64,000 nucleotides of DNA. Source: an uncultured Armatimonadetes bacterium. Its GTDB lineage: Bacteria; Armatimonadota; Hebobacteria; Hebobacterales; Hebobacteraceae. The first letter of the stretch is position 1. Each line of letters starts with the position of its first letter. Location of the stretch: assembly GCA_963716175.1 (NCBI GenBank), contig OY970296.1, forward strand, positions 3,264,001-3,328,000, read 5' to 3'. Below the pieces are notes generated by a model that saw nothing but the letters and a program-made list of their open reading frames with translations, made no database searches and was not told the origin of the DNA. A program made the position numbers and the translations under genes. Below are positions 1 to 64,000 of the stretch, in pieces.

Positions 1-991
1 CATCTTCTACCTCAGCGGGTTCCGCGGATCCTCGGGTGCGCTGCTGATCACAGCGGAGCGGGCGGTGCTGCTCAGCGATTCCCGCTATCGTCTTCAGGCT
101 CGCGAGCAGGCCTCGGACTATGAGTTCATCGAGGTGGAGCGGCGCCTGTTCGACCGATTGGGTGAGTTGGCGAAGAGCTGGGCGGTGGCGCGCCTGGGCT
201 ACGAGGCCGGGCATCTCACCTGCCAGCAGCGGGAGGAGCTGAGCGGAGGGGCCTCCGAGGTAGCGCTCATCTCCTGGTCCCCGCTGGAGGAGTTGCGGGC
301 GGTGAAATCGCCCGAGGAGGTGGATCGCATCCGGCGGGCGGCCGTGCTCGCCGATCAGGCGCTTGCTCGCATCATCGGGCTGCTCCGGCCGGGGGCAAAG
401 GAGCGGGAGGTCGCCCTCGAGGGGGAGTTTCTCATGCGCCGGGGGGGAGCAGAAGCGGTGTCGTTCGACTTCATCGTCGCCTCCGGCCCGCGGAGCGCGC
501 TGCCCCATGCCGACACCACAGAACGGGAGCTGCAGCCAGGCGACCTGGTGGTGGTGGATATCGGAGCCCGCGTTGACGGCTATTGCTCCGACATGACCCG
601 CACCTTCGCCGTGGCATCAGCCTCGGCTCAGGCGCGGGAGATGTACGCCTTGGTCTACCGCGCCCAGCGCGCCGGCGCCGCCGCGGTGAAGGCCGGTGCC
701 GTCTGCGGGGAGGTGGACGCGGCCGCCCGCTCGGTGATCGAGGCCGCCGGCTTTGGCCATGCCTTCGGACATGGCCTGGGTCATGGGGTCGGCATCGAGG
801 TGCACGAAGCCCCTCGCCTGGCGAAGGGCCAGGAGGCCAAGCTGGCCGCCGGCAATGTGGTCACAGTCGAGCCCGGCATCTACCTCGAGGGGTTCGGGGG
901 GGTGAGGCTGGAGGACATGGTGCTAGTCACCGTCGAGGGAGCCGAGACGCTGACCGGATCGCCGATGTCGGCGCACCTGCCCATCCTGTAG
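1..991 (+). CDS. Xaa-Pro aminopeptidase/dipeptidase (M24B), 5'-truncated by window edge
   Basis: Frame open from base 2 (IFYLSGFRGSSG..SDSRY); metal-binding motifs DIGA..YCSDMTRT, HGLGHGVGIEVHE, TVEPGIY, GVRLED. Confidence 0.93.
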   Translation, partial: IFYLSGFRGSSGALLITAERAVLLSDSRYRLQAREQASDYEFIEVERRLFDRLGELAKSWAVARLGYEAGHLTCQQREELSGGASEVALISWSPLEELRAVKSPEEVDRIRRAAVLADQALARIIGLLRPGAKEREVALEGEFLMRRGGAEAVSFDFIVASGPRSALPHADTTERELQPGDLVVVDIGARVDGYCSDMTRTFAVASASAQAREMYALVYRAQRAGAAAVKAGAVCGEVDAAARSVIEAAGFGHAFGHGLGHGVGIEVHEAPRLAKGQEAKLAAGNVVTVEPGIYLEGFGGVRLEDMVLVTVEGAETLTGSPMSAHLPIL

Positions 992-1075
992 GGCGGGCAT
1001 GTCGGAGTTCACCCTGAGCGGAGTCGAAGGGCATGCCCGCCGGCCGTTCTGTAGGGCGGGCCTTCCTATGCCCGC
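987..1075. repeat. Composite REP-like cluster (two TGTAGGGCGGGC..TGCCCGC units, one with nested CCCTGAGCGGAGTCGAAGGG)
   Basis: Units start at 987 and 1050; the TAG in the first unit is the peptidase stop codon; near-identical composite at 30482-30566. Confidence 0.8.
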
Positions 1076-1101
1076 GGTTCGGAGACCGACAGGAGGAGCG
1101 A

Positions 1102-1929
1102 ATGAAGAAAAGCGCGCCCACCGCGCTTCTGCTGCTGCTCTCGGCAGCGGCTGCGCTGCCGGCCCACGCAGTGGTGCTGCGTTATGCCCCGAAGGTGGGG
1201 GTGACCAGCAAGTACCAGCTTACCATGACGGGCCAGGTAGACACTAGCCTGCAAGGCCTGGATCAGGCGATGTCCTTGGGGATAACCGGGGCGGTGCAGT
1301 ACTGCGAGACTGCGCTCTCCGAGAGCCCCGACCGGGTGCGGGTGGAGAGGCGGACCACCGGGGGCAAAGTCACCCTGAGGATGGGGGAGGATGCAGAAAC
1401 CCGGCAAGTGCCGGGCTCCAGGATGGTCGCCGACATGGACCGGCGCGGGCGCTTGCTCAAGATCGTCGAGCAGGATGGCGGCGGCAGGCCGGCTCTGGAT
1501 GACATCCTGGGAGTGAGATGGACCGATCTGGTCAACATCGGGGCCTTCCCCGAGAGCGAGGTGAAGGTGGGCGACACCTGGTCGGACCGGCTCGAGATCG
1601 CCGGAGCGGAGGGAAGCCCGGCAGTGACGCTCCGGCTCACCTCAAAGCTGCTGGAGCTGGCCACCTTCCAGGGCCGCAAGTGCGCCAAGATTCGTGTCAC
1701 ATTCGATGGCCCTCTGACCTTTGGGGCGGCGGAGGATGGGAGGGATTCGGGCTCGATGAAGGCCCTGCTGCACGGTGACGGCATCTGGTACTACGATTAC
1801 GAGAATGGCCTGTACGCGCGTGCAGAGGGTACGGTCGGCCTGAGTATGACCGCCAGCGGGTCGGGATCGCCAGGCGTGCCCATGACCACGAAGATGGCGA
1901 TGGCCCTGAAGCTGAGCCTGGCCGACTAG
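1102..1929 (+). CDS. Secreted hypothetical protein (DUF6263-like, beta-rich)
   Basis: AGGAGG RBS; signal peptide MKKSAPTALLLLLSAAAALPAHA; motifs LRYAPKVG, FPESEVKVGDTW. Confidence 0.7.
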   Translation: MKKSAPTALLLLLSAAAALPAHAVVLRYAPKVGVTSKYQLTMTGQVDTSLQGLDQAMSLGITGAVQYCETALSESPDRVRVERRTTGGKVTLRMGEDAETRQVPGSRMVADMDRRGRLLKIVEQDGGGRPALDDILGVRWTDLVNIGAFPESEVKVGDTWSDRLEIAGAEGSPAVTLRLTSKLLELATFQGRKCAKIRVTFDGPLTFGAAEDGRDSGSMKALLHGDGIWYYDYENGLYARAEGTVGLSMTASGSGSPGVPMTTKMAMALKLSLAD

Positions 1930-2039
1930 GCCGGCGCGGCTGCGCCTATCGCGCTTGCTGCACCCGGCCTGGCAGAGATTGAGGGAGCGGAGAGTCCCCC
2001 CTCCCCCTTCGAAGGTTACCCAGCGTCTCGCCCTGCTCT

Positions 2040-3674
2040 TTAGCGCATGCGCAGGAACATCTGGAAATCCTGAGGATTGCTTGCCATAGCCATGGCCGCC
2101 TGAGGAGTGACCTTGGCCTGGAGCACCAGGGCTTTGAGTGCCTGGTCGAGGGTCTGCATGCCGTCCCCTGCGCTGGATTGCAGCACTGAAGGCATCTGGT
2201 GGGTCTTCCCCTCCCGGATCAGGTTGCGAATGGCCGAGGTCGCCACCAGGACCTCCTGCGCGCACACCCGGCCCTTCCCATCGGCCAGCGGCAGCAGGGT
2301 CTGGCAGATAATGCCCTCCAACACGGTCGAGAGCTGCACCCGGATCTGCTCCTGCTGGTGGGGTGGGAACACATCCACGATCCGGTCCACCGTCTGCGCC
2401 GCGCTCGTGGTGTGGAGAGTGGCGAGCACCAGGTGGCCGGTCTCGGCCGCGGTGATCGCCGCGCTGATAGTCTCCAGGTCGCGCATCTCCCCGATCAGGA
2501 TCACGTCGGGATCCTGGCGCAGCACATGCCTCAGCGCGCTCGCGAAGGTCTTGGTGTCGCTTCCCACTTCCCGCTGGATGATGATGCACTTCTCATTGCG
2601 GTGAAGGAACTCGATGGGGTCCTCGACCGTGACCACATGGCAGCGGCGGGTGACGTTTATCTCTCGGATCATCGCCGCCAGGGTGGTGGACTTGCCGGAG
2701 CCAGTAGGGCCGGTCACCAGGACCAGGCCCCGGGGCCGGGAGCAGAAGGTCTTCAGCACATCGGGCATGCCCAGCCCGTCCAGGGAAGGAGGGTCAACTG
2801 GCACCGCCCGGAACACCGCCCCCAGCGTGCCTCGCTGTCTGTGGATGTTGACCCGGAAACGGGAATGCCCCGGAACGCTGTAGGCGAAGTCCAGCTCCCA
2901 GTTCTCCTCGAACTCGGTGATCTGTTCGTCAATCAGGATGGCGTAGATCAGCTCGTGCACCTTGCGCGGGCTCAACTTCTGGGCGTTGATGGGCACCAGC
3001 TCGCCGTCAATGCGGAGCGTGGGAGCAGTGCCCGCGCCCAGGTGAAGATCGGAGGCGCGCCGTTTCATCACCTGCCGGAGGAGGTCGTCCACATGCATCA
3101 CCTCCTCCGCCTCCGCGCCCGAGGTCGCGGTCCCGGGGCTGGTACGGCGATCCTCGCCGGCCCCTGCCGCGGGCCCCCTCAGCTCTCGGGAGAGCTGGCC
3201 GTAGAAGCGATCAATGGCGGTGCGGACATCGCGCTCAGTGGCTACCATTCGCTCCAGATGCATGCCGGTGCGAGCCTGGATGAGATCGCAGGCCAGGCCG
3301 TCCAGGGGGTTGACCATGGCGAGGTGCAGCGTGGTGTCCACCTGAGACACGGGCACCACGGCGAAGCGCCGCGCCATGGACTCCGGCAGCGCCCGGATGG
3401 CATCCAGGCTGGCCGCGGCCTTGGCCAGGTCCAGCAATCTCAGCCCCAGGCTCTTGCTGATCGCCTGGGCCATATCCTCCGGCGAGATCGCCCCCAGCTC
3501 TACCAGTACGCTCCCCAGCCAGCGGCCTTGGGCCTGATGGATTGCCTGTGCCCGCTCCAGCATGTGCACGTCAACTATCCCCTCGGCCTGCAGGATCTCG
3601 GCCAGCTGTTCGCTGTCCGACCTGGCCTGCACTTTGCCCGCGCCCGGGCTGTGGTCCATTCGAATTGGTGTCAT
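2040..3674 (-). CDS. pilT: PilT-family retraction ATPase with N-terminal MshEN/T2SSE_N domain
   Basis: ASDLHL, GPTGSGKSTT, TVEDPIE, LRQDPDVILIGEMRD, TGHLVLATLHT, AIRNLIRE; first ~160 aa resemble PilB N-domain (LGSVLVELG, AMVNPLD). Confidence 0.9.
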   Translation of the reverse strand: MTPIRMDHSPGAGKVQARSDSEQLAEILQAEGIVDVHMLERAQAIHQAQGRWLGSVLVELGAISPEDMAQAISKSLGLRLLDLAKAAASLDAIRALPESMARRFAVVPVSQVDTTLHLAMVNPLDGLACDLIQARTGMHLERMVATERDVRTAIDRFYGQLSRELRGPAAGAGEDRRTSPGTATSGAEAEEVMHVDDLLRQVMKRRASDLHLGAGTAPTLRIDGELVPINAQKLSPRKVHELIYAILIDEQITEFEENWELDFAYSVPGHSRFRVNIHRQRGTLGAVFRAVPVDPPSLDGLGMPDVLKTFCSRPRGLVLVTGPTGSGKSTTLAAMIREINVTRRCHVVTVEDPIEFLHRNEKCIIIQREVGSDTKTFASALRHVLRQDPDVILIGEMRDLETISAAITAAETGHLVLATLHTTSAAQTVDRIVDVFPPHQQEQIRVQLSTVLEGIICQTLLPLADGKGRVCAQEVLVATSAIRNLIREGKTHQMPSVLQSSAGDGMQTLDQALKALVLQAKVTPQAAMAMASNPQDFQMFLRMR

Positions 3675-3698
3675 TGCCTTCCCTCGTAGTGCTTGCAG

Positions 3699-5105
3699 CT
3701 AGCCACGGTCGCTGGCGGCGGTCTTTGCTGGTTCACCCATCGCGCGTCGCTCCGGGCTGCGCAGTGGCAGCGCCTCCGCCGGCTCCTCCCGCAGCACCGC
3801 CTCCAGCGCCTCCACCACGGCCGGGTCGTAATAGCTGCCGGCATGAATGCGGAAGTGCGCCAGCGCCTCCTGTTCGTTCAACACCGATCCGTAAGGCCGC
3901 TCTGAGATCATGGCATCGAAGCAGTCGGCGACCTTGACGATCCGCGCCAGCAGTGGAGTCTGCTCCCCGGTCAGGCCGTCCGGATAGCCTCGGCCGTCCC
4001 AGCTCTCGTGGTGGTTGCGCACCAGGGCCAGCGCCTCTCGGCTCGGCTTGAGGGGCCGGATGATGCGGTCCCCGATCACGCAGTGCTGGCGGCAGATCGC
4101 TCTCTCCTCCTCTGTGAGCACCCCTCGCTTCAGCAGGATCTCATCCCGGACGCCGATTTTCCCCACGTCGTGCAGGGGAGCGAACACCTCAATATCCCGG
4201 ATCGCCGTCTCCGGCAGCCCCATCTGTTCGGCGACCCTTACCGCCAGGGTGGCGACCCGCTGGCTGTGGGTGGCAGCGTAGTTATCTCTCGCGTCCAGCG
4301 ACCGGACCAGCGAGCGCACTGTCGCCAGGTAGCTTTCCCTCAGCTCGGCGTGAAGCTGAGCGCTCTCCAGCGCCTTGGCTGTCATGTTGGCAAGAGTGGT
4401 CAGGAGGTTGAGATCCCCCGGCGTGAACTGTGACCTCCCGTCTTCGCGGTGCGCCGCCAGCACCCCCGCCAGTCCGTTCTTGAGCCGAAACGGAGCCGAG
4501 ATCAGATCGGCGCGCTCGTTCCAGGCCTGCACCTGGGCCTCCACATCGGTCACGGAATCGCCGCCCGTGATCAGGGGCCCGGGCCAGACCTCCTGGGGGT
4601 TGGGCGCGGTCGCTTCGTGAGGCTCGCAGTAGCTGTGCGACTGGCGGGCATACACCGGGTGACCGCTCCTGGCGTCAACCAGCACCAGGTAGGAACGGGC
4701 CGCCTGCACGCTGTCCGCCAGCGCGTCTACCGCGCGCCGCGAGATATTGTCAACATCCAGCGAACCGGCCAGCTGAGCGCTAACGGTGCACAGGCCGTCG
4801 AGCTGACGCAGCCGCTCGTCCAGGTTGTCCACCGTCGCCCGCAGCTTGCTCACCAGGCGCCGGTTGGTGTACCGCTGCTCCCGCTCCCGGCCCACCAGAT
4901 AGAGAATGGCGCACAGCACCAGCAGCCCGAGCCCGGTGACCAGCACGACTTCATCGTAGGTCATGCCCAGGGTCAGCGGCTGGTAGCCGAACGCCAGCAC
5001 CACCGCCAACCAACTGGCGAAGATCACGATGAAGCTGATCGCCGTCCAGAGGATCTCCTTCCTCTTCTCATCCGGGTCCGAGCAGTCGCGAAAGAGCCGA
5101 TGCAA
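3699..5105 (-). CDS. Membrane-anchored GAF + HD-GYP cyclic-dinucleotide phosphodiesterase
   Basis: Two TM helices, coiled coil, GAF-like segment (FTPGDLNLLTTLA), HSQRVA, LHDVGK, HHESWDGRGYP, VADCFDAM; TTG start after GAGGAGG. Confidence 0.88.
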   Translation of the reverse strand: MHRLFRDCSDPDEKRKEILWTAISFIVIFASWLAVVLAFGYQPLTLGMTYDEVVLVTGLGLLVLCAILYLVGREREQRYTNRRLVSKLRATVDNLDERLRQLDGLCTVSAQLAGSLDVDNISRRAVDALADSVQAARSYLVLVDARSGHPVYARQSHSYCEPHEATAPNPQEVWPGPLITGGDSVTDVEAQVQAWNERADLISAPFRLKNGLAGVLAAHREDGRSQFTPGDLNLLTTLANMTAKALESAQLHAELRESYLATVRSLVRSLDARDNYAATHSQRVATLAVRVAEQMGLPETAIRDIEVFAPLHDVGKIGVRDEILLKRGVLTEEERAICRQHCVIGDRIIRPLKPSREALALVRNHHESWDGRGYPDGLTGEQTPLLARIVKVADCFDAMISERPYGSVLNEQEALAHFRIHAGSYYDPAVVEALEAVLREEPAEALPLRSPERRAMGEPAKTAASDRG

Positions 5106-5133
5106 GCCATTCCCTCCTCGCCCACGGGGCGGG

Positions 5134-5559
5134 CTACAGGTAGTGCTCCTCCCACGAGATCTGCGCCCACTGCGTCTTGCCCTTCCCGGGGATGGGCAAC
5201 CCGCCCCACACATCCCGGTATCTGACCGTGATGCCACCATTGGTGGTCACCACGTCGGCGCAGATGGCGCCGTAGATCTCGGCGTTACCGCTGATCTTGA
5301 CCGACTTGGCGGCGATCAGAGCGAGTGAGTCAGTGCTGGGATTGCCGGCGGTCACATTCCCGGTGATCTTGGTATTGCCAGTGGCCACGATCAACACATT
5401 GGTGTTGGTATAGTTGAAGATCACCGCCATCAGCTCAATCAGGCTGAAGCTCGGCGAGCGCCGTCTGAGTCGCCTGCTGTTGGAAAAGGTTGGTCTTTCC
5501 AGACCGCCCCGCGCGTGTGCTCCCACGCTCGTCTCACTCTCCAGGCTCTGCCAGCTCAC
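5134..5559 (-). pseudogene. Chimeric ORF: truncated prepilin N-terminus fused to PilX-like C-terminus
   Basis: RRRSPS|FSLIELMAVI pilin start breaks off at ~5419 into beta-rich sequence ending ISWEEHYL, typical of PilX-like minor pilin C-termini. Confidence 0.55.
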
Positions 5560-5632
5560 TCCCGGGGCTAGGCGCTTCGCGCCGCCGTGGCGGTTGGCAG
5601 GGCCGAGCTAGCCACTGGCAGTCCAGGTTACG

Positions 5633-5684
5633 CGGGGATAGCAGAAGTCGCCTGTTGGTGAGGAGGTTCCTTCTGCTATCCCCG
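5633..5684. repeat. Perfect 15-bp inverted repeat with 22-nt loop
   Basis: CGGGGATAGCAGAAG (5633-5647) and CTTCTGCTATCCCCG (5670-5684). Confidence 0.85.
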
Positions 5685-5714
5685 ACAAGTCATCTGCTGG
5701 GACGTATGCTGGGA

Positions 5715-5751
5715 GACGGCAAGGCTCCGGGAGCCGCCCGGAGCCGCCGTC
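5715..5751 (-). terminator. GC-rich hairpin just downstream of pilin gene (terminator or 3' stabilising stem)
   Basis: GACGGC..GGCTCCGG/CCGGAGCC..GCCGTC within 10 nt of the pilin stop; no U-tract. Confidence 0.45.
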
Positions 5752-5759
5752 AGCCCACA

Positions 5760-6203
5760 TTACCAGGTGCTGTAAGCGTCACCGTTGATCGCGGTCAGCG
5801 TGGAACCGCTGCTCACGTCGCCGCTGGTAGCAGTGTAGCTCCACGTGGTTGAGCTAGTAGTGAAAGGATCCGCGGGCAGGTTGCCATCCGGGGTGCGGAG
5901 ATACGGTCCCTGCCAGCCGTTGACGTCCAACTGGATGCTGTTGCCACCGTTGCTGCCATCCGCCGGTCTGGTCTGCAGGTCGACGATCGCGGCCGGGTAG
6001 TCGCCGCAGTCAGCCTCGAACTGCTGGATCGCATTCCGGATCTGATGCAGGTCACCCCGCAGGGTCGCTTCCTTCGCCTTGCGGCCTGCGCCGAGCAACC
6101 GCGGAATGACGATCAGGGCCAAGATGGCGATCACCACGATCACGATCAACATCTCGATCAGGGTGAAGCCCTTGTGCTTCCGATTCACCATTCGACTCAT
6201 CAT
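5760..6203 (-). CDS. Type IV pilin / GspG-like major (pseudo)pilin
   Basis: Class III signal RKHKG|FTLIEMLIVIVVIAILALIVIP; WQGPYL and PADPF motifs; AAGGAGG RBS. Confidence 0.92.
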   Translation of the reverse strand: MMSRMVNRKHKGFTLIEMLIVIVVIAILALIVIPRLLGAGRKAKEATLRGDLHQIRNAIQQFEADCGDYPAAIVDLQTRPADGSNGGNSIQLDVNGWQGPYLRTPDGNLPADPFTTSSTTWSYTATSGDVSSGSTLTAINGDAYSTW

Positions 6204-6311
6204 CGTCTTTCTTCACCTCCTTGGCACATGTGCCGAGTTGCTTTCATTCCTCAGGAGTGATCCCCCGCCGGGACGCGGACCGGCCCTCGTGGGGGTCCTG
6301 GCTTCTGAGAG

Positions 6312-6322
6312 CTTATTCCACA
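6312..6322 (-). promoter_or_regulatory. TGTGGAATAAG motif upstream of pilin gene
   Basis: Identical 11-mer at 19740-19750 upstream of the first pil-locus gene, same strand, similar distance to start. Confidence 0.45.
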
Positions 6323-6408
6323 GCCGGGGGCGGGATTTGAGATGAGAAACACCCCGCCCTCCAGGGAACGGGGTGCTTTCGGCTGATCGGCTCAGGCTGC
6401 GGCCTGGG

Positions 6409-7833
6409 CTAGGCCTGGCGGGCCGGGGCCGGCGCCGGGCCATTGCCTCTCGCCGCCGGCTGGGACCTGAGATAGCGGTTTCCACCCTCCCGGTAGGCCT
6501 CCTGGAGCGCTTCTTCCGCGGCCGACAGCAGTTCCTCCGGAGATCGGCCATTGGCCGGAAAGGCCCCGATCCCGATACTCACGGTGACCGGCTGATCTGC
6601 GGCGGCGAGCCGTGCGGAGATGGTCTTCAGGATGCGCTCGGCCAGCACTGCCGCCTCCCGGCCGGTGTGGGGGAGGAGCAGGCCGAAGCGCGTCCCCCGC
6701 AGCCGCGCCACCAGGTCAATGCTGCGCACGTTGGCCCGCAGCAGCCGTGCCAGGGCCCCCAGCTCTGCTCCTGCCAGATCGCCCTGGTCGGCCGCCAGCA
6801 GCAGGATCGAGAACTGCTGAGGATAGCGACGCGCGCGCTCCACCTCTTGGTTCAGCCGCTCCAGGAAGTACTGCTCGGTGGGCAACTTCGTGGTGGGGTC
6901 GGCCGGCGCCGGGCGCAAGGACAGAGAGTAAGCCCCAGAGGCGGCCCGGGTGTGCTCGGAGACCGGCTGCGAGTGAGCCCTCCCGTCGTCCTGGGCCTGC
7001 GCCTCCACGGCCTTCTTCAGCTTCGCCACCGCCCCCCGCAGCAGGTAGGAAGCGTAGTTGACCGAGATGCCCAGGCGGCGCGCGATCTCCGTCTGGTTCA
7101 GGTCCAGGTAGTAGAAATGGTGGACCACCTTCCGCTCCAGGGTCTTCAGCCTGGACATGGCGTCTCGCAGGAAGATCCGGTCCTCGATGGGCAGGTGCAC
7201 TTCGTCGCTGCGCTCGGCGCTCAGCTTCTCCGGATCCACGGCGGGGGCCTGGCTGTCATCATCGCTGCTCGCCGCGTCCAGCGAAGCCACCTTGCTGCGC
7301 TCCCGTGCGTCTAGCATCCGCCGGGTGCTCTCCTGGGTGGTGCCCACCCGCTCCGCAATCTCGGCCAGCGTGGGGGACCGATCCAGCTCCTGGGTGAGCG
7401 CGTCCGTGGCCTTCACGATCTTGGTGGTCAGCTCCTGCACCCAGGCCGGCTGCTTGATCAGCTTTCCCTTGTCTCTCAGGTAATGCCTGATCTGGCCTTC
7501 CACCAGGTGAGTGGCATAGGTCGAGAACTGCACCCCCCGGTCTGGGTCATAGAGGTCAACCGCGTTGATCAGGCCCATGGCACCTTCCTGGAGCAAATCC
7601 TCGTGGGACTCGCCCAGGCCGGCAAACTTGCGGGCCACCGTCTGCACCAGGTAGAGGTGCTGCGAGATCAGCTTATCCCTCAGCACTCGATCGCCCCTGC
7701 CCCGGTAGGCGCGGACGAGGGTGTCCACCTCCTCCCGATCCGGCGCCTTGCGCCTGGCTGGGGTCCCGGCGTTCTTCTTGCGGCTCGCGCCTGCGGCCGA
7801 GCCGCTCGACTTCAGCCGCTGTTGCTTTGTCAT
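6409..7833 (-). CDS. SigB/SigF/SigG-type sigma-70 factor fused to C-terminal degenerate GGDEF domain
   Basis: Region 2 EDLLQEGAMGLINAVDLYDPDRGVQFSTYA..GQIRHYLRD; region 3 SPTLAEIA; region 4 QTEIARRLGIS; GGDEF fold DPTTKLP..RSIDLVARLRGTRFGLLLP..VTVSIG..AEEAL..AYREGGNR. Confidence 0.88.
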   Translation of the reverse strand: MTKQQRLKSSGSAAGASRKKNAGTPARRKAPDREEVDTLVRAYRGRGDRVLRDKLISQHLYLVQTVARKFAGLGESHEDLLQEGAMGLINAVDLYDPDRGVQFSTYATHLVEGQIRHYLRDKGKLIKQPAWVQELTTKIVKATDALTQELDRSPTLAEIAERVGTTQESTRRMLDARERSKVASLDAASSDDDSQAPAVDPEKLSAERSDEVHLPIEDRIFLRDAMSRLKTLERKVVHHFYYLDLNQTEIARRLGISVNYASYLLRGAVAKLKKAVEAQAQDDGRAHSQPVSEHTRAASGAYSLSLRPAPADPTTKLPTEQYFLERLNQEVERARRYPQQFSILLLAADQGDLAGAELGALARLLRANVRSIDLVARLRGTRFGLLLPHTGREAAVLAERILKTISARLAAADQPVTVSIGIGAFPANGRSPEELLSAAEEALQEAYREGGNRYLRSQPAARGNGPAPAPARQA

Positions 7834-7933
7834 GTCGCCACCGGGCCCAGGCTATGGGTGCCCCGCCTGGGCTCTCGTCTCCTTTCCGTGTCCCCGCCGG
7901 CCAGACCCGGGGCTGGCTCCCCCGGTTTGGGCG

Positions 7934-9148
7934 CTACTTGCCCAGGGATCCGACCAGGGAGTAGATGGGAGAGATCACGGAGACCGCGATGAAGCCCACG
8001 ATCAAGCCCAGGCCCACGATCATCAGGGGCTCGATCAGGGAAGTGAGGGCCTTGAGCGTGGCGTCCACCTCTTCGTCGTAGAAGTTCGCCACCTTCACCA
8101 GCATCTGGTCCAGCCGGCCCGTCTCTTCTCCCACCGCGATCATCTGCGTCACCATCACCGGGAATACCTTGCTGCCGAACAGGGGGGTGCTGATCTTGTC
8201 GCCCTCTTTGATGCTGGTGCGGGCGCGGGCGACGGTTTCAGAGACCACACGGTTCCCCGCGGTGTCGGCGACAATCTCCAGCGCCCGCAGCACTGGCACG
8301 CCGCTGCTGATCAGGGTGCCGAAGGTGCGGGCGAAGCGCGACACCGCCGTCTTCAGCACTAGCTCCCCGAAGACTGGCACACGCAGCTTCGCAGCGTCAA
8401 TGGCGAAGCGGCCCTTCTCCGTGCGCGCCGCCATCCGGACGAAGATGAAGCTGCCCACCACCACCACGATGGCGATATACCAGTACTGGCGCACATAGGT
8501 GGAGCAGTTCAGCATCAGCCTGGTGGTGAGCGGCAGTTGCAGGCCCATGGTCTCGAAGATACCCTTGAACTTGGGCAGCACGAAGAAGAGCAGGCCGATC
8601 AGCATCAGCATCGCGAACACGAACACCACCGCCGGATAGGTCATCGCCGACTTGATCTTGTTGCGCGTCTCCTGCTCCTTCTCCAGGAAGGTGGCGAGCC
8701 GATCCAGCACCGTGTCCAGGATACCTCCCGCCTCTGCCGATCGGATCATGTTCACGTAGAGCGAGGTGAAGATGCGAGGGTGCTTCTGCAGAGCTTCGGT
8801 GAGGCTGGTCCCGCCCGCCACATCGCGCTTCACTGTGCTGATCACTTCTTTCAGCCGGGGGTTGCGGCTCTGCTTCTCCAAAATGTCCAGACATTTTACC
8901 ACGCTCAGCCCGGCGTCTATCATGGTGGCGAACTGGCGGCTGAACACCACCAGGTCCCGCAGCTTCACCCGCTGCATCGCGGAGAGCATGCCCTGAAGGC
9001 CGGCCCCGCCTCGTGTCTGACGAATGCTGAGCACATGATAGCGGAGGTCCGACAGCTTGGCCCGCACCAGCTCCAGGCTCTCCGCCTCCAGGGTGCCGGC
9101 CACCGTGCGCCCGCTCTGGTCCATGGCGCTGTAGCGGTAAGTTGGCAT
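7934..9148 (-). CDS. pilC: Type IV pilus platform protein PilC (GspF family)
   Basis: FSRQFATMIDAGL, AEAGGILD, SAMTYP, GEETGRLDQML, SLIEP. Confidence 0.95.
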   Translation of the reverse strand: MPTYRYSAMDQSGRTVAGTLEAESLELVRAKLSDLRYHVLSIRQTRGGAGLQGMLSAMQRVKLRDLVVFSRQFATMIDAGLSVVKCLDILEKQSRNPRLKEVISTVKRDVAGGTSLTEALQKHPRIFTSLYVNMIRSAEAGGILDTVLDRLATFLEKEQETRNKIKSAMTYPAVVFVFAMLMLIGLLFFVLPKFKGIFETMGLQLPLTTRLMLNCSTYVRQYWYIAIVVVVGSFIFVRMAARTEKGRFAIDAAKLRVPVFGELVLKTAVSRFARTFGTLISSGVPVLRALEIVADTAGNRVVSETVARARTSIKEGDKISTPLFGSKVFPVMVTQMIAVGEETGRLDQMLVKVANFYDEEVDATLKALTSLIEPLMIVGLGLIVGFIAVSVISPIYSLVGSLGK

Positions 9149-9380
9149 TAGCTCTCTCCTTGCTCCCAGCTCCGGACTTGCGCCCGTCGCCCCCTCTGGT
9201 ACGATGGCACGCCTCACCGCGTTCGTGGCGGTGCGCTTGCCTGGGGGCAGGTCCTCTCTCCCCGCCTCTGGCGCGAGGCGGGCCGCCGCCGTTCGCCTGG
9301 CGCGGCCTCAGGTGCCGCTTTCCGTCACCGGCCCCGGGGCGCTGCGCCGCGCTTATCTATTCCGTGTTTTCCACCTCACT

Positions 9381-10466
9381 TCACAGGGTGGACAGCCATC
9401 GCCCGTAGTTATCGGCGTCTATCGCCCGGGAGGCGGCCTCCTCCGGCGTCACCTGGCCCTGCCGCACCAGCACCGCTAGCGCGCGGTCCATGGTCTGCAT
9501 TCCCAGATCGCCGCCAGTCTCTATCAGGGCGTAGATCTGATGCGTCTTTCCCTCCCGGATCAGATTCCGGATGCCCGCGGTCACGATCATCACTTCCACC
9601 GCCGGGATGCGACCAGTCTGTCCCGCCCGTGGCAGCAGTTGCTGCGCGACCACCGCCTCCAGCGTGCTGGACAGGAGCACCCTGACCTGCTCCTGGTGGT
9701 GGGGCGGGAACACATCCACGATCCGGTGCACGCTCTGGGGCGCGTTGCGAGTGTGCAGCGTCCCCAGCACCAGGTGCCCGGTTTCGGCGATCTTGAGCGC
9801 GGCATCTATGGTCTCCAGATCGCGCATCTCCCCGATCAGCACCACGTTCGGGTCCTCCCGCACTACTGCCCTCAGCGCCATCGCTATGTCGTAAGTGTCG
9901 CTGCCCAGTTCCCGCTGGTTGACCATGGCCTTGCGGTGCTGGTGCAGGTACTCGATCGGGTCCTCAATCGTCATGATGTGGCAGCTGCGGAACTGGTTGA
10001 TGTAGTCAATGATGGCGGCCAGGGTGGTGGATTTGCCGCTTCCCGCGGGCCCGGTCACCAGGATCAGGCCGCTGGTGCGGCTGGTCAGCGTCCGCACCGC
10101 GCCCGGCAGGCACAGCTCCTCGAAAGTGGGGATGCGGCGGGGAATCAGGCGGAAGGCCGCCCCCACTGACCCCCGCTGCATGTAGACATTCACGCGGAAG
10201 CGCCCCACCTTGCTGATGCCGTGGGAGAAGTCCAGCTCGTGCTTGCTCTCGAAGGCCTGGATCTGATGGTCGTTGAGGATGCTGTAGATCAGCCGTTGGC
10301 ACTCCACGGGCGTGAGCTGGTTGAAGTTCATGGGGCTGAGGCGGCCGTCAACCCGGAGCAGAGGAGGCAGGCCGGCGGTGATGTGCAAGTCCGAGGCGCG
10401 CCGCTCCACTGCCATCGTGAGCAGCTCGTCGAGGCCATACTCCTCGACCTTGAGGGTCCGGGGCAT
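9381..10466 (-). CDS. pilT: Type IV pilus retraction ATPase PilT
   Basis: ASDLHITAG, GPAGSGKSTT, EDPIE, GEMRD, TGHLVLGTLHT, GIRNLIREGK. Confidence 0.95.
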   Translation of the reverse strand: MPRTLKVEEYGLDELLTMAVERRASDLHITAGLPPLLRVDGRLSPMNFNQLTPVECQRLIYSILNDHQIQAFESKHELDFSHGISKVGRFRVNVYMQRGSVGAAFRLIPRRIPTFEELCLPGAVRTLTSRTSGLILVTGPAGSGKSTTLAAIIDYINQFRSCHIMTIEDPIEYLHQHRKAMVNQRELGSDTYDIAMALRAVVREDPNVVLIGEMRDLETIDAALKIAETGHLVLGTLHTRNAPQSVHRIVDVFPPHHQEQVRVLLSSTLEAVVAQQLLPRAGQTGRIPAVEVMIVTAGIRNLIREGKTHQIYALIETGGDLGMQTMDRALAVLVRQGQVTPEEAASRAIDADNYGRWLSTL

Positions 10467-10467
10467 C

Positions 10468-12183
10468 TTAGCCAATGTAGACAACGCGCAGTGCCTCCTC
10501 CATCGTCGTTATCCCCTCCAGGGTCTTCTGCATCGCATCCTGCTGAAGGGTGATCATGCCGCTCTCCAGGGCATGTTGGCGGATCTCGTGGGTGGGCGCC
10601 TTGCGGAGGATGAACTCGCGGATGGTGTCAGTGATCGGCATCAGCTCGAAGATGCCGATTCGCCCCCGGTAGCCAGTGTGGCGGCAGCGCTCGCACCCCC
10701 GTCCCCGGTAGAAGGTGACGGAGTCGGTGTCCACCGCCAGGTTGAGCCGCCGAAAGGCCTCCACCGGGGGAGCATAGGATTCCTTACACTCGGCGCAGAT
10801 CACCCGCACCAACCGCTGGGCGAGCACCCCGATCAGCGAGGACGCGATCAGGAAGGGCTCGACCCCCATCTCGATCATGCGGGCCACCGCGGTGGGAGCG
10901 TCATTGGTATGAAGAGTGCTGAACACCAGGTGCCCCGTCAGCGCGGCCTCGGTGGCGATCATCGCCGTCTCCGAGTCCCGCATCTCTCCCACCAGGATGA
11001 TATCCGGGTCCTGCCGGAGGAAGGTGCGCAGGGCGGTGGCAAAGGTCACCCCGGCGCGCTCATTCACCGCGGTCTGGGTGAGGCCGGCCAGCTGGTATTC
11101 CACCGGATCCTCGATGGTGAGGATGTTCTTCTCGGGGCTGTTGATGGAGTTCAGGACGGAATAGAGCGTGGTGGACTTGCCGGACCCGGTGGGCCCGGTG
11201 ACGGCGACAATGCCATAGCTGCGGTTGACCAGGTTCTCGAAATCCTCCATCATGGAGGTGGGGATGCCGAGCTGGTTGAGCCCGACCTGGATCCCGCGCT
11301 TGTCCAGGATGCGCATCACCACCTTCTCCCCATTCACCCCGGGATTGGTGGAGACTCGGAAATCAAACTCCCGGCCCGCTACCCGCAGTGAGATGCGGCC
11401 ATCCTGGGGCGCGCGTTTCTCCGCGATGTCCAGGTCGGCCATCACCTTAATGCGGGAGACCAGCGGAGCCTGCACCTTCTTGGGCACGGTCATCACATCA
11501 TGGAGAATGCCGTCAATGCGAAGGCGGATGCGGACCCGATTTACCTCCGGCTGGATGTGGATGTCGCTGGTCTTGTCCCGGATCGCCTGGCGGATGATGA
11601 GGTTGGTGAGCCGCACCACCGGCGCGTCGTCCAGCATCTCCCGCAGTTGATCGGCGCTTACCTCTTCCTCTCGCTTCGCCGTCTCGTACTGGATCTCGCC
11701 CCCGTCCTGGCCTATCTCCTCGTTCATCTCCTGCAGCGCGGCGCCGATCTCTTCCCGGGCCGACAGCGATTGTCCCAGCACCGCGTTGATGTCATCCGCG
11801 GTGGCGATCACGGACTCGATGTCGGTGCCGGCGACCAGGCGCATCTGGTCCAGGGCGTAGACGTCCAGGGGGTTGACCATGGCCACCACCAGGCGGGGTC
11901 CGTTCCGGTCTATGGGCACCGCCTTCCAGCGTTGCAGCAGGTGGTGAGGGATCAGCTTCAGCAGGTCGCGGTCGAACTGGCGCTCGCCCAGGTCCACGAA
12001 GGGAATGCCCCACTGCCGCCCCAGGATCTTGGCCTTATCCTTCTCCGTGATCACGCCCATGTTCACCAGCACTTGGGCGAGGGGCTCGCGGGTCTCCTTC
12101 TGCACCTCCAGCGCTTGCCTGAGCTGCTCGGAGGAGACCTTCGTCACTTCCTTTACGATGTCTGCGACTGTCCGCGTTTCCAT
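10468..12183 (-). CDS. pilB: Type IV pilus extension ATPase PilB (GspE family)
   Basis: T2SSE_N domain, SDIHIQP, LDIAEKRAPQDGR, GPTGSGKSTT, CxxC..CxxC zinc motif, TGYRGR. Confidence 0.95.
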   Translation of the reverse strand: METRTVADIVKEVTKVSSEQLRQALEVQKETREPLAQVLVNMGVITEKDKAKILGRQWGIPFVDLGERQFDRDLLKLIPHHLLQRWKAVPIDRNGPRLVVAMVNPLDVYALDQMRLVAGTDIESVIATADDINAVLGQSLSAREEIGAALQEMNEEIGQDGGEIQYETAKREEEVSADQLREMLDDAPVVRLTNLIIRQAIRDKTSDIHIQPEVNRVRIRLRIDGILHDVMTVPKKVQAPLVSRIKVMADLDIAEKRAPQDGRISLRVAGREFDFRVSTNPGVNGEKVVMRILDKRGIQVGLNQLGIPTSMMEDFENLVNRSYGIVAVTGPTGSGKSTTLYSVLNSINSPEKNILTIEDPVEYQLAGLTQTAVNERAGVTFATALRTFLRQDPDIILVGEMRDSETAMIATEAALTGHLVFSTLHTNDAPTAVARMIEMGVEPFLIASSLIGVLAQRLVRVICAECKESYAPPVEAFRRLNLAVDTDSVTFYRGRGCERCRHTGYRGRIGIFELMPITDTIREFILRKAPTHEIRQHALESGMITLQQDAMQKTLEGITTMEEALRVVYIG

Positions 12184-12235
12184 GTCCCGGTTTAGGCTCT
12201 TTCCATATTTGCGCGCTTCTGGGGGAAGGCGCCTC

Positions 12236-12274
12236 ACAGACAAGAAGGGGGCCTGCCCGGTGGGGCAGGCCCCC
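12236..12274 (-). terminator. Intrinsic terminator-like hairpin between pilQ and pilB
   Basis: 12-bp perfect stem GGGGGCCTGCCC/GGGCAGGCCCCC, 4-nt loop, followed on minus strand by TTCTTGTCTGT. Confidence 0.6.
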
Positions 12275-12400
12275 AAGCCGGCGCCATGATCCGCTATGTC
12301 GTCCTAGTAGGCTCGGCGTCTCTCAGCCGAGCCCCCGTTAGTTGTCGACATCGTCCCTTTTCGGAATAGAGGCGCCAGGCCCGTCAGGCCCGGCCCCGGG

Positions 12401-14278
12401 CTAGGACTCGACTATCGTCGGGGTCACGAAGACCATGATCTCAGTGTGCTGTGGGCGCTTCTCCACGTGCTTGAACAGCTCCCCAGCAATCGGCAGGTTC
12501 CCCAGGAACGGCACCTTCTTGATCGTCACCTGCTCCTGGTCGGTCACCAGTCCCGCCAGCACCGCGGTCTCGCCGCTCTTGATCCGCACTGTGGTGATCA
12601 CCGTGCGCGTGGCGACCACGGGCAGTTGCGCCGCGGTCGTGCCCACCAGCGAGGAAACCGTCGGCGAGATGGTCATTGTGATCTCGTTGTTCTCATTCAC
12701 CCTCGGGTTGACCGACAGCAGCACGCCGACATCAATCGTTCTGGTGTCGGTGATGATCCCACCGGTGGTAGCGGCCGCAATCGCCACCGTGTAGTAGATG
12801 GTCTGGCCGGTGTGCAGCGATGTCTGTCGGCCGTCCAGCGTGGTGACACTCGGGTTGGACAGGATGCGGGCGCGGCCCTTCTGCTCCAACGCGCGAAGCG
12901 CCGCGTCCAGCTGGAAATCGGTTCGCAGGATCCGGCCGACATTCAGCGGTCTCATCACGGTGGCGTCGGGCTTGCCCGTGTCGGGGTCGATCTCCAGCGG
13001 CTCGCCGATGATGAAGGGCACGCCGGTCTCGCCCAGGCCCCGTCCCGTGGACTGGCCCCAGTCAATGCCGATGCGGGAGACGTCATCCCGGTTGATCTCG
13101 GTCACCATGGCGGTGATGTGCACCTGCCTGGGGGCCTTGTCGAGCTGCTCGATCAGCTTCAGCCCGCGCTCGACGGTGTAGGGCGCGCCGGACAGGATCA
13201 GGGCCGTGATCGGCGCCGCCTCTACCTGCACGCCGGCAGTGCCTCCGGCGCCGCCAGCCCCGCCCCCGCCCCCGCCGCCACCGCCCGCGTACTGCGGAGC
13301 GGCCAGCATCGCGGCGGTGCCGCCGGCTCCGCCGGTGGCTCTCTGCACCACAGGCGTGAACGAGCGCGGCGCCAGGGTCACGGTGAGGTCAGGCACCAGC
13401 GCCATCACGGTCTGCTGCAGCTCCGTGGGGCTGGTGTACTTCACGTAGTAAATGGCCTGCGTCGCCTGCGCCGGCGCTGGCGCTGCATCCGAGGCCGAGA
13501 CCAGCGAGCGCACGGACTGCCACTGCTGGTCGGTGGCCGTGATCAGCAGGCTGTTCTCCTGCGGCCCGAGCTGCACTTTCACCTCCGGCACCGCAGCCGA
13601 GATCAGCTCGGCCATCTGGTCCGCCTTCAGATACCGCACCGGCACCACTTCCGTGGTGGGCGGTGAGGGCGGGGCCGGCACGTCCATCTCCGCCAGCGCC
13701 CGCTCTGCCTTCGCCAGGGAGGACTCAGTCCCCAGCAGCAGGATCGAGCGCACCCCCTTCTGCGTAGACACGGTGACATCGGGGGTCAGCTTGGAGAGCG
13801 CCTGTTGGGCGTATTCTGGCGAGATGTGCTGCAGCACCACCACCGCCGACCGCAGCTCGGAGACGCGCATGGCGCGCACCTCTTCGGGCGTGCCCACCAC
13901 ATAGGCCGCCTCCACCCAGGCGTAGTCCAGTCCGTTGAGTCTGGTGACGATGTTCATGGCCTGTTCAATGGTGACATTGCGCAGGCGTAGCGTGGCCTTC
14001 CCCTTCACGCTGCCGCTCACCGCGATGTTGACTCCACTCTGCGTGGAGAGGGCCTGGAACACGTCTACGATGTCGGCATCCACAAACTCGAGCGTGAATC
14101 TGGCCCACGATGGGGCTCCCACTGGGGTTCCCCGGCCGCCGGTGTAGGCCAGGCCCGTCGCGCGCGCCGCTTGGGCCCCCGGCTTGGCATGTCCGTTGGC
14201 CCAGGCGACACTTGCCGCCAGCAGCCAGACCAATGCAATGGCCAGGCTGCTCCATACCGCATGCTTTCTGCGAGTCAT
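12401..14278 (-). CDS. pilQ: Secretin PilQ/GspD
   Basis: Signal peptide; N0 (TLEFVDADIVDVFQAL); N-repeats; secretin C-domain (QVHITAMVTE, ARILSNPSVTT, KVPFLGNLPIAGELFK, VFVTPTIV). Confidence 0.92.
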   Translation of the reverse strand: MTRRKHAVWSSLAIALVWLLAASVAWANGHAKPGAQAARATGLAYTGGRGTPVGAPSWARFTLEFVDADIVDVFQALSTQSGVNIAVSGSVKGKATLRLRNVTIEQAMNIVTRLNGLDYAWVEAAYVVGTPEEVRAMRVSELRSAVVVLQHISPEYAQQALSKLTPDVTVSTQKGVRSILLLGTESSLAKAERALAEMDVPAPPSPPTTEVVPVRYLKADQMAELISAAVPEVKVQLGPQENSLLITATDQQWQSVRSLVSASDAAPAPAQATQAIYYVKYTSPTELQQTVMALVPDLTVTLAPRSFTPVVQRATGGAGGTAAMLAAPQYAGGGGGGGGGAGGAGGTAGVQVEAAPITALILSGAPYTVERGLKLIEQLDKAPRQVHITAMVTEINRDDVSRIGIDWGQSTGRGLGETGVPFIIGEPLEIDPDTGKPDATVMRPLNVGRILRTDFQLDAALRALEQKGRARILSNPSVTTLDGRQTSLHTGQTIYYTVAIAAATTGGIITDTRTIDVGVLLSVNPRVNENNEITMTISPTVSSLVGTTAAQLPVVATRTVITTVRIKSGETAVLAGLVTDQEQVTIKKVPFLGNLPIAGELFKHVEKRPQHTEIMVFVTPTIVES

Positions 14279-14282
14279 GGCG

Positions 14283-14864
14283 CTACTGCCTCCCTCCCAT
14301 CCGTAGGATGACCTTCCCTTCTTTGCCTGTTAGCACTACTTCTTTCGAGCCGACCGACTGCACCCGGTAGCGATCCCCAATGCGGTCGCCGGCCTTCACG
14401 TAGTAACGCTGGTCCCCCTCTCGAATCACCGCCATCGCCTGTCGCCCGGCCACGATCCCGGCCAGGATCAGCCCGGTCGCGGGGGCCTCGCCGCCTTTGG
14501 CCGCCGCGGTGCTGCTCACCCTGGGTGGCATCGCCGCCGGGGCTGGGGATGCCGCGGGCGCGCTCTCTCCGGCCGCGGCCGGAGGCCGCTTTGCGGGCTC
14601 CCCGGCGGCCTGAGAAGCGGCGACGCTGGGCCCGGCGAACGGGTTGCGGGGGGTGCCGCTGGTCCCGGGCGCGGCTGCCAGCGGCAGGCCTGGCTTGGCC
14701 GCCTCCCCCGCGCCCGCTTTCCCCGCCTGCGGCTTGGCCGGAGAGGCGGCCGCGGGCTTTGCCGGGGGCACGGGCGGCGGCCTGTGGCGGAAGGTGTAGA
14801 CGGCTACCGCCAGCGCCATCGCCGCCAGCACCAGCAGGAGAACATCCTTGCTACGACGTCCCAT
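14283..14864 (-). CDS. PilP/GspC-like pilus assembly protein
   Basis: Between pilO and pilQ; TM anchor, RNPF motif, C-terminal beta domain LAGIV..AVI..YYVKAGD. Confidence 0.7.
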   Translation of the reverse strand: MGRRSKDVLLLVLAAMALAVAVYTFRHRPPPVPPAKPAAASPAKPQAGKAGAGEAAKPGLPLAAAPGTSGTPRNPFAGPSVAASQAAGEPAKRPPAAAGESAPAASPAPAAMPPRVSSTAAAKGGEAPATGLILAGIVAGRQAMAVIREGDQRYYVKAGDRIGDRYRVQSVGSKEVVLTGKEGKVILRMGGRQ

Positions 14865-15534
14865 CTTTCCCCCCTTTCCCGATCACCGCGGTCAGCTCCA
14901 TGGTCGCCATCAGCTCCGGCGACTGCATCAGTGAGCCCGTCTGCTTGGGCGAGAAGGCGATATCATTGACCGCGATCATCTTGGGGAACTGCTGCAGCTC
15001 CTTCAGGAAATCCAGGATCGTGGTGTAGGTGCCCTCGATCCTCAACTCGATGGTCGAGTAATCATAGGGGAGCTTGCTCTTGTCCACCTGCTTCGCGTCC
15101 TTGGCATTGGGCCCGGAGGGCGCGTTCGGTTGCTCCTTCACCACCTCCCCGGTCTCGTTGTTCACCGTCACCGCTGCGGTCTTGCCGCTGGGCGCCTTCG
15201 CCTTGGGTCGGATCATCACAATCCGGTTACTGGTCTGCGTGGCCAGCCGCTCGATCTGGCGCAGGAAAGTGGGCATGTAGGAGCTGTCCGGCAAGGCCGG
15301 CTCCAGCACCGAGAGCCGCGCCTGCAGCTTGGCGTACTTGGCCTCCAGCTCCGGCTGCTTGGTGAGCTTCTCTCGCACCTGCGTCAACTGCTGGTCCTTG
15401 CCGCTCAGCTCCTTCGCCAACCGCGTCAGCTCGCTGCCCTTGGCCCGGTAGAGACTCACTCCCAGGCCGGTCAGGCAGACCGCGGCGATGCCCAGCAGCG
15501 CGTAAATCACTTTGCGATCGGCGCCTACGCTCAT
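14851..15534 (-). CDS. pilO: Type IV pilus alignment protein PilO
   Basis: TM, coiled coil, LP..MPTFLRQI, IEGTYTTILDFLKEL; position after pilN. Confidence 0.85.
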   Translation of the reverse strand: MSVGADRKVIYALLGIAAVCLTGLGVSLYRAKGSELTRLAKELSGKDQQLTQVREKLTKQPELEAKYAKLQARLSVLEPALPDSSYMPTFLRQIERLATQTSNRIVMIRPKAKAPSGKTAAVTVNNETGEVVKEQPNAPSGPNAKDAKQVDKSKLPYDYSTIELRIEGTYTTILDFLKELQQFPKMIAVNDIAFSPKQTGSLMQSPELMATMELTAVIGKGGKDGTS

Positions 15535-16124
15535 TTCAACCCGCTCCCGATGATCTGGCTCAAGGGCACTGTGATCTCGAATTGGATGACACTGCGTCCT
15601 TGCTGGGTCACGTTCATCTGGGTGAAGCCGAGGGCCGGGGCCTTGCTCCAGGCCGGCTTATCCAGGTTCAGCATGAACTCCCCGATGTCGCTCTGGTTGA
15701 AGGCCGAGCCCCGGAGCGAGAGCACCTGCTCCTTCTCCGCGCGATGCGAGCCCAACTGGGAGAGCCAGACATTCCCTGCCGTCGGCACGCAGGCCCCGAC
15801 GTCCCGCAGGATCTGGATCCACGCCTGCTCGCTGTCGTGCACCTTCTCCAGCAGATCCACCCGCGGCTCCAGCTTCCCGATATTGCCGTCCAGGAACTGG
15901 ATGCGGCTCACCGCTTCCGCCAGCGTGGGATCGCTCAGCTTCGCCTCCACCTCCGCGATGCGACCCTGGGTCAGCTTGGTGGCCGCGGTCAGCCGCGCGT
16001 AGAGCAACGCCACCGCCAGGAACAGCACGATCAGGGAGTACACCGCGCAGCGCAGGATGGTGATGGCGCGCTGCTTCTGCCGCCTGCGGCCGGCTATGAG
16101 ATTGATGTCGAGCACGGTGGTCAT
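15531..16124 (-). CDS. pilN: Type IV pilus alignment protein PilN
   Basis: DINLI motif, TM, VP..VWLSQL, LRGSA; follows pilM. Confidence 0.87.
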   Translation of the reverse strand: MTTVLDINLIAGRRRQKQRAITILRCAVYSLIVLFLAVALLYARLTAATKLTQGRIAEVEAKLSDPTLAEAVSRIQFLDGNIGKLEPRVDLLEKVHDSEQAWIQILRDVGACVPTAGNVWLSQLGSHRAEKEQVLSLRGSAFNQSDIGEFMLNLDKPAWSKAPALGFTQMNVTQQGRSVIQFEITVPLSQIIGSGLK

Positions 16125-17290
16125 GGGCTTTTCTCCCCGGGATGGGTGCGCTTCTGGCGAGAGAGCAAGAGCTCTCGCAACGCCAGCCCGGCGGCCACCA
16201 GCAGGGTGGGCGCGTGCGACTGCAGGTATTCCTGGTTGACGCCCCGCGCCTGAAGCCGTTCAGGCCCGAACACGTTCAGCACTCCCACCGGCACCCCGAG
16301 CTGGGCCTGGAAGTACTCCTCGATGCGGGGGAGCTTGGCGCTCCCGCCGCTCAGCAGGATCTGGTTGACCCCCAGCTCCCCGCTGCCCGCGTCCGGTGAC
16401 TGCTGCTGGTAGTCGTGGAAGGCCAGCGAGCGGCGCACCTCGCGGATCAACTCGTCCAGCAGCGGCTCGATCGCTCGGCTCGCCTGCTGTGCCGCCGGGT
16501 CCAGGGTGGCCCGCTCTTCCTCGCTCAGCACCACCTGAGTGGCACTCTCCTTCAGCCGGTTCGCCTCCTCCAGGTCCACGTCCAGAGCATTCTTGATGGC
16601 ATCGGTGAAGGCATTGCCCGCGATGGGGATCATGCGGCTGAGCACGAACTCAGCATCCTTCACCAAGGTGATCTCGGTGTAGGCCGCGCCGATGCCCACC
16701 AGCGCGATGGTCTCGCCGTTGCTCTGGGTCTGGCCATTGCCGGCCACCAGGCCCCGCAGCGCCGCGAAGGGTTGGATCTCCACGGCCAGTGGCTCCAGCC
16801 CCGCCAGCTCCAGTGTCTCCACTTGGCTGTCCACCATGTCCCGGGGGGCGGCCACCAGCAGCACCTTCATCTGGGCATTGGTCCCCGGCGCCGCGGGCCG
16901 ATCCACCACCTGGAACTCCACCACGCTGTCCTCCACCGGAAACGAGATGTAGTTCCTCGCCTCCCACTGGATCGAGCGCCGGAGCTGCCGGTCGGACATG
17001 GCGGGCAGGGGCACCTCTCGCACTACCACGGTGGGCCCGGCAATGCCGGCCACCGCGGTGGCGGCATCAATCTGCAGCGCCTCCAGCAGCGCACGAATGG
17101 ACTGGGCCACCGCCAGCGGGTCCACCACCACCCCGCCCTTGATGGCATTGGCGGGCGTAGGAGCGCTGCCGGCCTTGTGCAGGGCGAGCCCGTCTCGGCC
17201 CTCCTGCAATTGCACCAGCTTGATGGCATTGCTCCCTACATCAAGCCCGATGGCTGTGTTCCCTGATCCGAACTTCGAGAATAGCCTCAT
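16121..17290 (-). CDS. pilM: Type IV pilus assembly protein PilM
   Basis: IGLDVGSNAIK actin-like motif, IQWEA..YISF, LSGGSAKL, AAGLALR. Confidence 0.93.
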   Translation of the reverse strand: MRLFSKFGSGNTAIGLDVGSNAIKLVQLQEGRDGLALHKAGSAPTPANAIKGGVVVDPLAVAQSIRALLEALQIDAATAVAGIAGPTVVVREVPLPAMSDRQLRRSIQWEARNYISFPVEDSVVEFQVVDRPAAPGTNAQMKVLLVAAPRDMVDSQVETLELAGLEPLAVEIQPFAALRGLVAGNGQTQSNGETIALVGIGAAYTEITLVKDAEFVLSRMIPIAGNAFTDAIKNALDVDLEEANRLKESATQVVLSEEERATLDPAAQQASRAIEPLLDELIREVRRSLAFHDYQQQSPDAGSGELGVNQILLSGGSAKLPRIEEYFQAQLGVPVGVLNVFGPERLQARGVNQEYLQSHAPTLLVAAGLALRELLLSRQKRTHPGEKSP

Positions 17291-17321
17291 AGTTGGTCTG
17301 CTCCAGGTCCGCTTGCGAGCT

Positions 17322-18011
17322 TCAGCTCACCTTCACCCCGCCCTCCCTTTCCGGAGAGCGTTCGTCCGCTCCCGGCCGCGCCGGGGTGAGATAGGAGCTG
17401 CGCCCGAAGTCGATCTCGCCTCGCGCCGCCGGCAGCTTTCCTCCGCTGATGATGACGTCCCCCGTCTGCCCGGTCGGGTCCCACTCCTCCACGATCCCCT
17501 CCGCCAGCAACTCGGTCACCCCGTGCAGCGCCTCCACTGGCTCTATCCCCGACTCCCGGATGATGGTGGCGACATTGCGCCGGGCATCCACCAGCCGCAG
17601 CACCGACTGGGCCTGCGGCGAGAGCGACTCATAGCGCTCGTTCACCGCAAACGCCCGCTGCCGCAGCACCACGTGCATGTTGGGCATCTCCTCCTCGACC
17701 CGCTGCCACTCGTCGAAGCGCTTCATCCCCTCCAGGATCAGCGCCTCCGTGCTCTGCGTGATCTCCCTCGCCACCGGCTCCTCGCTGCGCTCGAAGGTGA
17801 AGTCCCCGTTGCGCCATCCCAGCACGCGGTAGACCACCTCCGGCCCTCGCTCCCGCCGGGAGATGGCGCGCACCACTTCCCCGTTCACGACGAACAAGTC
17901 CACTCGCTCCGTGCCCCGCCACACCTGCAGCCGGCCGCTCTTGTGGCTCACGTTTAGTAGCTGCACCAGCTCCGCGAAGCTGATATCTTCGAAGCTGCCG
18001 GTAAGTGCCAT
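17322..18011 (-). CDS. DUF4388 (PatA_N-like) domain protein
   Basis: MALTGSFEDISFAELVQLL..SGRL..GEVVRA..WRNGDFTF..LILEGMKRFDEW followed by winged-helix-like segment. Confidence 0.85.
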   Translation of the reverse strand: MALTGSFEDISFAELVQLLNVSHKSGRLQVWRGTERVDLFVVNGEVVRAISRRERGPEVVYRVLGWRNGDFTFERSEEPVAREITQSTEALILEGMKRFDEWQRVEEEMPNMHVVLRQRAFAVNERYESLSPQAQSVLRLVDARRNVATIIRESGIEPVEALHGVTELLAEGIVEEWDPTGQTGDVIISGGKLPAARGEIDFGRSSYLTPARPGADERSPEREGGVKVS

Positions 18012-18029
18012 CCTGCCGTCCCTAGCGCC

Positions 18030-18632
18030 TTAGGCCACGCCGGCCCGTTGCTTATGCGCGAGGTTGCTCAACACCCGTACGCAGATCGCGTTCAGACACT
18101 GGAATACGCCCTCCCCCTGAATCGCAACCCCCTCCAGGCTGGGCACCTGCCGCGGGTTGATCACATACTGCAGATATTCCACGGGTGCGATGTTGGCCAG
18201 ATCCCGCTTGTTGTACTGCACCACGTACGGCGTGGTCTCCAGGCTGTACCCGTAGGCCGCCAGGTTGTCTGTCAGGTTGCGGAAGCTCTCCAGGTTCTCC
18301 CGCATCTTCTCCCACTGCGAGTCGCACACGAAGATGACCCCATCCACTCCTCGCAGCACCAGCTTTCGGGTGGAGTTGTACATCACCTGGCCCGGCACCG
18401 TGTAGAGCTGGAACTTGGTCCGGAACCCGTGGATCTGGGCCGCCTCCAGGGGGAGGAAGTCGAAGAAGAGGGTGCGTTCGCCCGGGGTGGCGAGCGACAC
18501 CATGTTCCCCCGCTTGTCCGGCTCCGTGTGCTGATGGATATACTGCAAGTTCGTGGTCTTGCCGCACATGCCCGGCCCGTAGTACACGATCTTGCAGCTG
18601 ATCTCTTTCAGGGCGTAGTTGACGGAGGCCAT
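18030..18632 (-). CDS. mglA: MglA-family small Ras-like GTPase
   Basis: KIVYYGPGMCGKTTNL, RTLFFDFLP, YTVPGQV, QYNKRDL. Confidence 0.95.
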   Translation of the reverse strand: MASVNYALKEISCKIVYYGPGMCGKTTNLQYIHQHTEPDKRGNMVSLATPGERTLFFDFLPLEAAQIHGFRTKFQLYTVPGQVMYNSTRKLVLRGVDGVIFVCDSQWEKMRENLESFRNLTDNLAAYGYSLETTPYVVQYNKRDLANIAPVEYLQYVINPRQVPSLEGVAIQGEGVFQCLNAICVRVLSNLAHKQRAGVA

Positions 18633-18666
18633 CGCTCGAGCCGTCCTTTCTCCCGTGGTCCCTTGC

Positions 18667-19617
18667 TCAGACGGTGGCGAACAGCACCGACTCGGTCTCG
18701 CTTACTTTGGCCCACGCAGGTGGGGAGGGAGGAGGAAGCTCAAGCGCCTCGGGCGGAAGCTGGGGCACGATCCACTCCAGGGGCAGAATCACCAGCGCGG
18801 CCTCGCGCTCCAGGTCGAACTCCAGAGGCGCCCGCATCGTCCCCGGCGGTAGCCATTCGTGCAGGTCTATCAGCCGGGCCACGATGCGCGCCTCTCTTAG
18901 CTGTGGGATGATCACCTCCAAAGGTATTGGCACTGGGTGCGATTCGTCGTAGTCGTGCACATTCTCGCCCCATAGGTCTTCCGGTACCTGCGCCAGCAGC
19001 GGCCGCAGCGGCACCTCCACCGTGCCCTCCAGCTCCATCAGCGGTCGTGCCAGATCCTGCGGCTGATTCCCGAGCGAGCCCTTGGCCCGCGTATCCCATA
19101 CCGGGATCGCTTGGTCCCCACCCACCAGCACCAGAGCGGGATCGCCATCTCGCCTCGGGCCTGCGGCGGAGACCGCCGCCGCGCTCTCCGCGAACCGCTT
19201 AGTGGACCGCTTGCCAACACTCCTCACGGGAAGCAGCACGCGCAGAGGGTAGAAAATCATGAGCGCGAAGAGAGCGGTGCAGACCCGTGGCCCCAGGGTG
19301 GCGGTGCGGTCCAGGGCGAGGGTAAGGTCGGTGACTCCTTGAAACAGGTTCAGCGCGAGGGCGGCCGCAGTGGCCAGCGCCAACCGCAGGAACACCAGCA
19401 CCAGGATGCCCAGCATCCATCCGCTGAGCGAGATCCCCGATCGCCAGGCGTAGACCGCGGTGCCGAAGATCGCGATCTCCACCGCCCAGGCCGTGGGCCC
19501 GGAGATCTGCCATTCCGGCGCGGACTTGATCTGGGCCACTTGCAGGCAAAGCACTACCGCGGCCACGAAGGAGATGGCCATCGACAACGCGCTGATTGCA
19601 GTGAATTCCCTGCGCAT
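18667..19617 (-). CDS. Membrane protein (4 TM) with cytoplasmic C-terminal repeat domain
   Basis: Hydrophobic N-terminal half; three V/I-x-x-PL..I/L.xQ(L/V) repeats; GGAGG RBS; first gene of pil locus. Confidence 0.65.
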   Translation of the reverse strand: MRREFTAISALSMAISFVAAVVLCLQVAQIKSAPEWQISGPTAWAVEIAIFGTAVYAWRSGISLSGWMLGILVLVFLRLALATAAALALNLFQGVTDLTLALDRTATLGPRVCTALFALMIFYPLRVLLPVRSVGKRSTKRFAESAAAVSAAGPRRDGDPALVLVGGDQAIPVWDTRAKGSLGNQPQDLARPLMELEGTVEVPLRPLLAQVPEDLWGENVHDYDESHPVPIPLEVIIPQLREARIVARLIDLHEWLPPGTMRAPLEFDLEREAALVILPLEWIVPQLPPEALELPPPSPPAWAKVSETESVLFATV

Positions 19618-19739
19618 GGCCTCCCAACTCGGCGCGGACCTGACTGCCGATACCCCTCTCCCGGACGAGCTCTGTCCCCATGAAACAGAGGCACTCGCGC
19701 GCCGGCCGCCGCAGCCCGCGCTGCCGCGAAAACTAGAGA

Positions 19740-19750
19740 CTTATTCCACA
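19740..19750 (-). promoter_or_regulatory. TGTGGAATAAG motif upstream of pil locus
   Basis: Identical to 6312-6322. Confidence 0.45.
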
Positions 19751-19941
19751 TTTGTCTGGGAAGATACCATCGGCCAGGAGGCGCCCAGAAGCACCCGAAA
19801 TCCCCTCACCACGAGGTTCGAAAAACCCCGAGAACAGCCTCTGCTATGGCCCTGTAACCGCATCAGACAAGGGCCTTCGATTCTTGTTCCATGATGATGG
19901 AGGAATTGCGCGATGGTGACAATGCTGGATGGGCTCGCGGC

Positions 19942-19965
19942 TGATGTGAGGATATCCTTACATCA
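19942..19965. promoter_or_regulatory. 24-bp near-perfect palindrome, candidate operator
   Basis: TGATGTGAGGATATCCTTACATCA, one mismatch, no loop, in pknB-pil intergenic region. Confidence 0.5.
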
Positions 19966-20007
19966 CCGCGCGGGGCGGGCAGCCTGTGCGCGCCTGCCGC
20001 CCGCGGC

Positions 20008-21678
20008 TCAGGGTTGGTACTGGCGCTCGGCTCGCACCTGGCCGTTCACTAGCACGCGGACGGTGGTGGGACCGTTCACGGGAAGGGTCTGCGTGGGGAT
20101 GTCTTCGCCGGCCGCGTGATGCCCTTCATAGATCGTGTGGCGGCCCTTGTCGTCGGTCACCTCGACCGTGACGTCAACCTTGCCCGGCCCCACATCGTTG
20201 GGCACCGTGAACTCGAGCTTCTCTTCCCCTGCTGGTCTCGGTGCGCTGGGCAGCGGCGGCCCGGGCGGAAGCGATGGTCGCGGGCCCAAGCTCACCACGA
20301 TGTCCACCTCCGTGCCCCTGACCACACGCGCCCCGGGGTTGGGCAGCGTGCTGGCCACATAGGTGGCCGGCACGTGATCGTCGTAGGCCTCTTGCACCGC
20401 GCCCAGCGCCAACCCGGCCGCCTCCAGGTTCCGCTTCGCCTGGACCACGGACATCTGCGTGGCGTTCGGGACGACCACGTTCCTGAACCCCTCGCTCAGC
20501 ACCACCTTCACCACCACGGCCGGCGGCACTTCCGCGTTCGCCGGGGGATCCTGGCTGAGCACTGCTCCCTCCTCCACCTCCTGGCTCTCCCGCCGGCCCA
20601 CCACGCGGTACTCCAGCCGCACCCGCTTCAGGTATTCGTGGGCGCCAGCGCTGCTCATCCCCACCAGGTCCGGCACTCTCACTAGGTTCCCCCGCACTCG
20701 CGTCGAGGCCCAGAGTGTCAGCGCCGCCACCACCGCGGCTAGCACCACCGCCGACGCGCCAAAGGCGAGCGCCCTCCGCCTGCCGCGCCGCGCCGCTTCC
20801 CCTCCCGCCGAGGCCGCCCTCCGCCACCATCGTCCCCGGCCCGGTCGCCACACCCCCTGCTCTGTCCGCGGACAGGCCGCCAGGTAGCCCAGCAGCTCCC
20901 GCGCCGAGGCGAACCGCCGCGAGAGCTCTTTCTCCAGGCAGGTGGCGACCATCGAGTCCACCTCTGCCGGCAGCCCCGGCCTCAACTCCCGCAGCCGCGG
21001 CGGCTGGTCGTAGATGTGCTTGTGCAGCACCGCCAGCCGCTCGCCTCCGTCGAAGGGCGGCCGCCCAATCAGCATCTCGAACAGAGTGACCCCCAGGGAG
21101 TAGACATCGCTCTGCGGCCCCACCACATCTCCCCGCGCCTGCTCCGGCGAAACGTAGTTGACCGACCCCACGATGGTGCCAGTCTCGGTGTTGCTGGAGG
21201 ACGACATCGCCCGGGCGATGCCGAAATCCGTCACTTTGACTTGCCCCTCGGGCCCCACCAGGATGTTGTGTGGCTTGATGTCCCGGTGCACCACGCCGGC
21301 GGAGTGGGCCGCCTCCAACGCCTCTGCGGTCTCGCCGGCGATGCGCAGGGCCTCCTCCAGGGCTAGCGGGCCTTGTCGGGTCAACCGCGCCTTCAGGCTC
21401 TCGCCGGCCACGTACTCCATCACTATGTAATGGTAGGGCCCGTCGTTCCCGCTGTCGTAGACTCCTGCGATGTGCTCGTGGGTGATGCCGGCCGCGGCCC
21501 GCGCCTCCCGGCGAAACCGCGCCAGGAACTCGGCATCGGCCGCCAGCTCCGGCCGCATCACCTTGATCGCCACCGCCCGCCCCAACACGCCGTCGCGGCC
21601 CCGATAGGTGACGGCCATCCCACCCTCGCCGATCTTGTCCAGGATCTCGTAGCGGTGGTTCAGCACCTGGCCGATCAT
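20008..21678 (-). CDS. pknB: PASTA-domain Ser/Thr protein kinase (PknB/PrkC)
   Basis: IGEGGMA, VAIK, HRDIKPHN, DFGIAR, YVSPEQ; TM; two PASTA repeats (VPDLVG, VPNATQ). Confidence 0.93.
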   Translation of the reverse strand: MIGQVLNHRYEILDKIGEGGMAVTYRGRDGVLGRAVAIKVMRPELAADAEFLARFRREARAAAGITHEHIAGVYDSGNDGPYHYIVMEYVAGESLKARLTRQGPLALEEALRIAGETAEALEAAHSAGVVHRDIKPHNILVGPEGQVKVTDFGIARAMSSSSNTETGTIVGSVNYVSPEQARGDVVGPQSDVYSLGVTLFEMLIGRPPFDGGERLAVLHKHIYDQPPRLRELRPGLPAEVDSMVATCLEKELSRRFASARELLGYLAACPRTEQGVWRPGRGRWWRRAASAGGEAARRGRRRALAFGASAVVLAAVVAALTLWASTRVRGNLVRVPDLVGMSSAGAHEYLKRVRLEYRVVGRRESQEVEEGAVLSQDPPANAEVPPAVVVKVVLSEGFRNVVVPNATQMSVVQAKRNLEAAGLALGAVQEAYDDHVPATYVASTLPNPGARVVRGTEVDIVVSLGPRPSLPPGPPLPSAPRPAGEEKLEFTVPNDVGPGKVDVTVEVTDDKGRHTIYEGHHAAGEDIPTQTLPVNGPTTVRVLVNGQVRAERQYQP

Positions 21679-21696
21679 GGTAGCTGTGATCTCACC

Positions 21697-21945
21697 TTAC
21701 CGTCGGAACCCGTGATACAGCACCACCCCCATCGCCAGCGCCAGCAGCACGATGGAGCTGATCACCATCACCTGGGAGACCACTGTGGACTGCGGGACCA
21801 CGGCCGTCGTGAATAGCAGCGCCGCGGCGGCCAGAAACAGCAGCGCCAGCCCGATGTTGCGGCCGCGCCGTCGCGCCTGGATATAGGCGGTACCCAGCAC
21901 CCAGATCAGCACCGCCCCCGCCATGCCGTAGTACAGCCACCTCAC
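21697..21945 (-). CDS. Small 3-TM membrane protein
   Basis: GTG start after GGAGG; hydrophobic 82 aa; joined to upstream ORF in the track only because of a frameshift. Confidence 0.6.
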   Translation of the reverse strand: MRWLYYGMAGAVLIWVLGTAYIQARRRGRNIGLALLFLAAAALLFTTAVVPQSTVVSQVMVISSIVLLALAMGVVLYHGFRR

Positions 21946-22019
21946 CTCATGCACCTCCCGGCCGGTGTCACTGGCCCGGATACGGCAGTCCGTCCCTTGC
22001 CTCCTGCTCGCCGCTGTTC

Positions 22020-22138
22020 TGTAGGGCGGGCACAAGGCTAGGTTGCCGCTACGGCGACCGCTGGCTAGGCCGGCAAAGCCGGCCGCCATCCCGGCCCTAT
22101 CGGGCCTAGGGACATCCCGGCCTTCAGGCCTAGGGACC
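22020..22138. repeat. REP half-unit plus imperfect tandem repeat
   Basis: TGTAGGGCGGGCA at 22020; ATCCCGGCC..GGCCTAGGGAC twice within 22088-22138. Confidence 0.55.
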
Positions 22139-23853
22139 GTTGCCCGCCGCCGTCCTGGAGGGCGCACGCGCCGGCCCGGTAGGCGGATCTGCCTGTCGTC
22201 GGAGGGCCGCCTGTTCCGCTCGCGGAGATGTCGCCTGTCCCCCGAAGCGTATACGTGAATCGCGCTCTGCGGCTGCACCGGGCAGGCCCGTTCGCACAGT
22301 CCGCACCCCACGCAGATGCGCTCATCCACTACCGGCCGTCCCAGGCCGTCAACTCGCTTCTGTGTGATCGCATTATAGGAGCAGGCCTCATCGCAGATCA
22401 GGCACTGTTTGTCTGCGGCCCAGGCGATGCACATGCTGCGATCAACCACCGCGGTCCCGAGGTAGAGATAAGTCTTCTCGTCTGTGGTGAAAGGCTCGAT
22501 CGCGTGCACCGGGCAGACCTGCCCGCACAGCACGCAGGCCTGCGCGCAGGCCCCGATTCGCGGCACCAGGATGGGGGTCTCCAGCGCTTCCAGCCCTCCC
22601 TCTCCCAAGGCCGGTTGCAGGGTATTGGTGGGGCACACCTTCATGCACTCCCCACAGCGCACGCAAGCAGTCACGAACTGCTCCTCCGGCAGCGCCCCCG
22701 GCGGCCGGATCAGCCTGTCGCTGGCAAACTTCGTCACCCCTAGCTCCGACTTGCTCGCCACCCAGTCCATCTTCGGCAGCGCCACCGCGGCCAGGCCCAG
22801 CCCTGCCGCCTGCAGCAGCCGCCGACGATCGAGCTGGAGCCCATCCATCCGGTTGGTCTGAGCCCGACGCGTGGTGAGAGAGATCGCTTGCACCGGGCAC
22901 ACCGCGATGCAGCTATAGCATCCAATGCACTCCACCCCGCAGTAGCTGCGCGGGTCATCGCCGATCGCGCCCATCTTGCACTCGTCTACACAGCGCATAC
23001 ACTGAGTGCACTGCTCTGACACCGCCAGCCTCACCGGGGACGCCTTTCCCAGAAAGCCGAGCAGCGCGCCCAGAGGACACAGGTTCCGGCACCAGAAACG
23101 CCGCGCCAGGCCGCTCAGGGCCACTAGTCCCACGAACAGCCCCAGGGTAACCAGACCCAGCCGGAAATGCACCGGCCTGATGGTGTGGTTGAAGACGAAC
23201 TGAAACGGGCTCGCCACCCGCAGCACCCACTGATGGCGGTCCGCAAAATCGGAATAGGTGGTCGCGGTCACGCTGTCGCTGGTGAGGCCGGCGACCCATT
23301 GCACCGCGGGCAGCGCCACCAGAGTGGAGGCCCGGGTGAGGAGTGCGATCGGGTCCAAGAGGTAGACTGCGGACAGACCGACGCTCTGGGAAACCGACAG
23401 CTCCCCGGCCGAGCGATGGGCCGCGGGCAGGATGATGGTGAGCAGCAGCGCCACCAGCAGGTAGAACTTGACCCGCCGGTAGGGAGGGCGTCCACTGCCG
23501 GACGATGCCCTCGGCCTCCCACGGATGCGGAACAGGCGCTGGCAGAGATCGAGGGTGGTGCCCAGGGGGCAGACCCAGCCGCAGAACACTCGCCCCAGCA
23601 GCAGGCTGAGCAAAATCACCGGGAGGGCGAACCAGAGCAGCGGGAAGATGAGCTTCCTCAGGGAGGCCATCGCCGAGAGGGCGAGCAGGGGATCGGCGCG
23701 CAGAAACAAGTCCGGCGGTATGCGCGTGGAGGCGAAGCGCGCGGCACAGGCGAACAGCACCACGAAACCAGCGAAGAACACGAGCTGCGAGGCCCGCCGC
23801 AGGCCTCGCAGTCCGCCTCCGCGGGCTCGCCCGCCTCCGGCGGATTCAGACAT
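22130..23853 (-). CDS. Membrane polyferredoxin (NapH/MauN-like + NapG/MauM-like 4Fe-4S domains), probable frameshift near 22225
   Basis: GRVFCGWVCPLG, RFWCRNLCPLG, several CxxCxxCxxxCP, IRPPGA..CVRCGECMKVCP; shifted frame ends RAEQAALRRQ..GP* at 22130. Confidence 0.82.
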
Positions 23854-24778
23854 GCTTGACCTTGATCCGATCTAGGCGCAGCTCTCCCACCCCCGCGGCG
23901 TAGGCCAGCTTCAAGTGTCCGACCTGGTTCGGCCTGAGCCCGCCCAGCAGGGTGGTCCCATACGCATCCACCGCCAGCGGATCGGTCCCGGCCACCACCA
24001 GGCCGCGATTCTCCGTCTGGCCGGGGCCTTTGGGGCCATTGGTGAGCAGGGTCCGCACCGCGTCCAGGATGACCAGGCGCGGCTTGTAATGAGCTGCGAA
24101 ATCCGCGATGCACTGATCCAGGCTCGCGCTCTCATGCCAGGCGTTCCGGTCCCACACCAGTCCCATCAGGTTCTTGCAGCCCAGGGTCACGGTGGTGGAG
24201 TTGTGCACCTTGGCGATGGGCACATTGATCCAGGCGTCGGCCCGCAGCAGGTCGCGCAGCACGCTGGCCTGCTTCAGCGCTCTGCCCCGCGGCAACTGCA
24301 CCGGCTGGTACATTCCCAGGGAGCGCCCGGAGATCACCCGCGCCCCCGCCGCCTCCGCCGCCGCGGCGATCCCGCTCATCTTCATCACCATTGTGTCCGG
24401 GCTATCCAGCGTGTGATCAACCACCTTTACCTCGCGCGCCCCGGCCGCCCGGCAGAGGCGCACGATCTCGGCCACCACCTCGGGGTTGGTGTTGGCGGCC
24501 TGCTCGGGCTTGCGCGCCCAGGTCATGTTCGGTTTCACCACCACCGTGCCGCCGGGCTTGATAAACTTCTTCATGCCGCCCAGGCTTTCCACCGCTGCCC
24601 GGACCAGGCCCGCCGGGTCCCGCTTGGAGGCCACCACAATGGTAGGGGCGGCCGCGGCTTCGGCCTCAGCCTCAGACAGACCCTCCACGCCGGCCACCCG
24701 GCCGAGACCATAGGCGGCCGCTCCCGCCGCCACCGCGCGCCTGAAGAACTCTCGCCGTGTTATCCTATCACAACCCAT
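23846..24778 (-). CDS. Tat-exported DUF362 domain protein
   Basis: TRREFF twin-arginine signal; VVVKPN, TNPEVV, INVPIAKVH, LGCKNLMG, DPLAVD. Confidence 0.87.
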   Translation of the reverse strand: MGCDRITRREFFRRAVAAGAAAYGLGRVAGVEGLSEAEAEAAAAPTIVVASKRDPAGLVRAAVESLGGMKKFIKPGGTVVVKPNMTWARKPEQAANTNPEVVAEIVRLCRAAGAREVKVVDHTLDSPDTMVMKMSGIAAAAEAAGARVISGRSLGMYQPVQLPRGRALKQASVLRDLLRADAWINVPIAKVHNSTTVTLGCKNLMGLVWDRNAWHESASLDQCIADFAAHYKPRLVILDAVRTLLTNGPKGPGQTENRGLVVAGTDPLAVDAYGTTLLGGLRPNQVGHLKLAYAAGVGELRLDRIKVKHV

Positions 24779-24828
24779 AGTGCCTTCCTCAAGGGGATTC
24801 AGAAACCCGTGCAGGGCCACCCGGCCGC

Positions 24829-24854
24829 AGGGCAGGAGCGCGCTCCTGCCCTAC
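24829..24854. repeat. GTAG-type REP-like hairpin
   Basis: Minus strand GTAGGGCAGGAGCGCGCTCCTGCCCT just downstream of SurA-like gene. Confidence 0.55.
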
Positions 24855-24864
24855 CGCCCGCCGG

Positions 24865-26619
24865 TCAACGCGACTTGGGCGGAGCCTGCGGAGGCGCGGA
24901 CGCCGGTCCCTGTGGCGGAGCCTGCGGGGCGGCCCGCGAGGGCCCTCTTGGCGGGGCCTGGGGTGCAGCCGGCTTGCCCGCCGGTGGTGCGGTGGGCTTG
25001 CCTGCCGGTTGGGTGGCGGGCTGCTGCTTCGCCGCCTCCGCCGCCCGCTGCTCGGCCATCGCTTTCTGCTTCTCCGCCTGCGCCTTCTGATAGTCCGTCA
25101 GCCACTCCTGCTCTTTCTGCACCAGGTCCGTCTTGCCCAGCCGCTGGTAAATGGAGGCCAGCTCCCGGTGGACGGTTGGCGTGTCACTCCAGTTGCTCGC
25201 CTCCTGGTACCAGGATAATGCCTCCTCTGGTTTGCCCACATGTTCCGTGGCCTGGCCCAGGCCCAGCAGGGCCTCGGCCCGGGCATCGGGCAGTGCCAGC
25301 TTCTGGTCTTGGGAGACCGCGTCCACGGCCGCGCTATAGTTATCAGCCGCTTCCTTCCATTGGTTGCCCGCCGCTTGCAGCTTGGCCAGGTCGTAGTAGA
25401 TAGCCGCCCCCAGCACCCCCCTCGGGCGACCTGCTTCCGCGGCCGCCTTGCCCAGCTCCGCTGCCGCCTCCTTCTCCTTGCCCTGCTGCATGTCCCGATA
25501 GGCCAGCACCTCGGGCGCCTTGATCTCCACCTTTGCCTGCGCGCCCAGTCTGGCAGTGTACCCCTGCCAGACCTGTTGCTGCTGCCTCTGTGCCAGGCTC
25601 GCCAGCAGTTGCTGCTTGTTCTTCTCGAAGTCCTTCGGCAGCTCGCGCTTCCGGTCGTCGAGCCGATACACGTAGTAACCGGCCGCCGCCTTGAACGGTT
25701 TGCTGATCTCGTCTGGCTTGAGCGCGGCTATCACCTTCTGCAGCTCGGGCGGAAAGGCGGTCATCGCGGTCCACGGTTGGCCACCCGCCGGCTGCTTTCG
25801 CGGGCCATCCGATTCGGTCTGTACCAGGCTGTCGAAGCTGGTCCCTTGCTCGAGTTTGGCCAGCAGGTCCTCGATGCGCTTGCGCGCCTGCTCGTCGGTG
25901 CGAGTGGTCCCTCCCTTGGGATGGAGCAGGACCACGAGCTGAGTGTAGCGCACCCGGTCATAGGAGGTGAGCAGATCCTGCTCGCTCGGTGTCGCCGCTC
26001 CCGCTAGCTTTCGCTGCAGCTTTCCTACCGTCAGCTCCTCCTTCAGCTCGCCGCTGTCCTGCTTCAGGAGGCGGTTCACCATCCACTTGCGGAACGCGCC
26101 CTCGCTCATGCTCCGGGCGGCCTGCTTGCCCTCGGTCTGGGCCACGATCCGGCCTAGCGCCTCCCCCAGCTGGTCCCCCTTGTACCGCGCCCGGAGCTGC
26201 TCCAGCTGCTGGTCAGCGATCTTCTCGGCCTGCTGCGCCACCTCCCGGCCCGACACCGCGATCTTGTCGGCCACCGCCTGTGCCAGCAGCACTTGGTCCA
26301 GCACCGCCTGGTCGAAGGCCTGGAGCCAGAAGCGCCCGATCTGATCCAGGCCCACCGTCTGCCCGATGGAGGCGTAGATGGGCACGATCTGGCCCATCAT
26401 CTGATCGAAGCGCCGATCCACCCGGGCCCGCGGCAGAGGCCGGCCGTTCACCACCGCCACGATGTCCTGCGCGCCCACCTCCGCCTCTTGCTCCGGGCCA
26501 TGAGGCCTCAGCCCGGGGGTGAAGACAAAGGGCAGGCCGATGATGAAGACGCCGATGATGACGTACAGCACGTATCGGAGGTGCACGGCGAAGCGTCGCC
26601 TCATCCCCTGAATGGACAT
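24865..26619 (-). CDS. SurA/PrsA-like chaperone: SurA_N + parvulin-like PPIase + TPR, Pro/Ala-rich tail
   Basis: N-terminal TM, VAVVNG, GTSFDSLVQTESD, ALKPDEISKPFK..GYYVY, TPR helices. Confidence 0.78.
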   Translation of the reverse strand: MSIQGMRRRFAVHLRYVLYVIIGVFIIGLPFVFTPGLRPHGPEQEAEVGAQDIVAVVNGRPLPRARVDRRFDQMMGQIVPIYASIGQTVGLDQIGRFWLQAFDQAVLDQVLLAQAVADKIAVSGREVAQQAEKIADQQLEQLRARYKGDQLGEALGRIVAQTEGKQAARSMSEGAFRKWMVNRLLKQDSGELKEELTVGKLQRKLAGAATPSEQDLLTSYDRVRYTQLVVLLHPKGGTTRTDEQARKRIEDLLAKLEQGTSFDSLVQTESDGPRKQPAGGQPWTAMTAFPPELQKVIAALKPDEISKPFKAAAGYYVYRLDDRKRELPKDFEKNKQQLLASLAQRQQQQVWQGYTARLGAQAKVEIKAPEVLAYRDMQQGKEKEAAAELGKAAAEAGRPRGVLGAAIYYDLAKLQAAGNQWKEAADNYSAAVDAVSQDQKLALPDARAEALLGLGQATEHVGKPEEALSWYQEASNWSDTPTVHRELASIYQRLGKTDLVQKEQEWLTDYQKAQAEKQKAMAEQRAAEAAKQQPATQPAGKPTAPPAGKPAAPQAPPRGPSRAAPQAPPQGPASAPPQAPPKSR

Positions 26620-26757
26620 GCCGGAACTACCTTTCCTTCCTGGTATTGCTCACCGCGGGGCCAGCGCCGCGCGCGGCCGCGCATCCCACCCCGCCCGCGA
26701 CCAAAGGACCGCCCGCGGCGGATCCGCCCGCGGGCCTGGTGGGGGAATCGCCGTCCG

Positions 26758-27222
26758 TCACTCCTTCGCCGCCGCCTCCGGCGCCGCGCTCATGCGCTCC
26801 CGCGCCGCGCGCACCGCCGCCAGCACCCTGGTCACGTACTCCTCGAGATTGGCCAGCGCCCGGGTGGCGTAGTCCTCCGCGCCCCGCCGGATCTCGGTCG
26901 CTTCGCTGGTAGCGCGCTCGATGATCTCCTCCGCTCGCTCCGTGCCGCGCCTCACTACTTCGTCATTGGACACCAGCAGCGCGGCCTGTTCGCGCGCCTC
27001 CTCCAGCAGCCGGTCGCGCTCCGCCTCCGCGCTCTCCAGGATGCGCTGCCTCTCCTGCACCACGCGGGCAGCGGTCTTGATCTCCTCCGGCAGGGCCGAG
27101 CGGATCCGGTTGACCTGGGTGAAGAAGCGGTCCAGATCGAACCCCCAAGCTCGGTGCAAGACCTGCGGCCGATGCTCCTCGCCCATCCGCTCCAGTTCTT
27201 CCAGCCGCTTCAGGATCTCTAT
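26758..27222 (-). CDS. Coiled-coil DivIVA/ATP synthase b-like protein typically following coaD
   Basis: [29 protein letters not shown]; AAAGGAGG RBS followed by ATA. Confidence 0.75.
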
Positions 27223-27756
27223 GGGGATCCCTCCTTTCCCACCATCCGAGGCTTGTCCGCCGGCCGTGTGGCGGACTTGCCTGCCAGCCGCTGCTTCAGC
27301 AAACGCTCCACGTGAGGGGGCACGAACTGCGACACTGTTCCTCCGAAGAACGCCAGATCGCAGACGATGCTCGAGCTCAGGTAATGCCACTCCGGCGCGG
27401 GCGTGAAAAACACCGTCTCCACCTCCGGCGCCAGCGTCCGGTTGGTGGAGGCCATCTGCAGCTCGAACTCGAAGTCGGACACCGCCCGCAGGCCCCGCAC
27501 GATCACCCCCGCGCCGGCCTTGCGCGGCGAACTCCACCACCAGGCCCGGCACCACCGCCACTTCCACATTCGACATGCCGACACAGGCCTGCCGGAGCAT
27601 GTCCACCCGCTCCTCGGTGGTGAACAAGGCTGCCTTTCTGGGGTTCACCGACACACCCACGATCACCTTGTCGAACAGCGCCGCCGCGCGCCGCACCACA
27701 TCCAGGTGACCATACGTCACCGGGTCGAATGTGCCTGCATACAGGGCCGTGACCAA
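27219..27756 (-). CDS. coaD: Phosphopantetheine adenylyltransferase, +1 frameshift near 27525
   Basis: [14 protein letters not shown] in one frame, [22 protein letters not shown] in the next. Confidence 0.9.
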
Positions 27757-27772
27757 CCGCTTCCCTCCGTCC

Positions 27773-28339
27773 CTATCCCGCCTCGGGAGGGCGTTGATAG
27801 AGGTCAAGTATAGTTTCTCCAAATCGCGCCTGTCTCATTCTCGAAAAGGGGCCAATCTGCTCCCCCAGCTCCTCCCGGCGGGAATGCTGGCAGATGACCA
27901 ACCCGTCGGGCGCCACCAGCCCAGCGCGGTCGGCCAGCGCCTGCATCGCCGCCGGCGCCTCGCCAACGCCGTAGGGCGGGTCCAGGAACACCAGGTCGAA
28001 GCCCGCGCCCTCTCGCTCCAACCGCGCCAGCGCTCGCGCCACCGGCGCCGACAGCACTCGTGCCCGCGCCGCCAGGCCGCAGAGCACCGCGTTTCCCTCG
28101 ATCACTCGTGCCGCTGGCCGGTGGTGCTCCACGAACACGGTCCGGGCCGCGCCCCGGCTCAGCGCCTCCAGGCCTACCGCTCCCGCGCCCGCGTAGAGGT
28201 CCAGAAACCGCGCCCCCTCCACTCGCGCCCCCAGTATGTCGAACAAGGCCTCCCGCACCCGGTCGGCCGTGGGCCGCAGGGCCCGGCCCCGGAGCGAGCG
28301 CAACTGCCGTCCCTTCGCCGCGCCGGCGATGATGCGCAT
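27773..28339 (-). CDS. rsmD: 16S rRNA m2G966 methyltransferase
   Basis: [35 protein letters not shown]. Confidence 0.93.
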
Positions 28340-28341
28340 GG

Positions 28342-30864
28342 CTAGCCCGCGGCCCTGTCCATACGCGCCCGCAGCGCAGACACCTGCTCTCGCAATGTGG
28401 CGTGCTCGCTGGCGGCCAGCTCCGGGTCTTGGTCCACCAGCCAGCAGGCCGCCTCCCGCGCCTCCTCCAGCACCCCCATCTCCCGCGCCATTCGCGCCAG
28501 CCGCAGGTCGGGCAGCCCGTGCTGTCTGGTCCCATAGAACTCGCCCGGCCCCCGCAGCAGCAGATCCTCCTCCGCGATCTTGAAACCATCCGACTCTGCG
28601 AGCATCACTTGCAGGCGCCGGCGCGCGGCTTGCAGGGATTCGTCTCCCTGAGGCGTGATCCGCCCTCCGGGATCGTGTCTCCGGTCGGACAGCAGCAGGC
28701 AATGCGACTCGTGCGCCCCTCGCCCCACCCGGCCCCGCAGTTGGTGGAGCTGTGCCAGCCCGAAGCGCTCCGCATTCAGCACCAGCATCACCGTGGCATT
28801 GGGCACATCCACCCCCACCTCGATCACCGTGGTCGTGGTCAGCACGTCAACCTCACCGGCCCGGAAGGCCTCCATCGCCGCGTCCTTCTCCGCCACCTTC
28901 ATCGCCCCATGCAGCAAGCCCACGCGCAGCTCAGGGAATACCTCCCGCGCCAGCTCCTCCGACAGCTTCGTCGCCGCCTCCGCCTGGAGCTTCTCCGACT
29001 CCTCGATCAGGGGGCAGACCACATAGGCCTGTCGCCCCTCGCTGACCTCGCGGCGCACGAACTCGTAGGCCTCTTTCTGCCGGGCCGACGGGAACCACGC
29101 GGTCTTGATCGTCTGTCTCCCGGGGGGCATCTCATCCAGCACCGACAGCTCGAGGTCGCCGTAGAGAGTCAGCGCCAGAGTGCGGGGGATGGGAGTCGCG
29201 GTCATCACCAGGGTGTCAGCCCGGCCTCCTTTCGTGCGCAGTTCCGCCCGCTGCCTCACCCCGAAGCGGTGCTGCTCATCTATGATCACCAGCCCGAGCT
29301 GATGGAACTCCACCCCCTCCTGGATCAGGGCCTGGGTCCCCACTACGACCTGCGCCCGGCCGTCGGCGATCCGGCGCTTGGATTGCTCCCGATCCTGGCC
29401 CCGGAGGGAGCCGGTGAGCAGCTCGACCCTCACCCCGACCGGCTCCAGCAGCCGGGACAGCACCAGGTAGTGCTGCTCGGCCAGCAGCTCGGTGGGGGCC
29501 ATGATCGCCCCCTGATAGCCGTTCTGGAGCGCGATCATGAGGGCGGCCGCGGCCACCACTGTCTTCCCCGAACCCACGTCCCCCTGCAGCAGGCGGCACA
29601 TCGGCAGATCGCAGGCCATGTCGGCCGCCACCTCGGAGATCACGCGCTGCTGGGCGCGGGTAAGAGAGAAGGGGAGCACCTCCTCCATCGCCGCCACCAC
29701 ATCACCTCGGGGCGGCATGGAGAGGCCGCTGCCGGGCTGCTGCCGCTCTCGCTTGCGCTGCGCCAGGGCCACCTGCAGGGTCAGCAGCTCCTCGAAGGCG
29801 AGCCGGCGCGTCGCCGCTTCCTTGCTCCGCGCGGACGAAGGCAGGTGGATCTCGCGCAGCGCGTGGGTGAGCGGCAGCAGGTCGTGCCGCTGTCGCAGCC
29901 CGGCCGGCAGCGGGTCCGGCAAGTCGTCCGGTAGTTCGGCCAGCAGCCGCCGCACAACCGGCCGCACTTGCCCTTGGTAGACGCCATCGGTGAGCGGGTA
30001 GAGCGGCACCAGCCTCCCCGGTTCCAGGGCGGGCATGCTCAGGTCTGCCTCCACTCGCTCCGATCCACTGTACTGAATCTCGATCAGCCGGCCCGCCCGC
30101 CGCACCAGCCCCTCGATCAGCAGCCGCGTGCCCGGCGCGAAGTTCAGGGAGAGAGGAGAGCCCGCGATCGCCATGGCGCGGGGCCCCCTGCGGGGAACCC
30201 GCGCGAATGAGGTCACCCAGGCGCGCCCGCTGCTGTCTGCCACCTCCAAGGCGTAGCGCATCAGCCGAAACCCGCGCCCCTCTCGCGCCACCGCCTCCTC
30301 TCGCGCCACCGCCTCGGCCACTACCGCGGCGCGCTCCCCGTCAACCAGGTCGGCGATGCACCGCAGTGGCAGGTAGTCCCGCGGGAAGTGGTACAGCAGA
30401 TCGCGATTGGTCTCGATTCCCAGCTTGGCCAGCCGCTTCACCCATTGTGGCGGCGATTTCCGCCCGGCGGCCAACGGCTCCTGTAGGGCGGGCATTCCCA
30501 TGCCCGCCGGTTCTGTAGGGCGGCCATTCCGGAGTCTGCCCTGAGCGAAGGCGAAGGGCCCGCCGGCAGTTCGTCGTGCCCTGGAACCATCTAGCTGCGC
30601 CAGCAATCCCAGCGCGCCCTCGACCCGCGCCTTCCTCTGCTCGGCGTCACTGCGGGCATAGTCCGCCAGCGTCTCGCAGATCCCGCGGCAGCACTTCCGC
30701 GCCACCTCCGTCTCCACCAGGGCCAGCGCGCGCTCGGCCCAGCGGCGCGCGTACTCCGCGATGCTTACCCCGATCACCGCGGTGTCGCGGTAGCCCTTCC
30801 GCGCCTCGGCCTGCAATGGGCCGGCCAGGGCGCGCACGATCTCCTTGAGGTCGTCGGCCGCCAT
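28342..30864 (-). CDS. recG: ATP-dependent DNA helicase RecG
   Basis: LQGDVGSGKT, MAPTELLAEQH, IIDEQHRFG, MTATPIPRTL, QLRGRVGRG, DLLLRGPGE. Confidence 0.96.
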   Translation of the reverse strand: MAADDLKEIVRALAGPLQAEARKGYRDTAVIGVSIAEYARRWAERALALVETEVARKCCRGICETLADYARSDAEQRKARVEGALGLLAQLDGSRARRTAGGPFAFAQGRLRNGRPTEPAGMGMPALQEPLAAGRKSPPQWVKRLAKLGIETNRDLLYHFPRDYLPLRCIADLVDGERAAVVAEAVAREEAVAREGRGFRLMRYALEVADSSGRAWVTSFARVPRRGPRAMAIAGSPLSLNFAPGTRLLIEGLVRRAGRLIEIQYSGSERVEADLSMPALEPGRLVPLYPLTDGVYQGQVRPVVRRLLAELPDDLPDPLPAGLRQRHDLLPLTHALREIHLPSSARSKEAATRRLAFEELLTLQVALAQRKRERQQPGSGLSMPPRGDVVAAMEEVLPFSLTRAQQRVISEVAADMACDLPMCRLLQGDVGSGKTVVAAAALMIALQNGYQGAIMAPTELLAEQHYLVLSRLLEPVGVRVELLTGSLRGQDREQSKRRIADGRAQVVVGTQALIQEGVEFHQLGLVIIDEQHRFGVRQRAELRTKGGRADTLVMTATPIPRTLALTLYGDLELSVLDEMPPGRQTIKTAWFPSARQKEAYEFVRREVSEGRQAYVVCPLIEESEKLQAEAATKLSEELAREVFPELRVGLLHGAMKVAEKDAAMEAFRAGEVDVLTTTTVIEVGVDVPNATVMLVLNAERFGLAQLHQLRGRVGRGAHESHCLLLSDRRHDPGGRITPQGDESLQAARRRLQVMLAESDGFKIAEEDLLLRGPGEFYGTRQHGLPDLRLARMAREMGVLEEAREAACWLVDQDPELAASEHATLREQVSALRARMDRAAG
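30482..30566. repeat. Composite REP element inserted in-frame in recG
   Basis: TGTAGGGCGGGCATTCCCATGCCCGCC and TGTAGGGCGGCC..CCCTGAGCGAAGGCGAAGGG; same units as 987-1075. Confidence 0.78.
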
Positions 30865-30900
30865 GGGACCAATGTTACAGGAGGATGAGGACGAGGACAA
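30865..30900 (-). promoter_or_regulatory. Sigma70-type promoter of recG, probably leaderless
   Basis: TTGTCC-N17-TAACAT-N7-ATG, no Shine-Dalgarno. Confidence 0.55.
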
Positions 30901-30921
30901 CCGGCCCAGCGCTCCGCCAAG

Positions 30922-30950
30922 TGTAGGGCGGGCACTCCCGTGCCCGCCGG
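30922..30950. repeat. REP unit
   Basis: TGTAGGGCGGGCACTCCCGTGCCCGCCGG between serpin and recG. Confidence 0.8.
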
Positions 30951-30979
30951 CCGTCTCGCGGGCGCAATGAACTGCGCCC

Positions 30980-32305
30980 CTACGTCTTCGGGTTCAGCAC
31001 CCGCCCCACGAACAGCACTGTGCCTGTCCCGCGGTCTCGGATCAGGAAGATGAAGGGGCGGTCCACGGTGAACTCGACAATCCGGCTCGGGGCGGCTGCT
31101 CCTCCCGCCATGGCGATGGCAGTAGCGGCGGCCGCCTGCGTGCCCTCCTCGTTGACTCGCACCAGGGCCTTGTGCAGCACATTGGTGATCCGTAGCTTGC
31201 CGTCCATGCCCGAGAAATCCGCGGCGCCAGTAAAGGCGTCGTACATGCCCAGGGCCGCCAGGGTCTTGTTCAGCCAGAACGGCGACTCGTACTCGAACTT
31301 GGGCATGGTGAGCGCGACCCGGGTGGTGGCGAACGGCGGCAGGCCCTTGAGGATCTTCTTCACCCGGTCGGCGCTCAGGGTGGCGTCGAAGCTCTCGAAG
31401 CGGCCGGGTCGGGGCAGGAGGACGACCATGGAAAGCTCCTGGTCGCTATAGGGAAGCTCAACCGCCTGGTAGCCGTCGCCCTCGGTGTAGCCGAACTCCT
31501 CGGTCTGGCGCATCATCTCGACGCCGACCTTCTTCCCGTCGAGCAGAGTGAACTCCCCGGGGCAGTTCATGCGGGGGTTGAACCGGTGCAGCCAGGCGGC
31601 GTCGAAGTAGATGGCATTGGTGAGGATGAGCATAGTCTGGCCCGGGATAATCAGGCCCGGCGGGATGAGGTCCTGGATCTTGAGATTAGTCTGGTTGGCG
31701 ACCCAGTCGTTGATCGCCGCCCGGGCCGGCTCGGGATCCCCGAAGTTCACTAGCCTCATCCCCGCGCCGTAGTCGCGCGCCAGGAGGTCGAGGTAAGTGG
31801 GCAGGAAGTGGTAGCCTTGCTGGCCCCAGAGCGCGTTGGCCACGGTCAGCCGGAAGGGCTCGCCCCGCGTGCCGGCCGCCCGCCGGCCGCGCTGGGCCAG
31901 CGTCAGGTCGAGCGCGTCGAAGGCGGGATGCAGCTTCGCCTGGGGCAGCTTGAAGTGCAGCGCCTTCGCCATCTGCCGCTCGGTCTCGCCACGGGCGCCG
32001 GCATAGGTCATGGCCAGCGCCATGGAGAGGCTGTAGGGAGAGAAGAACAGGTTGCCATCTTGCGGCCGCAAGACCTGGTAGAGGGAGAAGGCGAAGTCGG
32101 TGTTGCCTGCCACCAGCGCCGCTTGGTCCGCCTTCCCAACATGGGGCGAGGCCTCGCGCGGCTGGCTCGATTCGACCTTCTCGATGGCCCCGGCCTCGCC
32201 GGAGTAGGCGGCCTGGGCCGAGCCCGAGGTGGGTGACGGCCCCCGGGAGCAGCCGGCCAACAGCGACATCAGAATCAGCACCAGCAGAGCCTGTCTCATG
32301 GTCAT
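30980..32305 (-). CDS. Serpin (serine protease inhibitor), lipoprotein
   Basis: Lipobox LLAGC; NLFFSPYS, INDWV..T..KI, NAIYF, hinge VNEEGTQAAAATA, VDRPFIFLI, LFVGRVLNP. Confidence 0.93.
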   Translation of the reverse strand: MTMRQALLVLILMSLLAGCSRGPSPTSGSAQAAYSGEAGAIEKVESSQPREASPHVGKADQAALVAGNTDFAFSLYQVLRPQDGNLFFSPYSLSMALAMTYAGARGETERQMAKALHFKLPQAKLHPAFDALDLTLAQRGRRAAGTRGEPFRLTVANALWGQQGYHFLPTYLDLLARDYGAGMRLVNFGDPEPARAAINDWVANQTNLKIQDLIPPGLIIPGQTMLILTNAIYFDAAWLHRFNPRMNCPGEFTLLDGKKVGVEMMRQTEEFGYTEGDGYQAVELPYSDQELSMVVLLPRPGRFESFDATLSADRVKKILKGLPPFATTRVALTMPKFEYESPFWLNKTLAALGMYDAFTGAADFSGMDGKLRITNVLHKALVRVNEEGTQAAAATAIAMAGGAAAPSRIVEFTVDRPFIFLIRDRGTGTVLFVGRVLNPKT

Positions 32306-32418
32306 GCCCTCACTCTCTCTTTGACGTCGTGGCCGGCCCCGGTGTTCCGGGACTGCAACGCTCGGCGTGAGTCGTCGACCGCGTGCTCTTTCGTTGCAGC
32401 GGTCAGCCTCTGCCGTTG

Positions 32419-32555
32419 TTGTAGGGCGGCCATGCGCCCCGGAGGAAAGGCGCAGGGGCGCATAGCCGCCGCGAGGCCGATACCCTGCCCCATTCCCACC
32501 AGGCGGCGGCGATGCCTCCTGCTTCCGCGAAGCAGTCAGCATGGCCGCCCTACAA
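32419..32555. repeat. Inverted REP pair (REPIN-like)
   Basis: TTGTAGGGCGGCCATGC (32419-32435) and its exact reverse complement (32539-32555). Confidence 0.8.
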
Positions 32556-32703
32556 ACTCACGCTCGTGCTCACTTCGCCCGGTGTTCCGGGACTTCGGTC
32601 CCGACAGCGCTGCGCCCTCAGCTTCGCTGATAGGCAAGGAGCTCCTGCCCGCCTGAACACCCCTCCCAGGACGCAGGCATCAGCTTGTCGAATTGGCTCT
32701 GCT

Positions 32704-33663
32704 ATGAGCGCGAGAGCAGTCTGGGGCTGCTCGCCCCTGATGCTTCTGGCCCTCCTTGCTGCGGGGCCGGCTGGCCCTGCGGCCGGCGGGCAAGCCCGCC
32801 ACGCGGCCGGCGGGCAAGCCCTGCGGCCGGCCGTGGTGCAGGTCGAGACCGACATAGACGCCTTCTCCCTCGGGCCGGGCCTGAACGCCGAGCTGGCCGC
32901 GCGCCAGCCCTGGACCGCCTATGAGGCCGAGCTGGCCCGTCGCCTGCGCCTGGGCAGCACTGGCACCGGGTTCTTCGTGAACGTGCGCGGCGATCTGGTC
33001 ACCAACGCACACGTGGTGCTGAGCGGGGTGCGATACCGCACGCTGCCGTTCCCGCAGAGCGAATGGGATTCGCTGACCAGCCTGCTCACTGCCATCCGCG
33101 ACGTCTGGGTCACAGTAGGGGAGGGAGAGCAGGCCCGCTGCTATGTCGCGGCGCCGGTGGCGATCGCAGAGGACCTGGACCTGGCGGTGCTGCGAGTGGC
33201 GCTCCCGCCGGGCGATGAGACCAAGTTCAGCTACCTCACGATCGGCTCCTCCGACGCGCTGCGGGCGGGACAGGCGGTCACCGTGCTCGGGTTCCCGGAG
33301 AACGAGTTCCAGGCCAGCGCGGGCGAGATCCTCTCGCTCATCTATGGCTCCCACGTGCACGAGGAGATGACCCTGGTCCGGCGCGGTTCCGGCGAGCCAG
33401 GCCAGCCTCCGGTGACGGTGAGCGGCAGCACGCCGGGCCCCGTCGTCCGCCTCCAGCACAACGCCCCCACCGGCCACGGCAGCAGTGGCAGCCCGCTGCT
33501 CGACGCCAAAAACCGGGTCATCGGGCTGGCCTACGCCACACTGGTGGCGCGCAGCCCCGATCGCGTGGTCCCGGAGCGCGACCTGAACCTGGCGATCGCC
33601 TCCGATGTGATCAAGCGCTTTCTTAAGAGCCACGCTGTTCCTTTCACCGAGGCGCCGCGATGA
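32704..33663 (+). CDS. Secreted trypsin-like (S1) serine protease
   Basis: GTGFFV, TNAHVV (His), DLAVL (Asp), GSSGSPL (Ser); signal peptide. Confidence 0.87.
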   Translation: MSARAVWGCSPLMLLALLAAGPAGPAAGGQARHAAGGQALRPAVVQVETDIDAFSLGPGLNAELAARQPWTAYEAELARRLRLGSTGTGFFVNVRGDLVTNAHVVLSGVRYRTLPFPQSEWDSLTSLLTAIRDVWVTVGEGEQARCYVAAPVAIAEDLDLAVLRVALPPGDETKFSYLTIGSSDALRAGQAVTVLGFPENEFQASAGEILSLIYGSHVHEEMTLVRRGSGEPGQPPVTVSGSTPGPVVRLQHNAPTGHGSSGSPLLDAKNRVIGLAYATLVARSPDRVVPERDLNLAIASDVIKRFLKSHAVPFTEAPR

Positions 33664-34569
33664 AACGCGTGGCGCTCCTCGCTCTACTGGTGCTGGCCGC
33701 GGCGATCCCAGATGGGTGGGCGGCCGAGCCCTCCCGGTCGGGCCCTGCCCAGTCGGCGGCGCCCTACTCCTCCAGCCCCGATGTCCTCCAGGCGCGGCTG
33801 GAGGAGGATCCCTACGACTACCGGGCTCGACAGCAACTGGTGCAGGCCTACCAGGAGGCGGGCGGCCACGCCGCCGGCTACTATCAGGCGGCCTGGCTGG
33901 CCTGGCTGGCGCCCCGCCGCTACGCGCAGTCAGGTGCGAGTCTGCTTCGCGATCGGCGGGAGCGAGACCGGGCGGCAGCGGAAGGCGGGGCGCCGGCGGC
34001 CGCGGTGATCGCCGCCGGCGACGCCGCGAGATCTCTCGCCGACACCTGCCTCAATGGCGCCATCTCGGTGCAGGCCCCGCGCCTGCGGGCAGAGGTGGAG
34101 GAACTCATCTCCCGGGCCGAGCAAGCGGATGCCAGCGCGAGCCGCGCCGACCCGGTGGTGCGCGTCGCCCTCGCCCATCTCTACCTCACCCTCGACGACT
34201 GCCTGCTGCTGGAGGACACTGCGGCCAGCCGCCGCGCCCGGCCCCGCGCTGCAGAAAGCGGCCAGCCTGGCGGCCGCGGTGGCAGGCTGGCTGCCCAAGA
34301 GCCCGGCCGCGCATCGCACACTCGCGGTCGCCCGCGCCCGCCTGGCCCAGCTGGAGAACCGGGCCGAGCTCTGGGATCTGGCGATTCAGGAGTGCGAGAT
34401 GGCGCAGGCCCTGGATCCCGACGACCCCGCTCTCTCCGAGATGGTGTGGACCCTGCACCTGCGAGCCGGCCACTGGGCCGAAGCCAAGCGCTGGCAGACG
34501 GGCGGGCCGGCCACGGGGGCCGCCGGCGATGTGTCACCGAAGAAACAAGGATCCGCGCAGGGCAAGTAG
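33660..34569 (+). CDS. Secreted TPR-like protein, probable frameshift near 34248
   Basis: Signal peptide; LEEDPYDYRARQQL; helical continuation in alternate frame (AQALDPDD..GHWAEAKRW). Confidence 0.6.
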
Positions 34570-34688
34570 GGAAATCCGTCCTGCCAGCGAACCCGGAACT
34601 GGCTAGCTTTCCGCGCTGGGATTCCGCAGTGTTCCACCTGAGATTGGCCGCCGGATTCTGCCTCTTGGGCAGAAAGGGGGAGCCAGAG

Positions 34689-34922
34689 GTGGACGTACCA
34701 TGCCCAAGCTGCGGGGCGACGAACTGGCTCGAGAACCAGAGCCGGTGTCACCAGTGCAGCGCCATTCTCCGGCGCTGTAAGGACTGCAGCAACTACGACA
34801 GCCGGAAGCAGCTCTGCCGCACCACCCAGGACGAAGTTGACGCCTACGAAGCCGGACACCCCACGCTGCTATCCACCAGCACCAACTGCCTCAGCTACCG
34901 CTACGCCGCCGGAGCCACTTAG
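34689..34922 (+). CDS. Small 8-Cys zinc-binding-like protein
   Basis: AAAGGGGGAG then GTG; CPSC..CHQC..LRRCKDCSNYD..C..PT..STNC; paralog at 46249-46485. Confidence 0.72.
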   Translation: MDVPCPSCGATNWLENQSRCHQCSAILRRCKDCSNYDSRKQLCRTTQDEVDAYEAGHPTLLSTSTNCLSYRYAAGAT

Positions 34923-34985
34923 CCGGAGCTGGCGATCAAGCCGACTTCAGCCTTCGCCCGCCGCGCTGGCCCGCCTCGGGCGGGG

Positions 34986-37163
34986 TCAGCCGCGCCGGGT
35001 GCGATCGACGCGCAGCACATCGCTGAGGGCGCCGATCCGGTCCATGATCCTCCCCAGGTGCTTGCGATCCTTCACCTCCAGGGTGAGATCGAAGCGCGCG
35101 GTCTTGGGCTTGCCTCCGGTTCTCACTCTGGCCTCCACGATGTTGGTGCTGGTGCCGCTGATGATGCTCGTGATATCACTCAGCAGCCCCACCCGGTCCA
35201 GCGCCTCCACCTGGATCACCACCTGGAAATAGGCCTCCGGGCTCAGCGTCCACTCCAGCGTGGCCATGCGGCCGGGCTCTTTTCGCGAGTAGTAGCTGAC
35301 ATTGGGGCAGTTCGCCCGGTGGACGGTCACTCCGCGGCCGCGGGTGATGAACCCCACGATCGGGTCACCCGGCACTGGCGCGCAGCAGCGGGAGAGCCGG
35401 AAGAGCACATCCGTCACTCCCCCCACGCTGATCGCCAGCCGTAGGCTGCCCTGCTCCTTTCGCGCCGGCCGCTTCTTCGCCTTGGCCGCGGGGGGCTCGC
35501 CCCGCAGCCGCCGCACCACTGCTTCCGGGCCCAGGTCGCCATAGCCCACGGCGGCGTACAGGTCCTCCGCCGAGCTGTAGTTCAGGCTCAGCGCCAGTTT
35601 CTCCAGGGCCTCCTCCTGCAGCACCTGCGGGGGCTGCAGCCCCAGCCGCTGGCACTCCTCCTCCAGCCGCTCCCGCCCCCGGGCGATGCTCTCCTCTCGC
35701 TGCTGCCGGCGATACCAGGTCTTGATGCGGCTCTTCGCCTGAGAGGTGGCGACGAAGGAGAGCCAGTCCAGGCTGGGCCGCGCCCCGGCCCGGGAGGAGG
35801 TGATGATCTCGGCCACATCCCCGTTCTCGAACACGTAGCTCAGGGGCACCATCCTGCCGTTGACCTTCGCCCCCACACAGGTGTTGCCCACCTCGCTGTG
35901 AATCCGGTAGGCGAAGTCCACCGAGGTCGAGCCCGCGGGAAGATCAATCACATCTCCCTTGGGGGTGAACACGAACACCTGGTCCTTGAACAGATCGAGC
36001 TTGAGCGATTCCAGCCACTCCTGCGGATCGCGCAGGTCGCTGTGCAGGTCCAGAAGCTGGCGCAGCCAGGAGAGCTTGGATTCGGTCTCCAGATCGCCGC
36101 TCGCCCCCTCCTTGTAGCGCCAGTGAGCGGCCACCCCGTACTCCGCTCTGCGGTGCATCGCCCAGGTGCGAATCTGCACCTCCAGCGGCTGCCCGTGCGG
36201 GCCCACCACCTTGGTGTGCAGCGACTGGTACATATTGGATTTCGGCTTGGCGATATAGTCGGTGAACATGTTGGGCAGCGGCAGCCAGAGGGAATGCACC
36301 ACCCCCAGCGCGGTGTAGCACTCCGGCTCCGTGTTCACCACCACCCGGATCGCTTCCAGGTCGAGAATCTGATCGAAGTCCACCGACTGCTTCTGCATCT
36401 TCTGGTAGATGCTGTAGAAGTGCTTGGGCCGCCCCTCGATCTCGGCCTTCACGCCCATCGCCTCCAGCCGCGCCCGGAGTTGAGCGATCGCGTCCTGGAT
36501 GGTGGCCACGCGCTCGGCCCGGCTGCGCGCCACCGCCCGCACGATCTCCTGGTAGGGTTCCGCCTCCAGGTGGCGCAGGGCCAGATCCTCCAGCTCCCAC
36601 TTGTAGCGCCAGATCCCCAGGCGGTGGGCGATAGGGGCGAAGATCTGCAGTGTCTCCTGGGCCACCTCCTGCCGCCGCTCCTCGGGAAGCGGCGCCAGGG
36701 TGCGCATGTTGTGCAGCCGGTCCGCGAGCTTGATCAGGATCACCCGCAGATCCTTCGCCATGGCCAGCAGCATGCGCCGCAGATTCTGCGCCTGCCGCTC
36801 CCTGCCCGTGTCGAACTGGATGCGCCGCAGCTTGGTCACCCCGTCCACCAGACCCGCGATCTCCGGACCGAACCGCGCCTGCACCTCCTCCAGGCCATGG
36901 CCGGTGTCCTCCACCACGTCGTGCAGCAGCGCTGCCGCCAGGGTGGCCTGGTCCAGCTCCAGTTCGGCCAGCACCGAGGCCACCTCCAGGGGATGGCTCA
37001 CGTAATCGTCGCCGGTGAGCCGCTTCTGCCCGGCATGGGCGGCGGCCGAGAACTCGTAGGCGCGGGTGAGCAGCTCCCGGTCCACCTCGGGGTTGTACGA
37101 GGCCACCTGGTCGAGCAGCCCCTGGATCGTCGTCGCCGCCGTTTCTCCGATTGCCCCTGCCAT
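34986..37163 (-). CDS. relA: Bifunctional (p)ppGpp synthetase/hydrolase (long RSH)
   Basis: HDVVED, IKLADRLHNMRT, GRPKHFYSIY, YQSLHT, EVQIRT, TGS (DFAY), CC and ACT domains. Confidence 0.96.
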   Translation of the reverse strand: MAGAIGETAATTIQGLLDQVASYNPEVDRELLTRAYEFSAAAHAGQKRLTGDDYVSHPLEVASVLAELELDQATLAAALLHDVVEDTGHGLEEVQARFGPEIAGLVDGVTKLRRIQFDTGRERQAQNLRRMLLAMAKDLRVILIKLADRLHNMRTLAPLPEERRQEVAQETLQIFAPIAHRLGIWRYKWELEDLALRHLEAEPYQEIVRAVARSRAERVATIQDAIAQLRARLEAMGVKAEIEGRPKHFYSIYQKMQKQSVDFDQILDLEAIRVVVNTEPECYTALGVVHSLWLPLPNMFTDYIAKPKSNMYQSLHTKVVGPHGQPLEVQIRTWAMHRRAEYGVAAHWRYKEGASGDLETESKLSWLRQLLDLHSDLRDPQEWLESLKLDLFKDQVFVFTPKGDVIDLPAGSTSVDFAYRIHSEVGNTCVGAKVNGRMVPLSYVFENGDVAEIITSSRAGARPSLDWLSFVATSQAKSRIKTWYRRQQREESIARGRERLEEECQRLGLQPPQVLQEEALEKLALSLNYSSAEDLYAAVGYGDLGPEAVVRRLRGEPPAAKAKKRPARKEQGSLRLAISVGGVTDVLFRLSRCCAPVPGDPIVGFITRGRGVTVHRANCPNVSYYSRKEPGRMATLEWTLSPEAYFQVVIQVEALDRVGLLSDITSIISGTSTNIVEARVRTGGKPKTARFDLTLEVKDRKHLGRIMDRIGALSDVLRVDRTRRG

Positions 37164-37165
37164 GG

Positions 37166-38942
37166 CTAGCCCGCCGCGCTCAACCGCATGTCCTCAACGT
37201 GCAGACGCACCCGCACCTCGCCGCTCCATTCGTCCAACCGCGGCCGATGGCACACCTCCACCGCTGCCCCCGCGGCGAGTTGCTCGCTCCGCGCGCCCTG
37301 GCCGAACCAGATTCCTTCCACCACCCGACCCGATTCTTCCCGCAGCCGGAGGAGAGATGCAGGCCGTTCCCCACCGGCCTCGCCTCCATCACCCGCAGAG
37401 ACCGGGTGACCAGCACCGGAGCCGGGTTGCCCATGCCGAAGGGTGCCAGCCGGTTGAGCTCGGCCACGGTCTCGGGCGAGAGTTCGTCCAGGCCGGCCTC
37501 GCTGTCCACCGCGATCTCGCGCACCAGGTCCTCCCCGGTGAGGCAGCGGTCCGCGACCTCGTTGATCCGTCCCCGCAGCTCCGGCACTCGCTCGGCGGCG
37601 AGGCCGAACCCGGCTGCATACCGGTGCCCGCCGAAGCGGGTGAGCAGAGGCGCGCACTCGCGCAGCGCCTCCCAGAGGTTGAGCGCCGCGATGCTGCGGC
37701 CCGAGCCTTTGCCCATGCCATCGCTGAGGGCGATCAGCAGCACCGGGCGATGATGGCGCTCCACCAGCCGGGAGGCGACGATCCCGATCACCCCCGGATG
37801 CCAGCCCTCGCGGGCGAGTACGATCACCTTCTCCCGGTCCAGGTCCACTTCCCGCGCCAGCAGCTCCTCCGCCTCCGTCAGGGTTTGCAGCTCCTGCTCC
37901 CGCCGCCGGTCGTTCTGCTCGCAGAGGTGGAGTGCGAGCTGCCTCGCCTCCTCCGGATCGCGCGTCAGCAGCAAGCGCACCGCGGCCTGGGCGTGCTCCA
38001 TGCGACCGGCCGCGTTGATGCGGGGCGCCAGGCCGAACGCCACTTCCCGCGCGCTGATCTCCCCGCCGCATCCGGCGGCCTGGAGCAGCGCGGTGAGGCC
38101 GAGCTTCTTGGACTTGGGAAGGCGGAGCAGGCCGTGCTGGACGAACAGCCGATTTTCCCCCAGCAGGGGCACCACATCACCCACCGTGCCCAGGCAAACC
38201 AGATCGAGGAAGCGCAGCTCCGCCCTGGCAGGCAGGCCCCGCGCCACGCCAGCGCGCTCACCAGCTTGAAGGCCACACCTACGCCGGCGAGATCCTTGAA
38301 GGGGTAGGGACAATCCTCCCGCCAGGGGTTCAACACCGCCGCCGGCGGCAGCCGCTGCCCCGAGCCTGTCGCAGGATCCGCTGCGGGCCGGTGATGGTCG
38401 GTCACCACCACCTCCAGGCCCAGCTCGCGCGCCAGCGCCACTTCCGCCACCGCGGTGCTCCCGCAGTCCACCGTGATCAGCAGCTCGACGCCGCTGCCCT
38501 TGGCTTCCCGCACCGCCTCTTCGTTCACCCCATAGCCTTCATCCAGGCGATGCGGGATGTACCAGTCCACCTTCCCGCCCAGGCCGCGCAGCGCGCGCAC
38601 CAGCAAGGCAGTGGCGCAGACCCCGTCTACGTCATAGTCGCCGTAGATACGGATGAGGCCTCCCCGCGCCAGCGCCCCCTCCACCAGGGCCACCGCCCGG
38701 TCCATGTCTTTCATCTGGCCGGGATCGCAGAGGCCTTGCAGGTCGTGGGTGAGGAACAGCCGCGCCTGCTCCGGGCTGGTCACTCCCCGGCACACCAGCG
38801 CGCGAGCGGTGAGCCTCTGTAGGGCGGGCCTCCCCGTGCCCGCCAGCGTGAGCCGGTTGACCGCCGCCTCATCGGCCGGCTTCAGGGTCCAGCGGCACCC
38901 GGTCAGGCTGCGCTTCGCCGGGCCGCCGGACAGGTCAGTCAT
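37166..38942 (-). CDS. recJ: Single-stranded-DNA exonuclease RecJ, frameshifts near 38250 and 37352
   Basis: YGDYDVDG, TVDCG, TDHH, LAGVGVAFK; then GTVGDVVPL, APRINAAGR, GSGRS, FGGH, LAPFGMGNP; OB-fold end in third frame. Confidence 0.9.
38818..38844. repeat. REP unit in-frame inside recJ
   Basis: TGTAGGGCGGGCCTCCCCGTGCCCGCC, read as AGTGRPALQ. Confidence 0.7.
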
Positions 38943-39879
38943 CACTTCCCCCGGGCTCCACGTGAATCATCACCTCCGCCTCCGGGAGCCGAGACCTGAG
39001 GTCGCGTTCCAGGTGATCGCACAGGGCATGGGCCTTGGCCACCGATTCCTCGCCTGCCACCTCCAGATGCAGGTCAATGTAGCGCTGGGAGCCGGCCTTG
39101 CGAGTGCGCAGGCGATGGTAGCTGCTGAACTCGGGGTAGTGCTCTCTCAGCAGACTCTCGATCAGGGCGATCTCTTCCTCGGGCAGGGACCGGTCAACCA
39201 AGTGGCCCCAGGATCGGCGCGTGATGTCCCAGGCCGCCCGCGTGATCACTGCCGCTACCCCCAGCGCGATGATCGGGTCCAGGACGCTCGCCCTCCTCCA
39301 GCCCAGTTGTTCGGCGCCGGTGATGATCGCCAGCCCCACCAGCACGCCCACCGAGGTCCAGACATCGGTGCGCAGGTGCCAGGCGTCGGCCTCCAGGGCC
39401 ACCGAGTCGGTCTCTCTGGCGACGCGAAAGAGCATCCGAGACACGAACACATTCACCAGGGCCGAAACGCCCATCACCACCACGCCCCAGCCGACATGCT
39501 CGATCTCAGCGTGGTGGAATATGAGGCGGTGCAGCGCGCTCCACGCGATCATCACCACTGCGACCAGGATCAGCGCGCCCTCGGCCAGGCCGGAGAGGCT
39601 CTCGAACTTGCCATGGCCGAACTGGTGGTCGGCGTCGGCCGGCGTCCGCGAGGTGCGCACCGCGAGCAGGGCCATGATGGCAGCCACCAGGTCCAGCCCG
39701 GAGTGGAGGGCTTCGGAGAGCACGCTGACCGAGCCGGTGACAATGCCGGCCGCCAGCTTGAACCCGGTCAGGCAGGCATTGGAGAGCACTGAGACGCGCG
39801 CCGCCCGCGGCTTGGCCTCGCTCGCGGTCGGGGGCGGTTCTGACACTGTTGTGGCGCTCCCTCTCGAGTGGGAAGTCAT
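38935..39879 (-). CDS. Cation diffusion facilitator (FieF-like) transporter
   Basis: SEALHSGLD, DADHQFGHGKFE, ADAWHLRTD, IHVEP. Confidence 0.92.
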   Translation of the reverse strand: MTSHSRGSATTVSEPPPTASEAKPRAARVSVLSNACLTGFKLAAGIVTGSVSVLSEALHSGLDLVAAIMALLAVRTSRTPADADHQFGHGKFESLSGLAEGALILVAVVMIAWSALHRLIFHHAEIEHVGWGVVVMGVSALVNVFVSRMLFRVARETDSVALEADAWHLRTDVWTSVGVLVGLAIITGAEQLGWRRASVLDPIIALGVAAVITRAAWDITRRSWGHLVDRSLPEEEIALIESLLREHYPEFSSYHRLRTRKAGSQRYIDLHLEVAGEESVAKAHALCDHLERDLRSRLPEAEVMIHVEPGGSDD

Positions 39880-39915
39880 CTGGCGTTCCCCGTGCCCGCC
39901 CAGGGCGGACAAGCC

Positions 39916-41139
39916 TCAGAAACGCTTCTTGCGCTTGCGGCCGGCCTTCAGCTTCTTGCCGGCCGGCCGGGTGGCGGGCTTGCCCGCCGGCCGGGTAGTG
40001 GAGGCGCCCTGGCCTACCGGAGCTGGCGTCTCCACCAGCTCCGCCCGGCCGGCCATCGGCTCGGCCTGGGGCCGCGGCGCCTCCGGCCGCGTCGTTGCTG
40101 CTGGCGAGGCCGCCCGGGTTGGCCTCGCCGACACCGGGCGCGTGCTTCTCGCGGGGGCCGTCGCTGCCGGCCGGCCCCCCAGCGCCCGCCGTCGCGCCAG
40201 GGCCCGCTCCTCCCGGTTCTTCAGCACCACCATCAGTTGGCTGGCGTTGAAGATGGAGGAATAGGCTCCCACCGTCACGCCTACGATCAGGGCGAAGGTG
40301 AAGTCCCGCAGTGACACCCCGCCCAGCAGGTAGACCGCGACCAGCACCAGCTCCACCGTCAGCACCGTGTTCACTGATCGCGCCATGGTCTCGAGCAGGG
40401 AGATGTTCGCGGTCTGGGCGAAGGTGGCCCCCTTGCGCAGGCGCAGATTCTCCCGGATGCGGTCGAAGATGACAATGGTGTCGTGCACCGAGAACCCCAC
40501 CACGGTGAGCGCGGCCGCGACGAAGGGGCTGTTGATCTCCCGGTAAGTCATGGCGAAAACACCGATCAACACCAGCACATCGTGCACCAGCGCCACCAGC
40601 GCGCAGCTGCCCCACTGCCAGCCATGATAGCGGATCCAGACCCAGAGCAGGATGAACACCATCCCGGCCACCACAGACCAGACCGCGTTCCAGAGCAGCT
40701 CCTTGCTCACCACCGGGGTCACCATTTCGGCGGCCACGGTGCGAATGCCGGGGAAGGCCTGGTCGAGCGCGGCCTGGATCTTGGCCTGCTGTTCGGTGCG
40801 CACCTGCTCTTCGCTCTTGGTGGCCTCCCGCACGATCCGGGTGCGGACCAGGAGCTGGTCTTTGCCCATGGCGGTGCCGGCCACCTGCACCCTGGCTTCG
40901 ATGCCGGTCTTCTCAATCGCCGTTCCCGCCTTCGCCAAGGCCTCGGTCTCGCCGTCGGCGGCGAGGGGCTGAACCAGCTTATAGGTGATCAGGCCCCCAC
41001 CCTTGAAGTCGATCCCGTAGTTGAGGCCCCGCGTGGACCAGAAGGCGACCCCTGGCAGGATGATTAGCAGGGAGATGGCGAACCAGAGATTGCGCAGGTG
41101 CACCAGGTCCCACTTGCGTTCTCGAAATAGGTCTACCAA
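39916..41139 (-). CDS. secF: Protein translocase subunit SecF
   Basis: GIDFKGG, ALVHD, GFSVHDTIVIFDRIREN, GAYSSIF. Confidence 0.95.
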   Translation of the reverse strand: MVDLFRERKWDLVHLRNLWFAISLLIILPGVAFWSTRGLNYGIDFKGGGLITYKLVQPLAADGETEALAKAGTAIEKTGIEARVQVAGTAMGKDQLLVRTRIVREATKSEEQVRTEQQAKIQAALDQAFPGIRTVAAEMVTPVVSKELLWNAVWSVVAGMVFILLWVWIRYHGWQWGSCALVALVHDVLVLIGVFAMTYREINSPFVAAALTVVGFSVHDTIVIFDRIRENLRLRKGATFAQTANISLLETMARSVNTVLTVELVLVAVYLLGGVSLRDFTFALIVGVTVGAYSSIFNASQLMVVLKNREERALARRRALGGRPAATAPARSTRPVSARPTRAASPAATTRPEAPRPQAEPMAGRAELVETPAPVGQGASTTRPAGKPATRPAGKKLKAGRKRKKRF

Positions 41140-41173
41140 CTTTCCTCTCCCAGCAGTGCGGTCTGCGCTGCGC

Positions 41174-42877
41174 TCATGCCCCCTGTACCTCTTTCGCTGC
41201 CACCCCAAACAGCGAGAGATTGCCGGCCCTCCGCGACTCCACCGTCATGTTCATGAACAGGCGAGTCACCGTCACCGCCGTGAACAGGCTCACCCCCACG
41301 CCGATCACCAGCGCCACCGCGAACCCTTTGATGGGCCCAGTGCCGAAGTAGAAGAGCACGATGCCGGTGCCGATGCTGCACACGTTCGAGTCCAGAATCG
41401 CGGTCCAGGCCCGCTTGAATGCCGCCTCCACCGCGGACCGCAGCGTCTTGCCGGTGCGGATCTCCTCCTTCAGCCGCTCGAAGATGATGACATTGGCGTC
41501 CACCGCCATACCGATGGAGATGATCACCGCCAGAATCCCCGGCAGCGTCAGCACCTGGTTCACCAGCTTGATCGCCCCCATCAGCAGGATGCAGTACATG
41601 ATCAGTGCCATGTCGGCCAGCAGGCCGGGCAGCCGATAGTAGGCCACCATGAAGATCAGCACCAGCGCCATCCCCACCAGCCCCGCCATCAGGCTCTTGT
41701 GGAGAGCATCCTCTCCCAGCTCCGGGCTGATGGTGCGGTTTTCCACATACTCCAGGTCGAAAGGCAGCGCGCCCGCGTTCAGCAGGATGCTCAGATCCCG
41801 TGCCTCCTCCAGGCCCCCGGGCCGGTCGAACCCGCCCTCGATCACACCTTCGCCAGGGATCGTGGACTTGATGATCGGGCAAGAGATCATCTGCCCGTCC
41901 AGCACCACCGCCAGGTAGGCGCGGACATTGGCCCGGGTGAAGTTCTCGAAATCCTTGGCCGCCTGGCCCTTGAGCGCGAAGGTGACTGCAGTCGGGCGCC
42001 CGGGTACTGACACCACCCGGGAGGCGCTGGGCTTGAGATCACGCCCGGAGGCGATCACCGGAGATTGGTCAATCACCTGTGGGGTCGGCACCTCCTTGCT
42101 GGTAGGATCGGTGAAGGTGTACACCGGCCGCCCCTCCACCTTGCTCTCCACGGGCGCTTTCTCTCCATAGGCGTACCTGCGCGGGATGCCCCGGAACTGG
42201 AGGATGGCGGTCTTCCTGATCATCTTTTTCGCCTTCTCCGGATCTCTGATGCCGGGCAACTCCACGATGATCCGGTCGGGAGGCTCGCGCTGGATCAGCG
42301 GTTCCGCCACCCCGAAGGCGTTGATGCGGTTGTCCAGGATGCGCTCGATGCTGGCCAGATCGTTGCCGCTGATCGCCTGCATCCCCACCGCCTTCTCCTC
42401 GATCTTGGGGAAGTGGGCCTTCAGCAGGTCGAAGATGATCTGGGCCTGCCGCCGCATGTCCGCGCTGTCCCTGACCCGGGTGCGCACGGTGATGCGGGAG
42501 CTGGTGCGCTCCAGGTCCACCTCCCGCTTATCGGTGCCGATCTTGTCCATGGGCAGGAGGCTGACGATCAGCTCCCACACCTCCCCCTGCTTCTCCTCGG
42601 TGCGGGGGTCGTTCAGCTCGGGCGCGGAGAACTCGTAGATCCCCTCCCGCTGGGCCTGCAGCACCAGGTGGATGCCCCCCCTCAGGTCCAACCCCAGGGT
42701 GAGGCCGATGTGAGGCCGATAGAAGCGGAAGGGCCCCACCTGCTTCAGGGGCGCCACCGGCCTGCCAGTGTCCGGGTTACGGCGATCTCGCAGCTTGATC
42801 GGTTCCAACACGCCCAGCAAGGCGGCTATCACTAGCACCGTGACCCCGATGAGCCACCAGCGCGTGCGAGCCTGCAT
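41174..42877 (-). CDS. secD: Protein translocase subunit SecD
   Basis: LGLDLRGG, RINAFGVAEP, LNAGALP, GMAVDANVIIFER, IKGFA. Confidence 0.95.
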   Translation of the reverse strand: MQARTRWWLIGVTVLVIAALLGVLEPIKLRDRRNPDTGRPVAPLKQVGPFRFYRPHIGLTLGLDLRGGIHLVLQAQREGIYEFSAPELNDPRTEEKQGEVWELIVSLLPMDKIGTDKREVDLERTSSRITVRTRVRDSADMRRQAQIIFDLLKAHFPKIEEKAVGMQAISGNDLASIERILDNRINAFGVAEPLIQREPPDRIIVELPGIRDPEKAKKMIRKTAILQFRGIPRRYAYGEKAPVESKVEGRPVYTFTDPTSKEVPTPQVIDQSPVIASGRDLKPSASRVVSVPGRPTAVTFALKGQAAKDFENFTRANVRAYLAVVLDGQMISCPIIKSTIPGEGVIEGGFDRPGGLEEARDLSILLNAGALPFDLEYVENRTISPELGEDALHKSLMAGLVGMALVLIFMVAYYRLPGLLADMALIMYCILLMGAIKLVNQVLTLPGILAVIISIGMAVDANVIIFERLKEEIRTGKTLRSAVEAAFKRAWTAILDSNVCSIGTGIVLFYFGTGPIKGFAVALVIGVGVSLFTAVTVTRLFMNMTVESRRAGNLSLFGVAAKEVQGA

Positions 42878-43104
42878 TCACTGTGCCTTTCGCAGTGCGC
42901 GCCGCCGTAGGCCCGGGTGGGCCCGCCACCCTCAGGCGCGCGAAAAAGTTCCCGAAGTGGCCGGGCCCGCCTGTGGCTGGCCGCCATCCCGCTGGCTAGG
43001 CCCGCAGGGTCGCCATGGCGGTCGCCTGCCGGCGACCTAGCCGCCCTCCGGGCGCAGGGACCTCCGACCACACCCAGTGGCACCGAGCCGCTTCGGTTGA
43101 GGTC

Positions 43105-43133
43105 ATTATAGTGCCAGGCACCGGCTGTGTCAA
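43105..43133 (-). promoter_or_regulatory. Consensus sigma70 promoter for secDF operon
   Basis: TTGACA-N17-TATAAT perfect match, ~220 nt upstream of secD ATG. Confidence 0.85.
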
Positions 43134-43148
43134 CGCGACCCGCCATGC

Positions 43149-43290
43149 GGGTGTGACCCCAGATTTCTGGTCAGTGGTAATCGCGGTGCACGTCGCCGGG
43201 AGGAACGGGCTCCCACCGGCATGCGCACCCTCTTGGTGGGAGCCTCGTCCTCGAGGCGATCAGAACGACCAGGCAAACTCAGCCACACCC
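43149..43290. ncRNA. Candidate structured non-coding RNA (long rod with central bubble)
   Basis: Nested pairings GGGTGTG/CACACCC, CTGGTC/GACCAG, TCGCC/GGCGA, GAGGA/TCCTC, GGCTCCCACC/GGTGGGAGCC. Confidence 0.35.
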
Positions 43291-43419
43291 AGCCATCCCC
43301 GGTGTGACCGCTGAGGGCGGCCGGCGGCTGCATCGCGGCAGGCCGCCGTAGTCTTGCGGGGACGGCCAGGCCCCGACTTTGGCAGGGATGGGTCGGCCTG
43401 CGGTGAAGATGATAGCTAG

Positions 43420-44751
<1,332 letters not shown>

Positions 44752-44810
44752 GTACGAGTTCACTCTCGCCGAGAGTGAAGTGTTACTCGGGTAGGTGCAG
44801 GTTGGGGAGC

Positions 44811-45962
44811 ATGTACCAGGGCCGCGGCCCGTACGGCAGCCGGGCGAGGGGGGCCAGGCGGGGCGTCTGGCTGCTCCTGGCCGGCCTACTGATGGCGATG
44901 CTCTCACTGCCAGCCGGGGTCTCCGGCGCCAGCACCCGGGGTTGGGCCGCGGTGACGGGGTCTGTGGGCTGGTGGGACACCGACGTGCGCGGTCCCTTCA
45001 GGTCCTGCCGTATGATCCTGGCCTACAACAGTGGCGGCATGCCGCTGTGGACAGCCGATCGGTTCCGCTATTACGTTACTCATGTCGCCCCCAATGGCGC
45101 TCCCGACGGCTGGCTCTTCGACACGGTCCTGATGCTGGCGCTGGCCGCGGACTCCCAGCGCGGCTTCGAGCCAGGCTACGGCAATGGACCTTCCCGGGGC
45201 GAGGACTGGCGCTGGTATCTCGACCAGCGCCTCTTCGGCGGCAGCTCAGAGCTGGCCGAGTTGGAGCGGGCGGTGGCAGTCGCCGGCAAGGAGCTCGGCG
45301 ATCCGCGCCATGTGGTGCGGGTGGTGATTGCGGTGCCCTATCCCGATCCCAGGGCCACCGATTTCGGCGCCCTCGACGACGTGCCCCTCGATTTCAGCCG
45401 CACCGAGGATCGGGCAGCCGCAGTGAGATGGTATCTGCGAGGGGTGGCCCGACGCTGGACCGCAGGCCACTTCGAGCATCTGCGCTTGGGCGGGTTCTAC
45501 TGGCTGCGGGAGGAAGTGCCCGACAGCGACCGCGCCTTGCTCAAGCAGGTGTCCCGGCTGGTGGCCGGCCAGCTCGTGCCTTTCTACTGGATCCCGTACT
45601 ATGGCGGCAGCGGTTGGGACCAATGGCGGGAGCTGGGCTTCGACGTCGCCATCCAGCAGCCTAACTACTTCTTCTACCAGGTGCCTCCCGAGCGCCTGAA
45701 GGAGGCAGCCCACTTCGCCTGGGACCACCGCATGGGGGTGGAGATGGAGCTGGACCGCAGGGTGATGGAATCGGAGGAGCGGCGCAGCCGCTACCTCAGC
45801 TATCTCCGGGCTGGCGTGGACCAGGGATACCAGGAGGCCGGCACCCTCGCCTGGTACGACGACAGCGCCCTGCTGGAATGCGCCCGCTCCCAGGACCCGG
45901 CCGCCCGCCATCTCTATGACGCGACCTACGATTTCATCCGTGGCGTGTACCCCGGAGGCTAG
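44811..45962 (+). CDS. DUF4855 domain secreted protein (putative glycoside-hydrolase-like)
   Basis: Signal peptide; WLFD, LGGFYW..E, YWIPYY, W..LGFD.A..QPNYFF, GVEME. Confidence 0.78.
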   Translation: MYQGRGPYGSRARGARRGVWLLLAGLLMAMLSLPAGVSGASTRGWAAVTGSVGWWDTDVRGPFRSCRMILAYNSGGMPLWTADRFRYYVTHVAPNGAPDGWLFDTVLMLALAADSQRGFEPGYGNGPSRGEDWRWYLDQRLFGGSSELAELERAVAVAGKELGDPRHVVRVVIAVPYPDPRATDFGALDDVPLDFSRTEDRAAAVRWYLRGVARRWTAGHFEHLRLGGFYWLREEVPDSDRALLKQVSRLVAGQLVPFYWIPYYGGSGWDQWRELGFDVAIQQPNYFFYQVPPERLKEAAHFAWDHRMGVEMELDRRVMESEERRSRYLSYLRAGVDQGYQEAGTLAWYDDSALLECARSQDPAARHLYDATYDFIRGVYPGG

Positions 45963-46089
45963 AGCGCATTTCATAACCTACTTGCTGGCTGGCCGCACCA
46001 TGCCCTCGCATGAAATGCGCCTGCCACTGCCTGACGTTGTGCAGTGCTGTTTCATAACCTCCCCTGGGGAGGTTATGAAACAGCTTCTA
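45960..46089 (+). mobile_element. 130-bp MITE-like element, copy 1
   Basis: Imperfect terminal IR TAGAGCGCATTTCATAACCT / AGGTTATGAAACAGCTTCTA; 125/130 identical to reverse complement of 49561-49690. Confidence 0.8.
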
Positions 46090-46248
46090 GCGCTCCCAGC
46101 CCTGCCGCATTGCTCCCGGACCCGCCGGGGCCGCACCGCGAAAACCAGCTCCTGGCCGAGAGGGGGGCGCGGGATCGCGGCGAAGTCGCGTCCCGTTGAG
46201 TGATCGCGGTGATCCGTCCAATCTAACTCGGGAAGGGGGGTGTGCAAG

Positions 46249-46485
46249 GTGCAGATCACCTGCCCGAAGTGCAAGCAAGTGCAGGAGGCCGACAGCCGAA
46301 CCGCCACCTGTCCCAACTGCCGCACCGTGCTTCGGCGGTGCCTGGACTGCAGCAAGTACGACGTGCGCCTGTCCTTCTGCAAAGCCCTCAACAAGCCGGT
46401 CACCTCCGGCGAATCCCACTACCCTACCTACTCCTCGGCCAGCACCTACTGCCGCGAGTATCTGCCATCGGCGCCAGCCACCTGA
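46249..46485 (+). CDS. Small 8-Cys zinc-binding-like protein
   Basis: CPKC..CPNC..LRRCLDCSKYD..C..PT..STYC; paralog of 34689-34922 (start may be 46240). Confidence 0.72.
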   Translation: MQITCPKCKQVQEADSRTATCPNCRTVLRRCLDCSKYDVRLSFCKALNKPVTSGESHYPTYSSASTYCREYLPSAPAT

Positions 46486-46621
46486 TACCCATCTCCGGCC
46501 CCCGTTTGACCCGCGTGCGGCGGGGTATCATGAAAACGAGGCGTTACCACCGAGAGACGCAGGAATCGCGGCGAACGCTCTTGTTGGGTCATGTAGCAGG
46601 TCGTCTCTCGGAGGCCGGGAG

Positions 46622-47197
46622 ATGGCAGTAAAGGCGTTGCGCTGGAAAGAGGCCCGCCAGGCGCTGCAGGCCAGCGGCCTCGGAGTGGGCAGTTTGCTGG
46701 GGCTGCTCTGGCCCTTCGGCCGAGATCAGCGGGCGCGGGCCTTGCTGCGCGAGCGGCAGGCCGTGCTGGAAGCGAAGAACGCGGTAGTGGACTACCTGTT
46801 CCGGGCCCAGCGGGTGCTGGCCCCGTTCCGCCTGACCACCATGGAGCAGTTGCAGAAGGCGCTCCAGAACCCCGACAAGCGACAGCTCATCGCCTCCGTC
46901 GGCATCAACCGGGGGATGATGGAAGAGGCCCTCCATTCCCGCTACCATGCGGACGCGGGCAAGCCGCTGGACCGGGCCTTGGCCGAACTTCTGGCCGCAG
47001 GAGTGGTGCTGAAAGTGGCGCCGCTGTCCGGCCTTTCCCAGGAGATCTACGTGGCCGCGCAGGGGCGGCCCCGACCCGCCTTCGACCTCTCCGCTCTGAC
47101 CCGGCTACTGCAGGAAGGGCGAGACTACGGCAGTCAGCTCCGGGAGCGATACCGGCGGCAAGAGGCCACCGACAGAGGGCGCACCCATCGCATCTGA
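46622..47197 (+). CDS. Hypothetical protein
   Basis: GGAGG upstream of ATG; coding-like codon usage; no recognised family. Confidence 0.6.
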   Translation: MAVKALRWKEARQALQASGLGVGSLLGLLWPFGRDQRARALLRERQAVLEAKNAVVDYLFRAQRVLAPFRLTTMEQLQKALQNPDKRQLIASVGINRGMMEEALHSRYHADAGKPLDRALAELLAAGVVLKVAPLSGLSQEIYVAAQGRPRPAFDLSALTRLLQEGRDYGSQLRERYRRQEATDRGRTHRI

Positions 47198-47208
47198 GGC
47201 GCGCCGCG

Positions 47209-47628
47209 CTAGCGAGCCGTCGCAGGCCGCTTCGACTTCGGGGAGCCCTGCACGGCGCGCGTGCGCATGCCCGCCGCCCTGGTTGGCGAGGCCGGTTCCC
47301 GGTTGGCGCGTGGGATGAACACCAGCCGGCGCTCACCGTCTCGCACATAGCCCTCTCGCCGAGCTGCTCCCTCCAGGCCGGCCTCCGAGGCGAGGTGCCG
47401 CTTGTAGCTCTGCAGGCGCTCCTGCTCTGCCGCCAGAGTGGCCTTCTCCAGCCCCAATCGAGTGAGCTCTTCCTGCTTCCGCCGGGCCGCGGCCAGCGGG
47501 CCATAGAGCTTCACCAGCCCCACCAGCAGCACCAGCCCGACCAGGGCCACAAGCAGCCGCCGACCTACTCGCGGCCCTCGCCGCGATTTGCGCTGGGTGA
47601 AGCTAGACCGCCGACCACCCAAGCCCAT
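47209..47628 (-). CDS. Septum formation initiator FtsB/DivIC-like protein
   Basis: Single TM, coiled coil, LEGAARREGYVRDGE. Confidence 0.72.
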   Translation of the reverse strand: MGLGGRRSSFTQRKSRRGPRVGRRLLVALVGLVLLVGLVKLYGPLAAARRKQEELTRLGLEKATLAAEQERLQSYKRHLASEAGLEGAARREGYVRDGERRLVFIPRANREPASPTRAAGMRTRAVQGSPKSKRPATAR

Positions 47629-47642
47629 CGCCTCTCCTCCGA

Positions 47643-47669
47643 TGTCATTCCGAGCGCAGCGAGGGATCC
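47643..47669. repeat. REP-like half element
   Basis: TGTCATTCCGAGCGCAGCGAGGGATCC, related to the GAGCG..GCGA.GG core of the nested repeats. Confidence 0.45.
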
Positions 47670-47790
47670 TGGCCCCGCCGTGCACGCCGGGCAGGGGCGG
47701 AAGCGGCTAGGTCCCATGGGCCGCCACCCCGGCCCGAAACGGGCCTGGAGGCTCCTGCCACCCTCAGCTCCGCCGCCACCGCAGCCCATG

Positions 47791-49242
47791 TCACAGCTTC
47801 GCGTGTCGGCCCACCACCTCTACCTTCAGCAGGTTGGTGTTGCCCGGCCCGGGCGGCACGCCGGCCGTCACTACCACCCGCTCGCCGGCCCGCACCAGGC
47901 CGGCCTGGCGCGCCCGCGCCACCGCGTTCACTATCAGCTCGTCGCTGTTGCGGCCCCGCGGCGCCAGCAGGGGGTGCACGCCCCAGACCAGGGTCAGCCG
48001 CCTGAGTGTTGCCACATCCGCGGTCACGGCTATTATCGGCGTCTCGGGCCGGTGCCGCGAGACCATGAGCGCAGTGTAGCCCGAGCTGGTTGCGGTGATG
48101 ATGGCGCGCGCGTTCACATCGCCCGCCAGGCTGCAGGCCGCCTCGCTGATGCCGCTCGCGATGCTCTCGCACGGCCAGGCGCGCGACTCGGTCAGCCGCT
48201 CCTGGAAGTCGGAGGCGGCCTCGGCGCGAGCGATGACATCGGACATCACCCGCACTGCTTCCGTTGGGTACTGGCCGGCAGCCGTCTCACCCGACAGCAT
48301 CACCCCGTCGCTGCCATCGAACACCGCGTTAGCGACATCGCTCACCTCCGCCCGCGTCGGTCGCGGGCTGCTGACCATGGACTCGAGCATCTGGGTGGCG
48401 GTGACCACGGGTCTGCCCACTCGCCGGCAGCGGGCGATGATCGCCTTCTGCAGCACTGGCACCTGGGCCAGCGGCAGCTCGATCCCCAGGTCTCCCCGCG
48501 CCACCATGATCCCATCCGCCGCCTCCACGATTTCGTCGAGGCGATCCACCGCCTCGTGTTTCTCTATCTTCGCCATCAGCCTTGGCGCCGGGCTCGCCCC
48601 CTTCAGCGCGCGGCGCAGCGGAGAGAGGTCGCTAGCCCTGCGTACGAAGGACATCGCCACCCAATCCACGCCGCGCGCGAGGCCGAACTTCAGGTCGGCG
48701 AGATCCTTGGCGGTCACTGTCCTGATGGGCAGCGCGGCGTCGGGTGCGTTGAGTCCCTGGTGGGACTTGAGCACACCTCCCGTCTGCACCCGGCACCGGA
48801 TCTCCGACCTGCTCGCCGACAGCACGCGCAGCTCGATGCTCCCGTCGGCCAACAGCAAGCGCTGGCCCGGCGCCACTGCCTTCGCCAGCTCGGGCACTGG
48901 CAGCGGCAGCCGGGAGGGAGAGGAAGAGGCGCTCTCGGTGACGCTCAGCACCAGTGGGGCGCCGGCCCGCAGTTCCACCATACCACCGGGCAGCTCGCCT
49001 ACGCGCAGCTTCGGCCCCGAGAGGTCCTGCAAGATGCCGATGGGACGGCCCACTTCCTCGGCCACCGAGCGCAGCAGAGCGATGGTTCGAGCATGGGTCT
49101 CGTGCGTGCCATAGGAGAAGTTCAGCCGCGCTACATCCATCCCCGCCCGCGCCAGCCGCCGGATCGCCGCGCCGGAGCTGGTCGCCGGCCCGATCGTACA
49201 TACGATCTTGGTGCGTCTTGGCAGCTCTCGCTTTGGTGGCAT
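47791..49242 (-). CDS. pyk: Pyruvate kinase
   Basis: TKIVCTIGPA, RLNFSYG, DLSGPKLR, AKIE, MVARGDLG, ATQMLESM, PTRAE, MLSGET. Confidence 0.96.
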   Translation of the reverse strand: MPPKRELPRRTKIVCTIGPATSSGAAIRRLARAGMDVARLNFSYGTHETHARTIALLRSVAEEVGRPIGILQDLSGPKLRVGELPGGMVELRAGAPLVLSVTESASSSPSRLPLPVPELAKAVAPGQRLLLADGSIELRVLSASRSEIRCRVQTGGVLKSHQGLNAPDAALPIRTVTAKDLADLKFGLARGVDWVAMSFVRRASDLSPLRRALKGASPAPRLMAKIEKHEAVDRLDEIVEAADGIMVARGDLGIELPLAQVPVLQKAIIARCRRVGRPVVTATQMLESMVSSPRPTRAEVSDVANAVFDGSDGVMLSGETAAGQYPTEAVRVMSDVIARAEAASDFQERLTESRAWPCESIASGISEAACSLAGDVNARAIITATSSGYTALMVSRHRPETPIIAVTADVATLRRLTLVWGVHPLLAPRGRNSDELIVNAVARARQAGLVRAGERVVVTAGVPPGPGNTNLLKVEVVGRHAKL

Positions 49243-49443
49243 CGCTTGCCCAGTGGTCGGTGCTTGGGACAGGTCGCGGACCTATCCTCTCGGGGGATTT
49301 ACCACATGGGGCAGATCGCGGCCAATCGCGCCTCTTCCCGCGCCCGGTGGCGACAAGAAGGGCGACGGTGGGGGAGGTGGACAGCGGCAGGCGGGGAAGC
49401 TCGTGCTTCGTAGCAAAGGACACTGCTCTGCTGAAGCTATAGG

Positions 49444-49558
49444 GTTTCTTGCATTATGGTGACGCCAACCATAATGCAGGAAACGCTTCAGCGGAGAGCC
49501 TGACGCCTGCAAAGGCGATTCTCTTGCGTTACGGCTGTAATCGTAACGCAAGAGAATC
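49444..49558. repeat. Two related 17-bp-stem hairpins
   Basis: GTTTCTTGCATTATGGT/ACCATAATGCAGGAAAC (49444-49484, one G-T) and GATTCTCTTGCGTTACG/CGTAACGCAAGAGAATC (49517-49558, perfect). Confidence 0.8.
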
Positions 49559-49560
49559 TG

Positions 49561-49690
49561 TAGAAGCTGTTTCATAACCTTCCCAGGGGAGGTTATGAAA
49601 CAGCACTGCACAACGTCAGGCCGTGGCAGGCGCATTTCATGCGAGGGCGTGGTGCGGCCAGCCAGCCGGTAGGTTATGAAATGCGCTCTA
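49561..49690 (-). mobile_element. 130-bp MITE-like element, copy 2 (inverted)
   Basis: Reverse complement of 45960-46089 with 5 mismatches. Confidence 0.8.
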
Positions 49691-49757
49691 GCCAGTGCGG
49701 AGCGCAGGCTTCGCAATCTGGCAGAGCAGCAAAGCCCCTGCATCCCCAGGGAGGTGG

Positions 49758-50789
49758 ATGATGAGAGCCGCCATCTTTCCGACCCCGGAAGTGTGCGAGA
49801 TCGTGGAGCGGCAAACCCCGACGCCGCCCGAGTGGTACGTGGTGGTGCGAGTGGAGGCCTGCGGGGTTTGCGGCACCGATGTGCACATCTACCGCGGTGA
49901 GTTCCCGGCTCGCTTCCCCCTCATCCCCGGGCACGAGTTCGCCGGCGTGGTGGAGGATGTGGGGCAGGGAGTGGCCAGCCTGCGCCCCGGTCACCGTGTC
50001 GTCATTGACCCCAATATCAACTGCGGCTCCTGCCGGCCCTGCCAGCGCGGACTCACCCACCTCTGCCGCAACCTGGTCGCCTTCGGTGTGACGGCCGACG
50101 GCGGCTTCGCCACCCACTGCTCGGTTCCGGCCCGCCAGTGCTACAAGCTGCCGGCCGAGATGCCCTTCGAGGTGGCCGCCATGACCGAGCCCGTCGCCTG
50201 CTGTGTCCATGGGGTCGAGCGGGCGCAGATTCGGCCCGGCGAGGCGGTGGTCGTGATTGGGGCGGGCATGATCGGGCTGGTGATGCTCCAGTTAGCCCTG
50301 ATGCGCGGGGCCGCGGCCGTGATCGTCTCCGACCACGCGGCCGAGAAGCGGGAGCTGGCGATGCAGTTCGGGGCAACCCGGACCGTGAATCCCAAGACTG
50401 AGGATCTCGCCGAGGTGGTGATGAAGGCGACGGAGGAGTCGGGCGCCGATGTGGCGATTGACTGCGTGGGCGGAGTGGAAACCTCACAGCAGGCCGTGGC
50501 GCTGGTGGGAGAAGGCGGGCGGGCGCTGCTGTTCGGGGTGGCCCCGCAGAAGGCAGAGATAACCGTCAAGCCCTACCATATCTACGCCCACGAGATCACC
50601 ATCACGGGCAGCTTCATCAATCCGTTCACTCACGGAGCTGCGCTGTCGCTGCTGGCCGCCGGGCGGATCAAGGTGGCGGAGATCATCAGCCACCGCCTGG
50701 GTCTGGACGAGCTGCCTCGCGCCTTCGAGCTACTGGAGGCGCGGCAGGCCAGCAAGATCGTCATCCTGCCCCAGCGCACCCAGGAGTGA
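49758..50789 (+). CDS. Zinc-dependent alcohol/polyol dehydrogenase (MDR family)
   Basis: CGVCGTD, GHEFAG, CGSCRPC..C, EPVAC, GAGMIG. Confidence 0.93.
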   Translation: MMRAAIFPTPEVCEIVERQTPTPPEWYVVVRVEACGVCGTDVHIYRGEFPARFPLIPGHEFAGVVEDVGQGVASLRPGHRVVIDPNINCGSCRPCQRGLTHLCRNLVAFGVTADGGFATHCSVPARQCYKLPAEMPFEVAAMTEPVACCVHGVERAQIRPGEAVVVIGAGMIGLVMLQLALMRGAAAVIVSDHAAEKRELAMQFGATRTVNPKTEDLAEVVMKATEESGADVAIDCVGGVETSQQAVALVGEGGRALLFGVAPQKAEITVKPYHIYAHEITITGSFINPFTHGAALSLLAAGRIKVAEIISHRLGLDELPRAFELLEARQASKIVILPQRTQE

Positions 50790-50885
50790 TCGCCGCCCCC
50801 CGAGCAGAATAACGCCTTGGTCTTCGCGCGCCGTGCCGTGGGCCGGCGCCCGGGAAGCGGAATGGGTTCCCAAGAATTCATCGCC

Positions 50886-51398
50886 ATGCTCGAGCGGCTG
50901 TTCAAGGCCTTCATCTTCGTGCCTTGCATGGCCTTGATCGCCTGGTGGCTGTTCAGCGCCTGGCTCGACCACACCCTGACCCTGGGCGAGGCCGCGGCCG
51001 GTATCGTGCTGCTGGCGGGCGCCTTCTTGCTCGGGGTGATCTCGATCGTCTCTGGAGGCTGGGGTTTCCTCGGCATTCTCGCGCTGATCTATGTGCTGCT
51101 GCTGGCGCTGGTGGTGTGGGAGTATGTCTACTGGCGCCGCCGCGAGCGGGAGCACTGGCGGGATCAGATCGAGAGATATCAGGAAGCCATCGCCCGCGAT
51201 CCCCTGAACGCCGCCGCCTACTCTTTCCTGGGCCACACGCACCTCGCGCTGGGAAGCATTGACGAGGCGGTGTCCGCCTTGGAGCAGGCGCTGGCGCTAG
51301 ACCCGCGCTCCGACAAGGATCGGCGCCTGCTGCGGCGCGCGCGGGAGCTTCAGGAGCGCATCCTTTCGCGACGGCGCCGCCCACCCCGCGGCGCCTAG
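50886..51398 (+). CDS. Membrane protein with C-terminal TPR
   Basis: Three TM helices; AIARDPLNAAAYSFLG..ALALDP. Confidence 0.75.
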   Translation: MLERLFKAFIFVPCMALIAWWLFSAWLDHTLTLGEAAAGIVLLAGAFLLGVISIVSGGWGFLGILALIYVLLLALVVWEYVYWRRREREHWRDQIERYQEAIARDPLNAAAYSFLGHTHLALGSIDEAVSALEQALALDPRSDKDRRLLRRARELQERILSRRRRPPRGA

Positions 51399-51402
51399 CT
51401 CC

Positions 51403-52086
51403 TCACCTCGGACGCCTGGGGCAGACCGCCATGCACAGCCCGCAGATGGTGGACTCGATGCCCCGATCCGCCGCTCGTGCCAGGGCCGCGCGCCGGCAAG
51501 CATGGGCATCGTAGAACTCCTCCCGCGGGCGCCCCGCCCACCACAGCTCGCCGCTGACCGCGCCTCCGGGGCAGATATCCGTGCAGGCCGTGCAATCCCC
51601 ACACTCACTCTCAACTACGGGTGTCCCCACTGCCAGGGGCGCGTCGGTCAGCAGGCTGGTGAGCCGCAGCGCCGGCCCCAGCTCCGGGGTCACCAGCAAG
51701 GCCGACTTGCCGATCCAGCCCAGGCCGGCCCGAGTGGCCGCCATCTTGTGCGAGAAGGGCGCCGCCAGGGTCGCCGGATCTATCTCGCCCAGAGTCGCCG
51801 GATTGGCTCTCCCTCGGTACCCGGCCTCCGCGATCACGCCTGCGAGCTGGCCCGCGATCTCGTCCAGCCTGCGGTTGAAGTCGAGGTACTCCTGGTAGTA
51901 AGCTGGGCTGGGCATCGCCTCCAGGTCCGCCAAGGCCGCGGCTGAATGAGCGATTACGATCACCACCGCCCGCGGCAGCTCCGCCAGCCCGGCGAGATCG
52001 GCGAAGCCGACGAGCGACGCCCCGGCGGCGAGGGCGCAGCAGCGCAGGCAATCAGTAAGCTCCCCATCGGGTCGCGTGGGCGCCAC
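51403..52086 (-). CDS. QueG-like 4Fe-4S protein (epoxyqueuosine reductase family)
   Basis: FSHKMAATRAGLGWIGKS, TPELGP, CGDCTACTDICP, CGLCMAVCP. Confidence 0.82.
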   Translation of the reverse strand: MAPTRPDGELTDCLRCCALAAGASLVGFADLAGLAELPRAVVIVIAHSAAALADLEAMPSPAYYQEYLDFNRRLDEIAGQLAGVIAEAGYRGRANPATLGEIDPATLAAPFSHKMAATRAGLGWIGKSALLVTPELGPALRLTSLLTDAPLAVGTPVVESECGDCTACTDICPGGAVSGELWWAGRPREEFYDAHACRRAALARAADRGIESTICGLCMAVCPRRPR

Positions 52087-52087
52087 T

Positions 52088-52642
52088 CTACTTCACCTGG
52101 ATCTCGTCTCGCGAGGGAGCAGCTTCCTCCGGCGGCATCAGCATTCCCGGAAGCAAAGATCGCCGCAGTGTCACATAGACTTTGATCCCCGGCTCCCGGT
52201 CCTGGGTCTCTATCCCCAGGTCGTGTTTCGCCAGCCTGACTGTTGACGCCATTTCGAGGTCAAGTTGGAACAGCCCCTTCGGGTCCATCCAGACCGCGCG
52301 AAAGACATCCACGAGCTTGTCTTTCTCCTGCTGCTGGACCCAGGCCGGCGCGCCCTTGGTCATCAGCTTCCACCCTTTGGGTTCGAGCTGCTTCTGGTAG
52401 AAGTAGAACACCGACAGCGACGGGTAATCCTCATTCAGCTTGAACCAGTACTTGCGTAAGCTCATGTTCGGCGAGGTCTGCTCCTCCGCGCCCTCCGTGC
52501 CCGGATAGTGGATCAGCTCCGGCTCGGTCGTCACACGCTGCGCCGCCCGGCCGCGCTGCCATCTGGCCAGCCCGGCCATCAGCACGATCCAGCCGACCAG
52601 CACCACGCCCAATACTATCAGCAGTTCCTTACGCAGGTTCAC
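52088..52642 (-). CDS. Hypothetical membrane-anchored protein
   Basis: N-terminal TM; YPG..VFYFYQKQL..GW pattern; overlaps lysE-like stop. Confidence 0.65.
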   Translation of the reverse strand: MNLRKELLIVLGVVLVGWIVLMAGLARWQRGRAAQRVTTEPELIHYPGTEGAEEQTSPNMSLRKYWFKLNEDYPSLSVFYFYQKQLEPKGWKLMTKGAPAWVQQQEKDKLVDVFRAVWMDPKGLFQLDLEMASTVRLAKHDLGIETQDREPGIKVYVTLRRSLLPGMLMPPEEAAPSRDEIQVK

Positions 52643-53427
52643 CTTGAGTCAGCTCCCTTTTCGCGGTTCTGCCTTAGCTGCTCCTTGCGACGGCGGGCGT
52701 GGGCACGCCCGCCCTGCACCACGGCCGCGGGGCGCTGGCGCAGCGAGCGCGCTCCCGCAACCACAAAGATCACTCCCAGCCCCAGCAGGAAGGCCCCGCA
52801 CACCACATAGATACCCCGCAGCACACCCGCGGAAAAGAGGGTGCGGCCGAAGGCCAGCGCCACCGACACCGCGCAGTACCAGACCACATCAGAGAGAATG
52901 TGGCCGACGAAGTAGGTTCCACCCCCCACCGGGCCCCGCTGGCTCGCCCAGCCCACGTGGGCCACCCCGATGGTCGCCCACCACAGCCACCAATAGGGAT
53001 TCGCCATGCTCATCAGCCCGCCGAGGAAGGCGAGTTGGAGCACGAGCCCAGGCATGGGCAGACCGGTGCCGGAAGCAGCGGCTGCGCCCCCTGCTTGCAG
53101 CGCCGCGGCCGCACTCTCTCCCGGAATCTGAACCGTCAGATACCCGAGGTAGAGGAGCACCAGCCCTCCAACCACGCCGATCGTCCCGCGCACCCGCGGC
53201 GAGCGCGCGAACTTGATCAGACCGGTGATCAACAGGATCACCGCGATCAACTCCAGCGCCCCGTGCCCGATCATCATCAACGGCCCCGCCAGCCAGCCGA
53301 CCCGCACCGACTCGGTCACCACCACCGCCAGCAGCGAGCCGGGCACCACGGCCCCGGAGAAGCCAGTCGCCAGCGCGACTGCGAAGATGGCGGGAAGCGC
53401 AATGCTTCTTGGCAAGGTAGCGTTCAT
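52639..53427 (-). CDS. LysE-family translocator
   Basis: GFSGAVVPG, GHGALE, NPYWWLWW..IG, GHILSD. Confidence 0.85.
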   Translation of the reverse strand: MNATLPRSIALPAIFAVALATGFSGAVVPGSLLAVVVTESVRVGWLAGPLMMIGHGALELIAVILLITGLIKFARSPRVRGTIGVVGGLVLLYLGYLTVQIPGESAAAALQAGGAAAASGTGLPMPGLVLQLAFLGGLMSMANPYWWLWWATIGVAHVGWASQRGPVGGGTYFVGHILSDVVWYCAVSVALAFGRTLFSAGVLRGIYVVCGAFLLGLGVIFVVAGARSLRQRPAAVVQGGRAHARRRKEQLRQNREKGADSR

Positions 53428-54542
53428 TCCTGGATTAGCTCCAGGTTGGCGCGCGGCGCCCGCACTTCCTCGCCGCCGTCCAGCTCGATCAACGCGATGC
53501 GGACGCGCGACTCGGTGTCAATTTCGGTGAGCTCGGAGGGAAGCGCGGTGACTCGGCCCAGAGCCCCGAAATGCGGCTCCCGGATCACCCGCACGCGGGC
53601 GCCGATGACCAGCATCTGCGCGGGCGGCGCCTCCGGTGCGCCGGCGCCCACCACCTCCCGGGTGACGATGATCTCGGGGCGGATCACCCCGGCCCGGATC
53701 TGGGTGGCGCCGTCAATGGAGGCGAGCTGACCCTCCAACGAGGACAGCAGCTCCCAGGTGTGCCTGGCCATGGGCAGCTCGCCGAACCCCTCGGTGATGA
53801 TCAGGGTCATGGGCACGGCTTCCTGGCCTGTGATCGCCACGCCAATATCGTACCCAACGTATTGGCGCAGCACCTCATCGCTCACCGCCCCGACCACCAG
53901 TCCGACCGCGCCCGCCCCAGCGGCAGCGGTGATGGCCGCTGCCTCCGCGCTCGCCCCCGCGATCAACACGCAGCCCTCGCAGTCCGCGATTGACTCCGCG
54001 CGCAGCGGCTGGTCCGGGCCCTGGGTGGCCACCCGCAGCCGGCCCCTGCGCTCGCCCCCGACCCCGAAGATGCCCTGCACCAGTGCCCCCCGGGCTTCGA
54101 TCACCGCCCCCTCTTCGGCGATCACCTCGACCACCCGGCCGGCGATGTGGGCCAGCACCTCGATGCTCCTGGGTGGCTCTCGCAGGCGAACGAAGCCGGA
54201 GGCCGTGCTCACCTCCTCCACCGTCCCGGCGACCGGTGAGCGCACCTCGTTCTTGAACAGCCCCCACAGCCCCTGGGTGCGAGCGATCACCTCACCTGGC
54301 TGCACTGCGTCGCCGGGGTGCTTCAGCAGATAGGACTCCAGCTCATAGGGCTCGACGTGCAGCATCTGCGCCGCCCGCATCACCTGCACGTTGCCCGGCC
54401 GCTGGGCCCGCGCCACCGCCGCCTCCGCGGACACCAAATCGCCCATGCCCGCCAACACCTGGCCCCGCATCGGCAGCCGCCGGGTCTGGCGCACTATGGT
54501 GTCCGCGGCCACCCGCAGCCCTGGGGTATAGGCCACCGGCAT
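53424..54542 (-). CDS. Conserved hypothetical partner of GlmL-like proteins
   Basis: AYTPGL, RRLP..G.V, barrel-sandwich-like SPVAGTV, QGIFGVGGE, TEGFG, GATQIRAGVIRPE, C-terminal SH3-like domain. Confidence 0.72.
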   Translation of the reverse strand: MPVAYTPGLRVAADTIVRQTRRLPMRGQVLAGMGDLVSAEAAVARAQRPGNVQVMRAAQMLHVEPYELESYLLKHPGDAVQPGEVIARTQGLWGLFKNEVRSPVAGTVEEVSTASGFVRLREPPRSIEVLAHIAGRVVEVIAEEGAVIEARGALVQGIFGVGGERRGRLRVATQGPDQPLRAESIADCEGCVLIAGASAEAAAITAAAGAGAVGLVVGAVSDEVLRQYVGYDIGVAITGQEAVPMTLIITEGFGELPMARHTWELLSSLEGQLASIDGATQIRAGVIRPEIIVTREVVGAGAPEAPPAQMLVIGARVRVIREPHFGALGRVTALPSELTEIDTESRVRIALIELDGGEEVRAPRANLELIQE

Positions 54543-54544
54543 CG

Positions 54545-56326
54545 CTAGCTTACTCCTGGCATCGCGCCCGCCGCGCGCAGCCACTGCTCCAGCTTGGCCA
54601 GGCGCTGCTGATCGTCGGCCGGCAGCTCCAGCGGCCGGCCCCGCCCATCGAGGATGATCCCGACCACGCCCCCGTCCACCACACCGGTCCACCGGTGGCC
54701 CCGCCCCGCGCCCACATCCAGCCCCCGTCTGGGATGCAGGGTCGCCTCGCGCTTCTCGCCGAGCGGGAGAGCGAGCCGCCGCAGCTCCCCACCGCGCAGC
54801 TCGCCCCGATCATCTCCGATCTCCCATGCCAGCACCACCTCGCCCTCGCGGCCCCGGCCCGCCGGCGCGATCACGGTCCCCAGTGGGATCAAGCAATCCC
54901 GCCGGAATACCTCCATCGCCGCCTCCGGCAGCACCGAGGCCAGCACCCCGAGCTGAGGCATCATGAAGATAGAATCAACCGCCAGCTTGGTGACGCCCTG
55001 GGGCTCGAAGGCATCCACCATCATCAGCGCGGCCTGCTCCCGGCGCGGGGCGTGGGAGAGAATGCCGCCGCTGCCGATGATCAGCCGGAGCGACATCATG
55101 TCCACCAGACTGGCGCCGCCCGCGGTCTGGGAGAAGATGTCGGCGATGGTCCGCGCTTGCTGCACGCCTTTGAGGCCCGAGGCCAGCGCCCCATGGTGGG
55201 CCAGCGCCAAGCGCAGTGCCTCCCTGGCCACCGCTTGCTCCAGGAGCAGGTCGCCCATAGCTTGCGGGATGGTGGTGGGACGGATCATCTTGTTGCGCAG
55301 CCGGTTGCGCAGATCGGCCTCGGCCATGGGGAGCGGAAGCCAGCGCCGGATGCCAGCCGCGCCCGCCTCCGCCAATACGTTGCATACACTGTAGCTGAGG
55401 CCGAGGTTCGCGGACACGGTGCGGTTGAACTGATCCCCGAAGACCGAGAAGACATCGGTGGTGGCCCCGCCGATATCCACGGCCAGCACATCCGCGCCCT
55501 CCTGCTGGGCCGCGAGCTGGACCATCTCGCCCACCGCGCGGGGCGTGGACATCACCGGGGCGCTGGTCCAGGTCAGCAGCTTGTCATATCCGGGCGCCTG
55601 GGCCATCACATGCTCCAGGAACAGGCGGTGGATCGCCTCCCGAGAGGGCGCCAGGTTCTCCCGCTCGAGCTGGGGCCGAAGGTTGTCCACCACCAGCAGC
55701 TCCAGCCCGTCTCCGAGCACCTGCCGCACGCCCTCCCGCGCGGCGCTGTTGCCGGCGTAGATCACCGGGAGCTTGAACCCCCGGCCCAACCGGGGCCGGG
55801 GATCGGCCGCCACCAGCAGCTCCGCGGTGTCCAGCAGGTGCTGCACCGTCCCGCCCTCGGTGCCTCCGGACATCAGGATCATGTCCGGCCGGATGGCGCG
55901 GATGCGGGCGATGCGCTCGTGGTCGGCGCGGCCGTCGTCCACCGCGATCACGTCTATCACGATCGCACCCGCCCCCAGCGCCGCGCGTTGTGCCGACTCC
56001 GCGGTCATGGTCTTGACCACGCCAGTGACCAGCATCTGCAGGCCGCCGCCGGCGCTGGAGGTGGAGAGGTAGAGGTCAGCCCCCAGCCCGTTCCGGGAGG
56101 GGGTGGAGACGCGATCCTCCCCCAGGAAGCGGCGCCCGGTCAGCTCCTCCAGCTCGCCGACCGCGTTGCGCACCCCCACGGTGACGTCGTCGAAGGGCGC
56201 CTCCACGGTCGTGGGGGCCTCACCCCGCCCCAGCAGGCGATACCCCGTTTCTCCGCGCTCGATCAGGATCGCCTTCGTGGTGGTGGAACCGCAGTCGGTG
56301 GCGACAATGCGTGCGGCCTCAGCCAT
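54545..56326 (-). CDS. GlmL/MutL-like (glutamate mutase L) ASKHA-fold ATPase
   Basis: DCGSTTTK, SSAGGGL, SGGTEGG, VDIGGATTDVFS, RTVSANLG. Confidence 0.85.
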   Translation of the reverse strand: MAEAARIVATDCGSTTTKAILIERGETGYRLLGRGEAPTTVEAPFDDVTVGVRNAVGELEELTGRRFLGEDRVSTPSRNGLGADLYLSTSSAGGGLQMLVTGVVKTMTAESAQRAALGAGAIVIDVIAVDDGRADHERIARIRAIRPDMILMSGGTEGGTVQHLLDTAELLVAADPRPRLGRGFKLPVIYAGNSAAREGVRQVLGDGLELLVVDNLRPQLERENLAPSREAIHRLFLEHVMAQAPGYDKLLTWTSAPVMSTPRAVGEMVQLAAQQEGADVLAVDIGGATTDVFSVFGDQFNRTVSANLGLSYSVCNVLAEAGAAGIRRWLPLPMAEADLRNRLRNKMIRPTTIPQAMGDLLLEQAVAREALRLALAHHGALASGLKGVQQARTIADIFSQTAGGASLVDMMSLRLIIGSGGILSHAPRREQAALMMVDAFEPQGVTKLAVDSIFMMPQLGVLASVLPEAAMEVFRRDCLIPLGTVIAPAGRGREGEVVLAWEIGDDRGELRGGELRRLALPLGEKREATLHPRRGLDVGAGRGHRWTGVVDGGVVGIILDGRGRPLELPADDQQRLAKLEQWLRAAGAMPGVS

Positions 56327-56335
56327 AGCGGCGGC

Positions 56336-56365
56336 ATGATAGCACGCGCTCTTCGCGGGGGTCAA
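56336..56365 (-). promoter_or_regulatory. Sigma70 promoter of GlmL-like gene (very short leader)
   Basis: TTGACC-N18-TATCAT with extended TG, 9 nt before ATG. Confidence 0.55.
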
Positions 56366-56440
56366 CGAAGGAGCGATCCCGGGACGCGGCGGCCGCACGG
56401 GCGGCAGGAGAAACGCGCCCGGGCGCCAAACAGTGCCGCC

Positions 56441-57334
56441 GTGAGCGAGCAAGAGCCGCAGTACACCGAGATTACTGTCCTCGTCCACCCCGACGTGGTC
56501 GAGGGCCTGGTTGACGTGCTGCTGTCCCTGGGCGCCAAGGGGGTAGTGGAGGAGCGCCGGCTGCTCGCCTTTCACGTCACCGCCTATGTCCCCGCGGACG
56601 ACAAGAACGAGGAGCGTGTGAGAGCGATCAGGAGCCGGCTCCACGCCCTGGAGGCGGCCGGACTCCGGGTGGGGCCGGGCACCATCGGGGTGCGCACCGT
56701 GGGGGTGGAGGCCTGGAGCGAGGCCTGGCAGGACCTCTTCCAGGTGCAGCGGATCACGCCCTCATTGGTGCTGGCCCCGAGCTGGGAGGAATACCAGGCC
56801 CAGCCGGGGGAGACGGTGGTGGTGCTCGACCCGGGCGCCGCTTTTGGCACTGGCGGCCATGCCACTACCCGGCTCTGCCTCCGCGCCCTGGTGGAGCAGA
56901 TTCGCCCGGGCGATCGGGTGGCCGATGTGGGCTGCGGCAGCGGGATTCTGGCGATCACCGCCGCGCTGCTGGGCGCCGAGGAAGTGGTGGCCACCGACAG
57001 CGATTCCTCGGCCCTGCTCGTCGCCCGGCAGAACGCGCGGAAGAACGGGGTCGCCGACCTGGTGCGGCTGATCGAGAGCGATCTGGTAGCGGCCTCCCTG
57101 GGGCCGTTCGACCTCATTGTCTGCAACATCATCGCCAGCGAGGTGACGCGGCTGGCCGAGAACCTGCGCCGACTGCTGGCGCCGGGTGGGCGCTTCATCG
57201 GTTCCGGGTTCTTCATCACCATGGTGCCGATGGTGGAGGACGCACTGGTGCGAGCCGGGCTGTCCATGCTGGACACCCCCAGCGAAGAGGGCTGGTCCGC
57301 CTGCGTGGCGGTGAAGCCGGGGCGGAAGCATTGA
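56441..57334 (+). CDS. prmA: Ribosomal protein L11 methyltransferase
   Basis: WSEAW, APSW, LDPGAAFGTGGHATT, DVGCGSGILAI, IVCNI. Confidence 0.9.
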   Translation: MSEQEPQYTEITVLVHPDVVEGLVDVLLSLGAKGVVEERRLLAFHVTAYVPADDKNEERVRAIRSRLHALEAAGLRVGPGTIGVRTVGVEAWSEAWQDLFQVQRITPSLVLAPSWEEYQAQPGETVVVLDPGAAFGTGGHATTRLCLRALVEQIRPGDRVADVGCGSGILAITAALLGAEEVVATDSDSSALLVARQNARKNGVADLVRLIESDLVAASLGPFDLIVCNIIASEVTRLAENLRRLLAPGGRFIGSGFFITMVPMVEDALVRAGLSMLDTPSEEGWSACVAVKPGRKH

Positions 57335-57370
57335 CGTCTGGTGCGCCGAGTGCTATCATACTGATAGCAC
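57331..57370 (+). promoter_or_regulatory. TA promoter with overlapping palindromic operator
   Basis: TTGACG-N17-TATCAT; inverted repeat GTGCTATCA-TAC-TGATAGCAC (57350-57370). Confidence 0.75.
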
Positions 57371-57385
57371 AGCAGGAGGAACGCG

Positions 57386-57622
57386 ATGCCGGACGTGCTG
57401 ATCCGCGATCTGCCCAAGAAGACCCTGGAAGCGCTGAAACAGAGAGCCGCCCGACACGGCCGCTCGCTTCAGCAGGAGCTGAAGGTGACGCTCGTGCGCC
57501 TGGGGGAAGAGCCAGACTTCGACTACGTCGAGCACGTGAGGATGCTTCGCGAGCGGATCGAGAGTTACGCGCCCCAGCAGAGTGACTCAACGCTCTTGAT
57601 CCGTGAGGATCGGGGGCGGTGA
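57386..57622 (+). CDS. FitA/VapB-like ribbon-helix-helix antitoxin
   Basis: VLIRDL..LKQRAARHGRSLQQEL..S..LIREDR. Confidence 0.88.
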   Translation: MPDVLIRDLPKKTLEALKQRAARHGRSLQQELKVTLVRLGEEPDFDYVEHVRMLRERIESYAPQQSDSTLLIREDRGR

Positions 57623-58056
57623 CGCGCTATGTGGTGGACGCCAGCGTGGCGGCCAAGTGGTACTTCCCGGAGGAATCTAGCAGCCTTGCTCTCGCGCTGT
57701 TGCTCGAAGCGAAGCAGAAGCGCGTCCTACTCAGCGCCCCCGATCTGGTGATCTACGAACTCGGCAGTGTAGTGTTGAAGAAGCTGCGGGCTGGCCTTGT
57801 CACGAGGCAGGACGCCGATCTTCTTCTGGCGCGCTTCCCGCGAAGCCCGTTGGCCCTAACGCCGGCCTCCGATATCGCAGAGGTCACGCTGGCCGTGGCG
57901 GAGATCGCTGGGATCAGCTTCTACGACGCCGCCTATCTCGCCACCGCGCAGCGCGCCGGCTGCTCCCTGGTTAGCGCAGACCAAGGGTTGATTGCACAGG
58001 TGCGCGACACGCCCTTCCGTGACTCGGTGCTGGCCTTGACTGCCGTGTCCCTCTAG
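57619..58056 (+). CDS. vapC: PIN-domain toxin (VapC/FitB)
   Basis: YVVDASVAAKW, APDL..YE, SFYDAAYLA, LVSAD; GTGA overlap with antitoxin. Confidence 0.9.
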   Translation: MTRYVVDASVAAKWYFPEESSSLALALLLEAKQKRVLLSAPDLVIYELGSVVLKKLRAGLVTRQDADLLLARFPRSPLALTPASDIAEVTLAVAEIAGISFYDAAYLATAQRAGCSLVSADQGLIAQVRDTPFRDSVLALTAVSL

Positions 58057-58063
58057 AACTGCC

Positions 58064-58459
58064 ATGCTCACCTCCATCGGCCTAGATATCATCGAAGTTG
58101 ACCGCATGCGCCAGGCCCTGCGGCGCCGGCCCTGGCTGGCGGCGCGGCTGTTCACGGACCGCGAACGCGCTTACTGCGACCGGCGAGCCGACCCCGCGCC
58201 TCACTATGCCGCCCGCTTCGCCGCCAAAGAAGCCACCGCCAAGGCACTGGGCCGGTGGCTCCGCTGGCAGGAGGTGGAGGTGACCCACGGCGCCGAGGGC
58301 CGGCCTCTGCTGAAGCTCACTGGGGAGGCGGCCGCGCTCGCCCAGGTCGCCGAGGGGGCTCGCCTGTTGGTCTCTCTCTCCCACAGCCGGGATTACGCCG
58401 TGGCCTGGGTGGGCCTGGTGGCTGGGCCCATGGGGCCGCCATGGCGGGCAGAGCCCTAA
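58064..58459 (+). CDS. acpS: Holo-ACP synthase
   Basis: IGLDII, FTDRE, ARFAAKEA..KALG, VSLSHS. Confidence 0.92.
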   Translation: MLTSIGLDIIEVDRMRQALRRRPWLAARLFTDRERAYCDRRADPAPHYAARFAAKEATAKALGRWLRWQEVEVTHGAEGRPLLKLTGEAAALAQVAEGARLLVSLSHSRDYAVAWVGLVAGPMGPPWRAEP

Positions 58460-58461
58460 TG

Positions 58462-58554
58462 GCGTTCGCACAAAGAAGTAATGTGCGAACGCCGCCCTGG
58501 GCCCGTGTGAGCAGTTGCCTGAGCTTCGCCCGCTTACTTCTTTGAGCGAAGCTC
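58462..58554. repeat. Two related hairpins in inverted orientation
   Basis: GCGTTCGCACA-AAGAAGTAA-TGTGCGAACGC; TTCGCACAAAGAAGTAA recurs inverted as TTACTTCTTTGAGCGAA. Confidence 0.65.
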
Positions 58555-58556
58555 AC

Positions 58557-58603
58557 TAGAGCGCATTCCGCAGCCTCCCCTGGGAGGGTTATGAAGCAGC
58601 TTC
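58557..58603 (+). mobile_element. Internally deleted copy of the 130-bp MITE-like element
   Basis: Left end TAGAGCGCATT joined to right end CCTCCCCTGGGAGGGTTATGAAGCAGCTTC. Confidence 0.65.
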
Positions 58604-58668
58604 CGGCCATTTTCCCCCCAGGAGAGCGAGGGCTTGGTGCAGAAACCCCTTCTGCCGGGAGTGTGGGC

Positions 58669-60234
58669 GTGAAGATCGTCACCGCTGGGCAGATGCGGGA
58701 GATAGACCGCAGGGCCATCGAGGAGCGGGGCATCGCCAGCCTCGTCCTGATGGAAGGTGCCGGCCGCGCCGTGGCCGAGTCCGCCTATCGCCTCACCGAG
58801 GGCTGTCCCGACCGACCTATCCTGGTTCTCTGCGGGCGGGGCAACAATGGCGGAGACGGCTTCGTCGCCGCGCGCCATCTCATCGCGCTGGGGCGCACCG
58901 TGCAGGTGTTTGTGGCCGCGCCTCGGGGTGAGATCACCGGCGACGCCGAAGCCAATCTCCAGCGGCTGGAAGTCCTGGGTCTCTCCTGCCTCTACCTGAC
59001 AGAGGCCGAGCCGGCCCTGGCCGCGCTGCCTCGCTGCGGGCTGGTCGTGGACGCGCTGCTAGGCACCGGGCTCTCGGGGAAGGTGCGCGGGCTGGCTGGC
59101 AAGCTGATCGAGGGCCTCAACGAGTCCGGGCAACCCGTGCTGGCCGTGGACATTCCCTCGGGCCTGGACGCGGACACTGGCGAGCCACTTGGGGTGGCCG
59201 TGCGTGCCCAGGAGACGGTCACCATGGGCTTGCCCAAGCTCGGGCTCTTCCTGCACCCCGGTGTGGACTACGCCGGTCGGGTGACGGCGGCCGACATCGG
59301 CTTTCCTGCTGACCTGATCGCCGACTCCCAGGCGGTGGCCGATCTGACCGCGCCGGAATGGGTGCGGATGCTGCTGCCCCAGCGCCCGCGCAGCGCCCAC
59401 AAGGGTGAGTTCGGCCGAGTGCTGGTCATCGCGGGTTCAGTGGGCATGACAGGAGCGGCCTCCCTGTGCGCCGAGGCCGCCCTGCGCGTGGGCGCGGGTC
59501 TGGTCACCGTGGGGTGTCCGGCCAGCCTGAACGACATCCTCGAGGTCAAGCTCACCGAGGCCTTGACTCTCCCGCTCCCCGAGACCTATCAGCGCAGCCT
59601 GGACACCCGCGCCCTGGCCCCCATCCTGGAGCACGCCGAAGCGGCGAGCGTGCTCGCCATCGGTCCCGGGCTCTCCCGCCAGCCCGAGACGTCGGTGCTG
59701 GTGCGCCGCCTGGTGGCGCGGGTGGACAAGCCTATGGTGGTTGATGCCGATGGCCTGAACGCCCTGGCCGACGCGGCGGTGCTGCTGGAGGGCGAGCATG
59801 CTCCTGCCGTGCTCACCCCGCATCCCGGCGAAATGGGCCGGCTGATGGGCGTCTCCACGGAGAGAGTCCAGGCCCGCCGCGCACATTTTGCCGAGGCGGC
59901 AGCAAATCGTTTCCATTCTGTGATAATACTAAAGGGAGCTTGCAGCCTCGTGGCGGAAGCCGGGCGTCCTCTGACCGTGAACCCCACCGGCAACCCCGGC
60001 CTGGCGAGTGGCGGCACCGGCGATGTGCTCACCGGGATGGTGGCCGGGTTGATCGCCCAGGGGCTGCTGCCCTTCGAGGCCGGCGCCGCTGCCGCCTACC
60101 TGCATGGGCTGGCCGGAGACCTGGCGGCCCGGAAGCTGGGAGAGGCCAGTCTGGTGGCCGGGGATGTGCTGGCTGCAGTCCCTCAGGCAATCTGTCGCAC
60201 CATGGCGGGAGTAGAGGAGAATGACCACACCTGA
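58669..60234 (+). CDS. nnr: Bifunctional NAD(P)H-hydrate epimerase/dehydratase
   Basis: QMREID, GRGNNGGDG, VDALLGTG, AVDIPSG, HKGEFG, GPGL, DADGL, TPHPGE, GGTGDVL. Confidence 0.94.
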   Translation: MKIVTAGQMREIDRRAIEERGIASLVLMEGAGRAVAESAYRLTEGCPDRPILVLCGRGNNGGDGFVAARHLIALGRTVQVFVAAPRGEITGDAEANLQRLEVLGLSCLYLTEAEPALAALPRCGLVVDALLGTGLSGKVRGLAGKLIEGLNESGQPVLAVDIPSGLDADTGEPLGVAVRAQETVTMGLPKLGLFLHPGVDYAGRVTAADIGFPADLIADSQAVADLTAPEWVRMLLPQRPRSAHKGEFGRVLVIAGSVGMTGAASLCAEAALRVGAGLVTVGCPASLNDILEVKLTEALTLPLPETYQRSLDTRALAPILEHAEAASVLAIGPGLSRQPETSVLVRRLVARVDKPMVVDADGLNALADAAVLLEGEHAPAVLTPHPGEMGRLMGVSTERVQARRAHFAEAAANRFHSVIILKGACSLVAEAGRPLTVNPTGNPGLASGGTGDVLTGMVAGLIAQGLLPFEAGAAAAYLHGLAGDLAARKLGEASLVAGDVLAAVPQAICRTMAGVEENDHT

Positions 60235-60258
60235 GTTTCCGCGCCGGGGCTGGGCGCG

Positions 60259-60843
60259 ATGAGCGAGGCCACCTCCTCGGGCCTTGCTCAGGCCACCCTA
60301 TCTGCCATGCTGCTGGTGGCCGTGCTGATGCTCTATCTCCGCCGGTTTGCGCGCTCGCGGCGGTGGGTGGCGGTGGCGCTGGGGGTCTGCGTGTTGGATC
60401 AGGCCGCCAAGGCCTTGCTTCCGGTAACTCTGCGCTATGGCCGGTTCGCCCTGCTTGGCGGCTACCTCCGGCTCTCCTACCTGGAGAACCGGGACCAGGG
60501 CTTTGGTGGCAGTTTCTCCTATCTCCTGCTGGTCACCGCGGTCTGCGTGCTCGCTCTGAGCCTCCTCTACGGACGCCTCTCCAGGACCGGATACCGGATG
60601 TCGGCCCTGGCCGAACTGGGGTGTGCGCTCATGATCGGAGGTTATCTCGGCATCCTGCTGGATCGCATCCGCCTGGGCTTCGTCGTGGATTTCCTCGAGT
60701 TCGGCCGGGCGAGCCAATTTGTGTATAATCTGGCCGACCTGGCCGTGCTGCTGGCGGTTGCGCTGCTCGCCTGCCGTGCGGTACAATTCGCGTCGGAGCT
60801 GAGGCAGAGACGCATCAGCCTCCAGGACAGGATGCTGAGATGA
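60259..60843 (+). CDS. Divergent signal peptidase II (LspA-like)
   Basis: LDQAAK, DR..GFVVDF, YNLAD; atypical NRDQGF and GGYLGILLDR. Confidence 0.75.
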   Translation: MSEATSSGLAQATLSAMLLVAVLMLYLRRFARSRRWVAVALGVCVLDQAAKALLPVTLRYGRFALLGGYLRLSYLENRDQGFGGSFSYLLLVTAVCVLALSLLYGRLSRTGYRMSALAELGCALMIGGYLGILLDRIRLGFVVDFLEFGRASQFVYNLADLAVLLAVALLACRAVQFASELRQRRISLQDRMLR

Positions 60844-61268
60844 TCGGAGACCCTACCGAGCTCGGGCGGCGGGTCGCCCGTCGTTTCGCCGCAAGGGGAG
60901 TGCGGCCTTCGGTGCGAGAGGTGGCTGCTCAGATGGGGGTCCACATCCAGGAGCGCCCGGCCCCACCGCCGGCCCAGCCAGAGCTGCGCAGCGAGTACCA
61001 GCCCAGTCCCCCCTGCATCATCTTATACCGGGATCCCATTGATGTGCTGGCCGGGGCCATCCACGCCAACCAGCGCTTCGACATGCTGGCCTGCAATCTC
61101 GACGAGGTGCACATCGCGCACGAGTTGTTCCACCATCTGGAGTGCGGCCAGCGGTTCGGCCCGCTGCGTCGGGAGGAGGTGGAGGCCGCCGCCCAGGGCT
61201 TCGCCCAGCAGCTGCTCGACCTCTGCTTTCACCCCGACGAGTTGTCTGACCTAACCTCTCGCCCCTGA
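60840..61268 (+). CDS. HExxH protein (ImmA/IrrE-like metallopeptidase fold)
   Basis: IAHELFHHLE..E.AA..FA; ATGA overlap with lspA-like gene. Confidence 0.65.
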   Translation: MIGDPTELGRRVARRFAARGVRPSVREVAAQMGVHIQERPAPPPAQPELRSEYQPSPPCIILYRDPIDVLAGAIHANQRFDMLACNLDEVHIAHELFHHLECGQRFGPLRREEVEAAAQGFAQQLLDLCFHPDELSDLTSRP

Positions 61269-61293
61269 CCGGCTTCGCGGGCGCCGCGCCGGG

Positions 61294-61668
61294 CTACCCG
61301 GCCTCGGATTCCCCGGCCTGCTTGACGAAGTTCAGCCGCAGGTCGGTGAGCAAGTTCTGGTAGTCGCGCGCTTCCTGGCCCGCGAGCTGGGGGAGCAGCT
61401 TCTCGACCAGATAGGCGGTGCTGTCGATCGCCAGCCGCGCCTGCTCGATGTCCTTGCGCACCGCGCCGGTGAAGGGATCGGCCTGCAGGCCCAGCATCTG
61501 CCAGGCCGCGCTGGAGAGCTGAGCGATGGCCGCCCGCAACACCATGTAGATGTCCAGGGGGCGCAGCGCTTCTTCGGCCTGCTCTCCGGGGGGCGGGGCC
61601 TGCTGCGGCTGCTGCGGGCCCGCGGTAGGCTGCTCGCCCTCGCTCTTCGCCTCTTCAGATGATGACAT
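61294..61668 (-). CDS. DUF1844 domain protein
   Basis: AWQMLG..DP.TG...KD.EQARLAID..LRLNFV. Confidence 0.82.
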   Translation of the reverse strand: MSSSEEAKSEGEQPTAGPQQPQQAPPPGEQAEEALRPLDIYMVLRAAIAQLSSAAWQMLGLQADPFTGAVRKDIEQARLAIDSTAYLVEKLLPQLAGQEARDYQNLLTDLRLNFVKQAGESEAG

Positions 61669-61689
61669 CGCCTTCACCTCCCATAGCTG

Positions 61690-62865
61690 TCAGAAGATGA
61701 TCTTGTCTCTTCGCATGTGCACGTTCTGGAGCAGCCCGAAGGCGAGGAAGCTGACCAGCAGGTTACTCCCTCCGTAGCTGACAAAGGGCAGCGGGATGCC
61801 GGTGATCGGCACGATGTTGATGCTCATCCCGATGTTCACGATGGTGTGGAAGATCAGCAGCGAGACCGCGCCCCCTGCCAGCAGCGAGCCCACGGAATCT
61901 CGTGCCCGCAGCGCAATCCTCAGCCCGCGCCAGAACAGGAGAAGGTACAGCAGGAGCATGGCCAAGGCTCCCACCAGCCCCAGCTCCTCGCCCACGACCG
62001 AGAAGATGAAATCGGTGTGCCGCTCCGGGACGAAGCGGAGCCGGCTCTGAGTGCCGCGGAACAGACCCCGGCCCAGGAGCTCGCCGGAGCCGATGGCCAG
62101 ACGAGACTGGATGACGTGGTAGCCGGCCCCAAGTGGGTCCGACTGAGGCGACAGGAAGATGGTGAGGCGTCGCTTCTGATAGTCTCTCAGCCCCACGTGG
62201 GCAAGAGCCTTTGCCACCGGAGCCGGGCGCACCCGATCCAGGGGAAGGCGGTCCAGATTCCACATCAGGCCGAACAGCGCCAGCCCGCACGCAAACACCG
62301 CGCCCAGATGCCGCCCCTTCGCCCCCGCCAGGTAGAGCACGCTGAACCAGATGGTGATCAGCGCCAGCGCGGTGCCGAGGTCCGGCTGCAGCAGCACCAG
62401 CAGCACCGGCCCGCCCGCCAGCACCAGAGAGTATAGCACCAGGGGGAGCTCGCGCACGGCGTGGATGCGCCGGCCCAGCACGCCGGCGAGGGAGAGGATC
62501 AGCGCCACTTTGGCCAGCTCCGAGGGCTGCAGGTGGAAGCTGCCCAGGGCGAGCCACCGCGCCGCCCCAGTGGGAGCGTGGCCCATCGCTAGCACCCCCG
62601 CCAGCAGCGCCATCACGGCGCCGTAGAAAGGCAGATGCCAGCGCGCCAGCGCTTCGTATTCCCAGAGCAGCGTGATCGCGAACGCGCCCACCCCCACCAG
62701 CATCCAGATGATCTGTCTCTGCACGAACTGGCTCGGCGGCCCCAGCCCCGGCATCTCCGGTGCCCGCGTCGCCGAGTAGATCATCACCAGGCCGTAGAGG
62801 CAGAGCGCGATCACCGCCGCGAAGAGAGACCAGTCAACTCGTTTCAGCAGACGGAGGTCGAACAC
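61690..62865 (-). CDS. rodA: Rod shape-determining SEDS glycosyltransferase RodA
   Basis: GAARW, QPSELAK, QPDLGT, GYHVIQS..AIGSG, PERHTDFIF, GIPLPFVSYGGS. Confidence 0.93.
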   Translation of the reverse strand: MFDLRLLKRVDWSLFAAVIALCLYGLVMIYSATRAPEMPGLGPPSQFVQRQIIWMLVGVGAFAITLLWEYEALARWHLPFYGAVMALLAGVLAMGHAPTGAARWLALGSFHLQPSELAKVALILSLAGVLGRRIHAVRELPLVLYSLVLAGGPVLLVLLQPDLGTALALITIWFSVLYLAGAKGRHLGAVFACGLALFGLMWNLDRLPLDRVRPAPVAKALAHVGLRDYQKRRLTIFLSPQSDPLGAGYHVIQSRLAIGSGELLGRGLFRGTQSRLRFVPERHTDFIFSVVGEELGLVGALAMLLLYLLLFWRGLRIALRARDSVGSLLAGGAVSLLIFHTIVNIGMSINIVPITGIPLPFVSYGGSNLLVSFLAFGLLQNVHMRRDKIIF

Positions 62866-62891
62866 AGCCGGCCACCCTCAGACCGGCGGAG

Positions 62892-62900
62892 ATTATAGCA
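62892..62900 (-). promoter_or_regulatory. Extended -10 promoter of rodA
   Basis: TGCTATAAT 26 nt upstream of GTG start. Confidence 0.55.
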
Positions 62901-62911
62901 CGCGGGGGAGG

Positions 62912-63517
62912 TCAGCGATTGTGAACGGAGCGTGCCAGCGAGGACGCGATCTCCGCGGCTACCTTCTCGTACTGTGTGATCAGCTTCTCGGTGAACCGCC
63001 CCGGTGTGCGGCTGTTCAACTGCAGCAGGCCCAGCGTGTGCTCTCCTGTCCGTAGCGGGATCAGCGTTACGGACTCATAGCCCACGGCGTTGCAGCAACC
63101 CCGGATGACGATCCCTCGCGCCCCGGGGGGGTCGTCTCGCAGCATGGCCGTGGTCCCGTTCGTCCAGAAGCTGCCAGCTTTGGTGAAGCAAGGCACTGAC
63201 GGGTCGGTCCGTCCCTGGATCACTGCTCCGCAGAGGCAGGCGAGCTGAGGCCTCCCATCTGCGCCTCGCAGCACTCGCCCCGCGATGTCCCGCTCGCAGA
63301 GCGGGCCCTCCATCACCACGAAGTCTCGCCCGAAACCTCGCGTCAGGTAATAGGGGTAGTCCTCCTCGGCCTTCCATCGGATGCCAACGGACTCACATCC
63401 CGATTGCTCGCTGATCAGGTTCAGCGCCTCCTCGAGGATGCCTCTCTGGTCCCGCCCTTCTGCCAGCCGCTCCACGATCGCTCGCACCTGCGCGACCAGC
63501 CCGGCCTTGCTTCTCAT
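62912..63517 (-). CDS. Stand-alone Cys-rich GAF domain protein
   Basis: VGIRW..DYPYY..GF, CLCG, GSFWTN, GYESVTLIPLR, GLLQLN..F. Confidence 0.78.
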   Translation of the reverse strand: MRSKAGLVAQVRAIVERLAEGRDQRGILEEALNLISEQSGCESVGIRWKAEEDYPYYLTRGFGRDFVVMEGPLCERDIAGRVLRGADGRPQLACLCGAVIQGRTDPSVPCFTKAGSFWTNGTTAMLRDDPPGARGIVIRGCCNAVGYESVTLIPLRTGEHTLGLLQLNSRTPGRFTEKLITQYEKVAAEIASSLARSVHNR

Positions 63518-63576
63518 GTCATATCTCCTGGCGCCCTGCCCGCTCTCGAGTCAGGCCTCGCGGGCCCTGCCGGTCG

Positions 63577-64000
63577 TCACTTTCCGCTCTTCCCCGACAA
63601 CTGGTCCAGGATAGTGATGACATCCTCGCTGTCATAGAACGAATCGGCGGCGTTGGGCTTCTTCTCGAGCGTCACCTTCTTACCACTGGGGAGGGTGAAC
63701 TCGGTCTTGCCATTGATGAAGATCACGGCGCAGGTGTAGCCCCGCCGCTGCATCTCGGTGTCGCAATCCGATCGCCCCATGGGCATGAGGGTGACATGGA
63801 TGCGATCGGGGTGAGCCTTGTCGTATTGGCGCAGCAGGCCGATGGTCCTCTGGTGCCACTCCAGCGTGAGCGGCGCATAGAGCTCAACCTTGATCGGCGC
63901 TGACTCCTGCCCGAAGGTGACGATCCGGTTGGAGCCCTCGGCAATCGCGCGCTGAGCCTCCGCAGGTCGTCTTGGCTTGGGCCGCAGGAGGATGAACCCC
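63577..64000 (-). CDS. Thioredoxin/DsbA-like fold protein lacking CxxC, truncated by window edge
   Basis: Frame open from edge: ..TFGQESAPIKVELYAPLTLEWH..IFINGK. Confidence 0.5.
   Translation of the reverse strand, partial: GFILLRPKPRRPAEAQRAIAEGSNRIVTFGQESAPIKVELYAPLTLEWHQRTIGLLRQYDKAHPDRIHVTLMPMGRSDCDTEMQRRGYTCAVIFINGKTEFTLPSGKKVTLEKKPNAADSFYDSEDVITILDQLSGKSGK

Follow-up and report, generated by a model that had tools for sequence, protein, structure and literature searches.

Domain make-up and conservation of a type IVa pilus locus in Armatimonadota with a sigma factor-GGDEF fusion and a candidate cyclic-dinucleotide control circuit

Does a type IV pilus locus that carries its own signalling genes also carry its own control circuit? 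The window analyzed here, a stretch of 64,000 nucleotides from an uncultured Armatimonadetes bacterium, raises this question. The original prediction placed the core pilus machine beside four signalling parts (a sigma-GGDEF fusion, a membrane-bound GAF-HD-GYP enzyme, an MshEN-bearing PilT next to a normal one, and MglA with a DUF4388 protein) and proposed a self-contained circuit in which one nucleotide signal acts on both pilin transcription and motor direction. Open reading frames, Pfam and NCBIfam searches recovered every part named, all co-oriented on the minus strand (Table 1). As detailed below, the co-occurrence of the parts, the I-site of the sigma factor and the HD-GYP motifs held up, but the proposed binding by MshEN and the self-containment did not.

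Layout and distribution of the locus

From 19617 to 2040 on the minus strand, the order is TM316, mglA, the PATAN/DUF4388 gene, pilMNOPQ, pilB, pilT, pilC, sigma-GGDEF, pilin, TM-GAF-HD-GYP, and MshEN-PilT. The reading frames of the pilM-pilQ block (12401..17290) overlap or lie at most 4 nt apart, and the stem-loop that follows is a candidate attenuator or terminator. PilB, which probably starts at Met32 (12183), scores below the cut-offs of both TIGR02538 (612 bits; cut-off, 675.65) and TIGR02533, the GspE family (608.1 bits; cut-off, 630.25). All genes of the locus except the minor pilins are intact, with high third-position G+C, and the locus appears to consist of at least two transcription units with one shared promoter type. 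A scan of the other 31 ORFs of the window turned up no gene for a GGDEF protein, a Roadblock protein, or a prepilin peptidase. The original prediction placed the cyclase and the prepilin peptidase outside the window, and intact GGDEF domains and PilD were found elsewhere in the genome.

Table 1. Features of the pilus locus, listed from its upstream to its downstream end
Feature	Position	Strand	Evidence and remarks
Candidate operon-head promoter	19741..19770	-	ATGGTA 19770-19765, 14-nt spacer, TGTGGAATAA 19750-19741; 123 nt before first gene
TM316, 316-aa membrane protein, first gene of unit	18667-19617	-	No family
mglA, Ras-like polarity GTPase	18030-18632	-	E 4e-71, residues 1-191, vs solved M. 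xanthus MglA
Stand-alone PATAN (DUF4388) protein	17322-18011	-	PF14332, 85 bits
pilM	16121-17290	-	ORF, Pfam/NCBIfam
pilN	15531-16124	-	ORF, Pfam/NCBIfam
pilO	14851-15534	-	ORF, Pfam/NCBIfam
pilP-like gene	14283-14864	-	Sole support: weak T2SSC match, 26.6 bits (cut-off, 27)
pilQ secretin	12401-14278	-	Pfam/NCBIfam
Stem-loop, 12 bp, G+C-rich	12247..12274	-	Terminator-like scan; in ~217-nt gap between pilQ and probable pilB start
pilB extension ATPase with N-terminal MshEN	10468..12183 (ORF open to 12276)	-	PF05157, 68.5 bits
pilT retraction ATPase, ordinary length (367 aa)	9381-10484	-	TIGR01420, 476.8 bits; overlaps pilB end
pilC platform protein	7934-9217	-	PF00482, two copies
sigma-GGDEF	6409-7833	-	Sigma regions 2, 3, 4 (SigB/SigF-like), flexible linker, degenerate GGDEF with RxxD I-site
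Terminator-like hairpin (6366-6352), then candidate pilin promoter	6313..6366	-	ATCTCA 6343-6338, 15-nt spacer, TGTGGAATAA 6322-6313
Major pilin, prepilin N-terminus KGFTLIEMLIVIVVIAILALIVIPRL	5760-6203	-	PF07963, PF08334
Remnant ORF, 141 aa	5134-5559	-	Minor-pilin N-terminus joined to C-terminal end of larger pilus protein
Predicted membrane-anchored GAF-HD-GYP phosphodiesterase	3699-5105 (ORF open to 5240)	-	PF13487, 115.7 bits; GAF
MshEN-PilT	2040-3674	-	TIGR01420, 485.6 bits (cut-off, 319.1); begins 24 nt after HD-GYP gene

The synteny search that had been proposed for the four signalling parts found the HD-GYP gene downstream in 10 of 40 related loci, 9 of which also had MshEN-PilT; in 8 of these the order of the pil genes upstream is also retained. 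By our count, 31 of the 40 have pilC immediately before the sigma-GGDEF gene, and in 13 loci a pilin gene comes immediately after it. Across 201 genomes of the phylum, a sigma-GGDEF-like match was found in 154, usually after pilC, whereas MglA was found in 22 (the window's own class and two genomes of family f11) and MshEN-PilT in 19, all of them in the window's own class. The co-occurrence is real and layered, with sigma-GGDEF broad and MglA and MshEN-PilT class restricted or nearly so.

TM316 has no Pfam or NCBIfam match. Four transmembrane helices are predicted, along with a disordered linker and, at the C terminus, a domain that contains three [VIL]P[LF]xx[IV][IV]xQ[LV]P-like repeats (structure model pLDDT, 71). 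Its relatives fall into 71 protein clusters that all lack Pfam domains, and the named ones are all from Armatimonadota; the gene lies upstream of mglA in 14/14 loci. MglA is encoded by a single copy (one tblastn match), and its P-loop, R53, and Q82 are invariant across 19 orthologues, so that it keeps the intrinsic Arg and Gln residues of known MglA proteins. The PATAN protein has a conserved C-terminal helical domain in an alignment of 17 orthologues, and PATAN response regulators reportedly contact the pilus motor in cyanobacteria, according to a 2021 preprint (10.1101/2021.06.11.447907). The mglA gene adjoins the PATAN gene in 20 of 22 MglA loci, and a Roadblock gene lies between the two in family f4. 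PATAN genes beside mglA have been known since Wuichet and Sogaard-Andersen 2014 (PMC4316618, PMC11580455). In contrast to known MglA/MglB modules, mglA here heads a pilus operon with an uncharacterized membrane protein, and the MglB orthologue is unlinked, 2.8 Mb from mglA, which counts against a joint circuit.

The sigma-GGDEF fusion and a promoter-like word

The GGDEF motif of the fusion reads RGTRF in the translation, with RSID five residues upstream, and by this reading the catalytic motif is lost. The RxxD I-site (R370, D373) is present and is invariant in 26/26 sigma-GGDEF proteins of 43 to 78% identity, in which the GGDEF position varies. An invariant RxxD beside a decayed active site is the pattern of I-site receptors. 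The domain is modelled as a GGDEF fold (pLDDT, >90) after a disordered linker (residues 287-306), and it aligns structurally with GGDEF domains already solved (4iob; rmsd, 2.5 across 158 columns). How GGDEF packs on sigma is not modelled with confidence (pTM, 0.42), a point against the explanation preferred below. For the sigma part, the nearest proteins are S. aureus SigB (1.2e-29) and sigma-F (1.7e-29). With its GGDEF fold, lost active site, and retained RxxD, the protein resembles the degenerate-GGDEF I-site receptors PopA, PelD, SgmT, and CdgA. These have proteolysis adaptors, polysaccharide synthesis, kinase localization, or prey invasion as outputs, and we know of none among the four that is fused to a sigma factor.

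A promoter-like word that we report here, T(G/A)TGGAATAA, is conserved among relatives, where it precedes both the pilin gene and the head of the operon. In the form T(G/A)TGGAA(T/G)A, it occupies a constant position ahead of the TM316 orthologue in 14/14 loci of families f1, f2, f3, and f5, the window's own included, and in 5/5 loci of a separate comparison. Upstream of the pilin gene, where a two-block motif is conserved across related loci, it occurs in 12/13 loci with a looser pattern and in 9/13 as the exact decamer. The genome of the window (G000) has 19 copies of TGTGGAATAA and 2 of TATGGAATAA, whereas the 4200 words of equal composition average 1.0 (rank 11), and the word is over-represented relative to its reverse in 5/5 other genomes (21/2, 17/3, 9/4, 12/1, and 15/0). 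The 21 sites of G000 showed no -35 element in common. The genes behind them include the operon head, the major pilin, a pilin paralogue, and a sigma paralogue keeping RxxD, as well as GAF-GGDEF, GAF-HD-GYP, and GGDEF-HD-GYP genes, four kinases, and two response regulators. In G183, from another family, the word precedes the operon head, two pilins, a GAF-GGDEF gene, and MotA/ExbB.

This mix of pilus and cyclase or phosphodiesterase genes is like that reported for the WhiG regulon of Rubrobacter radiotolerans, where 3 of 12 mapped target promoters lie in a pilus cluster and 5 lie before DGC/PDE genes (PMC8325347). In Rubrobacter and Streptomyces, c-di-GMP acts on this group-3 sigma factor through an (RsiG)2-(c-di-GMP)2-WhiG switch, in which RsiG is a separate coiled-coil anti-sigma factor binding c-di-GMP by the motif E(X)3S(X)2R(X)3Q(X)3D and WhiG is of the FliA/WhiG type with the -10 element GCCGATAA (PMC8325347, PMC7005675). 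In contrast, the protein here belongs to another phylum, and its putative sensor, a dead GGDEF domain, is part of the same chain as a SigB/SigF-like sigma factor. SigF of Synechocystis PCC 6803 is a group-3 sigma factor for the major pilin (pilA1) promoter and its own gene, and its -12 element GGTAA resembles, by eye, the GGAATAA found here; it is cyanobacterial and has no known sensor domain (PMC2532724).

The HD-GYP enzyme and the motor ATPases

The predicted TM-GAF-HD-GYP enzyme is real, with the motifs LHDVGK and HHESWDGRGYP intact in the translation; the likeliest start of its gene is TTG 5105, which follows a GAGGAGG ribosome site and gives 468 amino acids. Its best solved relatives are the cGAMP phosphodiesterase 5z7c (4e-42) and 4mcw (5e-31), and the nearness to a 3'3'-cGAMP-specific enzyme weakens the case for c-di-GMP as its nucleotide. 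Five intact GGDEF cyclase domains, one PilZ protein, the MglB orthologue, and PilD are all encoded outside the locus, so the circuit cannot be called self-contained.

MshEN-PilT is a PilT-family ATPase with an N-terminal domain typical of extension ATPases. Both PilT proteins keep Walker A, the His box, and (A/G)IRNLIRE (GIRNLIRE in the ordinary PilT); the Walker B pattern was matched by MshEN-PilT only, the ordinary PilT reading DPNVVLIGEMRD there. Neither PilB nor MshEN-PilT matches the 24-residue c-di-GMP motif of Wang et al. 2016 (PMC5013675), strict or relaxed. The MshEN domain of PilB exceeds the cut-off of 38 for the c-di-GMP-motif family NF053729 (40.8 bits), and that of MshEN-PilT falls under it (36.5 bits). 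In 72 MshEN-PilT sequences, the window's own included, another residue stands in place of the first Arg in both repeats (Gln in 55/72, Trp in 72/72). The claim that MshEN binds c-di-GMP is therefore doubtful for both proteins. The sequence GRWLG is nearly invariant in the same 72 proteins, and a variant so conserved suggests that a ligand or partner site is retained. The control of motor direction in the original prediction is pure inference. MshEN-PilT is like the receptors MshE, PilB, and PilF in carrying MshEN (PF05157) at the N terminus of a secretion-type ATPase, but the known MshEN (GSPII) c-di-GMP receptors are extension ATPases (PMC5013675, PMC11656802), whereas the domain here sits on a PilT-family retraction ATPase and lacks the first Arg in its repeats and also the Gly in repeat I. 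No mention of an MshEN-PilT fusion was found in the literature searched on MshEN receptors.

How the locus may work

In the remnant ORF, Ser replaces Gly at the cleavage position before FSLIELMAVIF. By comparison with relatives, it is a deletion remnant of minor-pilin genes, about 2.2 kb and three genes that the relatives keep being missing, and this loss may impair the local system. The locus could accordingly be decaying in this genome, unable to prime assembly and replaced by another pilus cluster, and further PilB/PilT/PilC sets do exist at 4,143-4,148 kb and 3,246-3,258 kb, with some ten PilT paralogues in the genome. We find this quite improbable. The remaining genes are intact, contigs from four RNA libraries span 5689-6248 with the pilin gene, and minor pilins may come from elsewhere. 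The related metagenome contig L005 also has only about 330 nt between the pilin and HD-GYP genes, and the lineage may therefore be viable with the short form.

It is possible, although on the whole unlikely, that a different sigma factor reads the TGTGGAATAA promoters, be it the housekeeping factor using an extended -10 or a further member of group 3, and that sigma-GGDEF controls other genes. TGTGG also occurs in the rRNA promoter spacer, and no 5-mer precedes TATAAT more often than TGTG(C/G), so the decamer could be a housekeeping extended -10 variant. The -35 regions vary between sites, similar sigma genes lie at 3,373 kb, 2,318 kb, and 3,570 kb (tblastn), and in G183 the decamer also precedes unrelated, ordinary housekeeping-type genes (P-type ATPase, MerR, YmdB, and solute-binding protein), all of which favours this reading. 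However, the decamer has A at the first-T position of the housekeeping -10, and the 19 TGTGG sites continue with AATAAC (8), AATAAG (7), or AATAAA (4) and never with AATAAT. Its core TGGAAT would lie one base from the -10 consensus of SigB/SigF-type factors, GGGAAT/GGGTAT, which fits the SigB/SigF-like sigma part, and a promoter copy stands directly behind the sigma gene even at 37 to 39% sigma identity (L033, L035). Rather unlikely, in our judgement, is a set of conserved neighbours with no single nucleotide circuit, in which the GGDEF domain is a structural, dimerization, or partner-binding module, the MshEN of PilT serves only for docking (as N1 of GspE docks at the machine base via GspL), and the HD-GYP enzyme acts on the global pool or on 3'3'-cGAMP. 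The MshEN scores and motifs and the relatives of the HD-GYP domain favour this, as does the finding that in L010, L014, and L019 the sigma gene is not followed by HD-GYP and MshEN-PilT, which makes the parts separable. It sits less well with an RxxD kept in all 26 sigma-GGDEF proteins despite the decayed active site, with the strongly conserved MshEN variant, and with the close spacing of HD-GYP and MshEN-PilT, which occur together in 9 loci.

We therefore prefer, with a little better than even confidence in the explanation as a whole, to regard 2040-19617 as the principal type IVa pilus locus of one Armatimonadota class, under a proposed sigma switch and a GTPase. The sequences establish its domains, conserved residues, gene order, distribution, and the recurrence of the promoter word, whereas its binding events, the promoter specificity of the sigma factor, and the sign of regulation are what we infer. 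The copy of TGTGGAATAA at 19750 would drive TM316, mglA, the PATAN gene, pilMNOPQ and, past the stem-loop, pilB, pilT, pilC, and sigma-GGDEF. The second copy (6322), behind the terminator-like hairpin, would drive the major pilin, with HD-GYP and MshEN-PilT possibly reached by read-through. MshEN-PilT may be a second retraction motor whose PilB-like N-domain docks at the PilB site, with or without nucleotide, and in parallel MglA-GTP, with the PATAN protein, TM316, and the unlinked MglB, would set where or when the motor ATPases engage. Cyclases encoded elsewhere would control how much of a cyclic dinucleotide, most probably c-di-GMP, is present, and the membrane GAF-HD-GYP enzyme of the locus would bring this amount down. 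The dead GGDEF domain would sense the nucleotide via its I-site and change the availability of the sigma factor, perhaps by nucleotide-bridged dimerization or by docking onto the sigma domains like an anti-sigma factor built into the same chain. Such a switch would tune the genes for pilin, the pilus, and several c-di-GMP enzymes, and a feedback loop would thus be closed.

Gene content and conservation of the pilus locus

The pilus locus is real and conserved, and its control layer is unusual and in part undescribed, although each of its parts is of a known kind. It lies in a single-contig genome of 4.56 Mb with about 67% G+C, and the proteins closest to its products, if they have a source name, belong to Armatimonadota metagenome genomes. 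Reading of the ORFs between window positions 2040 and 19617 against Pfam and NCBIfam bore out the gene inventory of the original prediction, and all real genes in this interval are on the minus strand. In order of transcription, they encode TM316 (a 316-aa membrane protein of no family), MglA, a stand-alone PATAN (DUF4388) protein, PilM, PilN, PilO, a PilP-like protein, the secretin PilQ, PilB, PilT, PilC, sigma-GGDEF, the pilin, a 141-aa remnant ORF, a GAF and HD-GYP protein, and MshEN-PilT. PilM, PilN, PilO, the secretin, PilB, PilT, PilC, and a prepilin with the N-methylation motif all matched, and PilP was assigned from its position and a T2SSC match of 26.6 bits, below the cut-off of 27. 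A scan of the window ORFs agreed with the earlier statement that neither an active cyclase nor a prepilin peptidase is encoded in the window; two PF01478 matches for the prepilin peptidase PilD lie elsewhere in the genome, at 4,143 kb and 24.5 kb.

For the HD-GYP gene, the most likely start is a TTG codon 3' of a GAGGAGG site, which fits the 473-aa orthologue in the related locus L006. The remnant ORF is the leftover of a deletion of about 2.2 kb: it joins the N terminus of a minor pilin to the end of the third minor-pilin-type gene of relatives and has Ser where Gly is needed before the cleavage site. Three minor-pilin-type genes lie between the pilin and HD-GYP genes in relatives and are absent here, and the short contig L005 likewise has only about 330 nt between these two genes. 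One further ORF, which spans the 3' end of the sigma gene and part of the gap before the pilin gene, was taken for an out-of-frame shadow and rejected. The long operon could be split or attenuated by a stem-loop between pilQ and the probable pilB start.

Features of the window, of the source genome (G000:C1), and of related loci (L006, L083)
Feature	Coordinates	Strand	Remarks
MshEN-PilT gene	window 2040-3674	minus	
HD-GYP gene	window 3699-5105	minus	most likely start, TTG 5105
Remnant ORF	window 5134-5559	minus	141 aa
Pilin gene and 5' leader covered by RNA contigs	window 5689-6248		
Rejected ORF	window 6213-6551		112 aa
Decamer before pilin gene	window 6322		
Terminator-like hairpin	window 6366-6352		in sigma-pilin gap
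Sigma-GGDEF gene	window 6409-7833	minus	
RNA contig inside sigma gene	window 6861-7121		
Stem-loop	window 12247-12274	minus	12 bp, 11 GC, then TTCTTGTCTG
Decamer before TM316 gene	window 19750		
PASTA-domain Ser/Thr kinase gene (PknB type)	window 20008-21678	minus	directly upstream of locus
Serpin gene and divergent trypsin-like peptidase gene	window 30980-33663		adjoining; serpin 520 aa
Second, shorter sigma gene (L048)	G000:C1:971903-973045		
GGDEF domains with Ser	G000:C1:1454083-1454538, 4502100-4502588		
Consecutive PilT-like matches	G000 2347-2352 kb		four of about 10 in genome
PilB/PilC/PilM/secretin-type gene set	G000 ~3246000-3258200		just upstream of window
Pilus gene set with PilB, a PilT, PilC	G000 ~4143000-4148400		PilD adjoining
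MglB gene	L001:1390-1857		locus within G000, at ~480 kb
Three minor-pilin-type genes	L006:12024-14746		
Roadblock/MglB-like gene	L083:2049-2552		family f4

The signalling parts co-occur conservedly in relatives, as the original prediction would have it. A scan of one genome per species gave 40 loci with sigma-GGDEF relatives, whose neighbours were identified by tblastn with the window proteins. The labelled loci belong to the Armatimonadota (Hebobacteria, Abditibacteriales, and Fimbriimonadia) with one exception, a pilT-pilC-sigma-GGDEF contig (L032; SYMT01000040.1) labelled Actinomycetota, a label that could reflect mis-binning or transfer. In 31 of the 40 loci, the sigma gene directly follows pilC. 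The full order of pil genes, sigma, pilin, minor pilins, HD-GYP, and MshEN-PilT is found in eight loci (L006, L008, L009, L011, L013, L015, L017, and L038), in L009 from the PilP-like gene on, where its contig ends; the short contigs L005 and L007 are consistent with this order over their span, and L010, L014, and L019 are without HD-GYP and MshEN-PilT downstream. Among 201 sampled genomes of the phylum, sigma-GGDEF matches at E <= 1e-40 occur in 154, some of which, chiefly in families f32 and f7, span the sigma part only. MglA is present in 22 of these genomes, namely all 20 of the window's class and 2 of the 3 in family f11, and full-length MshEN-PilT in 19, every one in the window's class. 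The locus is therefore layered: to a phylum-wide core, pilC and sigma-GGDEF, a class-specific shell has been added that consists of MglA, PATAN, TM316, HD-GYP, and MshEN-PilT.

Signalling proteins of the locus

Sigma-GGDEF contains sigma regions 2, 3, and 4 (Pfam), its best family model being TIGR02980 (SigB/SigF/SigG) with 180.3 bits, under the cut-off of 234.35, and the best solved relatives of the sigma part are Staphylococcus aureus SigB and sigma-F. The GGDEF domain (PF00990, 81.7 bits) has the degenerate catalytic motif RGTRF, with an RxxD sequence, RSID, five residues upstream. In an alignment of 26 family members with 43 to 78% identity, R370 and D373 are invariant in all 26, and free variation is seen where the catalytic motif would stand. 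An AlphaFold model built from this alignment has well-folded sigma domains and a well-folded GGDEF domain (pLDDT above 90), the modelled GGDEF part superposing on solved GGDEF domains, and a disordered link at residues 287 to 306; the arrangement of the domains is without confidence (pTM 0.42). The genome also encodes a second, shorter sigma (L048) with regions 2 and 4 and without region 3, whose C-terminal tail is 27% identical to sigma-GGDEF and keeps RxxD as RVLD. No paper on a sigma-GGDEF fusion, nor any joining it with Armatimonadetes, was found in a literature search at the level of titles and abstracts.

The HD-GYP domain (PF13487) keeps the HD and HHExxDGxGYP motifs, and the protein has two hydrophobic segments at its N terminus. 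Among solved proteins, the domain is closest to V-cGAP3, a phosphodiesterase specific for 3'3'-cGAMP (4e-42), followed by the c-di-GMP enzyme PmGH (5e-31); by sequence, the substrate may be either c-di-GMP or 3'3'-cGAMP. Elsewhere in the genome, five GGDEF domains retain (G/A)GDEF, and there is a single PilZ protein. In two GGDEF domains that are intact in other respects, Ser stands nine residues past the N (or G) of LTGLxNR, at the position that sets cGAMP-making Hypr GGDEF enzymes apart and that is Asp in PleD, and one of these domains is part of a GGDEF-HD-GYP protein behind a decamer site.

By its sequence, MshEN-PilT is a true PilT-family protein, with 485.6 bits to TIGR01420 against a cut-off of 319.1 and with Walker A, Walker B, the His box, and AIRNLIRE all present. 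The inventory of the original prediction needs one correction here, as an MshEN domain is present on PilB as well: PF05157 gives 68.8 bits on MshEN-PilT and 68.5 bits on PilB, and the N-domain of MshEN-PilT can be aligned with those of PilB, PilF, and MshE. NF053729 (cut-off 38) separates the two proteins, PilB passing at 40.8 and MshEN-PilT failing at 36.5. We tested both for the c-di-GMP motif, two 24-residue repeats of RLGxx(L/V/I)(L/V/I)xxG(L/V/I)(L/V/I)xxxxLxxxLxxQ, and for the relaxed pattern reported by Wang et al. (PMC5013675), and neither the strict nor the relaxed form matched MshEN-PilT or the local PilB. In 72 MshEN-PilT sequences, including that of the window, repeat I has Gln for the first Arg in 55 and Ala for Gly in 67, and repeat II has an invariant Trp within GRWLG. 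These deviations are themselves conserved, which argues that the family is under selection. Binding of a nucleotide by the N-domain of MshEN-PilT is possible, with no support from the motif test. Among the papers listed on MshEN together with PilT, the literature search found no MshEN-PilT fusion.

MglA (200 aa) matches the solved Myxococcus xanthus MglA with an E value of 4e-71 across residues 1 to 191. The P-loop, R53, and Q82 are present and invariant among 19 orthologues, the latter two being described as the intrinsic Arg and the catalytic Gln (PMC4316618). There is no second MglA in the genome. An MglB (Roadblock) orthologue, with an E value of 1.6e-20 to the solved MglB, is unlinked, about 2.8 Mb from mglA and adjoining a second Roadblock gene. 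The PATAN protein scores 85 bits with PF14332 against a gathering score of 25, and its gene is adjacent to mglA in 20 of 22 MglA loci; Wuichet and Sogaard-Andersen had already pointed out PATAN-MglA neighbourhoods (PMC4316618). Family f4 has a Roadblock/MglB-like gene between mglA and the PATAN gene, whereas the gap is only 18 nt in the window's family, with MglB elsewhere. The order TM316-MglA-PATAN-PilM is kept in 14 of 14 loci from families f1, f2, f3, and f5, where a PknB-type kinase precedes TM316 in the kept order; a PknB C-terminal match lies upstream of TM316 in 9 of the 14 related mglA loci (L068 to L071 and L074 to L077 among them). The TM316 orthologues of these 14 loci are 28 to 56% identical. 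For TM316, no Pfam match up to an E value of 10 was obtained save one chance-level AraC row, the protein atlas gave no usable match, and Foldseek with its model found nothing in the PDB at E <= 0.001; a wide structure comparison returned helical-bundle matches alone, over residues 7 to 134 with Z <= 6.7.

A promoter-like word and the sigma factor that may read it

The sigma and pilin genes are separated by a gap of 205 nt that contains a terminator-like hairpin and then ATCTCA, 15 nt, and TGTGGAATAA, and the ATCTCA and decamer blocks also precede the pilin gene in related loci. Of the 13 loci with the pilin directly downstream of the sigma gene, 9 carry the decamer T(G/A)TGGAATAA exactly, and three more have close variants; L015 has CGTGGAAGAA. 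The second copy in the locus lies 123 nt before TM316, where the word T(G/A)TGGAA(T/G)A is kept in 14 of 14 loci. The whole genome contains 19 copies of TGTGGAATAA and 2 of TATGGAATAA, where the average over 4200 words of equal composition is 1.0 copy; the decamer ranks 11th among them, after repeat and coding words. The genome also contains the 10-mers AGGTTATGAA (139 copies) and GGTTATGAAA (137 copies) and the word AAGTAATGTG (41 copies), which probably make up a dispersed short repeat element. Five other Armatimonadota genomes have a like excess of the promoter word over its reverse, with counts of 21/2, 17/3, 9/4, 12/1, and 15/0. Within the window, only the exact word is informative, a 9-mer with one mismatch not being enriched (18 found versus 13.3 expected). 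The strict pattern ATCTCA-N15-18-TGGAATAA occurs in the genome at the pilin site alone, and no -35 element common to the 21 decamer sites was seen.

A same-strand ORF starts within 240 nt of 20 of the 21 sites; the Pfam scan covered 17 of them, two others being known window genes and one, of 73 aa, being left out. The genes comprise the operon head, the major pilin, a pilin paralogue, and the second sigma with its degenerate, RxxD-keeping GGDEF-like tail (TATGGAATAA lies 15 nt before this ORF), together with genes for GAF-GGDEF, GAF-HD-GYP, and GGDEF-HD-GYP enzymes, four histidine kinases, two response regulators, MotA/ExbB, a PKD/SLH surface protein, a polysaccharide deacetylase, and three unknowns. 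In a genome of another family (G183), examination of 20 of 21 decamer sites gave the operon head, a pilin beside its sigma-GGDEF gene, a second pilin, a DUF1559 pilin-like protein, GAF-GGDEF, a MASE9 protein, MotA/ExbB, and CheW, and also a P-type ATPase, MerR, YmdB, and others. The word is thus an upstream element under conservation, and the genes that constantly belong to it are pilus genes and one for a GAF-GGDEF cyclase.

We see about an even chance that the fused sigma-GGDEF itself is the reader of the decamer promoters. The promoter copy lies 3' of the sigma gene in relatives down to 37 to 39% sigma identity (L033 and L035). SigB/SigF-like sigmas use -10 elements of the GGG(A/T)A(A/T) type, from which TGGAAT is one base off. 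In Synechocystis, a group 3 sigma is reported to serve the pilin promoter specifically, through a -12 element that reads GGTAA (PMC2532724), and the target list of the decamer mirrors the Rubrobacter WhiG regulon as published (PMC8325347). Set against this, the rRNA promoter of the genome is TTGACA-N17-CAGAAT with TGTGG in the spacer, and TGTG(C/G) is frequent before TATAAT, so that part of the word is common to housekeeping promoters; the gene list of G183 is also broad. Despite the overlap with housekeeping promoters, the -10 part of the decamer begins with A and in no case ends with T.

RNA data cover parts of the locus in the form of contigs, from which starts, strand, and level cannot be read. 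The pilin gene with its 5' leader is covered by four RNA-library runs from four studies (wetland and peat metatranscriptomes), and one of these runs also covers 6861-7121, within the sigma gene. The contigs at the leader stop at 6241 to 6248, about 60 nt downstream of the start expected from the decamer, some of them with loose ends. No RNA contig lies over 6258-6860, from the sigma gene to the pilin 5' region, or over 5205-5688, which says nothing on read-through or the transcript end.

Proposed working and meaning of the control layer

We infer, at every step, the following working. Cyclases encoded outside the window would make a cyclic dinucleotide that the membrane-anchored GAF-HD-GYP enzyme, among others, would degrade, and the I-site of the tethered GGDEF domain would sense it. 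The nucleotide might cross-link two GGDEF domains or fix the GGDEF domain onto the sigma regions, and either mode would alter the amount of sigma able to join RNA polymerase, amounting to an anti-sigma function within the same chain. Transcription of the pilin and the pilus machine would thereby be tuned up or down, and feedback on the messenger would come through those cyclase and phosphodiesterase genes that the word also precedes. At the protein level, MglA-GTP would act on where or when PilB and the two PilTs engage, with the PATAN protein as a likely adaptor and TM316 as a likely membrane anchor. The best reading of MshEN-PilT is that of an accessory retraction motor whose PilB-like N-domain may let it reach the site where the extension motor docks.

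A more far-reaching version, which we consider improbable, joins two arms. In the first, a nucleotide-gated, one-chain sigma-GGDEF would itself read T(G/A)TGGAATAA promoters and drive the genes for pili, cyclases, and phosphodiesterases alike, so that the feedback loop is closed. In the second, HD-GYP and MshEN-PilT with its conserved, non-canonical GRWLG repeat would respond to a separate messenger, for example 3'3'-cGAMP, as suggested by the Ser at the Hypr position in two GGDEF domains of the genome and by the closeness of HD-GYP to a cGAMP-specific enzyme. If this were true, transcription and retraction would answer to two different messengers.

Of working systems, the one nearest to the transcription arm is RsiG-(c-di-GMP)-WhiG, described by its authors as the sole known sigma/anti-sigma pair targeted by c-di-GMP, and the Rubrobacter WhiG regulon is reported there to have three promoters in a pilus cluster and five before DGC/PDE genes (PMC8325347). 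In contrast to that system, the putative sensor here is fused to the sigma and has a fold other than that of RsiG.

New here are a view of the locus as a whole, the failure of its MshEN domains to match the c-di-GMP motif, the layering of the distribution, the placement of MglB away from the locus, the deletion of the minor-pilin genes, and the conserved promoter word together with the genes behind it. If the proposed working is true, a sensor-fused sigma would be a second and simpler route of c-di-GMP to a sigma factor, and sigma-GGDEF is spread through a little-studied phylum and tied to pili. An extension-type regulatory N-domain on a retraction ATPase would bear on the competition of motors for the pilus base, and the operon head of MglA, PATAN, and TM316 would be a further example, from a diderm outside the proteobacteria, of pili under the control of a G protein. 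The promoter word provides a first regulon prediction for the Armatimonadota.
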